Shown in pieces: positions 1 to 35,823 of a stretch of 35,823 nt of DNA. Source of the stretch: Deltaproteobacteria bacterium (GTDB lineage: Bacteria; Desulfobacterota; Dissulfuribacteria; Dissulfuribacterales; UBA3076); the NCBI GenBank assembly GCA_021159445.1, contig JAGGRV010000409.1, positions 1 to 35,823 on the forward strand, in the 5' to 3' direction. Positions within the stretch are counted from its first letter, which is position 1; every line of letters starts with the position of its first letter. The notes below the pieces were generated by a model that was given only the letters and a program-made list of their open reading frames with translations, did no database searches and was not told the DNA's origin. The translations under genes and the position numbers were made by a program.

Positions 1-103
1 CTGAAACACACACCACAACCAACACGCAAAGTATACGCTCGCGCATAGGCATATACTATGCGCGAGCGTATACTTTGCGTGTTGGTTGTGGTGTGTGTTT
101 CAG
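1..103. repeat. Terminal palindrome (candidate hairpin telomere): arms 1-46 and 58-103, spacer 47-57 AGGCATATACT
   Basis: The reverse complement of 1-46 (CTGAAACACACACCACAACCAACACGCAAAGTATACGCTCGCGCAT) equals 58-103 exactly. Only the 11-nt centre is asymmetric. Confidence 0.9.
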
Positions 104-189
104 TTGCGTGTTTGTTGCTATTGCTCGGCGCGGGCTTGCCTGCGGTGGTGGTGTTTGGGCACGGGCTTGTGTGACTCGGTCGGTATATA

Positions 190-288
190 CTGGGATACCG
201 ATAGAGAACGTCCGCACATTTACCACTGGTATGCCAATAGAGAGCGCTGGCACGCGCACTACTGGTATGCCAGTAAAGACCCGCGGCA
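190..288 (+). repeat. ITR-internal tandem repeats, about 3 units of 36 bp, each starting with a CTGGTATGCCAG-like 12-bp near-palindrome
   Basis: CTGGGATACCGA at 190, CTGGTATGCCAA at 226, CTGGTATGCCAG at 262, each followed by TAGAGA/TAAAGA. Mirrored in the right ITR. Confidence 0.8.
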
Positions 289-480
289 CTCGAAACGTTC
301 AAGTAACTACTCAGGGGGTTGCGGGGAGGGACGCGTCTTGAAACGTGCAAGGCACTACACACGCGGGTCCATAGCCCCACGCGACTCGAAACATTCAAGG
401 CACGTTACAGGCCGTCGACGACGCGGACACGACTCGAAACGTTCAAGGAACGAACGCCGAAACAACCGCGCGAGAGCCGG
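289..480 (+). repeat. ITR-internal tandem repeats, 4 units of 48 bp carrying CTCGAAACGTTCAAGG
   Basis: CTCGAAACGTTCAAG at 289, TCTTGAAACGTGCAAGG at 336, CTCGAAACATTCAAGG at 385, CTCGAAACGTTCAAGG at 433. Mirrored in the right ITR. Confidence 0.85.
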
Positions 481-487
481 CTAAACA

Positions 488-679
488 CTGGTATACCAGT
501 ATAGAGCAGGGAAACGCACACAAGCCGACACTAAACTGGTATGCCAGTATAGAGCAGGGGAACGTGCCAGAGTCAACAAAACACTGGTAGACCAGACTAG
601 AGCGCGGAGAGGCGGAAAAAGACAGAAAACACCGGTAGACCAGTAGAGAGCGGGGAGAGGATGGGGCACGATACTCACT
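488..679 (+). repeat. ITR-internal tandem repeats, 4 units of 48 bp: CTGGTATACCAG-type palindrome followed by TATAGAGCAGGG
   Basis: CTGGTATACCAG at 488 (perfect 12-bp palindrome), CTGGTATGCCAG at 536, CTGGTAGACCAG at 584, CCGGTAGACCAG at 632. Mirrored in the right ITR. Confidence 0.85.
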
Positions 680-800
680 CTGAAGTTTGGGGGAGGTTAA
701 GGCACGAAACACAACACGAAGACGCCGATAGGTTAAAACACAGTGAACTACGCGAAGAACAACAGCGGTAAAAACACAGGAAAAAAGTTTGGAGGGATTA
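659..800 (+). repeat. Left sub-terminal block of about 4 units of the 36-bp GGTT-N4-CACG repeat family
   Basis: Units start at 659 (GGATGGGGCACG), 695 (GGTTAAGGCACG), 731 (GGTTAAAACACA) and 767 (GGTAAAAACACA). Same consensus and orientation as the internal array 7872..8606. Confidence 0.7.
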
Positions 801-1043
801 TATTGTTTCTAGCTCGATTTTTATTGTGACTTTGACGCGTGCTTTCGCTCCGCACCTTGGACACTCTATTACGTCACCCTCAGATAGGATAGGCATTTCC
901 TTGTTTGTGTAGTCGATTACTGCACCACAACGTTTACACACAAGTTTCTCAACAACAAACCCTTCCCAGTAAAGCTCCCATAGTTTAAGTTCAATGTCCT
1001 TGCCATGCACCTCGCACTTGAACGTGTCGTCAGACACAGTCAC
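798..1043 (-). CDS. Small zinc-ribbon protein (two CxxC pairs)
   Basis: ORF 798..1097 carries CKRCG and CPRCG. The likely start is GTG at 1043, overlapping the upstream stop as GTGA and preceded by GGAGGTGGA. Confidence 0.5.
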   Translation of the reverse strand: MTVSDDTFKCEVHGKDIELKLWELYWEGFVVEKLVCKRCGAVIDYTNKEMPILSEGDVIECPRCGAKARVKVTIKIELETI

Positions 1044-1264
1044 TCCACCTCCTCGATTATCTTTACCTCGCACGGTTTCCCTTCCTCGTGATAACAATAA
1101 TGAAGCCTCGCTACGTATTTGCGTCCTGCAAAGAGAGGCTTCAGTTGCTGGTACAGTTGCATCGCCTGATCCTCGTCCCTAACCTCAACACGTATGAACT
1201 GCGGCTGTCTAGTGAACATTTCCTCCTCGCTAAGCAACTCCATGATTTCGAGGTAGAGCCTCAT
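1040..1264 (-). CDS. Hypothetical small acidic protein
   Basis: ORF 1040..1273. The ATG at 1264 lies 23 nt downstream of the TGGTATACCA palindrome and about 35 nt downstream of a TATA-like box. Confidence 0.5.
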   Translation of the reverse strand: MRLYLEIMELLSEEEMFTRQPQFIRVEVRDEDQAMQLYQQLKPLFAGRKYVARLHYCYHEEGKPCEVKIIEEVE

Positions 1265-1306
1265 AGGCGTCACCGTGCATAATCATTGGTATACCAGTTA
1301 ATATTG
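1265..1306 (-). promoter_or_regulatory. Promoter with a TATA-like box (AATATTAA, 1299-1306) directly followed by the palindrome TGGTATACCA (1287-1296)
   Basis: Sense-strand reading: AATATTAACTGGTATACCAATGATTATGCACGGTGACGCCTATG. The promoter at 7742..7790 has the same architecture. Confidence 0.5.
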
Positions 1307-2140
1307 CTAACCTAGCGGGAGCACAGACGCGACAGCCTCGAAAAGCTTCTTGACCTCTGCGTCTGTAAGTGGTTTAGAATAGTAGCGTGCTAGTGCTATG
1401 TACCCGTGGTACGCTCCCCAGCTACCGAGCCTCAATGGGTACCCACTTGGTACTTGATAAGTTGTTCCTCCAGCCTTTTCAGCCGCTAACTCTCCATCTA
1501 CATACAGCCTAACATAACTTCCATCATAGACACCGACTGCATGGTGCCAGTCCTCGGTAACTTCTTTATAAACTGTCACTTCGGCGTCATCGAAGTAAAC
1601 ACCGAACTGTAATTTAAGACTAGTCGCACCAAAGAACCGCAGGTACCAGCCCTTACCGTCTGGAGGTTCAGCGTAGTATGCCTTGTTAATAACTGCGTTA
1701 GTGTATGGGCCTCCGTGTGGTAGTACTGGTCGAAAAACTACCTCAACCGAGAAGGTTTCTGGGTTTAGCACTGAATTGTCAGGTACCTCAACATAGTCGT
1801 CCACACCGTCAAAGTAAAGCGCATAAACGCCGCTTTCCTGCGTCCACGTAGCGCCGTAGACCGTCCCGTGGTTATCGTACTTGCTAGAGTCGTGTGCTAT
1901 GTTCCCTGAACCCTCGTAGAAAGTTAGTTCAAGTACTAGGTCATCGGGAGGCACTACCTGCGCAGTTACTTCCATGACCTCTGGCAGTAGATACAGTATA
2001 TCGTCCACTGGTTTACCCACGAACGTCTTTGCCTCTAGGTCTATCCAGCCCCTGCTCCAGTACCTACCGCTAAAGGTGCGGTACTGTGTCGGGCTCCTCC
2101 TACTCGCGAGATACCTAAGCCTGTACTGCACCATACACAT
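1307..2140 (-). CDS. LamG / concanavalin-A-like lectin domain protein (candidate host-attachment protein)
   Basis: HDSSKYDNHGTVYGATW, ALYFDGVDDYVEVPD, TFSVEVVF and WHHAVGVYDGSYVRLYVDGEL match the Laminin_G_3-type signature. The ATG at 2140 shares its A with the upstream stop (TGATG). Confidence 0.7.
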   Translation of the reverse strand: MCMVQYRLRYLASRRSPTQYRTFSGRYWSRGWIDLEAKTFVGKPVDDILYLLPEVMEVTAQVVPPDDLVLELTFYEGSGNIAHDSSKYDNHGTVYGATWTQESGVYALYFDGVDDYVEVPDNSVLNPETFSVEVVFRPVLPHGGPYTNAVINKAYYAEPPDGKGWYLRFFGATSLKLQFGVYFDDAEVTVYKEVTEDWHHAVGVYDGSYVRLYVDGELAAEKAGGTTYQVPSGYPLRLGSWGAYHGYIALARYYSKPLTDAEVKKLFEAVASVLPLG

Positions 2141-2901
2141 CACCACGTGACTTCTAGAGCCTTTACCTCGCAATAAACCGTTACATCGCTCGTGAGCACG
2201 TCCGTGACAGTAAACACCACGGACGCCTTAGTGAGTAGGCCGTACCTGTTCAAGTCCGTCCACTCGCCAGTTAAGTCCGTCGCCGTTAGCTCGACTGTTT
2301 CGCCGTTGCGTTTGTAGAGCACGAGCTTGACGGAGACACCGCTAACGGTCTGGTACCAGACCCTAAGCAACATAACGTAGTTACCTGCGTTCTCAGGCTC
2401 TATATCGATAGAATATGATGTATCTATTGGCTCGTACGCGGGGATAGTTATCTCGTGCCTCGTGTGCTGTACGTCGACGAAGCCGAACTGTGTCAGGAAC
2501 GTGTAGGGGTCTGCTATCGAGACGCCCAACATCTTCGCTATGTCGACCATCGCGTCTTTGTCGAGTCCTAGCATCGCGAAGTAGTTGAAGATTGCGTTCG
2601 CGTGCTTGTTTACTGTCTCGCCCCCGTGGTGCTGGAGCACGTACCACAGGCGCTCGGCGAAGGAGACGTACTGCTGGGTCTTGGCGTACTCGTTCGGGTA
2701 CCTCTCCAGCACGCGCCTGACTATCGAGAGGATGTTGCTGAACTGAACCTGGTACTCCACCACGCGCTCCTTAGCGAGGGGCTTGACATTGTCGATGACC
2801 TCGCCTATGACGTCGCCGCGCATCTTAACGTCCCACATCCTGATCCTGCCAACAGGGGACTGGTCTATGGACCTCCTACGCCTCCTCCCCATCCGAACCA
2901 C
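2140..2901 (-). CDS. Capsid-protein paralogue: N-terminal domain homologous to the 124-aa protein at 5138..5512, fused to a beta-rich C-terminal domain
   Basis: VGRIRMWDVK...YVSFAERLWYVLQHHGGETVNKHANAIFNYFAMLGLDKDAMVDIAKML aligns without gaps to IDRIRKYEVK...LYLAFARKLYKHVSRTGGEAASKVASGLKSYFVTAYGADPAILDEIINVV. The N-terminus has a basic GRRRRRS arm. Confidence 0.6.
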   Translation of the reverse strand: MVRMGRRRRRSIDQSPVGRIRMWDVKMRGDVIGEVIDNVKPLAKERVVEYQVQFSNILSIVRRVLERYPNEYAKTQQYVSFAERLWYVLQHHGGETVNKHANAIFNYFAMLGLDKDAMVDIAKMLGVSIADPYTFLTQFGFVDVQHTRHEITIPAYEPIDTSYSIDIEPENAGNYVMLLRVWYQTVSGVSVKLVLYKRNGETVELTATDLTGEWTDLNRYGLLTKASVVFTVTDVLTSDVTVYCEVKALEVTW

Positions 2902-2906
2902 CCCAT

Positions 2907-3500
2907 TTACCTAGTTATTGTGATCTTGTACACGACACGCACCTTGTCCCCCGCCTTCGCACTTACAGGCGTCGACAGGACGTCCCTGAAGATCAGGAAA
3001 GCCGCCGACGACGGCACGAAGTCGCCGAGGGTCGGGTCGAACACCTGCGCGCTGCACATCAGCTTCGCACCTACCTCACTCACGTCCACGTTCGTGTCAA
3101 CAGGGATCACGCCAGTCACGACGAAGCTCATTTCTGTGTCGCCGAACGTGACGTCCTCTATGCTGGCGTCGGCGCACCCGATCTCGGCCTCTAGCTTGTA
3201 GTCGCTGTTTGAAGGCGCGGTCGTGCCCGTGCCTATGCAGACCCTAGTCTTGAAGTCGCCCCAGTACGCATAGTCCCAGCAGTCGACCGAGTTACCCGTG
3301 ACAACAATCGCTGACTGACCACTTTCCTCGGTCAAGCCTGAGACAGACTTCGTTGAGCCCTGCGCGACACTAAGAAGCACCACCTGGAAAAGCCTGATGA
3401 AGTTGTCGAGTGTCAGGTTGATCTCCTGCACGCGCCTGTCCCTAACCCTGTCACACGCGTCAAGAACCTCAACAACCAGGGTACCTGTCACGCGCGCCAT
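2907..3500 (-). CDS. Putative structural protein, paralogue A of a tandem pair
   Basis: Shares NLxLxNF, CWD, GTGTTAPxxxDxKL and FRDVLSxxxxxxAGDxxxVxYxIxIxR with the adjacent ORF 3507..4106. Confidence 0.6.
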   Translation of the reverse strand: MARVTGTLVVEVLDACDRVRDRRVQEINLTLDNFIRLFQVVLLSVAQGSTKSVSGLTEESGQSAIVVTGNSVDCWDYAYWGDFKTRVCIGTGTTAPSNSDYKLEAEIGCADASIEDVTFGDTEMSFVVTGVIPVDTNVDVSEVGAKLMCSAQVFDPTLGDFVPSSAAFLIFRDVLSTPVSAKAGDKVRVVYKITITR

Positions 3501-3506
3501 ACCCGA

Positions 3507-4106
3507 TCACCTCTGTATATTGATCTGGTAAGTAACCTCGATACGGTCACCCGCGTACACGTCAAGGCCATCCGAAAGCACGTCCCTAAAGAACAAGATC
3601 CTGTTAACCTCGTACGTGTCCGCCGTCGGCACATACGTCCCAGCCTCTAGCGAGAGCCCGATCTCCCAGACCGTGGCGTTGCTAGGTATGTCGATGTAGC
3701 CCCCTATCTTGATGTAGGGCGGGGACGCAGATAGGTCAACCTCTGTCACGTCGGCCGTGCCCTCCGCAAGCTTCGCATAGAGCTTGCAGTCTGTCGGTCC
3801 TGGCGCAGTGTTGTCCGTCCCGCACTCGACATAGTACTGCTTCGGCGCAAGCGAGCAGAAGTCCCAGCAACCAGGTGCGTTACCGATCATGAACTGACAC
3901 ACGTCACCGTCCTCGGCCGTGAAGCTCCCCACGTACGCGTACTGCCCCTTGTTGACGCCGCCGAACAACGTCCTCAGCAGGTACAGGAAGTTGTTGAGTA
4001 CGAGGTTTGCTGGCTGCTCCCTACGTTCCCTGAGCTTACCGTCGCGCGTATAAACCTCAACAATCACTTTCGACGTGATTTGGAGGCCTTTACCCATGGG
4101 GTTCAC
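3507..4106 (-). CDS. Putative structural protein, paralogue B of a tandem pair
   Basis: Collinear similarity to 2907..3500 over the full length (199 vs 197 aa). Confidence 0.6.
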   Translation of the reverse strand: MNPMGKGLQITSKVIVEVYTRDGKLRERREQPANLVLNNFLYLLRTLFGGVNKGQYAYVGSFTAEDGDVCQFMIGNAPGCWDFCSLAPKQYYVECGTDNTAPGPTDCKLYAKLAEGTADVTEVDLSASPPYIKIGGYIDIPSNATVWEIGLSLEAGTYVPTADTYEVNRILFFRDVLSDGLDVYAGDRIEVTYQINIQR

Positions 4107-4125
4107 CCCACGAAAGAGAATTGTT

Positions 4126-5070
4126 CTAGCTAGATAAAACCTTTGTCACGGTATAGGACACGCTAACGCCTGGGCCCTGCACACTAACGCCAGGGTACCT
4201 CACGCTCCCGCTAACACCCAGTGAAGGCCCAGACACGTCCACGCGCGGGTACCTGGTCTCGTACGCTATGCTAAGCGAGGGTCCAGAGACGTTGACTCGC
4301 CACCACATATGCAGTTCCAGGCCTACGGTAAGCGACGGGCCCGACACGTCGACACGCGGGTACCTCGTTGTCGGGGACACTGATATTATTGGTCCTGAGA
4401 CGTCGGCGCGCGGGTACCTGTAGGCGTAGGACACGGCTATTGAGGGGCCAGGCACCGACACCAGCCTATACACTATCGTGAGTAGCGAGACAGTAAACTT
4501 CGGGCCGGTCACGTCCGTGCGCGGGTACCTGAGCCAGGGACGTACGCGAAACCTCTTGATATATCCTAATTTATTATATTGTATATAGCTCTGCACCGAC
4601 ACCCTCACGTCTATGCCCGAAACGAACGCGAGCACGTGCTCAAGCGCGTCCGCAAGCTTCCTCAGGAACGTTATCTGGCTGTTCACGTCCTTCGCGGACA
4701 CGTAGTCGCCGTAGCTCACGTAACGCATGTTTACTGTCTCGCTACTGAGAGCGGAGTAGTCACTCCGTAGCCACGGCCTGGACAGTACAAGTCGGTAGAA
4801 CCAGTCGGTGACAGCCCTCGCGTTGTCGACCCTGTCGTTGTTGTCCTCTGGCAGGATCACGTCGATTAGGTTACGCACGCGCCTGAGCGTCTTAAGCTGA
4901 GGCGGGTCTAGCTTGGGCGGGAGCGAGTCGAAGAACTGCTTAACCACGTCCCAGGCCTCGGCGAGGATGTTGTGGTGCTGAGCGTCCACCACCTGCCCGT
5001 GCCTGACCTCACCCAACCTAGAAAGGACCTTGCGCAGTCGCTTAACGTGCTCGACAGACATCCCAAACAC
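4126..5070 (-). CDS. Repeat protein: helical N-terminal half plus 7 tandem repeats of R(YP)RVDVSGPSLxVS (15-22 aa) in the C-terminal half
   Basis: RYPRTDVTGPKF, RLVSVPGPSI, RYPRADVSGPII, RYPRVDVSGPSL, RVNVSGPSL, RYPRVDVSGPSL, RYPGVSVQGPGV. Repeats of CGCGGGTACCT are visible at the DNA level between 4190 and 4530. Confidence 0.65.
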   Translation of the reverse strand: MFGMSVEHVKRLRKVLSRLGEVRHGQVVDAQHHNILAEAWDVVKQFFDSLPPKLDPPQLKTLRRVRNLIDVILPEDNNDRVDNARAVTDWFYRLVLSRPWLRSDYSALSSETVNMRYVSYGDYVSAKDVNSQITFLRKLADALEHVLAFVSGIDVRVSVQSYIQYNKLGYIKRFRVRPWLRYPRTDVTGPKFTVSLLTIVYRLVSVPGPSIAVSYAYRYPRADVSGPIISVSPTTRYPRVDVSGPSLTVGLELHMWWRVNVSGPSLSIAYETRYPRVDVSGPSLGVSGSVRYPGVSVQGPGVSVSYTVTKVLSS

Positions 5071-5085
5071 CTAAGGAATGTGTGT

Positions 5086-5121
5086 AGGGAAAAAAGAGGG
5101 GTTTTTGAGAGGGGAAAAACC
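5086..5121 (-). terminator. Hairpin plus T-tract terminator downstream of the capsid gene
   Basis: Minus-strand reading: GGTTTTT-CCCCTCTC-AAAAACC followed by CCTCTTTTTTCCC. Confidence 0.5.
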
Positions 5122-5137
5122 TACCTAGCTAAGGGGG

Positions 5138-5512
5138 TTAGTACGGCACTGCGTAGCCGACGACAACGTTGATTATCTCGTCGAGGATCGCTGGGTCTGC
5201 GCCGTAGGCCGTCACAAAGTAGCTCTTGAGGCCGCTCGCGACCTTGGAAGCCGCCTCTCCGCCAGTCCTGCTAACGTGCTTGTACAGCTTCCTGGCGAAG
5301 GCCAGGTACAGAGCCTTCATCGTACCCGTGACACCGTACTTGTCCAGTATCGGCCTAACAAGGTCGTCTATGCCTGCGAACGTGATGAGACCCTCCTGAG
5401 CCCTCTCGATCGCCAGGTCCTTAACGTCGGTGAACCTGGTGCTGACGACGGTCGGGTTGAACTTGACCTCGTACTTCCTAATCCTGTCTATACCCTTCCT
5501 GTACATGGGCAT
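5138..5512 (-). CDS. Putative major capsid protein of the rudivirus/lipothrixvirus (SIRV2 P134-like) helical MCP family
   Basis: 124 aa. FNPTVVSTRFTDV and KYGVTGTMKALYLAFARKLYKHVSRTGGEAASKVASGLKSYFVTAYGADPAILDEIINVVVG resemble, from memory, the SIRV MCP pattern (FSNPTVASTILSNV ... YGITGPNRAIYQGFGLK...GGGPALVNMINGLKGYYISAFNANPQVLDAVVNIITG). It has its own terminator. Confidence 0.6.
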   Translation of the reverse strand: MPMYRKGIDRIRKYEVKFNPTVVSTRFTDVKDLAIERAQEGLITFAGIDDLVRPILDKYGVTGTMKALYLAFARKLYKHVSRTGGEAASKVASGLKSYFVTAYGADPAILDEIINVVVGYAVPY

Positions 5513-5608
5513 ACCCTACGACCCCCCAAACCTCTTTTCTTCGGTAAAGACCTAACCAAAGAGATTATTTATCCAAGAGTCGCAACGCACATTATGGAGG
5601 TGTTGACT

Positions 5609-5971
5609 ATGTCGGGTTCTTCCCCAGACACGAGAAAGAACGGTTCCAAACCCGAACACGACATGAAGCTGCTGCAGTACATCACGTTCGCGCTCCGCGA
5701 ACTCGAGATAGTAAACAAGTTCTTCCTGTACAGGACACGCAGGATAGCGCAGGCCGGGCTCCCGATCGTGGCAAGCACGTACATGTTCAGGGACGGCCCG
5801 AGCGTTTACCTTGTGTGCGCACTGCACTGTTTCCCGAGCAACGAGTCGCTCGCGCAGGTGATGAAGGAACTTGCCAAGCTCGAGCGCGTCGACAGGTACA
5901 GGATAAAGAAAGAACTTAACTTGGAAGAATTCGAGGAATATCTTTCGGAGGTGGAAGAGGATGGCGGTTGA
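5609..5971 (+). CDS. Hypothetical protein (120 aa)
   Basis: This is the C-terminal part of ORF 5276..5971. The ATG at 5609 is preceded by GGAGGTG. The upstream extension overlaps the capsid gene on the opposite strand. Confidence 0.55.
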   Translation: MSGSSPDTRKNGSKPEHDMKLLQYITFALRELEIVNKFFLYRTRRIAQAGLPIVASTYMFRDGPSVYLVCALHCFPSNESLAQVMKELAKLERVDRYRIKKELNLEEFEEYLSEVEEDGG

Positions 5972-6131
5972 GGCATATACCGTGATCCTCCCCAAGCCAG
6001 TCGCGGAGAAGCTGAAGCAGATAGCGGACAGGTACGGGCTAACAATAAACGATGTCTTCGCTATGGCGATTAAGGAGTTGCTGGAGAAAGAGGAGAAAAG
6101 AGAGGGAAAGAGGAGGGGGGTTAGGGCATGA
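5961..6131 (+). CDS. Ribbon-helix-helix (CopG/Arc-like) DNA-binding protein, 56 aa
   Basis: My own translation, below the ORF-track cutoff: MAVEAYTVILPKPVAEKLKQIADRYGLTINDVFAMAIKELLEKEEKREGKRRGVRA. It has a beta strand, helix, turn, helix layout. The stop overlaps the next start as ATGA. Confidence 0.6.
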   Translation: MAVEAYTVILPKPVAEKLKQIADRYGLTINDVFAMAIKELLEKEEKREGKRRGVRA

Positions 6132-14388: not shown

Positions 14389-14492
14389 AGTCAGCCACCG
14401 ATAGAGTGTGTATGTAAGTTGTATAGAACTGTGTTAGTACCTTCTACACACAAACACATAGGAAATGTATAGACAGTGTCTGGGGGAGGGGC

Positions 14493-14789
14493 ATGACCAG
14501 GAAAGAGTATACAACAATATTGATTAGTAAAGAAGACCGTGACCTGCTCAAGAGGTACAGGGAGGCGGGTAGGTGGCGCGGGATCGCCGAAATGGTCGTC
14601 GACGTAATAAACCGGACAGGGTGCAAAGAAGACGAGCTACCTCAGTGGTACGGGCCCAGGTGCCCACACTGCGAAGGTCCATTATCGCAAAAGTTCGCCA
14701 GCGCAAGGCTCGTGTGTCTACGTTGCGGGAGGGAGTACGAGCTCAGGGAGGTTAAGCCCGTGCGATACAGTAAACAGGGCGGTGGCTAG
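14493..14789 (+). CDS. Ribbon-helix-helix plus C-terminal zinc-ribbon protein
   Basis: TTILISKEDRDLLKRYREAG...GIAEMVVDVI forms the RHH layout. CPHC ... CLRC forms the zinc ribbon. Confidence 0.6.
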   Translation: MTRKEYTTILISKEDRDLLKRYREAGRWRGIAEMVVDVINRTGCKEDELPQWYGPRCPHCEGPLSQKFASARLVCLRCGREYELREVKPVRYSKQGGG

Positions 14790-14792
14790 CAC

Positions 14793-15110
14793 ATGGTTTA
14801 CTGCCCCCTGTGCGGGAAGAAACTCGAGGGTTTGGCCTGGAGACTGCGCGTGTGTAAAGCCTGTAAAGTGATCTATACCGTCCTCGAGGACTCGGAGTAT
14901 GGCGACCTCTACTGCGTCGCGAAAGTCGCCGACCTCGAGAAACTAGAGCTCGAAGACATCATCGACGCGCTCAAGAAACTCGCGGACGAGGTCAAGGCAG
15001 ACGACGCCTGGAGCCAACTCGCTAAGGCTCTCGGGCAGTGGCTTGAGAGGTACCTGCTTAGCCTGAGCGGAGGCGGAGACAGTAAACAAGAGGGAACAGA
15101 GACGCGTTAA
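14793..15110 (+). CDS. Zinc-ribbon protein
   Basis: CPLCGKKL...CKACK at the N-terminus, with an acidic helical tail. Confidence 0.55.
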   Translation: MVYCPLCGKKLEGLAWRLRVCKACKVIYTVLEDSEYGDLYCVAKVADLEKLELEDIIDALKKLADEVKADDAWSQLAKALGQWLERYLLSLSGGGDSKQEGTETR

Positions 15111-15140
15111 ATATTCATTATTTTATTGTTTAGTTTAGTC

Positions 15141-15201
15141 GGCGGGGGTGTTGGCCGCGGATGCCCCCCCGCAAGGGGGCGTAGAAGCGGCCGAACCCGC
15201 C
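15141..15201 (+). other. GC-rich three-tier hairpin (three 6-bp G:C helices)
   Basis: GGCGGG-ggtgtt-GGCCGC-ggat-GCCCCC-ccgcaa-GGGGGC-gtagaa-GCGGCC-gaa-CCCGCC. It lies 30 nt after the stop of 14793..15110 and just upstream of a TATA-rich segment. Confidence 0.6.
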
Positions 15202-15210
15202 AGACACCTG

Positions 15211-15245
15211 TGTATAAACCTTATATTTCTGATATATATACAGTT
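15211..15245 (+). promoter_or_regulatory. TATA-rich segment (TGTATAAACCTTATATTTCTGATATATATAC)
   Basis: This is the only AT-rich patch in the otherwise GC-rich 15141..15399 non-coding region. It is followed by about 150 nt of GC-rich sequence before the ATG at 15400. Confidence 0.45.
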
Positions 15246-15399
15246 TCGGCGGGGCCCCGATGAGCAGGTGACACTCCGCCTAGCTGTGACAGGCCTGGTT
15301 CCGTGGGGTTCCGCTTGGGGTGCTAGGCCCCCGAGCCCTGCCGAGTTCCCTCTCCGCACCCGCGAGGGGCCCACCAACACCTATCGCGAGGGACAGGAC

Positions 15400-15735
15400 A
15401 TGTACCTGTTCGTCCTGGACAAAGACTGCGTCTGGCTGAAGAAGAAGCTCGAGGTTAGGCTCAGGTTCCTCCCTGCTAAAGTCATCGAGGCACGGTACAA
15501 GCCCGACTGGCTCATACACAAGTGGCTCAACTCCGTGGCGGACAGGTACGAGAAAGTGTTCCTCGTCACCGCCGACGAAGACTTCGAGGTCCTCTACCAA
15601 GACAAAAGGTACGTCGTGATCTCGATCAGGCCAGTAAAGAACAGGGTCTCGCAGAGGGGCAAGCCCATACGCAGGTACGGCGAAGAAGCGATAACACTGA
15701 TCCTGAAGCGTCTGCACGAGGTGCTTGAGAAATAG
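15400..15735 (+). CDS. PIN-like / Mut7-C-like nuclease-domain protein (tentative)
   Basis: The real start is probably MYLFVLDKDCVWLKKKL at 15400. LFVLDKD near the N-terminus and VFLVTADEDFEVL resemble PIN/Mut7-C acidic motifs. The upstream 84 codons of ORF 15148..15735 look non-coding. Confidence 0.45.
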   Translation: MYLFVLDKDCVWLKKKLEVRLRFLPAKVIEARYKPDWLIHKWLNSVADRYEKVFLVTADEDFEVLYQDKRYVVISIRPVKNRVSQRGKPIRRYGEEAITLILKRLHEVLEK

Positions 15736-15745
15736 GTTTTGTTTT

Positions 15746-16297
15746 TTAGGGTAGGTTCTTTACGAGTTCGTTCGCTATCTGTAACAGCCTCCTAAGCAGT
15801 GGATACGTTATGTCGAGCGGTGCGGCCTTGAGGAAGGTTCTCGCTTTCTGGACAACGGCTTTATGGACCTCGGGGTAGATCGTTTTCGGGACTAGGATGA
15901 CTGCGTGTACTTCGTGTACGTCTGTGTGTTTTCGTTTTCTGTAGACGCCGTACCTGTACTTCACGAGTTTGTCGACCCATTCCTCGATGTAGCGTGTTGT
16001 CTCGCCAGTCTTTATCTCGACTGCTAGTAGCTCGTACCTTTTCGGTTTCCACGCGAGGTTCTCGTACTTTATGAGTAGGTCGACGGAGAAACGCCGCCCC
16101 TCGTAAACGACCTCCTCCTCTTCCTTGACGTACACGACGTCGCCGACTGTGTCGAGGATGCGCCAGTGCCTGCCTTCGCGTCTTGCGAAGTGTTTCAGGA
16201 GCAGTAGGAAGTCGCGCGGGAAGTGCTTTATCGAGAGCTTGATGAGGTCGTGAAGGATTGTCTTGGGTAAAAAAGGTGGTGTTTGGGAGGCCATCAC
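15746..16297 (-). CDS. PD-(D/E)xK nuclease-fold protein (tentative)
   Basis: RFSVDLLIKYEN ... YELLAVEIKTGE gives a D...E-x-K arrangement. Confidence 0.5.
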   Translation of the reverse strand: MMASQTPPFLPKTILHDLIKLSIKHFPRDFLLLLKHFARREGRHWRILDTVGDVVYVKEEEEVVYEGRRFSVDLLIKYENLAWKPKRYELLAVEIKTGETTRYIEEWVDKLVKYRYGVYRKRKHTDVHEVHAVILVPKTIYPEVHKAVVQKARTFLKAAPLDITYPLLRRLLQIANELVKNLP

Positions 16298-16608
16298 TTC
16301 TCGACCTCGTCCCTGAGGTCCCTAACCTCGTCCTTTACCTCGTTCAGTTCCTCCCTGAGCTCCTTGACCTCTGTGCTCAGCTTCGCGAGCTGTTTCCTCA
16401 GCTCCGCGATCTCTGTCAGCACCTTCTGCATTTTCTCCATCAGTGCCTCGATCGGTGCCAGGCAGCCCTCCTTGAAGTCTGCGATGGTCTTTTCGTAGGC
16501 GTCGAAGTAGCTCTGGACGTCGCTCTCGAGCTTCTTGACGCGCCTGTCAAGCTCTACGATCTTCTTAATGACTGTGTTCTCGATGAAGTCGAGTAGTTCG
16601 GATGCCAT
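16294..16608 (-). CDS. Coiled-coil protein
   Basis: ORF 16294..16638. The likely start is MASELLDF at 16608, sharing its A with the upstream stop (TGATG). The C-terminus has heptad repeats. Confidence 0.55.
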   Translation of the reverse strand: MASELLDFIENTVIKKIVELDRRVKKLESDVQSYFDAYEKTIADFKEGCLAPIEALMEKMQKVLTEIAELRKQLAKLSTEVKELREELNEVKDEVRDLRDEVEK

Positions 16609-17420
16609 CACTCCATCCCCTCCAGCATTCTCTTCCACTTCTCGATGCGCGCCCTAATCTCTTCGAGCTCTTTCACCGCCTCTTTTTCCTCTTTTTCAGC
16701 TTCTCCACCGCTCTCTTCTTCGGCCGCTTCCTCGGGCTTCTCCGCCTCTTTAACCTCTTTCTCTGGCTCCGCCGCCTCCTTTATTTCCTCCTTGGTTTCT
16801 GCCTCGCTTTCTTGCTCTGCCTCCCTCTTTTCCTCGGCTTTCTCACCTATTGCGCTCAGGATCTCGGCGACTTCCTCGTCTATTGCTTCCTCTTTCGGCT
16901 CCTCCTCCTCGATCTCGACCATGGGTATCACCGCGAACGGCCGGCCGTCGCTGCCCTTTATCACGACGATGTCGACGATCTGTCCCGCGAACCTCATCCT
17001 CAGCAGCGAACTCCTGTAGCCCCTTGGCAGGAACATCCTTATCGGTGGAGAGTTGTCGATGCTCTGTATCATTCCGTTCTCGAGAACCATGTACCTCTTT
17101 GCAAGCTGCTTGAGGTGTTCCTTGACGTCTTCGTCCACGATCTCTATCCCTGTTATGACGTAGTCTTCGGACATGGTCACGCGCACGCGCGGGACCTTGT
17201 TCTTTCTGACAAGCTCTACGACGCGCATTATTTCGGGCACTGTGAACGCCGAGACAACTTCTGTCCCTACGACTTTCCTCTCCTGACTGAAGTACTTGAT
17301 CGTGTACCTGTTCGCTATTGTCGCGACGTAGTCCAGTATAATCCAGTGCTCGACTATCTGCGCACCCCTCCTTTCCTCACGCTCTATATACTCCTTTAAT
17401 CCCTCGACGAATTCACTCAT
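16608..17420 (-). CDS. Hypothetical protein with a long acidic low-complexity C-terminal tail
   Basis: ORF 16608..17441. The likely start is MSEFVEGL. The tail is rich in E/K/A (EEPKEEAIDEE...AEKEEKEAVKELEE). Confidence 0.55.
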   Translation of the reverse strand: MSEFVEGLKEYIEREERRGAQIVEHWIILDYVATIANRYTIKYFSQERKVVGTEVVSAFTVPEIMRVVELVRKNKVPRVRVTMSEDYVITGIEIVDEDVKEHLKQLAKRYMVLENGMIQSIDNSPPIRMFLPRGYRSSLLRMRFAGQIVDIVVIKGSDGRPFAVIPMVEIEEEEPKEEAIDEEVAEILSAIGEKAEEKREAEQESEAETKEEIKEAAEPEKEVKEAEKPEEAAEEESGGEAEKEEKEAVKELEEIRARIEKWKRMLEGME

Positions 17421-17652
17421 TCTCTTCCTCACCTCCAACAACCTTCTTGTCTAGCCCAAGCTTCTTTAGCCTGGGGAGAACAACGTGCTCGTAGTAGTAC
17501 CTTACCGCCTCGTCGACGACGTCGGATTTCTTCACGCTCTTCACCTCGCCGTACTCGAGGAAGTTAGCTGCCTCAATCAGCCGCACCATCTCGTCAATAA
17601 GGCGCTTCGTCTCTTTCCTCACTACAATATATGTGTAGGGCTTCTCGGGCAT
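17413..17652 (-). CDS. Ribbon-helix-helix-like protein
   Basis: The likely start is MPEKPYTYIVVRKETKRLIDEMVRLIE, preceded by GGAGGTGGTGGG. The second helix is SDVVDEAVRYYYEH. Confidence 0.5.
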   Translation of the reverse strand: MPEKPYTYIVVRKETKRLIDEMVRLIEAANFLEYGEVKSVKKSDVVDEAVRYYYEHVVLPRLKKLGLDKKVVGGEEENE

Positions 17653-17760
17653 TCCCACCACCTCCGCACAATACCAAAACTGCATTAACTAATAAACTTT
17701 TTGTATGGTACACACGTAACAAACCGCTTCACAGCGTTTGGTATGTTTGGTAAGTACCGA

Positions 17761-17814
17761 AGCGGGCCGTTTAGTGGCGGTCTAAATTAATTTTAAATTA
17801 ATTTGTTCCGCCAC
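17761..17814. repeat. Copy 1 of a 54-bp direct repeat: GC clamp GTGGCGG/CCGCCAC enclosing a 27-nt AT-only core
   Basis: AGCGGGCCGTTTAGTGGCGGTCTAAATTAATTTTAAATTAATTTGTTCCGCCAC. The core holds two copies of the palindrome AAATTAATTT. Confidence 0.85.
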
Positions 17815-17904
17815 GCTAAGCAGGGCTACGGTACACACCAAATACACAACATGTTTGATATTGCTTGCGCGCACCAAAAATATTGTTGCTTTGGTATGTA
17901 CTGT

Positions 17905-17958
17905 AGCGGGCCGTAGGGTGGCGGTCTAAATTAATTTTAAATTAATTTGTTCCGCCAC
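17905..17958. repeat. Copy 2 of the 54-bp direct repeat, offset exactly 144 bp
   Basis: AGCGGGCCGTAGGGTGGCGGTCTAAATTAATTTTAAATTAATTTGTTCCGCCAC. It differs from copy 1 at 3 positions. Both copies are preceded by TTTGGTATGT. Confidence 0.85.
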
Positions 17959-17977
17959 TGAACGGCCGACTTTGGTA

Positions 17978-18006
17978 CGCACCAAAAACACTAAATTTTT
18001 GGTGCG
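17978..18006 (-). terminator. 11-bp-stem hairpin spanning the helicase stop codon (CGCACCAAAAA / TTTTTGGTGCG)
   Basis: Stem 17978-17988 and 17996-18006, loop CACTAAA. The stem includes a U5 tract in the minus-strand RNA. Confidence 0.4.
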
Positions 18007-19370
18007 AGGGCCCTCGGCAAAACGCGCCTGAACGCTGCCACGGCGTTCTGCAGTCCACGAACCTGTTCTATCTCGCAGTACTTCTCTATGTAGCTCCTGA
18101 AGAACTTGTGCGTCGCCTCGTACGCGCGTGCATCAAGCATTACGATAATGTGAGGCTTGCTGTGTACGCGAATGAACCTGAAGTAGGCCTGCACGTTCTG
18201 CGCCTGGCAAAGCAACTTGTTGAAGTCGGTGATGGGTGTCGAGAAAACTGTTGAGGCAGCGTCCTCGATGGCGGGGTGGAGCATCCTGAGCGGGTCGTGG
18301 TGTTGGAAGTCGCAGATCACGACGTCGCGGTCGAGCGAGAGTCCGCGGAACAGTTTGTTTCCAGGTACAATAATGACTACGTTGTGGTCGCGGGCCTTTC
18401 TGTAGTCGCCTCCCCAGTACGCGTCGATGCCTCTGCCGAGCAGGTAGTACCCGATTTTGTCGGCGAACTCGTTCTTTCGTGTCACTATACCGACTGTAAG
18501 CCCGTGCAGAACCGATTCCTCTGCAATGTCACCTATTGCCTGAAGATACTGCCTAAACCACTCACCCATCCTGTCCTCAACAAGCCTCTCGATGTTATAG
18601 ATGATGAATTGTTTCGCAACGTTACGCGTCCTCACCTCGTAGTACCTAGGTATGTACCTGAACTGTAGGAGCGACTCGAAAGGCTTCTTCCATGTCGCGC
18701 TCAGGAACACAATGAGCGGCGCTTTAAGCACCGAAATCCTGAACCAGTACCGCCTCGTCGACGGGTCGTAGTACCACTTCTTAACTATGTGTTTAGCTAT
18801 TTCCTTATCTATCTCGTCACCTTCCTCCAACATCTTGTTTACCGTCTCTTCGTCTATGCTAAAGTTGCTTAGGCTATTGATAAGTTCCTCCGCCTCGTCA
18901 ACAATGATCACGTCTGGCCTAGTAACTGCGTTAACGAGCGGGAGAAGAAGGTGTGTCGTAACGATTACGCCTCCGCGCAAGGAAAAAGCAATGAGTTCCC
19001 TGATCTGCTTAACGAACGGGCACTCGCTGCATGTGCCAGCCCTCTTAAACTCGAGGCATTTCCGCACGTACCTAAGCCAGTCCTCGGTGTCGACACCCTT
19101 GAGTGGGCAATTCTCGAGTTCATCTTTTGCAACGAACTCGAAGGCCCTCATGCCGCGGTTCATGATTTCTATATATGCCCACTTCCGGAGCTGGCGCCTC
19201 GGTTCGCAAAAGATCACTACACTATTAAATTTATGTAATAAGGAAATTATTGAGCGTGTTTTGCCAGAGCCAGGCAGCCCCTGCACTATAGCTACAAGCT
19301 TAGTCCTCTTTCTCTCATGCAAAGTCTTAGCTATGTGTTCGAGCTTCGGCAACTCACTTACGCTTGGCAT
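17991..19370 (-). CDS. SF2 helicase, XPD/Rad3/DinG-like, with a putative 4-Cys Fe-S insertion
   Basis: Walker A GLPGSGKT and Walker B VIIVDEAEE. Four Cys lie between them (ENCPLKG ... RKCLEF ... GTCSECPF), as in the XPD Fe-S domain. The later FRGLSLDRDVVICDF resembles motif V. Confidence 0.65.
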   Translation of the reverse strand: MPSVSELPKLEHIAKTLHERKRTKLVAIVQGLPGSGKTRSIISLLHKFNSVVIFCEPRRQLRKWAYIEIMNRGMRAFEFVAKDELENCPLKGVDTEDWLRYVRKCLEFKRAGTCSECPFVKQIRELIAFSLRGGVIVTTHLLLPLVNAVTRPDVIIVDEAEELINSLSNFSIDEETVNKMLEEGDEIDKEIAKHIVKKWYYDPSTRRYWFRISVLKAPLIVFLSATWKKPFESLLQFRYIPRYYEVRTRNVAKQFIIYNIERLVEDRMGEWFRQYLQAIGDIAEESVLHGLTVGIVTRKNEFADKIGYYLLGRGIDAYWGGDYRKARDHNVVIIVPGNKLFRGLSLDRDVVICDFQHHDPLRMLHPAIEDAASTVFSTPITDFNKLLCQAQNVQAYFRFIRVHSKPHIIVMLDARAYEATHKFFRSYIEKYCEIEQVRGLQNAVAAFRRVLPRALAPKI

Positions 19371-20502
19371 TTAACCACCTCCAGAACCTCATAACCTCCA
19401 GCTTCACCTTCCCGAAGCGCGAAAGCAGAAGCGTCACGAAGTTGTGGTCGCAGTCGAGCCTCGTACAGAGTCCGACGCGCTTCAGCACGCACGCGCCCCT
19501 GTGGTCAAGGCCCCAGTAACAGTAGCGCCAGCCCTGCGTCACGGCGGGCCTCGTGTTCGCAGGGTCCTCACCCTGGACGTCCCAGAGAAACTCCGCGAAC
19601 TCCTCCACGTGCCTCGAGTCAGCGTTGATCATCCTGAGCGCCGCACCGAGGTTGTATTCGACTATGCCCCATGTCGACCGGCAGTGCTTCACGTCGCTAC
19701 TCGTCCTGTAGTCCCTGTACGGTACTATCCATTTCTTCTCCTTAAGTAGAGACTTCAGAACCCTGTAATAACCTTCGCAACCGAGCCTCTTAGCGATGTA
19801 CATCAGGCACGCGACAGCCTCGACCCAGGACCTCCACGAAACGCCGCCGACAGTAGCGATTTCTCCTTTCGGCGCAAGCGACCCGTTTACTGTGTGCCTT
19901 TCCTCAGCCGCGGCGTAGAGGACCTCGATCCCGAACGACCTAAACACCCACTCGACCTCCCTCAACGTAGCGAGACCCTCGAAAGGCCACGGCGCGTCAG
20001 GGTGCTTCCTGTACCTAAACACCTTACCCTCTGCACGTAATGCGCTGGGCGCCGCTATGACGTACCCGAACGTCTTAACGTCGTATGGGTACCTGAAACG
20101 TAGCCTGGCACCGAGCTCGTCAGAACCCGCCTTCAACACCACGTGGACACCACCGCTCGCGGTGAACTCCACGTAGGCGCCTTCGCGTGCGAGCAGGTTC
20201 CACAGGCTCTCGAAACGCTTCACAGGCACCTTCTCGGCGTCGAAGTCGAAGATCACGAGGTAGTTAGGGCCTCCAGGCAGTCCGTAGGCAAAGGCCCTGC
20301 CGCTACGTATGTTCTCGACGGCCCTCTCAGTCACAGACCTCCAAACAGCAAGGTTCGTCTCGGTAGGCTCGTACCTTATGCCCTTGGGGAGTATAGGCGC
20401 CTTCGCCTCGTCCAGGGTCTTTCCCCTGCCTCTGACGCTAAGTATATAAAAACCGCCCTCAAACAGTTTCTCGACTACCCAACGCAGGCTTACCTGACCC
20501 AT
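19354..20502 (-). CDS. Bifunctional primase-polymerase (PrimPol, archaeo-eukaryotic primase superfamily)
   Basis: AEP motif I is LVIFDFDAEK (DxD), motif II is TASGGVHVVL (sGGxH) and motif III is YDVKTFGYVIAAPS. The likely start is MGQVSL at 20502, after GGGAGG. The 3' end overlaps the helicase start by 17 nt. Confidence 0.8.
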   Translation of the reverse strand: MGQVSLRWVVEKLFEGGFYILSVRGRGKTLDEAKAPILPKGIRYEPTETNLAVWRSVTERAVENIRSGRAFAYGLPGGPNYLVIFDFDAEKVPVKRFESLWNLLAREGAYVEFTASGGVHVVLKAGSDELGARLRFRYPYDVKTFGYVIAAPSALRAEGKVFRYRKHPDAPWPFEGLATLREVEWVFRSFGIEVLYAAAEERHTVNGSLAPKGEIATVGGVSWRSWVEAVACLMYIAKRLGCEGYYRVLKSLLKEKKWIVPYRDYRTSSDVKHCRSTWGIVEYNLGAALRMINADSRHVEEFAEFLWDVQGEDPANTRPAVTQGWRYCYWGLDHRGACVLKRVGLCTRLDCDHNFVTLLLSRFGKVKLEVMRFWRWLNAKRK

Positions 20503-20561
20503 CCTCCCAACCCCCCGCACCCACTTCCTAAGCCAAGACAATACACAATAAACAAAATAAA

Positions 20562-20768
20562 ATGTTTAAGCGCAGACACTATATGAAATGGCACTACGCC
20601 TTCATAGTAGGGTTCCTAGTGGCTAGGGTCCTTGAGAATGAGCTTAGGGACTACCTAAACGGCTTGTTTTCTGTCTTGAACTGGGAGGCGTGTTCCGACC
20701 CCGACGAGGTTCTTCTCTCCTTCTTTCTTTCGGTTCTAGAGGACTGGGCGGGGGTGGATGTGTCGTGA
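20562..20768 (+). CDS. Hypothetical small protein with a hydrophobic N-terminal segment
   Basis: ORF of 68 aa (HYAFIVGFLVARVL). First gene of the long plus-strand block. Confidence 0.45.
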   Translation: MFKRRHYMKWHYAFIVGFLVARVLENELRDYLNGLFSVLNWEACSDPDEVLLSFFLSVLEDWAGVDVS

Positions 20769-21124
20769 GCGTGTATGAGAGGGAGGTTCGGGCCGTTGCG
20801 GAGGCCCTTAGGGAGTGGCTTGGTGACAGTAAAAAGGCGTTGGCGGTGGCTTTAGCGGTTGTGCTTGGGCACGAGTTCGGCGAGGGAGACGCGTACGCTG
20901 GGTTCGTCCTTAGGCGCGTGCCCCAAATCGTCTGGGCCGCGATTAAGATAGTGAAGGAGGCTGGTGTCGACGTCGGCGACATAGAGAAGTTCGCGAACAG
21001 GATAGGGTACGTCACCGCAGGATACGCAGCCGTACGACTGTCGAAGAGGATACTCGAAGCCGAGAACGTGCCTAAGAGCGTAAGGGACAGGGTAAGGGAA
21101 ATCCTCCTAGCCCGCAAATTCTAA
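20765..21124 (+). CDS. Hypothetical helical protein
   Basis: C-terminal part of ORF 20690..21124. The likely GTG start at 20765 overlaps the upstream stop (GTGA) and gives VSVYEREVRAVAEALREWLG. Confidence 0.5.
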   Translation: MSVYEREVRAVAEALREWLGDSKKALAVALAVVLGHEFGEGDAYAGFVLRRVPQIVWAAIKIVKEAGVDVGDIEKFANRIGYVTAGYAAVRLSKRILEAENVPKSVRDRVREILLARKF

Positions 21125-21174
21125 CCTTCGGAAACAAACACATATATTTTCAATAATATTGAGTATATATTGAG

Positions 21175-21426
21175 GTGGTGCATGTGGCCCTGGTCGACTA
21201 TATCGAGAGGCAGGTAAGGAAAGAGAGGGCGGAACTGCTCGCAGGGCGGCTAGTCGCTGAGCTTAGGAGAATAGCGCAGACGGTGAACGCCGAGCTCAAG
21301 AACATGAGCGAGGACGAGCGTAGCGAGTTCCTAGCTTCTCTCGCGGAGAAACTAGGTGGAGACACAGAAGCTGACAAGATAATCAAGAAGCTGTTCGAAG
21401 TCCTCGACTACGTGCTTAGGAGGTGA
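21175..21426 (+). CDS. Hypothetical helical protein
   Basis: ORF of 83 aa. It lies downstream of AAACACATATATTTTCAATAATATTGAGTATATATTGAGGTGGTG (TATA plus an SD-like element). A GTG start at 21175, 21178 or 21184 cannot be resolved. Confidence 0.55.
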   Translation: MVHVALVDYIERQVRKERAELLAGRLVAELRRIAQTVNAELKNMSEDERSEFLASLAEKLGGDTEADKIIKKLFEVLDYVLRR

Positions 21427-21432
21427 GTCGGT

Positions 21433-21927
21433 GTGGTCAAGTACCTTCTCCTTGGTGTCTCTGCTTTGTCAGGCGTCGTCGGCGTCGAGTTCAAGGGCAC
21501 GATAAAGAAGTCGCTGTTCGAGGACGTCGTTGACGCTCTTAGGGAGGGTAGGGACATCACGAAGGAAGTTTCAAGAATCTACAAGGAGGTTAACGTAACA
21601 CTGCACGAGCTGGTGCCAATGGGTTCGACGGTTGCACGTGCACTGAAGGATGACAAAGTCGTAGCGTATGCTGTCATTAGCAAGGCTGTTTCGGTGCATA
21701 TCGTCATAGCGTCAATCTACAGTGAAAAGAGGACGGTTGTGGTTATTACGCCAGGGGCACCGAACGATGCCTACGTCCTAAAGGCGTTAGAAACTGTCAT
21801 GCACCGCCTGGTACCAGGGAGCACTGTCGAGGTCTTTGTCGCTGGCTGGCGCAGATACGCAAAGCTGGACGAAGTGATCGTTGAGATACCGAAGAAGGGT
21901 AACGAGACAGTAAACATGTTCCTGTAG
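21433..21927 (+). CDS. Hypothetical protein with an N-terminal hydrophobic (signal/TM-like) segment
   Basis: MVKYLLLGVSALSGVVGV. GTG start after AGGAGGTGA. The C-terminus carries the ETVN 12-mer. Confidence 0.55.
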   Translation: MVKYLLLGVSALSGVVGVEFKGTIKKSLFEDVVDALREGRDITKEVSRIYKEVNVTLHELVPMGSTVARALKDDKVVAYAVISKAVSVHIVIASIYSEKRTVVVITPGAPNDAYVLKALETVMHRLVPGSTVEVFVAGWRRYAKLDEVIVEIPKKGNETVNMFL

Positions 21928-21933
21928 GGGAGG

Positions 21934-22335
21934 TTGGGGAACGTGGCCGATTACGTCCGCGAGTTCAAGATAGAGAGAATTCATAACGATATTCTGGAGG
22001 TGTTAGACCACGGTACAAGGATAAACCTTGATATCAACGGCGAGCCGTTCTGGCTGCGTTTCAGCATATACCCCGACGCCGATGGCAACAGGTACCTTAT
22101 CGTTGTGTGCAGCGACCCGCACGTGCATGAGTTTAGCGCAAGGATGGTGAGGCTTCCCGACGACCTCGCAAAGGCTGTGACAGAGTGCGAGTGGTTGGAC
22201 AGCAACGCGCTGAGGGAGCTCTGGGAGCGGTTAATGGCAAGGGCCTACGGTGATCCGCCAGGTTACTTCGACGACTTCGTCGACGAGATACTGAAGTGGC
22301 TAAGGGACACGTGCATAAAGAAACAGAGGCAGTAA
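21934..22335 (+). CDS. Hypothetical protein
   Basis: ORF of 133 aa. Start uncertain (TTG at 21934 or GTG at 21943). The stop codon TAA is supplied by the motif variant GAGGCAGTAAAC at 22326. Confidence 0.55.
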   Translation: MGNVADYVREFKIERIHNDILEVLDHGTRINLDINGEPFWLRFSIYPDADGNRYLIVVCSDPHVHEFSARMVRLPDDLAKAVTECEWLDSNALRELWERLMARAYGDPPGYFDDFVDEILKWLRDTCIKKQRQ

Positions 22336-22375
22336 ACACACCTTTCTTTCGCCTTTTTCTTCCCCGTTTCCTGAG

Positions 22376-22732
22376 GTGATACACGTGTTCTGCAGGTTCC
22401 TTGCTGATAAGGTCATTCAGATGTATGAGGATGTCGACGCGTTCCTTGCGTGGCTAAGGGACTTGGAGAGGACGAACGGCTTCAAGGTGCGTATCAGCGA
22501 CGGGTACATTGCTGTGCAGGGCCAGATCACCGTCGGCCTGTCGCCGATGGTTGAGCCTCCGTTGAACTACGTTATGTTAGTGCTTGCGGTCTTCGGCGAG
22601 GTCGGTGTTTACTTGCCAGACTTTGGAGATGGGTATGAGGCAGTAAACAAGTGGTGGAGAGAGAACAAGGACAGGTTGCCCAAGCTAGTGAAGCAAGCGC
22701 TCGAGAAACTGAAACAACACCACAAACCTTAA
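22376..22732 (+). CDS. Hypothetical protein
   Basis: ORF of 118 aa, with a GTG start at 22376 or ATG at 22421 (MYEDVDAF). Confidence 0.5.
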   Translation: MIHVFCRFLADKVIQMYEDVDAFLAWLRDLERTNGFKVRISDGYIAVQGQITVGLSPMVEPPLNYVMLVLAVFGEVGVYLPDFGDGYEAVNKWWRENKDRLPKLVKQALEKLKQHHKP

Positions 22733-22768
22733 AAACCATATATTTTTCATATATACACGGTGGTGCCT
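22731..22768 (+). promoter_or_regulatory. BRE/TATA promoter, probably giving a leaderless mRNA
   Basis: AAAAACCATATATTTTTCATATATACAC lies directly upstream of the ATG at 22769. The TAAAACCATAT..TTTTT element recurs at 27697. Confidence 0.5.
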
Positions 22769-23044
22769 ATGCCGAGTGGTGTAGTGAAGACGCAAAAGCA
22801 GTGGGAGGCTCTGTTAAGGTTCATGGCAAGGCACAGAATCTATTACAATGTAGAGACTGGAGAGTGCTCCTGTCTTGATGAGGACAAGTGGCACCGTGCA
22901 ATATACATTGAGGCTTTAGCGGCCGTGGGGAGACTGACGTACAAGCTGGTAGCAGTGCGCTGCAGGCACGGAATCTGCGGCCAGCTCACAATATTCGACC
23001 AGTACAGCGTTCTGACTACAGTTGATATTGCAGTAAGGAAGTAG
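22769..23044 (+). CDS. Hypothetical Cys-containing protein
   Basis: ORF 22760..23044, ATG at 22769 (MPSGVVKTQKQW). Confidence 0.5.
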   Translation: MPSGVVKTQKQWEALLRFMARHRIYYNVETGECSCLDEDKWHRAIYIEALAAVGRLTYKLVAVRCRHGICGQLTIFDQYSVLTTVDIAVRK

Positions 23045-23056
23045 GGGGTGTGAGAA

Positions 23057-23320
23057 ATGGCTAGGAAGATAGTGATAGTTGGGTCAAGTTGTCTGCACGT
23101 GGAGCCGTCGACGCCGAGAGCTGTCGAGCACTTCACCGACGAAATAGCATTTTACTGCGAGCTAACGTTTGGTCATTGTTTCGAGACACCTATCGAGGTC
23201 AGCACTGTACTAGAGCACCCGAGCAAGGTCAAGGTGTGGATAAAGAACAAGAAGTTCGTTGGCGATGCTAGGTGGGATAGGAAGAACGTGATAATCCACC
23301 TTGAGGAGGTGAGGAAGTAA
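23057..23320 (+). CDS. Hypothetical protein
   Basis: ORF of 87 aa, ATG preceded by GGGGGTGTGAG. Confidence 0.5.
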   Translation: MARKIVIVGSSCLHVEPSTPRAVEHFTDEIAFYCELTFGHCFETPIEVSTVLEHPSKVKVWIKNKKFVGDARWDRKNVIIHLEEVRK

Positions 23321-23643
23321 TGGCCTGCAAGGAGATGTGTGAAGAGATGTATGTGTTTGACAGCTACAATCCTGAGGTCGGGATTTGGTTTCCAGAGTTC
23401 GTTGAAAAGGTCTGGCGCGAGGCGCAGAACATAAAGAAGGCGCTCCAGTTGGAGCCTGTTGCGACAGTGATTTCAGCGATAAGCGATTACACTGACATTT
23501 ACGTGGCTTGGCTTGACGACGAGAGGCTCTTAGTTGTCGTCCCAGACGCTGAGTATGCAAAGGTTGTCCACAGCAAGGAGGAGATGAACGAGGCTCTCAG
23601 GGAGGCCTTGATGAGCATAGGTGCGCTCTATTCATCTCCATAA
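23320..23643 (+). CDS. Hypothetical acidic protein
   Basis: ORF of 107 aa, TAATG overlap with the upstream gene, followed by a T-rich terminator (23645-23670). Confidence 0.5.
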   Translation: MACKEMCEEMYVFDSYNPEVGIWFPEFVEKVWREAQNIKKALQLEPVATVISAISDYTDIYVAWLDDERLLVVVPDAEYAKVVHSKEEMNEALREALMSIGALYSSP

Positions 23644-23757
23644 ATTCCCTTTTTATTTTTTGTTTGTTTGGTGGTGAAAGAGTTTTCTGGTTTCTCTTTT
23701 TGTCCGTGGCTTCGCGCATTAGCAACGAATATTTTTGTGCGTTGCTTCCTATAGCGT

Positions 23758-24810
23758 ATGAGGCGTCTCGTGATCCTAGTCAGCAAGGGAGTTTCGTTGA
23801 AGAATGTCGGTGCTGACATTGCGGACGTGGCGAGCGAGAGTGGCTGGGTTGTGCGTCCTGTGTCGGCGATTGCTTCGCCGCACGACGTCATTTCCATCGC
23901 GGACGCCGCCATAATCGTGATGCCTGTTAATCCCGTCGCGGCGGCGCCGTACATGTTGCTTGCTAGGGATCTCAGGGTTAGGAAGTTCCCTGTGGTCTAC
24001 TACGGGCCTGTGGAGGGTAGGCCTAGCCCGCTCGCTATACAGAAGTGGATGCTTGGCAGCTTCCCGATTGTCGCCCCTAGCGAGTACGTTAGGGACAAGC
24101 TCGTTGAGGTGGGGTTCGGCGTCGTCGACGTGGTTAGGCACGGTGTTAACCTTAGGCTTGTGGAGCGTAGCAAGCCGTACTTCGCGATGGCCAGGAACAA
24201 GGTGCGTAGGGGCCTCGAGAACAAGGTCGTGTTCGGTACCGTCGCCTTCTACCACGTCCGGAAAGGGCTTGAGCGGTTGGCGGACGCTATCCGCCTAGTT
24301 ACGCAGGAGGTAAAGGACGTACACTTCATCATTGTCACGACTGACAGGGGCAGGCTCAAGCTCGGCGACCTGCCAAACACCACGATAGAGACCGCGTTCG
24401 GTGCACGCTCAAGGCAGGAGGTGTTTGCGTGGTATTCAGCGCTCGACTGGGTAATTATCCCGTCGCTCGCGGAGGGGTTCGGCCTGCCTTTGATAGAGGC
24501 TAACGCGGTTGGGGCACCTGTCATCCACAACGCCTTGCCTCCGCTCATGGAGATAACGGACGAGACAGTAAACATTGTGTTCCAGTTCGACAACGTGTAC
24601 GAGAAGAACGTGGGGGACGGCATCGTTTACGAGATGCACGACTACAACCCAGAGCGCCTTGCCAAGGCTATCCTGAAGGCGTACGACGAGACAGTAAACG
24701 CCAGGGACGAGTACGTAGAGAGGAAGAAGCGAGCGATCGAGCACGCGCGCAGGTACGACATCAGGAAGCTGTATCCGCACCTGCTCAAGCTACTTAGCGA
24801 GGTGACGTAG
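23758..24810 (+). CDS. Glycosyltransferase, GT-B fold, GT1/GT4-type
   Basis: IPSLAEGFGLPLIEANAVGAPVIH is the classical E-x7-E Glycos_transf_1 signature. The preceding VFGTVAFYHVRKGLERLADAI is typical of the C-terminal Rossmann domain. Confidence 0.8.
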   Translation: MRRLVILVSKGVSLKNVGADIADVASESGWVVRPVSAIASPHDVISIADAAIIVMPVNPVAAAPYMLLARDLRVRKFPVVYYGPVEGRPSPLAIQKWMLGSFPIVAPSEYVRDKLVEVGFGVVDVVRHGVNLRLVERSKPYFAMARNKVRRGLENKVVFGTVAFYHVRKGLERLADAIRLVTQEVKDVHFIIVTTDRGRLKLGDLPNTTIETAFGARSRQEVFAWYSALDWVIIPSLAEGFGLPLIEANAVGAPVIHNALPPLMEITDETVNIVFQFDNVYEKNVGDGIVYEMHDYNPERLAKAILKAYDETVNARDEYVERKKRAIEHARRYDIRKLYPHLLKLLSEVT

Positions 24811-24811
24811 C

Positions 24812-25369
24812 GTGATCTTCAGGCGTAGGAAGGTCCCTGAAGTAACTCTCGAGCTGGGGCACCTGGTCGAGGAGTGTTTCGTCTGCGGCAAACCCGTCAG
24901 GGTCTTTGTGTGGGCGGTCGCTAAGGTGGAGGACAGGAGGGTTGCGTCGCGTGAGGACGTCGTTAAGCTTGTGGACTATGAAAAAGTCCCTACGGCGACT
25001 GTGTTCGGGTCGAGGTCGGAGACGAAGTTCGTGGTGGTGTGCACGTCCTGCTACGAACGGTTCAGGAAGCTGTACGAGGAGGAGTGGCGCAAGCTCGAGG
25101 AAGTCGGCGAGGGATCACCCTTCGAGAGCTACTGCGAGAATACGCTAGCCTTCCCCTCCGTCGACGACATCATCGAGGTCGCGAAGAAACGCGGTTACAA
25201 GCTGACGAAGCCGTTCGAGAAGGTCAGTCTTGTGACAGAGTGGATCCACGGGATCGCGACCGAGTTACTCGACCAGTACGGACGCAGGATAGCAGTCGCC
25301 TACGTATCAAACGACACACTCCTTGAAAGGATAAAGAAGGAGCTCGGGACTGAAAAAGAGGGTTTTTAG
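24812..25369 (+). CDS. Hypothetical protein with a CxxC...CxxC pair
   Basis: ORF of 185 aa, GTG start after GAGGTGA. Contains CFVCGKP and CTSCYERF. Confidence 0.5.
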   Translation: MIFRRRKVPEVTLELGHLVEECFVCGKPVRVFVWAVAKVEDRRVASREDVVKLVDYEKVPTATVFGSRSETKFVVVCTSCYERFRKLYEEEWRKLEEVGEGSPFESYCENTLAFPSVDDIIEVAKKRGYKLTKPFEKVSLVTEWIHGIATELLDQYGRRIAVAYVSNDTLLERIKKELGTEKEGF

Positions 25370-26184
25370 TCTAGCACGAGCTGGAGCACCTTCTCAACGT
25401 CTCCTTTCTTCACAGCTTCCTCTACGATGTGGTCGGGGTCGCGTGGCTCGTCTTTGCCTTTGCTTCTCCAGTACCTGAGTAAGTGCTTGTAGATCTCGAA
25501 GGCGTAGTATGGCGCGCACCATAGCTCATCGTCGCAGTGGTCTGCCTCGACTATGGTAGCAAACAACTCGGCCAGTACGTAGAGTCTGTGCGTAAATTTA
25601 TCGAGCTCTTTCTCGCTCTTTGCAATTTCCTTGATACGCATATGCACCTGTTTCCCGACCTTCTCGTGGAAGACGATGTGCGCACCCTCGTGCACACCTA
25701 TTAGGAAGGGTTCTTGCTCTAGCGCTTTTTTGCGCAGGAAAATGGCTGCTGCGTACACTGGTTCTTGCCTATGTTTTGCAGGTAGGAAATACCCCATGGA
25801 CGCTGTATTATCTATCAACGTGGGGCCGACGCCTGTAACGACTTCCTTGACTTCGACGCCGAAGTCCTTGAGCACGTGTCTAATACCGTCTATGAACTCG
25901 TTAAGTGTCTCTTCGAGCTTTTCGCATCCTAACTCCTTAACTAATTCAGTTAGGTAATCCCTGTACTTTGCTACGGTGCCTATGTTGTCTACGTATTCGC
26001 TGAAGTCACTTATGCCGTCGATGTCGACCGCACCGACGGGGACGCTGACACCGACTACCTCAAGCTTTTCAGTGTCGAAAAACACCGTTGTTCTACGATC
26101 GACTTCCACCGCGTAGTATCTGCGCACAAACACTATATCGCCTCCGTGTGTTTGTCGAAAGAGGATATAGGTACTGGCAAACAT
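25366..26184 (-). CDS. Hypothetical protein with an HExxH motif (possible zinc metallopeptidase)
   Basis: ORF 25366..26268. Contains GVHEGAHIVFHEK. Start ambiguous (26184, 26205 or 26268). This is the only minus-strand gene inside the 20.5-34.9 kb plus-strand block. Confidence 0.45.
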   Translation of the reverse strand: MFASTYILFRQTHGGDIVFVRRYYAVEVDRRTTVFFDTEKLEVVGVSVPVGAVDIDGISDFSEYVDNIGTVAKYRDYLTELVKELGCEKLEETLNEFIDGIRHVLKDFGVEVKEVVTGVGPTLIDNTASMGYFLPAKHRQEPVYAAAIFLRKKALEQEPFLIGVHEGAHIVFHEKVGKQVHMRIKEIAKSEKELDKFTHRLYVLAELFATIVEADHCDDELWCAPYYAFEIYKHLLRYWRSKGKDEPRDPDHIVEEAVKKGDVEKVLQLVLD

Positions 26185-26203
26185 ATGTTTTTTGGTTGGG
26201 AGC

Positions 26204-27532
26204 ATGACGTTCCTTACGCGCAGGTACCTCGAGGAACTGACCAAGCAAAAGGAGAAGTACTTTAGCAAGGTCGTTAGTGACGACGCTGTCTACGTCAATT
26301 GGCTTAGGACCTACGACACTGCGGACGTGTTTTACGAGCGTATGCTGCAGGCGCTTACGCTCGCGGACTACTACAACATTAGCTTCATACTGTTGTTCGC
26401 CGAGAACCCGAGCGTTGTCGAGCCCCTCAACATCGAGTTTTCTGTCTCGCTCCCGTCGATAGAGGAGATCCTGCAGGGGATCTACGCGGTTTTCGAGAGC
26501 GTCGACCTCTCCATAGAGTTCCCTGGGCAGATCGACTACCCCAGCTTCGTCGACTACAACATCAGGCCTGAGTACCGTGACCAGGCGAAGGAGCTTGAGA
26601 AGGTGAAGGCGAGGTATGGCATAACCCGCTACGGCGAGGGAGTCTACGACCCTGTCATCGTTGCCGAGTTCGTCCGCAACGTGATCACGCGTTACTGGAT
26701 ACAGTTCCTGGACAGGGAGCTGTTCAGGCGTTGGCTGCAGGAGTACGGTGCGAAGCTGGGTATAGCCAGCGAGGTTCAGGAGCTGGTGTGGGACAGGCTC
26801 GGGTTCGTCGACGTTGCGACCCAGGGCCCGTTCATACTCGGTTTCAGTCGCTTAGGCGAGGGCTGGCTCGTGCCCGAGGGACACGAGTTCGAGCGCGTCC
26901 TTGTCGAGCGTCTAGACGGCGAGATTGTCGAGGTCCCTGTGAGGGAGCCCGACGACTACCACCACGGGTTTGTGCTCGGCGTCAGCAGGCTAGGCTACGA
27001 CATCCTGTCCCCGCGCGGCTCGGCGTTCCTGACGCCTCTCCCGCAGGTGCTTGACGTGATACGCACCAAGGAGTTCAGGCTGCGTAGCAGGTACGTACAC
27101 ACCGCGACCGCCTTCGCCAACTACGTGACTGCCAGGGAACTAACTAGCCCGCACAGGTGCGCGAGGATACACCAGTACCATACCCTACGTATCTACATGC
27201 TGTTCGCTGAGGAAGTCGCCGAGCGCGTGTGTCGCAAGTACAGACTGGACAAGTACACGTGCAACAGGTACCGGACGGCCGCAAGGAACCTACTCGCTCT
27301 TGGACTTAGGCGCCATAGGTGGGGAGAGGAGCCTCTGCGCAACATAGACCTCGACGAGCTTAGGGTGCTGTGGATAGCGAGGTGGGTGAAAGAGGGTTTA
27401 AAAGAGGATATTCTGAACGAGATTTTCGAGGGGTGTAGGCCATGGCTTCAGCACCTGAGAAGCCTCAAGTACCAGGTGGGGGAGCTGGTGAAACAAACGC
27501 GAATATCGCTGGCGAGCTACAGAAAGAGATAA
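26204..27532 (+). CDS. Large hypothetical protein (about 442 aa)
   Basis: ORF 26192..27532, likely ATG at 26204 (MTFLTRRYLEEL). No motif recognised. Confidence 0.6.
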   Translation: MTFLTRRYLEELTKQKEKYFSKVVSDDAVYVNWLRTYDTADVFYERMLQALTLADYYNISFILLFAENPSVVEPLNIEFSVSLPSIEEILQGIYAVFESVDLSIEFPGQIDYPSFVDYNIRPEYRDQAKELEKVKARYGITRYGEGVYDPVIVAEFVRNVITRYWIQFLDRELFRRWLQEYGAKLGIASEVQELVWDRLGFVDVATQGPFILGFSRLGEGWLVPEGHEFERVLVERLDGEIVEVPVREPDDYHHGFVLGVSRLGYDILSPRGSAFLTPLPQVLDVIRTKEFRLRSRYVHTATAFANYVTARELTSPHRCARIHQYHTLRIYMLFAEEVAERVCRKYRLDKYTCNRYRTAARNLLALGLRRHRWGEEPLRNIDLDELRVLWIARWVKEGLKEDILNEIFEGCRPWLQHLRSLKYQVGELVKQTRISLASYRKR

Positions 27533-27699
27533 CGCAGACCATCGCGAACTTAATAATCAAGGCACAGGAGCTGGGGTTTGAGCTCGCGACGTGCGAGTGC
27601 CCGCACGCTAACTCCTGCGAAGTCGTTAAGAAGGCTAGGGAGGTCGTTAGGGAGATTAAGCGCTTGGTTGCTATCCAGAGGAGGTTGGTCACGCGCTAA
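27442..27699 (+). CDS. Hypothetical small protein overlapping the upstream gene by 91 nt
   Basis: ORF of 85 aa with a single possible start, after GAGGGGTGTAGG. Helical, contains CECPHANSC. Confidence 0.4.
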   Translation: MASAPEKPQVPGGGAGETNANIAGELQKEITQTIANLIIKAQELGFELATCECPHANSCEVVKKAREVVREIKRLVAIQRRLVTR

Positions 27700-27732
27700 A
27701 ACCATATTTTTTATTTTCGGATATTTACACAC
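27697..27732 (+). promoter_or_regulatory. BRE/TATA promoter, probably giving a leaderless mRNA
   Basis: TAAAACCATATTTTTTATTTTCGGATATTTACACAC lies immediately upstream of the ATG at 27733. Confidence 0.5.
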
Positions 27733-28005
27733 ATGGTTTCCAGGCCGAAAGAGGTTATTCTAACCCCTTTCGCTCTGAGAATCGGCAAGGACGTCGTCAT
27801 CATCCTAGAGGTGATTCCGATAAGGGATGTCCGAGGCGAGGAACGGTACATCGTGGTAGTCACCGCGAAAGGCTCCAGGCCGTTTAGCTTGGTCGTCAAG
27901 GACATGGAGGAGCTGGAGATGAAGCTTAGGGCGGAGCTCGCTAAGGTGAAGCTTATGGAGATGGCGATCGACCCCGTCCTGCTCAACAAGTACCTCGGGA
28001 GGTGA
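27733..28005 (+). CDS. Hypothetical protein
   Basis: ORF of 90 aa. The stop overlaps the next start (TGATG). Confidence 0.55.
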   Translation: MVSRPKEVILTPFALRIGKDVVIILEVIPIRDVRGEERYIVVVTAKGSRPFSLVVKDMEELEMKLRAELAKVKLMEMAIDPVLLNKYLGR

Positions 28006-31000
28006 TGGGCGTGCCCCAGCACGTGCCTGACGAACTGTTTACTGTCTCGACAGAGGAGGCAAGGGAGGTCGGTGAGTTAGTAGCGAACATACTCGTGATC
28101 GACATCGAGGAGGCGCGCAAGATAGACCTGAGGCAAGTCGCGAGCGGAACGGCGGGAATCGTAGACCCGATAGGGCAGCTCCAGGCTTGGCTCGCAGACC
28201 AACTCAACGCTCTGGTAAGCGTCATAGTTACCCCGCTGAGCCAGGCTCTCGAGACCGCCAAGGACTGGCTCTATACGCAGATTAGTAACGCGGTGTCTGG
28301 CTTCGTAGACACTATAATAAATACATTTAATGAAATTATTAAGCCCGTTTCGGAGACAGTAAACACCATCTGGACAGGCCTAAACACGCTTATCTCGGCC
28401 ATAGGCGAGCTAAGCAACACGTTCCTCGAGGGCCTTGCCAAGATCGTGGACACTGTCACGAAGGGGTTCACGGAGCTCGGTTCGGTGCTGACGGGCTTCG
28501 TTAACGCAATAATGCAGTTCCCGAACTGGTTCCCCGAGTGGTTCCAGAAATACATCTCGGAGCCGATAGCTAACGCGCTAAGCACGTTGCCGACGGTCTT
28601 TGCGCAGTCGGTCTCTGCGGTCATAGCTACGATAGTTTCGCAGTTGGAGACGTTGTGGAGGTACTTGAGCGACGCTGCCAAGTTCGTGTGGGACAAGCTG
28701 GTGGAGTTCGGTGCGTGGGTGGCGGAGAAGCTTGTCGAGGCAGCTAAGGCGTTCTACAGCTTCCTCGTGGACGCGTCTGCGTCGTTTGAGTCGTTTGTGA
28801 AGGACGTGTTCACGGGCCTGTTCCAGACGGCGTCCGCGTTCGCAGACGCAATGAAGGACTGGCTCGCGAAGGCGCTGAGGGGCGAGGCCGGCGAGCTAGA
28901 CGTCTACATCGGCGTGTCTGGCGTGATACTGAGCGGTTGGTTAGCGGCCATCTCGCTTCCGCGTCTGCTCAAGTCCCTCGCGGGCACGCTCAGGGGCATG
29001 AGGATACCGATCATCGGCGTGTCGCCGGCGTACATAGCGTACGAGGTCGGCGACTACCTTGAGAACCTGATCCACCAGTACGGTAGGCACACGTTGATGG
29101 GCTGGGCACTGGTCGCGTTCGAGCCCCTCCGCTACGTTTGGAGGGGCATCTGGAAGAGGTTCTTCGAGTCCATCGGCTTCGCAGACATACCGTTTGCGTT
29201 GCCTGAGCTGAGCCACGTGAGGGACGTGATCAGGCGCTCGATGGTGTGGGTAGAGGACTTTGCTAAGCTTGTCAAGGGCGAGTTGCCTGACGCGTTCAGG
29301 GACATGTACGAGAGGGCGAAGCTCGTGCTGGAGATGAGGGGGTTCCCGACCTGGTTCATCGAGTACTGGCTAGACCTCGGCCAGAAGTACAGCATGACCG
29401 TCAAGGACAGGTTCGGTACCGAGAGGCTGATGCTGCTCGGGCCCGTCTGGACGGTGCCGACGCACAGTGAGGCAGTCAGGATGCTCCAGAGGGACGTGTT
29501 CCAGTCACCTATGGAGTGGGCGAGGTTCGTAAGGATCTACGGCTGGAGCGAAGACCTGGCCAAGATGTACTACATGCTCTCGTTCAAGTACCCGAGCTTC
29601 AGGGACCTCTGGGCCTTCCTCACGAGAGGCATAGCGGGGATGCTGTGGTATCGCGCACCTGACTTCGTCAAGCGCATCTTCGAGGCCGACGCTAAGTGGC
29701 TGGGCGCCGGCACCCCCGTCGACCCGTACCAGCTAAACTACGACTACAATGCCTTGTTCAGCGCAGTCAACATCTACGCCAAGTGGATACAGATGAGCAA
29801 CTTTAGCTGGTTCAGGAAGGGTGCGAAGCTGAAGTACGGCGACCAGGAGATCACCATCGACTTCGACTGGACGGCGGACAGCTGGCTAACGTTCGACATC
29901 ACGGCGGACATACCGGGCAAGATCGATGCTAGGTGGATGGTTAAGTGGGGCCTGTTCGACCACCTCACGCTCAAGATAGGGAGGAAAGTCGGTGAGGTGT
30001 CGACGTACCCAGAGGAACCGTTCGTTGACTTGGTGCTTAAGGTGCTCGAGAACCAGGCAACGAGCAATGTTGTTATGGACCTCAGGCCGTTTTGCCGCCT
30101 GCTAGTAGCTAACGGCCTACATCCCGCGTGGGTTCCGCTGACTGCTGTCGCCGAGGCCATCAACGCCTTGGCCGACGAGCGTACGCTTCTGAGGACAGGC
30201 TTCATTAACCTGTTCAAGGAGGGGTTCTTCAGCTACGAGACCCTGGACAAGCTGTTGGAGGGCTTCGTGATCGCGTCGTTCATAGTCGAGTACTTCGACG
30301 TGGCGAGTAAGAAGTGGGTTGCTGGCGCCGTGAATGTCCCTGTCAGGTACCTGCCTGCTGAGCGCAGGTTGCTGGAGCTTAGGGCCGTGATGGACAGGGC
30401 CCTTGACATCTTGCGCGACTTCGTGCGTGAGCTCGCGCGTGCCTACCGCGAGTACATCATCAGGGACGTTGACGGGTTCGTTAAGCTCCTTGTCGGCGGC
30501 GTCGAGACAGTAAACACGTGGTTCAGGAAGCTCATGAAGGACATCACGGGCAAGGAGCTTGCGCTCGTGACAGACCTCGACTACTGGAGGGCCTACGCCG
30601 TCGTTCTCCAGCTGGAGCAGCAGGTGTACACGATCCACAGGATGAGGTACTGGGCAAGCAGGTACATCGGCTGGATCCTGTACCGCCTTGCCTACGGCTA
30701 CGTCAGCATAGAAGACGCTAAGAAAGTCATCGAGCTCGTCGGCCAGGCCTGTATGTTGACGCCTCAGGAGATCCAGCTCCTTGAGCAGCTGAGCGAGCTC
30801 CTCATGGGTATCGCGCGCAGGGAGTACATACCGACGCCGTCCCAACTCGCTACGATAGCGGAGGTCGTGCCTGAGGCTAGGGAACTGTTCCCCAAGGTCG
30901 TGGAGGCGAGGAACATACCTGCGGAGTGGGCCGAGATCTGGTGGAAGTACGTGCAGCTGAAGCCGTTGGTCGACGACGTCAGGAGGTACCTGAGCGTGGT

Positions 31001-31508
31001 AGAGGACCTGTACCAGCGCGGGCTCATAGACGAGGACGCGCTGAGGCAGGCCCTCGACGCCTACAAGCAGTTCGGCCTCGAAGACTTTGAGATAGAGATC
31101 AAGGTCAAGACGGCGCAGCTGGAGAGGGCCAAGCAGGCCTGGACGTGGCTGGTCGGTACACCGCGCGAGCTAGTCACCATGGCCGAGTACTCGCCGAAGG
31201 CTAGGAAACTGGCGCTGACCCTCGTGAATAAGCTGATCGAGTCGCTTCCCGTCGACGACGAGACGAAGCAGTTGCTGAAGGAGATGTGGGAAGAGTACAT
31301 CAGGATCAGGCCAGTATCTGGTGAACTGTCGAGGTTCGTGACCGAGCTCATAAGCGACTACGCCGAGGGCATCATCGACGACGCTCAGCTAGAGCAAGAC
31401 CTCGAGTTCCTGAAGAAGTGGGGCTACGACGACTACGAGATAGAGCTAATTAGGGAGATTGCGAAGCGTAGAAGAATGAGGAGGTCAGCAAGGTATGGAG
31501 GCCCGTAA
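28005..31508 (+). CDS. Very large putative structural protein (about 1167 aa); candidate terminal-fibre or tape-measure-like component
   Basis: The N-terminal ~330 aa are long amphipathic/hydrophobic helices (ISNAVSGFVDTIINTFNEIIKPVSETVNTIWTGLNTLISAIGEL...). The C-terminus carries repeated DDxxLxxxLxxLKKxGxxDxEIE modules. Its size and position recall the large minor structural protein of rudiviruses, but this is inference only. Confidence 0.65.
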   Translation: MGVPQHVPDELFTVSTEEAREVGELVANILVIDIEEARKIDLRQVASGTAGIVDPIGQLQAWLADQLNALVSVIVTPLSQALETAKDWLYTQISNAVSGFVDTIINTFNEIIKPVSETVNTIWTGLNTLISAIGELSNTFLEGLAKIVDTVTKGFTELGSVLTGFVNAIMQFPNWFPEWFQKYISEPIANALSTLPTVFAQSVSAVIATIVSQLETLWRYLSDAAKFVWDKLVEFGAWVAEKLVEAAKAFYSFLVDASASFESFVKDVFTGLFQTASAFADAMKDWLAKALRGEAGELDVYIGVSGVILSGWLAAISLPRLLKSLAGTLRGMRIPIIGVSPAYIAYEVGDYLENLIHQYGRHTLMGWALVAFEPLRYVWRGIWKRFFESIGFADIPFALPELSHVRDVIRRSMVWVEDFAKLVKGELPDAFRDMYERAKLVLEMRGFPTWFIEYWLDLGQKYSMTVKDRFGTERLMLLGPVWTVPTHSEAVRMLQRDVFQSPMEWARFVRIYGWSEDLAKMYYMLSFKYPSFRDLWAFLTRGIAGMLWYRAPDFVKRIFEADAKWLGAGTPVDPYQLNYDYNALFSAVNIYAKWIQMSNFSWFRKGAKLKYGDQEITIDFDWTADSWLTFDITADIPGKIDARWMVKWGLFDHLTLKIGRKVGEVSTYPEEPFVDLVLKVLENQATSNVVMDLRPFCRLLVANGLHPAWVPLTAVAEAINALADERTLLRTGFINLFKEGFFSYETLDKLLEGFVIASFIVEYFDVASKKWVAGAVNVPVRYLPAERRLLELRAVMDRALDILRDFVRELARAYREYIIRDVDGFVKLLVGGVETVNTWFRKLMKDITGKELALVTDLDYWRAYAVVLQLEQQVYTIHRMRYWASRYIGWILYRLAYGYVSIEDAKKVIELVGQACMLTPQEIQLLEQLSELLMGIARREYIPTPSQLATIAEVVPEARELFPKVVEARNIPAEWAEIWWKYVQLKPLVDDVRRYLSVVEDLYQRGLIDEDALRQALDAYKQFGLEDFEIEIKVKTAQLERAKQAWTWLVGTPRELVTMAEYSPKARKLALTLVNKLIESLPVDDETKQLLKEMWEEYIRIRPVSGELSRFVTELISDYAEGIIDDAQLEQDLEFLKKWGYDDYEIELIREIAKRRRMRRSARYGGP

Positions 31509-31758
31509 CATAGAGGCGATAGTAAGGTTAATAGAGAAGCAGGTTGAGGCAACGCTTGAGGTACCTGAAAGCGTAGTGATAAGGAATGCTGTCACGGAAC
31601 TAGTCAACAGCTATGTAGAGGGAAAAATCGATGATAAGGAGTTGGAGGCGAACCTGGAGTTGCTAAAGAAGTTTGGTCTTGACGACCGCGAAATCGAGTT
31701 AATCCGCATATTTGCGCGTAAAGCTAGGACTAGGAGGTTGACAAGGTATGGCCAGTAA
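31495..31758 (+). CDS. Small protein paralogous to the C-terminal ~65 aa of the 1168-aa protein
   Basis: VTELVNSYVEGKIDDKELEANLELLKKFGLDDREIELIRIFARKARTRRLTRYGQ compares with VTELISDYAEGIIDDAQLEQDLEFLKKWGYDDYEIELIREIAKRRRMRRSARYGGP. Confidence 0.6.
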   Translation: MEARNIEAIVRLIEKQVEATLEVPESVVIRNAVTELVNSYVEGKIDDKELEANLELLKKFGLDDREIELIRIFARKARTRRLTRYGQ

Positions 31759-31900
31759 AGAGATTGATGAAAGGCTTAAGAAGCTGATTGACTCGCTAGA
31801 GGCCGTGCTGGAGTCGCTGGAGAAAGAGGTTGAGTCTACGCTTAAAGCGCTCGAAAGAGAGTCGGGCCTGCAACCAAAGCCTCTTAGGAGGCGGAGGTAG
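31748..31900 (+). CDS. Possible 50-aa coiled-coil protein
   Basis: My own translation: MASKEIDERLKKLIDSLEAVLESLEKEVESTLKALERESGLQPKPLRRRR. It overlaps the upstream stop and is followed by a T7 tract. Confidence 0.4.
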   Translation: MASKEIDERLKKLIDSLEAVLESLEKEVESTLKALERESGLQPKPLRRRR

Positions 31901-31914
31901 CTATTTACCAACCT

Positions 31915-31930
31915 CACCCTTTTTTTCTCG
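31915..31930 (+). terminator. T-tract terminator (CACCCTTTTTTTCTCG)
   Basis: A run of 7 T lies right after the last gene of the 27.7-31.9 kb block. Confidence 0.45.
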
Positions 31931-32484
31931 TGCCTCATGAGCGAATATTTTCCTCGGTATTTTCTCTGTGCAAAAGAGAATTTACCATCGTTTGTAAAAT
32001 CTGCACAAACCGTTTGCGAAAGATTAGTCGTGACGAATTACGACGTGTGCCGCGGAGAGCTTGGTAAACGTAGGTTTACGTTTGTCCAGGACGGCATTGA
32101 CATTTTGGACAGAGATTTCCCAAAACTCTTTCGAAGGGACGAAAGGGAGCACGCGGCCGACTTTGGTACGCCAACTCTTTGGAACGGGGGACATGGCGTC
32201 TCCAGCCCCGACCCTGCGCTGGCCCGCAATAGGAGGGGTGTCCGAGGCGTTTGCGGACGTTTTTTTCTCTTTCGCCTAGGTGAAGCTGGGACTGAGCTCC
32301 GACTCAGCTCTATATGACCTATATGCGGTGTTATATACGATTCCTCTTTTCCGACTGGCCCTAGGTCACCTATAGAGGTCTAGATAGATACTGCATGATT
32401 TATCATGCGGAATGCGCATCCCCGTTAATATACAGTAAATTTATGAGATATAGACGCGGGTTTCACGTGTTGGAGGTGGTGCGT

Positions 32485-32619
32485 ATGGTAAAGAGGAAGA
32501 TACCAGTCTTTGTTTGTCCGGACTTCAGCGAGTGCTGGGGCTACTGGGAATGCCTTGTGCAGGGCTGGGATCCTGACAGGGACTGCGTCAAAGTAGCTGA
32601 GGTGGAGGTGGAGGAGTGA
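32485..32619 (+). CDS. Small Cys-rich protein (44 aa)
   Basis: MVKRKIPVFVCPDFSECWGYWECLVQGWDPDRDCVKVAEVEVEE, ATG preceded by GGAGGTGGTG. The upstream part of ORF 32395..32619 looks non-coding. Confidence 0.45.
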   Translation: MVKRKIPVFVCPDFSECWGYWECLVQGWDPDRDCVKVAEVEVEE

Positions 32620-32768
32620 TGGTGTTGGAGGTGTTGAAGGCGATATTCCTGTACAACCCCCTGATGTGGATGGTGTACGCCGGCATAGCGTACGCACTCA
32701 TCGACATGTTCCTTAGGTGGCTAGAGAAGAGGCTCAGCAGGCGCGTGAGGTCAGCAAACTGCGACTGA
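32619..32768 (+). CDS. Small single-pass membrane protein (49 aa)
   Basis: My own translation: MVLEVLKAIFLYNPLMWMVYAGIAYALIDMFLRWLEKRLSRRVRSANCD. TGATG coupling with the upstream gene. Confidence 0.4.
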   Translation: MVLEVLKAIFLYNPLMWMVYAGIAYALIDMFLRWLEKRLSRRVRSANCD

Positions 32769-32840
32769 GGCGTGTGCTGGCGTTTTCCGTGTCGAAAAAC
32801 ACTTGTTTTTCTCTTTCCTTTCTCTTTCCTGGGGGTTGCT

Positions 32841-33251
32841 ATGTCGTGGCTCGGGCTCCGTCACAAGGGGTATGAGCGTTTGTACCCTGACGAGTGGAAC
32901 GCTGTTGTGGACGGCTTGGATATCCTGTACATTTACGCGGCGGAGATCAGGGAGCGCGTGAAGTATAGCAAGAGCGACTACGGCGTGTTTACTGTCTCCG
33001 GCGACGGCGTAAACAACGACCTACTCCTAGGGCAGCATAAGCTGCCTGTGGACGTGACTGACCCTAGCAAGGTAGTTGTCGAGTGCACGCCTGTGTCTCC
33101 AGACGCCATCGATGCTAGCCCAGTCACGTGCTACCTCTCGGACGAGGACGGCGACGGCGTGTACGAGAGCGTCAGGGCAAGGTTCCACAAGGCGCCCGCT
33201 AGCGGTACAGACAACGTGAAGGTTAGTTACTATATTGAATACTTTGGGTAA
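32841..33251 (+). CDS. Hypothetical protein
   Basis: ORF 32772..33251, likely ATG at 32841 (MSWLGLRHKGYERLYPDEWNAVVDGL). Confidence 0.5.
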   Translation: MSWLGLRHKGYERLYPDEWNAVVDGLDILYIYAAEIRERVKYSKSDYGVFTVSGDGVNNDLLLGQHKLPVDVTDPSKVVVECTPVSPDAIDASPVTCYLSDEDGDGVYESVRARFHKAPASGTDNVKVSYYIEYFG

Positions 33252-33277
33252 GGAGGTGTGATAGACGTGAGGTACGT

Positions 33278-34327
33278 GTGGTACGTCTACCCTTTTGGCA
33301 CACGGTGAGTTTCACTGTTATCGCGCGCAAACACATCAAGTACCTTAGGCGTTACCTGAGGGTCGAGGAAATCGACGAGCTCGCGTTCCCGCACATAATG
33401 CCTTTCTCGCGTCCGCTAGTGGTGTTTCATCCTCTGTTCTATCAGCTGATGCGCCACGGTCGGTACCTGGAGCGGAACATGGGTAGGTTCGGAGGCATCG
33501 TCGGCTTCGACGTGGCGGACTCTGACAGGATAAGCAAGTTCGCTGTTAGCCTAACCGACTACGTGGAGGCGGTGATTGTGCCGTCCGAGTGGTCTAGGCG
33601 GGCTTACCTGAGGAGCGGGGTCAAAGTACCCGTATATGTTGTCCCGCACGGGGTAGAGAGGGACTGGATAACTGCGCCGAGGCAGGTCGGGGTGACGTTC
33701 AGGGAATTGTGGAGGCTCAAGACCGAGAGACGCAAGAAGCTGTTGTTGTTCATCTGCCTACATAGTGAATGGCGCAAGGGGGTAGATTTGGTGCTCGAGG
33801 TGTGGGACAGGCTTAGGCACGAGCGCAGGGACGTCCAGCTCGTGATTAGGACGATGACTCCCGACGGGCCTCTGCAGCAGGTTGCGCGTAGGAAAGGCGC
33901 CGTAATCGTGAGCGGTTGGTACACCGAGAGGCAGTATAGGGAGCTCTTCGACACGTGCGACGTCTACCTCCTGTTCTCGCGCGGAGGCGGGTTCGAGGCC
34001 ATCGGCCTGGACGCGTTGACGCGCGGTGAGGTCGTTCTCGCGGCCCGCGGCGGCGCCTGGCAGGAGTACCTGCCTCCAGAGTTCCTGATAGAGTCGAGAC
34101 CGAGCGACGTCGTGCTCAGGGACAACCCCATCCACGTTGGGATAGGCGTCGAGGTCGTCGTCGAAAAGGCCGTCGACAAGATACACGACGTCCTCGAGAA
34201 CCTAGACGAGTACAGGGCGCGCGCCAGGGAGCATGTGGAGAAAGTCATCAAGCACAGGTTCGTATGGGACGTGATAGGGAGGCAAATAGCTGAGATATTA
34301 AGGCGTTACTTGAATTATTCAAGGTGA
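33278..34327 (+). CDS. Second glycosyltransferase (GT-B, GT1-like)
   Basis: LLFSRGGGFEAIGLDALTRGEVVLAARGGAWQEYLP fits the E-x7-(E/D) region. The preceding LHSEWRKGVDLVLEVWDRL is typical of the C-terminal domain. Confidence 0.6.
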   Translation: MVRLPFWHTVSFTVIARKHIKYLRRYLRVEEIDELAFPHIMPFSRPLVVFHPLFYQLMRHGRYLERNMGRFGGIVGFDVADSDRISKFAVSLTDYVEAVIVPSEWSRRAYLRSGVKVPVYVVPHGVERDWITAPRQVGVTFRELWRLKTERRKKLLLFICLHSEWRKGVDLVLEVWDRLRHERRDVQLVIRTMTPDGPLQQVARRKGAVIVSGWYTERQYRELFDTCDVYLLFSRGGGFEAIGLDALTRGEVVLAARGGAWQEYLPPEFLIESRPSDVVLRDNPIHVGIGVEVVVEKAVDKIHDVLENLDEYRARAREHVEKVIKHRFVWDVIGRQIAEILRRYLNYSR

Positions 34328-34334
34328 CGGGACC

Positions 34335-34907
34335 ATGCACCTGAAAGACCTTGTGTTTAAGGAAGGCGAGAAAAACGCGTGGGGCCTGTTGCTGATTAGG
34401 CGCGAGGAGCTTAAGCAGTTTCTCCAGACGCTGTTCGAGAGGAAGGGGCACGTGGACATCCTTGAGGTCGGTTGCTGGAAGGGGTTCTTGGTGGGTTGGC
34501 TACGCGAGAACTTCCCGAAGGACAAGTACAGCTGGAACTACTGGGGCGTCGACATTGTCGAGCCTGAGGACCGTAGGCGCGACTACCCGCACCTTATAAT
34601 GAACGCTGAAGCGCTCGAGTTCCCTGCGAACAGGTTCGACGCCGTGATAATGATAGAGGTTCTTGAACACGTGGTCGACTACGTTAAGGCCCTGCGCGAA
34701 GCCTACAGGGTTCTTAGGCCAGGCGGAGGCGTCTTTATCCAGTCCGTGGCCTGTTGCGACCCGTGTGCGTTGGCGGACGAGACGCACTTCCACGTGCTCC
34801 ATCCCGCGACGCTCAGGCGTCTCCTGGTGTGGATAGGGTTCAGGGACGTTGAGGCGGTCGGCGCCGAGGACGGGAGAGGCAACTTCGCGGTTTGGGGATT
34901 TAAGTAG
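34335..34907 (+). CDS. Class I SAM-dependent methyltransferase
   Basis: Motif I is DILEVGCWKGFLVGWL. FDAVIMIEVLEHVVDYVKALREAYRVLRPGGGVFI follows the Methyltransf_11-type motifs. Confidence 0.75.
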   Translation: MHLKDLVFKEGEKNAWGLLLIRREELKQFLQTLFERKGHVDILEVGCWKGFLVGWLRENFPKDKYSWNYWGVDIVEPEDRRRDYPHLIMNAEALEFPANRFDAVIMIEVLEHVVDYVKALREAYRVLRPGGGVFIQSVACCDPCALADETHFHVLHPATLRRLLVWIGFRDVEAVGAEDGRGNFAVWGFK

Positions 34908-34937
34908 TGTGGTGGTGTAGAACCTATGCAACTCCAA

Positions 34938-35165
34938 AAAGACGCAACCGATCGTTTTCTTCACGAGGGGTTTCGTGTCTTAACCAGTCTTCGTCCTAAT
35001 GCGAATCATTGTGTCCTAACCCTTGTCGATCTTCACGTATGTTGACGTGTCTCAACCGTGGAGGATCTTCGCGTGATGCGGCGTGTCTTTTCCTGTTGGC
35101 GTCTTTGTGTTGTGTTTCGTGTCTTGACCTTTCCCTGGTGTCTCGGTGTGTGTTGCGCCCCGTCC
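34938..35165 (-). repeat. Right sub-terminal block of about 6 units of the 36-bp repeat family, inverted orientation
   Basis: CGTGTCTTAACC at 34974, TGTGTCCTAACC at 35010, CGTGTCTCAACC at 35046, CGTGTCTTTTCC at 35082, CGTGTCTTGACC at 35118, with exact 36-bp spacing. These are reverse complements of GGTTAAGACACG-type cores. Confidence 0.75.
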
Positions 35166-35180
35166 TCCCCCTGCTCTTTT

Positions 35181-35823
35181 CTGGTCTACCGGTGTTTTCT
35201 GTCTTTTTCCGCCTCTCCGCGCTCTAGTCTGGTCTACCAGTGTTTTGTTGACTCTGGCACGTTCCCCTGCTCTATACTGGCATACCAGTTTAGTGTCGGC
35301 TTGTGTGCGTTTCCCTGCTCTATACTGGTATACCAGTGTTTAGCCGGCTCTCGCGCGGTTGTTTCGGCGTTCGTTCCTTGAACGTTTCGAGTCGTGTCCG
35401 CGTCGTCGACGGCCTGTAACGTGCCTTGAATGTTTCGAGTCGCGTGGGGCTATGGACCCGCGTGTGTAGTGCCTTGCACGTTTCAAGACGCGTCCCTCCC
35501 CGCAACCCCCTGAGTAGTTACTTGAACGTTTCGAGTGCCGCGGGTCTTTACTGGCATACCAGTAGTGCGCGTGCCAGCGCTCTCTATTGGCATACCAGTG
35601 GTAAATGTGCGGACGTTCTCTATCGGTATCCCAGTATATACCGACCGAGTCACACAAGCCCGTGCCCAAACACCACCACCGCAGGCAAGCCCGCGCCGAG
35701 CAATAGCAACAAACACGCAACTGAAACACACACCACAACCAACACGCAAAGTATACGCTCGCGCATAGTATATGCCTATGCGCGAGCGTATACTTTGCGT
35801 GTTGGTTGTGGTGTGTGTTTCAG
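35181..35823. repeat. Right inverted terminal repeat (ITR)
   Basis: Exact reverse complement of 1..643. The mirrored ORFs 481..678 and 35146..35343 differ only in their first ~12 residues, which places the end of perfect identity near 643/35181. Confidence 0.95.
35721..35823. repeat. Terminal palindrome at the right end, with the spacer in the opposite orientation (AGTATATGCCT)
   Basis: Same 46-bp arms as the left end. The spacer is the reverse complement of the left spacer, as expected for a perfect ITR. Confidence 0.9.

Follow-up and report, generated by a model that had tools for sequence, protein, structure and literature searches.

What maintains 13 exact copies of one 12-bp word, GAGACAGTAAAC, in a small viral genome? 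The window analyzed here, the whole of a 35 823-nucleotide stretch of DNA (contig JAGGRV010000409.1), would be expected to hold at most 0.004 copies according to shuffles that keep its dinucleotide or codon content. The carrier, an archaeal virus found in hydrothermal metagenomes, belongs to Adnaviria and is rudivirus-like and rod-shaped, with a linear genome and ITRs of 643 bp. A first-pass annotation had taken the window for an archaeal virus with ITRs, and this was borne out: the 643-bp ITR is perfect, and a rudivirus-type capsid protein (MCP) is encoded at 5138-5512(-), which matches the MCP profile of its relatives with E=1e-57 and shares 37-39% identity with the coat proteins of Rudiviridae. 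Two separate repeat clusters in the window, at 17700-18006 and 7823-8614, look more like replication elements than the word does.

Enrichment of the word

All 13 exact copies that had been counted by eye were confirmed in position and strand, and their enrichment survived both an exhaustive k-mer count and codon-preserving shuffles, which gave a mean of 0.004 copies (maximum 1). The word did not occur in any of 100 dinucleotide-preserving shuffles, and synonymous-codon shuffles that kept all proteins yielded 0.28 copies (maximum 3). With the ITRs left out, it ranked first at every k from 8 to 14, and GAGRCAGWAAAC is present 19 times in the window. There are 25 sites with up to one mismatch (0.34 expected) and 35 with up to two (3.22 expected; largest shuffle 11). 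The flanks had also been described correctly, with A after 11 of the 13 exact copies and C or G before 12. Since two variants, T8→A and A4→G, were each seen three times, S-GAG[A/G]CAG[T/A]AAAC-A was adopted as a working consensus, which has 19 matches where 0.01 are expected; the recurrent variants look like the degeneracy of a binding site and not like random decay.

The initial list of variants was accurate but incomplete. The sites at 2204, 6817, 10416, 22326, 22637, 14764, 7205 and 11846 carry one mismatch and those at 14796 and 19885 carry two, whereas four one-mismatch copies (5705, 9576, 18837 and 26437) had been overlooked. The motif was said to be absent from the ITRs, which holds at up to one mismatch; a two-mismatch copy, AAGACAGAAAAC, lies at 619 and 35194, inside the ITR.

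Coding context of the copies

Ten of the 13 exact copies read in the sense direction, nine of them in one common reading frame in which they encode E-T-V-N. These nine are located at 2608-2619(-) in ORF 2140-2901(-), which has an MCP-like domain; at 4729-4740(-) in ORF 4126-5070(-); at 10724-10735(-) in the 461-aa ORF 10445-11830(-); at 13340-13351(-) in the Cas4-like nuclease gene 13193-13915(-); at 21904-21915(+) in ORF 21433-21927(+), ending 12 nt before the stop; at 24562-24573(+) and, in a variable position, 24688-24699(+) in the glycosyltransferase gene 23797-24810(+); and at 28353-28364(+) and 30504-30515(+) in the 1165-aa gene 28011-31508(+). The tenth, at 15076-15087(+) in ORF 14793-15110(+), alone uses the second open frame (D-S-K). 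The three antisense copies, each reading F-T-V-S, lie at 4487-4498(+) against ORF 4126-5070(-), at 28037-28048(-) near the 5' end of the 1165-aa gene and at 32987-32998(-) against ORF 32772-33251(+).

The consensus variant GAGACAGAAAAC is intergenic at 9576-9587(+), upstream of gene 8603-9514(-), and at 11846-11857(-), between a TATA-like box and the start of gene 10445-11830(-); at 26437-26448(-) it is antisense to ORF 26204-27532(+). The variant GAGGCAGTAAAC is antisense at 10416-10427(+), at the 5' end of the Hjc gene 10002-10433(-), contributes its TAA as the stop codon of ORF 21943-22335(+) at 22326-22337(+), and is sense (EAVN) at 22637-22648(+) in ORF 22385-22732(+). The other one-mismatch copies are GTGACAGTAAAC at 2204-2215(+), antisense to ORF 2140-2901(-); GAGATAGTAAAC at 5705-5716(+), probably antisense in 5552-5995(-), where the gene model is uncertain; AAGACAGTAAAC at 6817-6828(+), in ORF 6720-7133(+) or 6676-7053(+); GAGACAGTCAAC at 7205-7216(+), which is intergenic; GATACAGTAAAC at 14764-14775(+), which pairs across a gene junction with the inverted two-mismatch copy 14796-14807; and GAGACGGTAAAC at 18837-18848(-), a synonymous variant that keeps ETVN in the helicase gene 17991-19370(-).

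Selection at the DNA level

The word is selected at the DNA level. Of 11 occurrences of ETVN, 10 use an identical set of four codons, in which ACA and GTA are minor ones, and the three exact antisense copies, taken alone, are ~3000-fold above expectation; two consensus copies are also antisense and three copies are intergenic. Codon usage alone predicts a sense:antisense ratio of 70:30, and both the observed 10:3 and the usage of frames agree with this prediction. Because of the near-uniform choice of ETVN codons, the antisense exact copies and the low yield of the synonymous shuffles, the repeat is a DNA signal rather than a peptide repeat, and the antisense and intergenic copies, together with an orientation and frame that follow codon usage, indicate that it is read on double-stranded DNA. 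A site of binding, cleavage or pairing in the viral mRNAs, one of the roles suggested at first, would fit the predominance of sense copies in one frame. However, codon usage predicts that bias, and the three exact and two near-exact copies antisense to genes disfavour such a role; furthermore, no conserved flanking sequence or structure was found at the copies and Rfam gave no match. An RNA-level signal is therefore very improbable.

The origin of the copies was examined in the 1165-aa gene, ORF 26204-27532 and the glycosyltransferase, where alignments with relatives are free of gaps at the copies. In the closest relative (63% amino-acid identity), SDVVNN and VSAVNE stand in place of SETVNT and VETVNT, with other codons and residues: GAC GTG GTC AAC (DVVN) at the copy at 28353 and TCC GCA GTC AAC (SAVN) at that at 30504. 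The copy at 24562 aligns without gaps with 'NETG' of Pyrococcus abyssi GlgA. The word arose where it now stands through point substitutions, both synonymous and amino-acid-changing, at positions where the proteins tolerate change. A mobile insertion, of the kind seen in the 12-bp indels of rudiviruses, would account for a length of exactly 12 bp, the preserved reading frame and the rudivirus-like carrier, and it recalls the 12-bp-per-dimer capsid lattice of SIRV2 and AFV1, with the same unit in the same realm. Those indels, however, gain or lose varied sequence, whereas here one sequence arises by substitution with unchanged length, and insertion is ruled out at the tested sites by the gap-free alignments with relatives and a solved homologue. 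A peptide repeat is likewise ruled out by the codon identity of ETVN, and a compositional artefact by the shuffles. Independent assemblies (JGI, ENA and Logan) also agree, and this group of explanations is scarcely credible.

Position and orientation

The copies are evenly spread (KS p 0.79 versus uniform) at about one per 1.4-2.7 kb and are not enriched at gene boundaries, as implied by the original description of a dispersed motif without ties to intergenic regions, promoters or terminators. Sixteen of the 19 consensus copies lie inside coding sequence, and 11 of these 16 point in the direction of transcription; three consensus copies are in promoter or leader regions. The copies did not switch orientation from one half of the genome to the other (Fisher p 0.29-0.37). 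Chi and the KOPS/AIMS polar words are also over-represented oligomers in coding DNA, read by DNA-processing machines, but they comprise 5-8 nt with a strong orientation skew relative to replication, whereas the present word spans 12-14 nt. The Chi/KOPS-like polar signal proposed in the first-pass annotation is not supported, given the absence of a switch and a sense excess equal to that expected from codon usage.

The copies could alternatively be operators at which a virus repressor acts for genome-wide silencing or superinfection immunity. The stoperators of Cluster A mycobacteriophages, which are the sites of the L5 repressor gp71, are asymmetric, of ~13 bp, dispersed in ~20-35 copies per viral genome and different in sequence between related phages; the present sites resemble them in their asymmetry, length (12-14 bp), copy number (about 19-30 per genome), lineage-dependent specificity, frequent co-direction with transcription and presence in three promoter or leader regions. 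However, stoperators lie mainly in short intergenic gaps, in one orientation relative to transcription, and have an identifiable immunity repressor, whereas the sites studied here are mostly intragenic with an orientation bias predicted by codon usage, and the window yielded no gene for an integrase, a repressor-like protein or lysogeny. In addition, positions in the sister lineage are not conserved relative to genes, and this explanation is considered quite unlikely.

Sites of priming, helicase loading or nicking were also considered. The PrimPol gene 19354-20502 adjoins the helicase gene, and this module, like the word, has no counterpart in any related contig. Known primase recognition sites, however, are 3-5 nt long, and a 12-14-bp word that favours neither strand, whether towards the ends or around the centre, fits such roles poorly; the sister words described below are palindromes, and the repeat clusters are better candidates for replication elements. 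Such a role is improbable.

Related viruses and candidate host DNA

A search in related viruses and host DNA had been proposed with the first description. GAGACAGTAAAC was found in none of about 35 related contigs, but a dispersed word of another sequence occurs in at least one sister lineage. The sister genomes L130 and L240, from different samples, have in common CACAGCTG(TG), with 8 full and 3 near-copies in the 11 kb of one and 16 sites in the 20 kb of the other. In three aligned genes, none of their word sites occupies a homologous position, so that density, not location, is maintained; in this lineage a comparable word is held at high density while single copies come and go. Weaker palindromic words occur in L242/L246 and L234/L237, whereas cultured SIFV and ARV2 have no such word.

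The sister words contain 6-bp palindromes (CAGCTG, AGGCCT and ACATGT-like). Such classical palindromes would suit a target of DNA modification, in which copies serve as epigenetic or self marks in relation to a methyltransferase or a restriction-modification system. However, no known methyltransferase site looks like an uninterrupted, asymmetric 12-mer, restriction sites tend to be avoided and not enriched, and the sole methyltransferase found is of the generic SAM-dependent Methyltransf_11/23 type that is widespread in these viruses. This role is distinctly improbable.

The strongest of the rivals, although still unlikely, is that the word is imposed by the host, whose recombination/repair, DNA import or chromosome organisation would read it while the virus mimics or inherits it. 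Words that differ between viral lineages yet are common to L130 and L240 from different samples look as if hosts differ; a constant density with changing positions is what marks out USS, DUS and Chi, and frame-biased embedding in coding DNA is also USS-like. Against this stand the lack of polarity, a length greater than that of any Chi, and the absence of copies from L238, a relative of similar GC found in the same sample, and from L131 (same study). Furthermore, 414 kb of Thermococcus MAG DNA contained no copies and no enrichment of the core 8-mer, a weak test since Thermococcus may not be the host.

Discussion

The most favoured explanation, to which a probability of roughly 45% is assigned, is a lineage-specific DNA-level tag that is read by a trans-acting sequence-specific factor and maintained at a certain density. 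Its reader would be one factor handling the whole viral genome, for which the copies would be multiple high-affinity sites and not gene-specific regulatory sites; copy number would be what selection or molecular drive maintains. Several observations count against a tag: the proteins of the window showed no detectable DNA-binding domain with sequence specificity, such as HTH or RHH, exact conservation of the word amounts to 24-26 bits, which is above the need of most protein sites, and the word is asymmetric whereas the sister words contain palindromes. No gene family exclusive to tag-bearing genomes was found, and the reader may be encoded by the host.

Among the roles suggested at the outset, recognition by a protein that packages or condenses the DNA still stands and is tentatively preferred, although it is the weakest step of the argument and is rated only about half as probable as the tag itself. 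The tag may mark viral DNA for encapsidation or condensation, its copies acting as dispersed nucleation points for a dimer of the rudivirus-type capsid protein on A-form DNA. This is proposed because a single capsid-protein dimer covers 12 bp: in the virions of SIRV2 and AFV1, each MCP dimer takes up 12 bp of A-DNA (PMC5517147). The copies do not share a 12-bp register (Rayleigh p 0.83-0.87), which speaks against packaging. The capsid proteins of Adnaviria are also thought to touch mainly the DNA backbone, and we know of no report of a sequence preference among them. No tag was detectable in several relatives that share this capsid protein, and a tag is therefore dispensable for assembly in this virus family.

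The proposed packaging tag would resemble the packaging signals of ssRNA viruses and also, as regards population genetics, bacterial DNA uptake sequences. In MS2, STNV and other ssRNA viruses, dispersed signals are read by the coat protein, which selects and condenses the genome (PMC5699041, PMC4751978). Those signals, too, are many short motif copies scattered through coding sequence that act collectively; however, they are degenerate RNA stem-loops, whereas the present word is an exact double-stranded DNA sequence without conserved structure, whose binding by coat protein is inferred only. The 12-mer DUS of Neisseria and the USS of Haemophilus are likewise exact words of 9-12 bp, hugely over-represented in both orientations, mostly intragenic with preferred reading frames, derived by point substitution, kept in density rather than position and divided into lineage-specific 'dialects'. 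They belong to cellular genomes, however, where the competence machinery reads them at DNA import, whereas the carrier here is viral, nothing implies an uptake system, and the DNA of Thermococcus, possibly not the host, showed no enrichment.

A tag of this kind has not been described before for archaeal viruses. The new elements are its origin by substitution in place, its absence from all relatives, the lineage-specific words of sister viruses with their turnover of position, and the match between its length and the 12-bp capsomer footprint. With at least one sister lineage having its own word, lineage-specific words are a trait of the family.

Enrichment and consensus of the word

A both-strand scan of the window returned 13 exact copies of the dispersed 12-mer GAGACAGTAAAC, seven on the plus strand and six on the minus strand, with coordinates and strands identical to those of the first-pass annotation; no copy occurred in 100 dinucleotide-preserving shuffles of the window. 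With one mismatch allowed, 25 sites were found against 0.34 expected, and with two mismatches 35 against 3.22, the largest number in any shuffle being 11. When the inverted terminal repeats (ITRs) were left out, the word and its sub-words ranked top by k-mer frequency for k = 8 to 14. The mismatch scan confirmed every variant listed in that annotation and added four one-mismatch copies (5705, 9576, 18837 and 26437). The claim that the motif is absent from the ITRs holds for any closer copy, but the 643-bp ITR does carry a two-mismatch copy, at 619 and 35194.

The base 5' of the exact word is C or G in 12 of the 13 copies and the base 3' of it is A in 11 of the 13, as originally counted; the conserved span thus comprises 12 nt and a single biased position on each side, and the flanks beyond are unrelated. 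Because the substitutions A4→G and T8→A each recur three times among the copies, the consensus GAGRCAGWAAAC was adopted, which has 19 copies in the window against 0.01 expected. Copies of this genome in the independent JGI, ENA and Logan assemblies agree with it at 99.9–100% identity, and the word is therefore not an assembly artefact; as variants of the same genome, they are uninformative on the conservation of the word. The observation of an over-represented 12-mer is solid.

A signal in DNA, written by substitution

All 13 exact copies lie within ORFs, ten in the sense and three in the antisense orientation. Nine of the ten sense copies share one frame and read GAG ACA GTA AAC (E-T-V-N), and the three antisense copies all read F-T-V-S. 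A peptide repeat was rejected, since the ETVN tetrapeptide uses the identical codon string in ten of its 11 occurrences genome-wide, ACA and GTA being minor codons. The over-representation also withstood codon-preserving controls: shuffling codons within genes gave a mean of 0.004 copies, and synonymous-only shuffling, which keeps all proteins, gave 0.28 (maximum 3), against the 13 observed. Codon usage predicts a sense:antisense ratio of ∼70:30 (10:3 observed) and a ratio of ∼19:1 between the two open sense frames (9:1 observed); as the preferences in frame and orientation are those predicted, they do not point to a polarity with respect to transcription. The three antisense exact copies are about a thousand-fold above expectation, which disfavours a function at the mRNA level. 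The word sits in the DNA, not in the protein, as a signal.

The closest relative found, L131, a viral contig from the same study as the window, shows 60–63% amino-acid identity over three genes and aligns without gaps at the homologous positions, with other codons and other residues. Its GAC GTG GTC AAC (DVVN) and, at a second site, TCC GCA GTC AAC (SAVN) are aligned with GAG ACA GTA AAC of the window, and its CGG ATT GTA ATT AGC with an antisense copy. The first ETVN of the glycosyltransferase at 23797–24810 likewise aligns gap-free with 'NETG' of the Pyrococcus abyssi glycogen synthase (GlgA). Alignments against L131 and GlgA were gap-free at 24562, 28037, 28353, 30504 and 26437, and copy positions vary among eight to ten relatives. 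Gap-free alignments with differing codons and residues indicate that the word was written in place, through synonymous and amino-acid-changing substitutions at tolerant positions. A mobile mini-element of the rudiviral 12-bp indel type, in which presence or absence is a change in length, was rejected because the aligned sites show no length change. An RNA-level signal, a mobile 12-bp element, a peptide repeat and chance, ranked last among the alternatives, are effectively excluded.

Distribution in the window

The 19 consensus copies are uniformly positioned (KS p 0.79), and 16 of them lie within coding sequence, 11 in the sense and five in the antisense orientation, a ratio no more than codon usage predicts. 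In the left half, two exact copies are on the plus and four on the minus strand; the right half has five plus and two minus copies (Fisher p 0.29). The consensus copies likewise show no switch of orientation from one divergently transcribed half to the other (Fisher p 0.37), so that the Chi/KOPS-like polar signal proposed at first pass is not borne out. Chi and KOPS are 5–8 nt long and skewed with respect to replication or DNA ends, whereas the window word is 12 nt long and unskewed. Length and the absence of strand bias also count against priming or loading sites for a lineage-specific PrimPol–helicase module, an explanation that we rank third. No phasing of copies at 12 bp or at 10.5–11.2 bp was detected; a polar signal and capsid-lattice phasing were both rejected. 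Neither were the copies enriched near gene boundaries, and a module-boundary or recombination motif was discarded on the same ground.

The promoters of the window are TATATA-type boxes, and its ribosome-binding sites are GGTGGT/GAGGTG. The few intergenic copies occupy inconsistent positions relative to these elements; a promoter element was accordingly rejected, in agreement with the earlier statement that the motif is not tied to promoters. Two degenerate copies at 14764–14807 form an inverted pair (ACAGTAAAC ... GTTTACTGC) flanking the ribosome-binding site and start codon of the ORF at 14793–15110. The ORF at 4126–5070 (minus strand) contains two exact copies in opposite orientations, and the C-terminal half of its 314-aa protein is made up of some eight degenerate repeats (type RYPRVDVSGPS-L-V).

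Archaeal ORB/mini-ORB sites, which the word may resemble in sequence, cluster round an AT-rich unwinding element at the origin and are read by Orc1/Cdc6. This identity was rejected, as the copies are uniform and none lies in the repeat-rich segments at 17700–18006 or 7823–8614; an Orc1/Cdc6 gene was not found in the window.

The stoperators of Cluster A mycobacteriophages are, like the window word, asymmetric sites (∼13 bp) present in tens of copies per viral genome. Stoperator-like repressor sites, ranked second among the alternatives, would therefore have the right shape and copy number. Their location is wrong, however: stoperators lie mainly between genes and point one way with respect to transcription, whereas the window copies are mostly coding and in both orientations. 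Furthermore, no repressor was found, Pfam and PHROGs searches having detected no HTH/RHH repressor family in the window, where most small ORFs lack a detectable family.

The carrier genome and its host

The window ends in a perfect 643-bp inverted repeat (1–643 and 35181–35823), in which a 48-bp unit is tandemly repeated 2.5 times (483–603). A major capsid protein (MCP) gene was located in the left arm at 5138–5512 (minus strand; E = 1e-57 against a profile of the capsid proteins of relatives), where simply taking the longest ORF, which is on the other strand (5276–5971, plus), masks it. The same profile search identified a second MCP-like domain in a 253-aa ORF at 2140–2901 (minus strand). 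The MCP matches 42 Rudiviridae records at 37–39% identity, and this type of capsid protein makes the window a rudivirus-like member of the Adnaviria, with the SIRV2-type α-helical MCP and the linear genome with ITRs of that realm. The described Methanophagales virus PBV300 (41,525 bp, 99-bp TIRs) is a different virus, and no nucleotide match to the window was found in the phage collection. Sample names suggest a deep-sea hydrothermal origin.

Other genes encode a PrimPol, a helicase, a Cas4-like nuclease, Hjc, a B116-like protein, two GT4 glycosyltransferases, a SAM-dependent methyltransferase and a ConA-like lectin. A candidate for an internal replication origin is the intergenic repeat region directly upstream of the helicase–PrimPol genes (17700–18006), in which a 144-bp direct repeat occurs together with inverted arms of 121 nt and AT-rich TAAATTAATTT doublets. 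The segment 7823–8614 is a strict 36-bp-periodic array of ∼21 units (nnGGTT[AG]AGGCAC[GA]A...CGTGA[AG]G). Its sole open frame is on the minus strand, where JGI calls a 265-aa gene with no Pfam match and with a codon usage among the least gene-like of the genome. The array, with its unit of 36 = 3 × 12 bp, either encodes a protein built of 12-residue repeats or consists of non-coding iterons. A single further occurrence of its best word, GGTTAAGGCACGA, lies just inward of each ITR (695, plus; 34973, minus, with one mismatch). The neighbouring 303-aa protein at 8603–9514 (minus strand) matches PHROG 'transposase' families (E 5e-16); from our reading of its sequence, its central segment presumably resembles the helix-hairpin-helix of IS110-type transposases, with the catalytic N-terminal domain missing.

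Several searches were directed at the host. Among 499 Thermococcales CRISPR spacers, none truly matched the window or any of its relatives, and searches with the methyltransferase and Hjc across genomes returned nothing useful. The 414 kb of Thermococcus MAG DNA, from which the true host may differ, contains no copy of the 12-mer and no enrichment of its 8-mer core. A word imposed by the host, the highest-ranked alternative, is possible, but no result has so far supported it.

Words of related viruses

Approximately 35 related contigs were gathered through the MCP and the 1165-aa structural protein (28011–31508, plus strand). In the comparison with relatives suggested at first pass, none of these contigs contains the window word, even at one mismatch; L131 and L238, the latter a virus from the same sample, have no copy. 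A scan of IMG/VR with a 14-mer version gave single chance matches only.

Some relatives have words of their own. The 11-kb contig L130 (= L239) contains the palindrome CACAGCTGTG eight times together with three near-copies (11 sites), and the 20-kb contig L240, from another sample, contains 16 CACAGCTG sites, the flanks being unrelated in both; CACAGCTG(TG) is common to the two. L130 and L240 are collinear, with 30–52% amino-acid identity in three aligned genes, and share the position of none of the word sites in these genes. Individual copies turn over, whereas the word and its density are conserved. Two further lineages, L242/L246 (TAAGGCCTTA-like; AGGCCT occurs 11 times in 15.8 kb of 34% GC DNA) and L234/L237 (TACACATGTA, six copies per contig), have weaker palindromic words, also dispersed. 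Apparent words in L229, L236, L238, L245, L137 and L254 were discarded as protein, tandem or terminal repeats, and the cultured viruses SIFV and ARV2 of the same realm showed nothing comparable: their top words resemble promoter elements and reach a −log10 P of at most 9, where the window reaches 39. As the words of uncultured relatives differ in sequence but behave alike, the dispersed word is probably a recurring, fast-evolving trait and not a curiosity of one genome.

These palindromes resemble Type II sites, which favours a DNA-modification target, the fourth-ranked alternative. The window 12-mer is unlike such a site: restriction–modification and methyltransferase sites are 4–8 bp or bipartite and have a cognate DNA methyltransferase, whereas the word is contiguous and asymmetric, and no DNA methyltransferase was found in the window, which encodes only a generic SAM-dependent Methyltransf_11/23 protein.

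Two further features were noted in these contigs. An ORF of L254 (5638–6288) with internal tandem repeats (CTGTTAACAGATCGTATACA) has no homologue in the window and contains one AGACAGTAAACA, which shares 12 of 14 consensus bases with the window word and may be a coincidence; from the sequence, we take its N-terminus to be ribbon-helix-helix-like and its C-terminus zinc-ribbon-like. L233, one of the viral contigs with a gene for an MCP homologue, terminates in a CRISPR-like array (∼60–480, minus strand; 37-nt repeat GATGCAAAAGGAAAATCCCATTAAAGGGAATTGAAAG, at least six units), the repeat of which had no match in reference genomes.

Discussion

The word is under selection at the DNA level strong enough to change proteins, its copies are evenly spread and independent of orientation, it is specific to its lineage, and positions in the sister lineage turn over at maintained density; these properties reasonably support a genome-wide recognition tag over gene-specific regulatory sites. 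A single sequence-specific factor that handles the viral DNA as a whole would bind the copies, as its many high-affinity sites. Genome-wide recognition words are known, and conceptually the tag is one variant of them. In its population genetics the word behaves like bacterial DNA uptake sequences (DUS/USS), which are likewise 9–12 bp long, far above expectation, in both orientations, mostly coding and with a frame preference, and their turnover at kept density is matched by the sister word of L130 and L240. Uptake sequences are enriched throughout the genome of the DNA-importing cell and read by competence proteins; the cellular DNA scanned for the window word was the Thermococcus MAG, which may not represent the host. 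The nearest formal viral analogues are the Cluster A stoperators and the dispersed packaging signals of ssRNA viruses. The latter are also multiple copies of a motif across the genome, including coding regions; they are bound by coat protein and promote assembly. The case itself is new: a 12-mer written into the genes of a dsDNA archaeal virus, with lineage-specific counterparts in relatives. Literature searches returned the 12-mer only in PCR primers of unrelated papers, and no description of such a dispersed word in archaeal viruses or of packaging signals in Adnaviria was found.

The version that we tentatively prefer is a putative tag recognized for encapsidation or condensation of the viral DNA. 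It is suggested indirectly by the rudivirus-type MCP of the window and by SIRV2 and AFV1, in which the footprint of one capsid-protein dimer is 12 bp of A-form DNA (PMC5517147). Against encapsidation, searches for DNA-binding families among the window proteins found no reader of the tag, no gene family is exclusive to tag-bearing genomes, relatives without the tag carry the same capsid protein, the window copies are out of 12-bp register, and the sister words are palindromic whereas the window word is not. A lineage-specific assembly or kin-recognition code in some filamentous archaeal viruses (Adnaviria) would go further. Dispersed words of 10–12 bp, the size of a capsomer footprint, would be read by the capsid dimer or a partner, would select the virus's own dsDNA and nucleate its wrapping, and would change fast and isolate lineages; we give this perhaps one chance in five. 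If true, it would be the first sequence-specific packaging signal in Adnaviria and would match, in dsDNA, the dispersed packaging signals known from ssRNA viruses.

We know of no cis-acting signal described outside the termini of rod-shaped archaeal viruses. For the question of how these viruses choose the DNA to be wrapped, the window offers a precise and experimentally simple candidate, a 12-mer in ∼20 copies that is costly enough to have altered protein sequences. Its reader may be the capsid protein, a further protein of the virus or a factor of the host; in each case the word provides a direct handle for pull-downs and binding assays in a system that is not yet culturable. More generally, scans for over-represented k-mers can expose functional DNA signals hidden within viral coding sequence.

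Follow-up and report, generated by a model that had tools for sequence, protein, structure and literature searches.

The genome of an uncultivated archaeal virus carries 13 exact copies of the 12-mer GAGACAGTAAAC, seven on the plus strand and six on the minus strand, and the word behind them, (S)GAGACAGTAAACA, is a DNA-level signal, neither a peptide motif nor an inserted element. Our best guess, which is tentative and draws on the analogy with bacterial uptake sequences or Chi, is that it may be a signal read as double-stranded DNA.

The word and the genome that carries it

The window, i.e. the whole stretch of 35,823 nucleotides analysed here, amounts to one complete viral genome, which is linear and has hairpins and 777-bp inverted terminal repeats at its ends. 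The virus is filamentous and uncultivated; its hosts are hyperthermophilic archaea, and rudiviruses and lipothrixviruses are its relatives. It encodes two capsid-protein paralogues, one of them, 5138..5512 (minus), a true major capsid protein by its match to Sulf_coat_C (E=1e-24), a PrimPol (19354..20541) adjoining a helicase-like ATPase, a Hjc resolvase and a Cas4-like nuclease. The following genes are referred to below:

2140..2901, minus: capsid-protein paralogue
10002..10433, minus: Hjc resolvase ORF
10445..11839, minus: 464-aa protein without an orthologue in the relative; no homologues were found
13193..13915, minus: Cas4-like PD-(D/E)XK nuclease
17991..19370, minus: helicase-like protein
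23758..24810, plus: GT4 glycosyltransferase
28002..31508, plus: structural protein, 1168 aa

A recount confirmed the 13 exact copies listed in a preliminary description of this DNA; dinucleotide shuffles give 0.00. One-mismatch copies are about as numerous as exact ones (12, against ~0.1 expected), and 35 sites match with at most two mismatches (3.2 expected). The length of 12 given earlier has to be revised: an A lies directly 3′ of the word in 11 of the 13 exact copies (p=3e-5) and in 11 of the 12 one-mismatch copies, and since the surrounding sequences are unrelated save for this A, leaving sharp edges, the word is really 13 nt long. The base on its 5′ side is C or G. A sub-family, AGACAGAAAAC, has six members, and the terminal repeats contain two of these. 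The spacing of the exact copies does not depart from random, no copy was found in a recognisable regulatory position, and neither position along the genome nor absolute strand otherwise departs from chance. This is judged on 13 sites, a sample in which a weak rule of orientation towards transcription or the genome ends could escape. The exact copies are:

2608..2619, minus: ETVN in the capsid-protein paralogue 2140..2901 (minus); no gap against the paralogue or orthologues
4487..4498, plus: antisense, FTVS in 4126..5070 (minus); no gap against its 18-aa repeats or the L134 orthologue (ISVL)
4729..4740, minus: ETVN in 4126..5070 (minus); HYTR in L134, no gap
10724..10735, minus: ETVN in the 464-aa protein 10445..11839 (minus)
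13340..13351, minus: ETVN in the Cas4-like nuclease 13193..13915 (minus); gap-free against P0036 and six other homologues, with YRETVNKA opposite YEEALRRA
15076..15087, plus: G-D-S-K-Q in 14793..15110 (plus)
21904..21915, plus: ETVN, four codons 5′ of the stop of 21433..21927 (plus); retained in the strain contigs L129 and L131
24562..24573, plus: ETVN in the glycosyltransferase 23758..24810 (plus); no gap against four orthologues; GAA GCA GTC AAC (EAVN) in L133, 9/12 nt in common
24688..24699, plus: ETVN in the glycosyltransferase; TTG GCA GTG AAC (LAVN) in L133, gap-free, 8/12 nt in common
28037..28048, minus: antisense, FTVS near the start of the structural protein 28002..31508 (plus); IVIS in L001 and L133, gap-free
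28353..28364, plus: ETVN in the structural protein; GAC GTG GTC AAC (DVVN) in a relative, gap-free, 7/12 nt in common
30504..30515, plus: ETVN in the structural protein, Asn invariant in the family; TCC GCA GTC AAC (SAVN) in a relative, gap-free, 7/12 nt in common
32987..32998, minus: antisense, FTVS in 32772..33251 (plus)

The one-mismatch copies are:

2204..2215, plus: GTGACAGTAAAC, antisense FTVT in 2140..2901 (minus), within an 83-nt block 100% identical to the relative L134; GTGACGGTAAAC in L256
5705..5716, plus: GAGATAGTAAAC, EIVN in 5276..5971 (plus), a real gene to judge from its homologues in L134, L005 and L007
6817..6828, plus: AAGACAGTAAAC, KTVN in 6676..7053 (plus)
7205..7216, plus: GAGACAGTCAAC, outside called genes
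9576..9587, plus: GAGACAGAAAAC (T8A sub-family), antisense FSVS in 8603..9628 (minus)
10416..10427, plus: GAGGCAGTAAAC, at the very 5′ end of the Hjc resolvase ORF 10002..10433 (minus); it may be untranslated, because the L134 orthologue starts downstream of this site
11846..11857, minus: GAGACAGAAAAC, immediately before the start of 10445..11839 (minus)
14764..14775, plus: GATACAGTAAAC, YSK in 14493..14789 (plus)
18837..18848, minus: GAGACGGTAAAC, still ETVN, in the helicase-like protein 17991..19370 (minus)
22326..22337, plus: GAGGCAGTAAAC, whose TAA is, as described earlier, the stop codon of 21934..22335 (plus)
22637..22648, plus: GAGGCAGTAAAC, EAVN in 22376..22732 (plus)
26437..26448, minus: GAGACAGAAAAC, antisense FSVS in 26192..27532 (plus); FEFQ in a relative, gap-free

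Pressure on the DNA and origin in place

Nine of the ten ETVN tetrapeptides in the viral proteome share the same four codons, although GTA is rare, making up only 13% of the valine codons, and ACA accounts for 25% of the threonine codons. Shuffling synonymous codons while every protein was kept left 0.21 ± 0.43 copies, compared with the 13 observed. Orthologues do not conserve ETVN and carry DVVN, SAVN, EAVN, LAVN, EALQ, EALR or HYTR instead. At 32987 the window reads GTG TTT ACT GTC TCC and the relative GTC TTT ACC GTG TCA, both VFTVS, and the word arises from three differences that are all synonymous. The shuffle, the orthologues and the codons therefore indicate pressure on the DNA, with the word overlaid on existing codons, and bear out the preliminary claim that nucleotides and not the peptide are acted on, by selection or drive.

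Alignment with orthologues, a paralogue or internal repeats revealed no indel at any of the 10 testable exact sites (all 13 but 10724, 15076 and 21904). Both gap-free alignments quoted in the preliminary description are correct, namely GGETVNKHA at 2608 with GGEAASKVA of the major capsid protein, and GPKFTVSLL at 4487 with the ~18-aa repeat RYPRxDVSGPxxxVS of 4126..5070. At most sites the word and the orthologous sequence have 4-9 of 12 nucleotides in common, and the four ETVN sites of the glycosyltransferase and the large structural protein all lie on an ancestral V-N. The 2608 site reads GAGGCCCTCCAG in L134, GAGGCAGTAAAC in L256 and GAGACAGTAAAC in the window, the matching bases rising from 6/12 to 11/12 to 12/12. 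These comparisons show that the copies were formed at their present positions, on either strand, as bases of codons already there were substituted. The earlier wording that the motif was written into existing codons rather than inserted is thus right about replacement, but active writing does not follow from it, because the 6/12, 11/12, 12/12 series fits ordinary stepwise substitution.

Reading frames follow protein cost

Tabulating the frame of every exact copy reproduced the assignments made before: nine of 13 read GAG ACA GTA AAC (ETVN), one reads xDSKx and the three antisense copies all read FTVS. The shared codons of the nine ETVN copies stand, whereas their supposed nine unrelated host proteins are seven, with two copies each in the glycosyltransferase and the 1168-aa protein; all-against-all BLASTP found the word-bearing proteins mutually unrelated. 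The frame distribution differs from a uniform one over the five open frames, which is what stop-codon avoidance alone would give (p=2.8e-4). It does not, however, go beyond coding compatibility: among chance near-matches with four mismatches, 46% use the ETVN frame and 65% are sense, a background that the frame and strand pattern of the exact copies fits (p=0.54), as does their 10:3 sense excess (61-65% sense in the background, p=0.18). Chance near-matches have the same bias because the word fits local codon usage, and the frame pattern therefore follows from where the word costs least. The frame preference and sense-strand bias hold no extra signal and are no independent evidence for a special mechanism. 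Copies persist where the protein pays least for them, at poorly conserved residues or at residues that can be kept (often x-[A/V]-V-N or F-T-V-S), which accounts both for the sense excess and for the fact that the ETVN frame dominates.

Distribution among relatives

The word family is shown to be lineage-specific: a relative at 92% protein identity has part of it, whereas one at ~63% lacks it, with no copies in about 25 kb. The latter has the same capsid genes (79% and 68% identity) and possibly the same host, since it was found in the same sampling project as the window virus. No other dispersed k-mer was found in five relatives.

Alternative explanations

Could the word spread without being read? 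In a non-adaptive molecular drive, which we regard as unlikely, replication or repair would copy a fixed short sequence into near-matching sites, either as fixed-sequence DNA primers of the viral PrimPol that are kept in the product or by short-patch conversion from a master copy. The PrimPol beside the helicase-like ATPase, the Hjc resolvase and the Cas4-like nuclease fit such a process, as do the parity of exact and one-mismatch copies, the sharp edges and the 4729 site, which has just 1/12 nt in common with the L134 orthologue, as would be expected had the whole patch been exchanged. That short-tract recombination between lineages is active is shown by an 83-nt tract identical to the 63% relative. 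However, the flanking homology that conversion would need is absent, the candidate master hairpin 2196..2222 has not been kept in the closer relative L256, where the changes are non-compensatory, and the 11/12 stage at 2608 is in keeping with changes of one base at a time. Primers of a fixed 12-13 nt sequence are not known from any primase. Such a drive and an adaptive reading have the same expected footprint.

Somewhat more doubtful is the idea that the word might be over-represented in the host chromosome, as part of archaeal DNA import or self-recognition, and that the virus would accumulate it under the same drive, just as USS and DUS are present in phages of Haemophilus and Neisseria. In its favour, all coding-region properties of the word match those of USS and DUS (PMC2817400). 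Thermoproteales such as Pyrobaculum reportedly possess DNA-import machinery related to conjugation, but sequence-specific uptake is not known from archaea, and the 63% relative, possibly of the same host, has no copies.

We consider it improbable that the word acts in RNA, as an mRNA target of a guide RNA, RNA-binding protein or nuclease, or as a translational signal. The ten sense copies among the 13, and the majority of genic one-mismatch copies being sense too, would suit this, but the sense excess equals that of chance near-matches, antisense copies also exist (three exact, several variant), all in one frame, and no Rfam family or tRNA was found in the window.

More improbable still is a capsid footprint, in which the capsid heterodimer would bind the word preferentially or nucleate on it, or the word would fix the register of packaging. 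SIRV2 and AFV1 have one capsid-protein dimer per 12 bp of A-form DNA, but capsid binding in viruses of this type is, as far as known, sequence-independent and extends over the full genome length. The asymmetric unit of AFV1 spans 12 bp (PMC5517147), and our virus has two capsid paralogues and a word of about 12; yet the conserved word is 13 nt long, the relative with the same capsid genes lacks copies, and no phase emerged in the copy positions modulo 12 (Rayleigh R=0.02), 11.2, 11 or 10.8, apart from one nominal result among 16 tests, at period 11 for the six copies on the minus strand (p~0.03).

A mobile 12-bp mini-element, or the 12-bp indels that are common in ORFs of rudiviruses and lipothrixviruses according to passages of PMC4390879 and PMC2738675 citing Peng et al. 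2004, would leave clean insertions and has a very small probability. Insertion is refuted at 10 of the 13 sites, where lengths do not differ and orthologous bases run through the site. Equally remote is an assembly error or remnant of library adapters, for although the word's first 7 nt, GAGACAG, are the last 7 of AGATGTGTATAAGAGACAG, the Tn5/Nextera mosaic end, the copies lie in frame and without length change within long ORFs, follow C or G and not the adapter's A, are identical in independent NCBI, JGI, ENA and Logan assemblies from several samples, and have an 11/12 version at the orthologous site (2608) of a diverged relative.

Possible role of the word

The reading of the word as double-stranded DNA would involve a sequence-specific factor, encoded by the virus or its host. 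No annotated sequence-specific DNA-binding domain could be tied to the word and no reader protein was identified; the annotated candidates in the window are generic (two Zn ribbons, a B116-like domain, a non-DNA-type SAM methyltransferase), as is the lineage-specific 464-aa protein, whose model is poor. DNA uptake sequences and Chi sites likewise accumulate across bacterial genomes. For uptake sequences, Findlay and Redfield (2009) described that the frame tracks preferred codons, that poorly conserved residues hold the sites and that the encoded peptides become enriched (PMC2817400), and the viral word shows the same syndrome. Each added copy would bring the genome a small advantage or transmission bias, and the word would accumulate genome-wide for this reason; it may serve to mark the genome as self, to load or prime replication and recombination proteins, or to moderate a nuclease.

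Genome of a filamentous archaeal virus

The window is bounded by 777-bp inverted terminal repeats (1-777 and 35047-35823) that are 95% complementary, and the outermost 103 nt at each end consist of a perfect 48-nt inverted repeat with a 7-nt loop (1-48/56-103 and 35721-35768/35776-35823). Assembly apparently continued around covalently closed hairpin telomeres like those of rudiviruses, and because these lie at both ends the window represents a complete genome. Its G+C content is 54%. The gene at 5138..5512 encodes a SIRV-type major capsid protein (Sulf_coat_C, E=1e-24), and 2140..2901 encodes a capsid paralogue fused to a C-terminal domain. Also encoded are an Hjc resolvase, a Cas4-like nuclease, a protein with a B116-like domain (12405..13268), two Zn-ribbon proteins (798..1097 and 14493..14789), a SAM methyltransferase, a PrimPol (19354..20541) adjoining a helicase-like ATPase, two GT4 glycosyltransferases and a protein of 1168 residues, whose homologues come from hot-spring and hydrothermal metagenomes only. 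A gene block comprising capsid, glycosyltransferase, ~440-aa, ~90-aa and large terminal proteins recurs in the related contigs L002, L005, L007 and L008. The capsid protein, the terminal repeats with their hairpins, the gene content and the recurring block identify the window as an uncultivated filamentous virus of archaea, of the rudivirus/lipothrixvirus kind (Ligamenvirales-like), whose linear genome is present in full. Searches by megablast and tblastn found no similar sequences in the phage record collection, and no relatives were found in the viral contig collection.

Several further features of the gene map were observed. A small ORF at 31495-31758, overlapping the end of the 1168-aa gene, is 56% identical to the last 63 residues of that protein (31311-31508) and also resembles an earlier repeat at residues 967-1045; the C-terminal repeat module has been duplicated to form a gene of its own. 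On the minus strand, 4126-4560 (the C-terminal half of 4126..5070) encodes seven degenerate ~18-aa repeats, RYPRxDVSGPxxxVSxxx, which are present in the orthologue of the relative L134 and have diverged too far at the DNA level for Tandem Repeats Finder. Two long ORFs on opposite strands overlap at 5276-5995. Homologues in the relatives L134, L005 and L007 exist for 5276..5971(+) only, and 5552..5995(-) is therefore probably not a gene. The 5′ end of 5276..5971(+) overlaps the capsid gene 5138..5512(-).

Copies, edges and placement of the word

The 12-mer GAGACAGTAAAC occurs in 13 exact copies in 35,823 bp, seven on the plus and six on the minus strand (0.36 per kb), while the expectation from 100 dinucleotide-preserving shuffles is 0. 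With up to two mismatches allowed, 35 sites are observed vs 3.2 expected, and 12 sites differ from the word by one mismatch. The 24 nt flanking each side show no relationship between copies, except for the bases directly adjoining the word. C or G precedes it in 12 of 13 cases, which is not significant against third-codon-position composition. An A follows 11 of the 13 exact copies (p=3e-5) and 11 of the 12 one-mismatch copies, and the conserved word is therefore 13 nt long, GAGACAGTAAACA. A sub-family, AGACAGAAAAC, carries A instead of T at position 8 of the word and has six copies (619, 9576, 11846, 20666, 26437 and 35194), two of them at mirror positions within the terminal repeats.

All 13 exact copies are located inside ORFs; under our gene calls, by which ~88% of the genome is coding, 1-2 intergenic copies would be expected. 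Of the 12 one-mismatch copies, just 3-4 are found at the edge of a gene or outside any gene. No regular spacing was found: the largest gap is 6.8 kb and the standard deviation of the gaps is typical of random placement. Nine of the 13 copies point "outward", but gene orientation yields the same pattern, the background predicts 61-65%, and no orientation rule beyond coding compatibility was found. Literature matches to the word itself were primer coincidences only.

Reading frame, codons and the level of constraint

Tabulation of frame and codon context confirmed the frame given for each copy in the preliminary description: nine exact copies are read as ETVN, one as xDSKx, and three in antisense as FTVS, while a variant at 22326 supplies the TAA stop of 21934..22335. 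That description had placed ETVN with identical codons in nine unrelated proteins. The nine copies and the unrelatedness hold, with no mutual similarity found among the word-carrying proteins, but the proteins number seven, two of which carry two copies each. A repeated protein motif or duplicated domain is ruled out, as similarity ends at the flanks and the host proteins are unrelated.

At which level does the constraint act? ETVN occurs 10 times in the proteome vs 0.11 expected, and the same four codons are used in nine of the 10 occurrences, yet GTA makes up only 13% of valine codons and ACA 25% of threonine codons. When synonymous codons were shuffled genome-wide with all proteins kept, 0.21 ± 0.43 copies of the word arose (maximum 2), compared with the 13 observed. 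The earlier claim that selection acts on the nucleotides and not on the peptide is borne out by this shuffle, by the identical codons and by the lack of conservation of ETVN and FTVS in orthologues; the same shuffle and non-conservation, together with the antisense copies, rule out peptide-level selection on ETVN. The constraint acts on the DNA.

The frame distribution does not strengthen this argument. The distribution does depart from a null of five equally likely open frames, as stop-codon avoidance would give (p=2.8e-4), but this is the wrong null. Multiplying the codon frequencies gives an expected 63% of copies in the ETVN frame. The 169 chance near-matches with four mismatches in the same genes are read in this frame in 46% of cases and in the FTVS frame in 16%, and 65% of them are in sense orientation. 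The exact copies fit this background (multinomial p=0.54) and signify nothing beyond codon compatibility. Neither the ETVN share (9/13 vs a background of 0.51, p=0.16) nor the sense share (10/13 vs 0.61, p=0.18) is in excess; both match the background of near-matches with 3-5 mismatches, which rules out frame or sense bias as an independent signal. The word fits sense codons best because it is purine-rich and has G at codon-first positions. Since they match the near-match background, frame and strand indicate where the word is cheapest and say nothing further on mechanism; for uptake sequences, the dependence of placement on cost was demonstrated by Findlay and Redfield (PMC2817400). The window thus offers a worked example in which the in-frame embedding of a DNA word is explained by codon compatibility, and a special mechanism is unnecessary.

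Origin of the copies within existing codons

Alignment with orthologues, a paralogue or the protein's own repeats was possible for 10 of the 13 exact sites. In the comparisons below, P numbers denote homologous proteins and L numbers contigs of relatives.

Alignment of exact word sites with homologous sequences
Large protein (28002..31508), three sites: P0002, L001, L133, P0003 and others; no gap
GT4 glycosyltransferase (23758..24810), two sites: four orthologues; no gap
159-aa protein (32772..33251), one site: L001 and L133; no gap
Nuclease, one site: seven homologues; no gap
314-aa protein, two sites: own repeats and L134; no gap
Capsid paralogue (2140..2901), one site: true capsid protein, L134, L256 and P0188; no gap

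These alignments agree with the earlier proposal that the word was written into existing codons and not inserted: gaps occur at none of the 10 sites, which rules out an insertion or mini-element origin. At the word sites the orthologues have the peptides DVVN, SAVN, EAVN, LAVN, EALQ, EALR, HYTR, IVIS and ISVL, and ETVN and FTVS are accordingly not conserved as peptides. At site 32987, VFTVS is encoded by GTG TTT ACT GTC TCC in the window and by GTC TTT ACC GTG TCA in a relative, so that three synonymous differences create the word. At site 2608, L134 (about 70% protein identity) has GAG GCC CTC CAG, a 6/12 match, and the closer relative L256 (92%) has GAG GCA GTA AAC, an 11/12 match with the same flanks, compared with 12/12 in the window; these steps are compatible with single base substitutions. 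All four ETVN sites of the glycosyltransferase and the large protein rest on an ancestral V-N, one Asn of which is invariant in the family, consistent with placement where the word is cheapest. Judged from these comparisons, the word was overlaid on existing codons.

Distribution among relatives

The nearest well-sampled lineage is that of L133 and L134, two contigs from the same sampling project with ~63% protein and ~65% nucleotide identity to the window. In about 25 kb of their sequence we found no exact copy, one one-mismatch copy and no other dispersed k-mers. A comparable dispersed k-mer was absent from L001, L002, L005, L007, L008, L133 and L134, which rules out the word as a family-wide trait; the top k-mers there stem from protein-repeat units and have conserved flanks. 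Because L133/L134 and the more distant relatives contain no exact copies, the word family is lineage-specific; it predates the split from L256 and postdates, or has been lost since, the split from L133/L134.

A 28-mer scan of metagenomes gave no matches. The search for a two-copy pattern returned only unrelated tandem arrays, at 31-294 of contig L257 and 4703-5320 of contig L258. Both contigs have 43% G+C and no similarity to the window, and the 12-mer recurs in their arrays at spacings of 42-126 bp; these arrays are a coincidence and have no link to the virus. Scans with 14-mers of viral and genome contig collections gave random single hits among the matches listed.

The comparison with L134 revealed further features. 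An 83-nt block (2183-2265 vs about 15036-15118 of L134) is 100% identical, compared with about 65% elsewhere; it is by far the longest shared block and is truncated where the locus ends. Since the closer L256 shows ordinary synonymous divergence in this region, the block has the look of a tract exchanged recently by recombination between co-occurring lineages. Within it, an 8-bp hairpin carries a one-mismatch copy of the word in its loop. This hairpin (2196..2222, CGTCCGTG-ACAGTAAACAC-CACGGACG) was considered as a "master copy" and rejected: L256 has non-compensatory changes in both stem arms, and the structure is not conserved. For the genes at about 7816-9958 and 10445-11839, which encode proteins of 287, 341, 93 and 464 residues, L134 has no equivalent in its collinear region; there the orthologue of 7283..7846 comes directly after the Hjc gene. 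These genes are lineage-specific, and an exact copy of the word lies in one of them. A further difference concerns the replication modules, with PrimPol and ATPase in the window vs a 779-aa protein in L134.

Other repeated words in the window

Each terminal repeat contains about five copies of ACTGGTATRCCA, with the palindromic core TGGTATACCA, within a longer unit ...AAACACTGGTATRCCAGTATAGAGCAGGGRAAC. They lie at 225-236, 261-272, 487-500 and 535-546 with mirror copies at 35278-35599, and an extra copy occurs at 1287-1298, just beyond the terminal repeat; a terminal or replication protein probably binds them. Part of the terminal-repeat unit, GAGCAGGGAAAC, bears a loose likeness to the dispersed word (8/12 match). 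ACAGTAAAC may resemble archaeal origin-recognition boxes.

Throughout the window, words built on a palindromic core are more frequent than in synonymous shuffles that preserve the proteins: GTCGAC (47 observed vs 24.5 ± 3.8), GGTACC (25 vs 14.6) and CAGGTACC (17 vs 4.9 ± 2.2; e.g. 4248, 4413, 4524 and 30344/30346). Another such word is CGTCGACGA (e.g. 17510/17511 and 22277/22278). This enrichment is the opposite of the restriction-site avoidance usual in viruses.

Comparison with known systems

We class the word as a genome-wide DNA word overlaid on coding sequence. In bacteria, such words are known from a few systems, namely uptake sequences, Chi, KOPS and phage stoperators. The uptake sequences USS (Pasteurellaceae) and DUS (Neisseriaceae) have a density of the same order as that found here. 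They are likewise asymmetric words of 9-12 nt, hugely over-represented on both strands and mostly intragenic, with exact copies about as common as one-mismatch copies or commoner. They also share a substitution origin at poorly conserved residues, a frame set by codon preference and an enriched encoded peptide. In coding regions, they are characterized by codon-usage-fitting frames, poorly conserved residues and origin by substitution (PMC2817400), and the word shows all three. The likeness covers every coding-region property compared; the uptake-sequence family is further defined by uptake bias and by enrichment in the cellular genome. The carrier differs, being a 36-kb archaeal virus with a fairly close relative without the word, rather than a competent bacterium, and no competence genes were seen in the window.

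Chi, KOPS and SRS are also short asymmetric words scattered in coding DNA, kept because a DNA-processing enzyme reads them. They are ~8 nt long with a strong orientation bias relative to replication, whereas the word here has 13 nt. No RecBCD/AddAB-type or FtsK-type reader was found in the window, only the Cas4-like PD-(D/E)XK nuclease, the Hjc resolvase and an AAA ATPase. The stoperators of cluster A mycobacteriophages and the C1 operators of P1 are asymmetric sites of ~13-17 nt, present genome-wide in 15-35 copies and bound by one phage repressor. Most of these sites occupy short intergenic stretches or gene boundaries, and they run in the direction of transcription; the word departs from stoperators on both counts, being intragenic in every exact copy and following the coding background in its orientation.

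What reads the word?

The preliminary description was right in its observation and in both core inferences, and the question of interest is that of the reader. Our analysis establishes that pressure at the DNA level favours one 13-mer on either strand, that its copies arose in place and that protein cost governs their placement. The most economical reading, to which we give slightly less than even weight, is that the word is recognized on double-stranded DNA and that its copy number matters, in the manner of uptake sequences, Chi and dispersed phage operators. More tentatively, it might be a "genome identity word" of the uptake-sequence or Chi type, the first of its kind in an archaeal virus: a lineage-specific 13-mer read on double-stranded DNA by a putative viral or host factor; this is possible but rather doubtful. 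Such a factor might tell viral from host DNA, or might alternatively load or prime the PrimPol-helicase replication/recombination machinery. Given the absence of the word at 63% protein identity, its specificity would be subject to rapid turnover.

Among the window proteins, Pfam searches detected no classical sequence-specific DNA-binding domains beyond Zn ribbons and the B116-like domain, and no HTH or RHH repressor; many ORFs match nothing in Pfam. The SAM methyltransferase does not belong to a DNA-methylase family. The lineage-specific 464-aa protein (10445-11839), whose C-terminus appears AbrB-like by eye, was considered as a candidate reader, but Pfam gave nothing, and its single-sequence model was poor (pLDDT 57) and matched nothing, with a best Foldseek hit no better than E=0.09.

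Among the alternatives, a non-adaptive drive, for example primer imprinting by the PrimPol or short-patch conversion, is unlikely but survives best. That the virus mimics a word of its host genome we consider less likely again. An RNA-level signal ranks slightly lower, and no known RNA families or tRNAs were found in the window. Lower still stands a site preferred by capsid dimers, whose 12-bp footprint is known from AFV1 and SIRV2 (PMC5517147). Such a site would match the word in scale, but the copies have no overall phase with this footprint or with the DNA helical repeat (modulo 12, 11.2, 11 or 10.8 bp); one of 16 tests gave a nominal signal, at period 11 for the six minus-strand copies (p~0.03). 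The 12-bp indels of this virus group (PMC4390879, PMC2738675) have the same scale, lie within ORFs and preserve the frame. They are length polymorphisms, whereas the word is a fixed sequence with no length difference at any of the 10 aligned sites, and we regard an indel process as highly improbable. To our knowledge, no conserved sequence has been reported for the indels of rudiviruses and lipothrixviruses. The word contains GAGACAG, with which the Nextera mosaic end also terminates, but independent assemblies from several samples (JGI, ENA, Logan) recovered this genome at 99.94% identity or more and with every copy intact, which rules out an assembly or adapter artefact for all practical purposes.

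Most archaeal virus genes are of unknown function, and we know of no comparable genome-wide, coding-overlaid word in archaeal viruses. In bacteria, each case of an overlaid word led to a specific DNA-reading machine. The signal described here is very clean, is imposed on DNA and not on proteins, and is found in one lineage, and therefore provides a direct experimental route to the reader. If a recognition word on double-stranded DNA is indeed what these copies represent, they would offer a handle on a new sequence-specific DNA-recognition system in hyperthermophilic archaea.

Follow-up and report, generated by a model that had tools for sequence, protein, structure and literature searches.

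A duplicated palindromic element at the midpoint of an Adnaviria-type viral genome: a candidate internal replication origin fused to an operon control region

A noncoding spacer at the centre of an Adnaviria-type viral genome is marked by two identical, GC-clamped AT-rich cores, each forming the centre of a large imperfect palindrome flanked by mirror pairs of short boxes. We tentatively propose that this spacer is an internal, probably bidirectional replication origin of the linear, hairpin-ended genome of a rod virus, fused to the control region of the adjoining small-gene operon, a reading that in our estimate falls just short of even probability. To our knowledge, the way in which archaeal viruses copy their genomes is established for very few of them, and the only well-studied rod-shaped case starts at the genome ends; here, an uncultured hydrothermal-vent virus combines its own primase and an unusual XPD-like helicase with a clear candidate origin at the genome centre.

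The central spacer and its duplicated element

The window, by which we mean the whole analysed stretch of 35,823 bp, is a complete linear genome (54% GC) of Adnaviria type; it encodes a SIRV-like coat protein and Hjc, and its 777-nt ITRs are accompanied by read-around hairpin tips. Terminal 103-nt perfect palindromes are present at both ends, and from these read-around palindromes we infer that the ends are covalently closed hairpins. The ITRs contain phased 48-bp repeats of their own as well as palindromic boxes, and an ATATAT-type motif, AAAAC(C)ATATATWTTT (also given as AAAACCATATATTTTT), recurs upstream of about ten operons of the virus. No close relatives were found by DNA or protein in the phage and archaeal-virus GenBank collection, although SIRV2 is included there, and none in IMG/VR by helicase or PrimPol queries; a word-index search with PrimPol returned PrimPol itself as the sole match.

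The spacer (Table 1) is the longest in the central 21 kb according to public gene calls, and it spans the exact genome midpoint at 17912, which a 338-bp spacer would cover by chance in about 1% of cases. This position was overlooked in the earlier note, which had delimited a 305-bp region at 17686-17990; ATG 17652, preceded by the SD GGAGGTGGTG, is the most likely start of the small gene, in place of 17685, and the actual spacer is accordingly longer. Its coding potential amounts to short overlapping ORFs of at most 42 aa lying wholly or mostly within it, none with support, and as a whole it gives very stable predicted folds on both strands (z -12).

Two 54-bp direct repeats had been described at 17761-17814 and 17905-17958, and they are indeed present, with three differences (51/54) and an offset of 144 bp. 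Within them, the 41-nt unit GTGGCGG-TCTAAATTAATTTTAAATTAATTTGTT-CCGCCAC occurs in exactly two genome copies with 0 mismatches, none being expected (100 shuffles). The two clamped palindromes reported for each core were likewise found: AAATTAATTT is a 10-bp palindrome, present twice per unit with centres 11 bp apart, and occurs at these four places only, genome-wide. The 27-nt interior of the core had been called pure A/T, but only 25 of its 27 nucleotides are A or T, and the pure run measures 22 nt (17783-17804 and 17927-17948). These two runs are the longest in the genome, the next being 14 nt; the description of the cores as the most extreme AT islands is correct up to about 22 nt, but not at windows of 30-60 nt, where other sites are as AT-rich or richer (21132-21171, 28302-28342, 4548-4587 and 19203-19262). 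The units, with their GC-clamped 22-nt A/T runs, are not the least stable sites at 30-100 nt, and the 300-nt segment 17651-17950 is the least stable of its size by a narrow margin (-399.9 vs -400.5 kcal/mol).

A duplex-unwinding element, as suggested before, would be consistent with the two longest pure A/T runs, but these are short (22 bp), clamped by GC and kept letter for letter. Since the cores are identical at all 41 positions while the arms have diverged (61-70% alike), their conservation points to sequence-specific recognition, beyond mere meltability. No copies of the core pattern were found in IMG/VR or in 185,579 species genomes (GTDB), and none in the JGI metagenome contig collection, which gave no match at all and evidently lacks the source contig. 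The bare AT part does match viral contigs, all of them from genomes of 22-36% GC in which the clamps are absent; these are AT-rich giant-virus and phage contigs, and the matches are ascribed to chance. Promoter activity as the main role of the AT cores was considered and dropped, as the cores are without the recurrent upstream motif of the virus.

Six contigs with an identical helicase (L001-L006, from three sources) are each more than 99.9% identical to the window, and both cores are unchanged in the five of them that reach the units; with sequences this close, natural variation is uninformative for the region. Depth is flat across the assembled contigs (four public runs), and the 41-nt unitig of unit 2 has twice the depth of its neighbours (two public runs). 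Two hydrothermal-vent runs contain the virus at a word depth of about 40-75x.

Each unit is also the centre of an imperfect palindrome of 114-137 bp, a feature that had been overlooked. These palindromes are the strongest fold-backs in the genome after the two terminal hairpins, with folded stem-loops of 114 and 115 nt (z -5.8 to -6.4 over both strands). The palindrome of unit 1 is predicted to form a hairpin of about 100 nt from either strand as single-stranded DNA (z -6.1 and -5.8) and is the fourth strongest 120-nt fold of the genome (-3.4 sd). That of unit 2, which is the largest internal inverted repeat and overlaps the helicase ORF by 16 bp at its 3' end, is the strongest fold after the terminal hairpins (z -6.0 and -6.4 for the two strands; -4.7 sd). 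Both units have 14-bp terminal inverted repeats and an AT-rich interior. At the right edge of the spacer, the helicase stop codon TAG (17993-17991, minus strand) lies within the 7-nt loop of a perfect hairpin, which is likely the terminator of the PrimPol-helicase operon because a T5 run is present on both strands (on the plus strand at 17996-18000). Another T5 run, on the minus strand at 17879-17883, is located left of unit 2.

Short boxes are concentrated around the units. Five of the eight genome copies of the TTTGGTA half-site, noted earlier as flanking the repeats, fall within 17672-17977, and 2.85 are expected genome-wide. For ACCAAA/TTTGGT, 9 of 26 genome copies lie within about 334 bp (17673-18003) as against 0.24 expected there (post-hoc Poisson 6e-12), a 35-fold local excess arranged as mirror pairs around each core, and the long box GTAYNNACCAAA has all four of its genome copies in the region. 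Around each unit, the GGTACnnACCAAA boxes stand in inverted pairs at 43-48 bp from its centre and do not form tandem arrays. In the likely promoter zone of the small-gene operon, the motif-like ACCATACAAAAAGTTTATTAG has a degenerate box on one side (17704-17720) and an ACCAAA box on the other (17673-17678). A scan for sigma-70 promoters and intrinsic terminators was unsuited to an archaeal virus.

Table 1. Coordinates of the central spacer, its elements and the neighbouring genes
Feature	Position	Strand	Details
Noncoding spacer	17653..17990	both	338 bp, from helicase stop codon to start of small RHH-like gene; gene calls
Unit 1 core	17774..17814	+	GTGGCGG, TCT-AAATTAATTT-T-AAATTAATTT-GTT, CCGCCAC; clamp hairpin z -6.8
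Unit 2 core	17918..17958	+	41/41 identical to unit 1, same orientation
Unit 1 extended imperfect palindrome	17737..17850	both	centre 17794; outer arms TTTGGTAAGTACCG and CGGTACACACCAAA
Unit 2 extended imperfect palindrome	17870..18006	both	137 bp, centre 17938; 68-nt arms, 74% complementary, 1 nt between
Hairpin	17978..18006	both	perfect 11-bp, CGCACCAAAAA / TTTTTGGTGCG; dG -12.1, z -5.1
Two overlapping-phase boxes	17737..17751	-	ACCAAA on minus strand, left of unit 1
Box CGGTACACACCAAA	17829..17842	+	right of unit 1; mirror image of 17746-17759
Boxes CGCACCAAAAA (+) and TTTGGT (ACCAAA on minus)	17870..17895	both	left of unit 2
Back-to-back boxes TTTGGTACGCACCAAA	17971..17986	both	right of unit 2
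Likely promoter zone, small-gene operon	17671..17720	-	candidate; ACCATACAAAAAGTTTATTAG at 17712-17692, resembles AAAACCATATATTTTT
PrimPol, archaeo-eukaryotic, 382 aa	19354..20502	-	first gene of operon; PF09250 E 5.4e-6, 27.4 bits vs cut-off 22.8
SF2 helicase, 459 aa	17991..19370	-	XPD/DinG-like predicted fold; Cys cluster between Walker A and DEAE motif
Small DNA-binding-like protein, 79 aa	17413..17652	-	labelled RHH in the earlier note
270-aa protein	16608..17420	-	conserved partner of the module; no family match

The PrimPol-helicase module and its distant relatives

The spacer directly follows the operon that encodes PrimPol (assigned by Pfam) and the XPD-like helicase, and the adjacency to replication genes that had been reported holds. 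In the distant relative L013, the protein encoded upstream of the helicase shares 37% identity with PrimPol (E 8e-76). The predicted structure of the helicase (pLDDT 78) matches XPD 8rev_A (E 1.3e-10, TMq 0.65), DinG and archaeal XPD 3crv, and its relatives number 45 in 1.8 billion proteins. The 79-aa protein shares 32% identity with its small counterpart encoded next to the L014 helicase, and the small proteins of L011, L033 and L034 align weakly with it. Its model consists of an extended N-terminus and two long helices (pLDDT 81); searches of Pfam, NCBIfam and PHROG gave no match and a structure search no PDB match with E <1, and the RHH label is plausible but unproven. The 270-aa protein is 28% identical over 231 aa (E 1e-8) to a 294-aa protein after the helicase in L011. 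A Pfam scan of about 40 ORFs found no rudiviral-type Rep or other nickase, including HUH nickases, although such a Rep may have no Pfam model.

In four distant relatives, at least 380 bp of noncoding DNA lie directly upstream of the small RHH-like gene (L011, L014/L033 and L034), with boxes that are different or with none detected. The noncoding regions beside the module in L011, L033 and L034 are 384-510 bp long; those of L011 and L033 are box-rich, and no clear boxes were found in that of L034. In L033, a 340-bp palindrome encloses two divergent TTTTTAAAT promoter-like sites with TGACTCA boxes next to them. In L013, the PrimPol and helicase genes precede a noncoding stretch of at least 399 bp, which contains GAAAGAATTGA iterons at 23-bp intervals and an AT tract of 30 nt; tandem iterons with a spacing of 22-23 bp occur in both L011 and L013. 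Predicted folding of the post-helicase spacer is no stronger than that of shuffled sequence in L013 (z -1.3) or in L009 (z +1.1). Judged from these sequences, neither the large palindromes, of which L033 has the only other example, nor the box sequences are conserved among the relatives; what keeps its position is a long noncoding stretch immediately upstream of the small gene (window, L011, L033 and L034), and an operator therefore fits as well as an origin.

A candidate origin compared with known systems

The earlier note had already read the region as an internal origin, and its midpoint position, the strongest internal fold-backs, its place downstream of the PrimPol-helicase operon and the recurring noncoding regions in relatives are consistent with what we, too, infer. 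In the proposed model, a sequence-specific protein would bind the paired AAATTAATTT palindromes (11 bp centre to centre), the flanking GGTACnnACCAAA boxes or both, the candidates being the small RHH-like protein with its 270-aa partner or PrimPol and the helicase themselves. The 22-bp A/T run would open as a bubble at the high growth temperature of the host, with the GTGGCGG/CCGCCAC clamps setting its size, or alternatively the 114-137-bp palindrome may extrude as hairpins. The XPD-like 5'-3' helicase would load on the exposed strands, one per strand and moving apart, PrimPol would lay the first primers, and bidirectional forks would arrive at both hairpin tips about simultaneously because the element sits on the genome midpoint. 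The same boxes, beside the operon promoter, would tie small-protein expression to occupancy of the origin, and the stop-codon hairpin would terminate the PrimPol-helicase transcript.

It is a bolder and rather doubtful proposition that a member of the Adnaviria with closed hairpin ends uses a mid-genome origin for bidirectional replication in the manner of Borrelia or phage N15, with PrimPol and a compact XPD-like iron-sulfur helicase loading on a GC-clamped AT bubble and Hjc resolving the ends. If true, it would represent a second, fundamentally different replication mode within the realm, and the first XPD-type helicase to act in origin opening or as a replicative helicase; we know of no XPD-type helicase with a replicative role. 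If the origin reading is right, PrimPol, the helicase, the small binder, the 270-aa partner and a 340-bp cis element would make up a compact, testable module from a lineage without cultured hosts, and a possible basis for a shuttle replicon; otherwise, the spacer is nonetheless a control region of unusual complexity.

The candidate origin would be analogous to the stem-loop origin of the Sulfolobus plasmid pRN1, in which the 166 bp downstream of the PrimPol-helicase gene comprise a putative terminator and a 100-nt stem-loop required for replication (PMC4234260). A similar arrangement has been proposed for phage BIP-1, whose rep gene terminates within the loop of a small stem-loop, with a large stem-loop after it, in the middle of the genome (PMC4234260), and in SNJ2 an essential element is located just downstream of the rep gene (PMC13107129). 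As in pRN1, with its orf56/orf904 operon, the element found here lies directly after primase/helicase genes and behind a terminator-like hairpin, has extended stem-loops of about 100 nt or slightly more and belongs to a module with a small repressor-like gene. With BIP-1 it shares a rep/helicase gene end in a small hairpin loop and a mid-genome site in a linear genome. [quoted passage not shown] There is no sequence similarity between the two elements, and the stem-loop structure is conserved among pRN plasmids but not among the relatives of the module.

The oriS and oriL origins of herpes simplex virus are palindromic, with an AT-rich centre and inverted initiator boxes. The likeness to the spacer extends to the AT-rich centre, the palindrome (45-144 bp), the inverted boxes on either flank, a helicase of SF2 type that may act as opener and the proximity to replication genes; boxes and proteins are not homologous, however, and the virus differs in its archaeal host domain, linear hairpin-ended genome and tandem-duplicated units. 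The dso-copG-repB region of pMV158 is a further model, as an iteron origin and RHH-controlled origin-promoter region. It resembles the spacer in having clustered short repeats (9/26 ACCAAA and 4/4 GTAYNNACCAAA copies here) by an AT-rich stretch, with an initiator-type replication gene and the gene of a small regulator, RHH-type in pMV158 and putatively so here, close by. In contrast to the tandem 22-bp iterons of that type, the boxes described here have no tandem helical-turn spacing and form mirror pairs at +/-43-48 bp around palindromes, and no HUH nickase was found. ORB-type boxes, as in archaeal chromosomal oriC regions (ORB/mini-ORB with Orc1/Cdc6), were searched with a TTCCAnTGGAAA-like core pattern and up to two mismatches and were not found in the spacer; the only two genome matches are both in the ITRs, fewer than expected by chance.

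The Borrelia chromosome and linear plasmids are hairpin-ended and have internal bidirectional origins (PMC4914115). Closed hairpin ends (predicted here), a central candidate origin and the need for a junction-resolving enzyme after replication (Hjc here) are common to both, but Borrelia relies on the host replisome and on a telomere resolvase that resembles tyrosine recombinases, and the origin sequences are unrelated.

Against an origin stands the fact that the Adnaviria studied initiate elsewhere: SIRV2 replicates from its termini, initiating in the ITRs (PMC5062984), and for AFV1 an unusual strand-displacement route is cited in PMC4889955. The virus has the realm, a SIRV-like coat protein, Hjc, ITRs and hairpin-type ends in common with SIRV2; unlike it, SIRV2 is without a PrimPol-helicase operon, and the SIRV2 midpoint, used as a control in favour of the origin reading, lies inside a gene and shows no fold-back. 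The phased 48-bp repeats in the virus's own ITRs are a rival candidate for the initiation site. In addition, a rightward fork from 17.9 kb would meet transcription of the 2.5-kb PrimPol-helicase operon head-on, a simple unwinding element would need neither a letter-perfect core nor GC clamps, the palindromes are not conserved and the box sequences differ among relatives. GC skew has its minimum at 20.5 kb, where gene orientation switches, and not at the spacer; it tracks gene orientation, and it was dropped as an origin marker because the coding strand sets the skew in nearly every gene.

Other readings of the spacer

The main rival explanation, possible though less likely, is transcription control alone. 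The right part of the spacer would then terminate the PrimPol-helicase transcript through T5 hairpins (17978-18006 and 17870-17886), and the rest would be a long looped operator of the small-gene operon, on which the small RHH-like protein, as dimers of dimers on the paired AAATTAATTT sites and/or the ACCAAA boxes, would repress its own promoter at about 17.69-17.71 kb. A promoter for the RHH operon had been offered before as an alternative, and its support equals that for an origin: the long noncoding region is found directly upstream of the small gene in every relative that has this gene (4/4; L011, L014/L033 and L034), and the small proteins are homologous. In the window, a box is located at the likely start site (17673) and a degenerate box just upstream of the promoter-like motif, and the TGACTCA boxes next to the divergent promoter-like sites in the L033 palindrome would fit the same role. 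Two 10-bp palindromes 11 bp apart correspond to the classical geometry of a ribbon-helix-helix tetramer, as established for Arc and CopG. Moreover, ORF56 of pRN1 is an RHH-type repressor of the replication operon (PMC4234260). However, about 140 and 285 bp separate the identical cores from the start codon downstream, and the units are about 90 and 230 bp upstream of the sole promoter-like motif (17692-17712), which they do not overlap and which is flanked by weak ACCAAA-type boxes only. A length of 338-510 bp is far above the needs of an archaeal operator in such compact genomes, the midpoint position and the 114-137-bp palindromes are left unexplained, and neither Pfam nor the structure search confirmed an RHH fold.

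Improbable, in our view, is an sso-like function, in which replication would proceed by terminal strand displacement and the exposed 100-nt hairpins would be entry sites where PrimPol or the helicase starts the complementary strand. Equally strong long hairpins on both strands would suit such a function, and a mid-genome site would halve the length of single strand exposed from either end. For SIRV2, both strand displacement and long intermediates of ssDNA have been documented (PMC5062984), and hairpin ssi signals recognised by a primase are known from RSF1010, as summarised in PMC4234260. The flanking inverted boxes and the perfect 10-bp double-strand palindromes resemble duplex-binding sites instead, and no rudiviral-type Rep or nickase was detected by Pfam in about 40 ORFs, a weak objection given that such a Rep may have no Pfam model.

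Still less probable is a selfish or structural palindromic insert (MITE-like and tandem-duplicated) or a site for recombination or packaging that takes no part in replication or transcription. The terminal inverted repeats and AT-rich inside of each unit are MITE-like in fashion, and a 17-nt piece of unit 2 recurs in the gene at 32155; the core pattern, however, has no dispersed copies in IMG/VR, the GTDB genomes or the JGI contigs (a collection evidently without the source contig), the AT-part matches come from AT-rich viral genomes without clamps, the unit ends show no target-site duplication, and the cores have stayed identical while the arms of the two copies diverged. One or two structured small RNAs transcribed from the spacer, the other alternative raised earlier, are highly improbable and found no support: the folds are very stable and the plus-strand T5 run at 17996-18000 could end a plus-strand transcript, but the region gave no Rfam match at gathering score, only chance-level miRNA-hairpin matches (E >=0.015) and no tRNA, the usual promoter type is absent before either unit on both strands, and both strands fold equally well, as DNA palindromes should.

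As a separate observation, the 17-nt sequence CGGCCGACTTTGGTACG, which occupies 17964-17980 in the right arm of unit 2, has an exact copy at 32155..32171 on the plus strand, inside the gene at 31937-32317; by our estimate, about 0.001 such copies are expected by chance.

Paired palindromic units at the genome midpoint

The noncoding spacer between the helicase stop and the start of the small gene covers 338 bp (17653-17990), rather than the 305 bp of an earlier note, because the small gene starts at the ATG at 17652, preceded by GGAGGTGGTG. All repeats and boxes listed in that note are present where it placed them, including the 54-bp direct repeats, which differ at three positions. Their inner 41 nt (the cores: GTGGCGG, TCTAAATTAATTTTAAATTAATTTGTT and CCGCCAC) are identical in both copies and have no other copy in the genome; the pattern found no match in shuffled sequence, and dispersed copies were absent from IMG/VR, the JGI contig collection and 185,579 species genomes. 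AAATTAATTT occurs at four places genome-wide, all within the two units, and 17673-18003 holds four of four GTAYNNACCAAA boxes and nine of the 26 genome copies of the ACCAAA/TTTGGT hexamers (0.24 expected there). The A/T part, previously taken as 27 nt of pure A/T, is A/T at 25 of the 27 positions with a pure run of 22 nt; the two runs are the longest of the genome (next longest, 14 nt). In that respect the cores are indeed the most extreme AT islands, but at 30-60 nt other sites are equally AT-rich, and at the 300-nt scale the spacer region is the least stable of the genome by a marginal difference only. Identity between the units is 41/41 in the core as against 26/37 and 22/36 in the outer arms, so either gene conversion or selection for the precise sequence has kept the core unchanged. 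This conservation argues for sequence-specific recognition over mere ease of melting.

Each unit sits at the centre of a large imperfect palindrome, a feature that had been missed, and that of unit 2 is the largest internal inverted repeat in the genome (Table). Outwards, the arms end in the boxes (TTTGGTnnGTAC ... GTACnnACCAAA), 43-48 bp either side of each unit centre. Both strands of both units, folded as single-stranded DNA, give hairpins of about 100 nt (z between -5.8 and -6.4), and the whole spacer gives a z of about -12; in a GC-corrected sliding 120-nt fold scan, the units (-4.7 and -3.4 sd) are outranked by the two terminal hairpins alone. A further, perfect 11-bp hairpin (17978-18006) carries the helicase stop codon within its 7-nt loop and gives a T5 run on both strands. 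The genome midpoint (17,912) lies between the unit centres, 26 bp from that of unit 2, and the probability that a 338-bp spacer covers it is about 1%; in SIRV2, used as a control, the midpoint falls within ORF488, without fold-back. Seventeen nucleotides of the right arm of unit 2 (17964-17980, CGGCCGACTTTGGTACG) recur exactly at 32155-32171 inside a coding gene (31937-32317), which is unlikely to be a chance event.

Coordinates of the palindromes and promoter-like motifs
Feature	Position	Strand	Remarks
Left terminal palindrome	1-103		1-48 is the reverse complement of 56-103
Right terminal palindrome	35721-35823		Same arrangement as left end
Unit 1 palindrome	17737-17850		Centre 17794
Unit 2 palindrome	17870-18006		Centre 17938; arms 68 nt, 74% complementary
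AAAAC(C)ATATATWTTT motif	Upstream of 21184, 22769, 27733	+	
AAAAC(C)ATATATWTTT motif	Upstream of 13136, 11830, 9958, 9514, 26133	-	

The replication module and its relatives

The operons on both sides of the spacer are on the minus strand. The upstream operon encodes PrimPol (PF09250, above cut-off) and then a very divergent 459-aa helicase (17991-19370, minus strand), with 45 relatives among 1.8 billion representative proteins. Its sequence shows the Walker A, DEAE, SAT and Q/R motifs as well as Cys residues clustered between Walker A and B (DEAE), and the best structural matches of its model (pLDDT 78) are to XPD, DinG and archaeal XPD (E 1e-10, TMq 0.65). Motifs and model together place it as a compact XPD/DinG-like SF2 helicase and rule out the SF3, MCM and DnaB types. 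It is the founding member of a small, unannotated family whose genes regularly occur together with one for a PrimPol in archaeal mobile elements. The downstream operon encodes 79-aa, 270-aa, coiled-coil and 182-aa proteins; the RHH label given earlier to the 79-aa protein fits its predicted pattern (extended N-terminus, two helices) and its relatives, and was not confirmed by profile libraries or a structure search.

Six contigs encoding an identical helicase are >99.9% identical to the window, with both cores unchanged in the five that reach the units, and are therefore of no use for covariation. Five genomic contexts of distant relatives of the module were compared. In L013/L032, whose PrimPol is 37% (E 8e-76) and helicase about 30% identical to the window proteins, these two genes precede a noncoding stretch of at least 399 bp, which contains two direct CGAAAGAATTGA copies 23 bp apart, one inverted copy of the CGAAAGAATT part and, beyond them, a 30-nt AT tract. 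L011/L030 has an AT-rich 510-bp spacer with three GAAAGAATTGA iterons 22-23 bp apart and degenerate copies; next come a small RHH-like gene, the helicase gene and a gene for a 294-aa protein homologous to the 270-aa one. L009/L031 has one GAAAGAATTGA copy in a spacer of 402-474 bp after the helicase. L014/L033 encodes the helicase and a convergent small gene (32% identical to that of the window) and then has a 384-bp spacer formed by a nested palindrome of 340 bp, in which TGACTCA boxes adjoin two divergent promoter-like sites. In L033 this palindrome (504-841) lies between two divergent small RHH-like genes, adjoining the helicase homologue, and contains mirrored GTTTTTAAATCAGGC promoter-like sites as well as the TGACTCA boxes. 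In L034/L035 a PrimPol-like gene and the helicase gene are followed by two convergent genes, and a 445-bp spacer then separates these from a small RHH-like gene and a gene for a 253-aa protein.

A noncoding region of at least 380 bp thus accompanies the module in all five distant contexts, and its constant neighbour, where the small gene is seen, is the start of that gene. Short repeated boxes are abundant in these regions of the window, L011, L013 and L033, and their sequences vary from lineage to lineage; long hairpins are not conserved in the relatives' spacers that were subjected to fold prediction (those of L013 and L009). The 11-nt iteron GAAAGAATTGA is common to L009 (5392), L011 (5391-5447) and L013 (2853-2932), beside the helicase and in tandem at 22-23 bp in two of the three, in elements with a GC content of 29-54% and helicases mutually only about 27-33% identical, which suggests a conserved binding protein.

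Origin and control readings of the spacer

The window is a complete linear virus genome with inverted terminal repeats (1-777 and 35047-35823) of 777 nt, 95% complementary. The outermost 103 nt, the same at both ends, form a perfect palindrome with 48-nt arms and a 7-nt centre, and the simplest reading is that the assembly probably ran round covalently closed hairpins, whose true tips would lie near 52 and 35772. Because a 124-aa protein matches the Sulfolobus rod-virus coat protein family (PF12193, E 1e-24) and there are matches to Hjc resolvase (E 4e-13), a Cas4-like nuclease and an STIV-B116-like protein, the virus is, on its gene content, classed as a rudivirus-like member of the Adnaviria from hydrothermal-vent metagenomes. 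Glycosyltransferases and a methyltransferase are also encoded, and no relatives were found in the GenBank phage/archaeal-virus collection, which includes SIRV2.

Our leading, if tentative, reading is that the spacer combines an origin with a control region. An origin is favoured by the location of the spacer, behind the replication genes and across the genome midpoint, and by the size and symmetry of the palindromes with their mirror-paired boxes. By analogy, the hairpin ends and Hjc also favour it; hairpin-ended replicons require junction resolution after bidirectional replication (PMC4914115). Similarly, a terminator and a 100-nt stem-loop on which replication depends lie within the 166 bp that follow the PrimPol-helicase gene of pRN1, and in phage BIP-1 the rep gene ends in a small-hairpin loop followed by a large hairpin, mid-genome (PMC4234260); archaeal virus SNJ2 has an essential element just after its rep gene (PMC13107129). 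The internal origin of the earlier note fits in position, palindromes, boxes and genome type. We infer every step of the initiation mechanism: cores and boxes would be bound by a sequence-specific protein, either the clamped AT run would melt or the palindrome would be extruded, the XPD-like helicase and PrimPol would then come in, and forks would travel to both hairpin ends, with Hjc resolving the junctions.

The main rival, a control region without origin function, is the less probable of the two; it draws on the constant position next to the small gene, on the boxes near that gene's promoter-like motif and on the 11-bp spacing of the two 10-bp palindromes, a geometry typical of RHH proteins. 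Next, and improbable, comes a single-strand priming signal for terminal strand-displacement replication. Replication of SIRV2 initiates at the termini (PMC5062984), and by analogy initiation here may be terminal too: the terminal repeats contain 48-bp repeats in phase, with ACTGGTATACCAGT palindromes, at 464-655 and ACTCGAAACGTTCAAG boxes at 288-451, where terminal resolution or initiation might take place. A minor alternative site for an origin is the AT-rich, divergent spacer of 80 bp at 20503-20582, at which both gene orientation and cumulative GC skew change over; this spacer is without repeats and probably holds two back-to-back promoters. Neither an RNA family or tRNA nor a supported ORF was found in the spacer.

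Promoter motifs and other repeats

GC skew tracks the coding strand and is thus uninformative as an origin marker. In operon-leading genes, AAAAC(C)ATATATWTTT stands about 25-45 nt ahead of a ribosome-binding site of the GGTGGTG type (Table) and is probably the BRE/TATA consensus of the virus; the AT cores are unlike this common motif, which speaks against promoter function as their main role. The 12-mer GAGACAGTAAAC and close variants occur genome-wide on both strands (e.g. 4487, 10724, 21904 and 28037), and 7835-8535 is a long array of degenerate repeats with a phase of roughly 36 bp (TGGTTAAGGCACGAA...GTGAAG). A 30-nt repeat (GGCCCAGACACGTCCACGCGCGGGTACCTG-like) is present four times, 83% alike and at spacings of 111, 54 and 111 nt (4226-4531), inside a 311-aa gene (4126-5061) and is probably a repeated protein motif.
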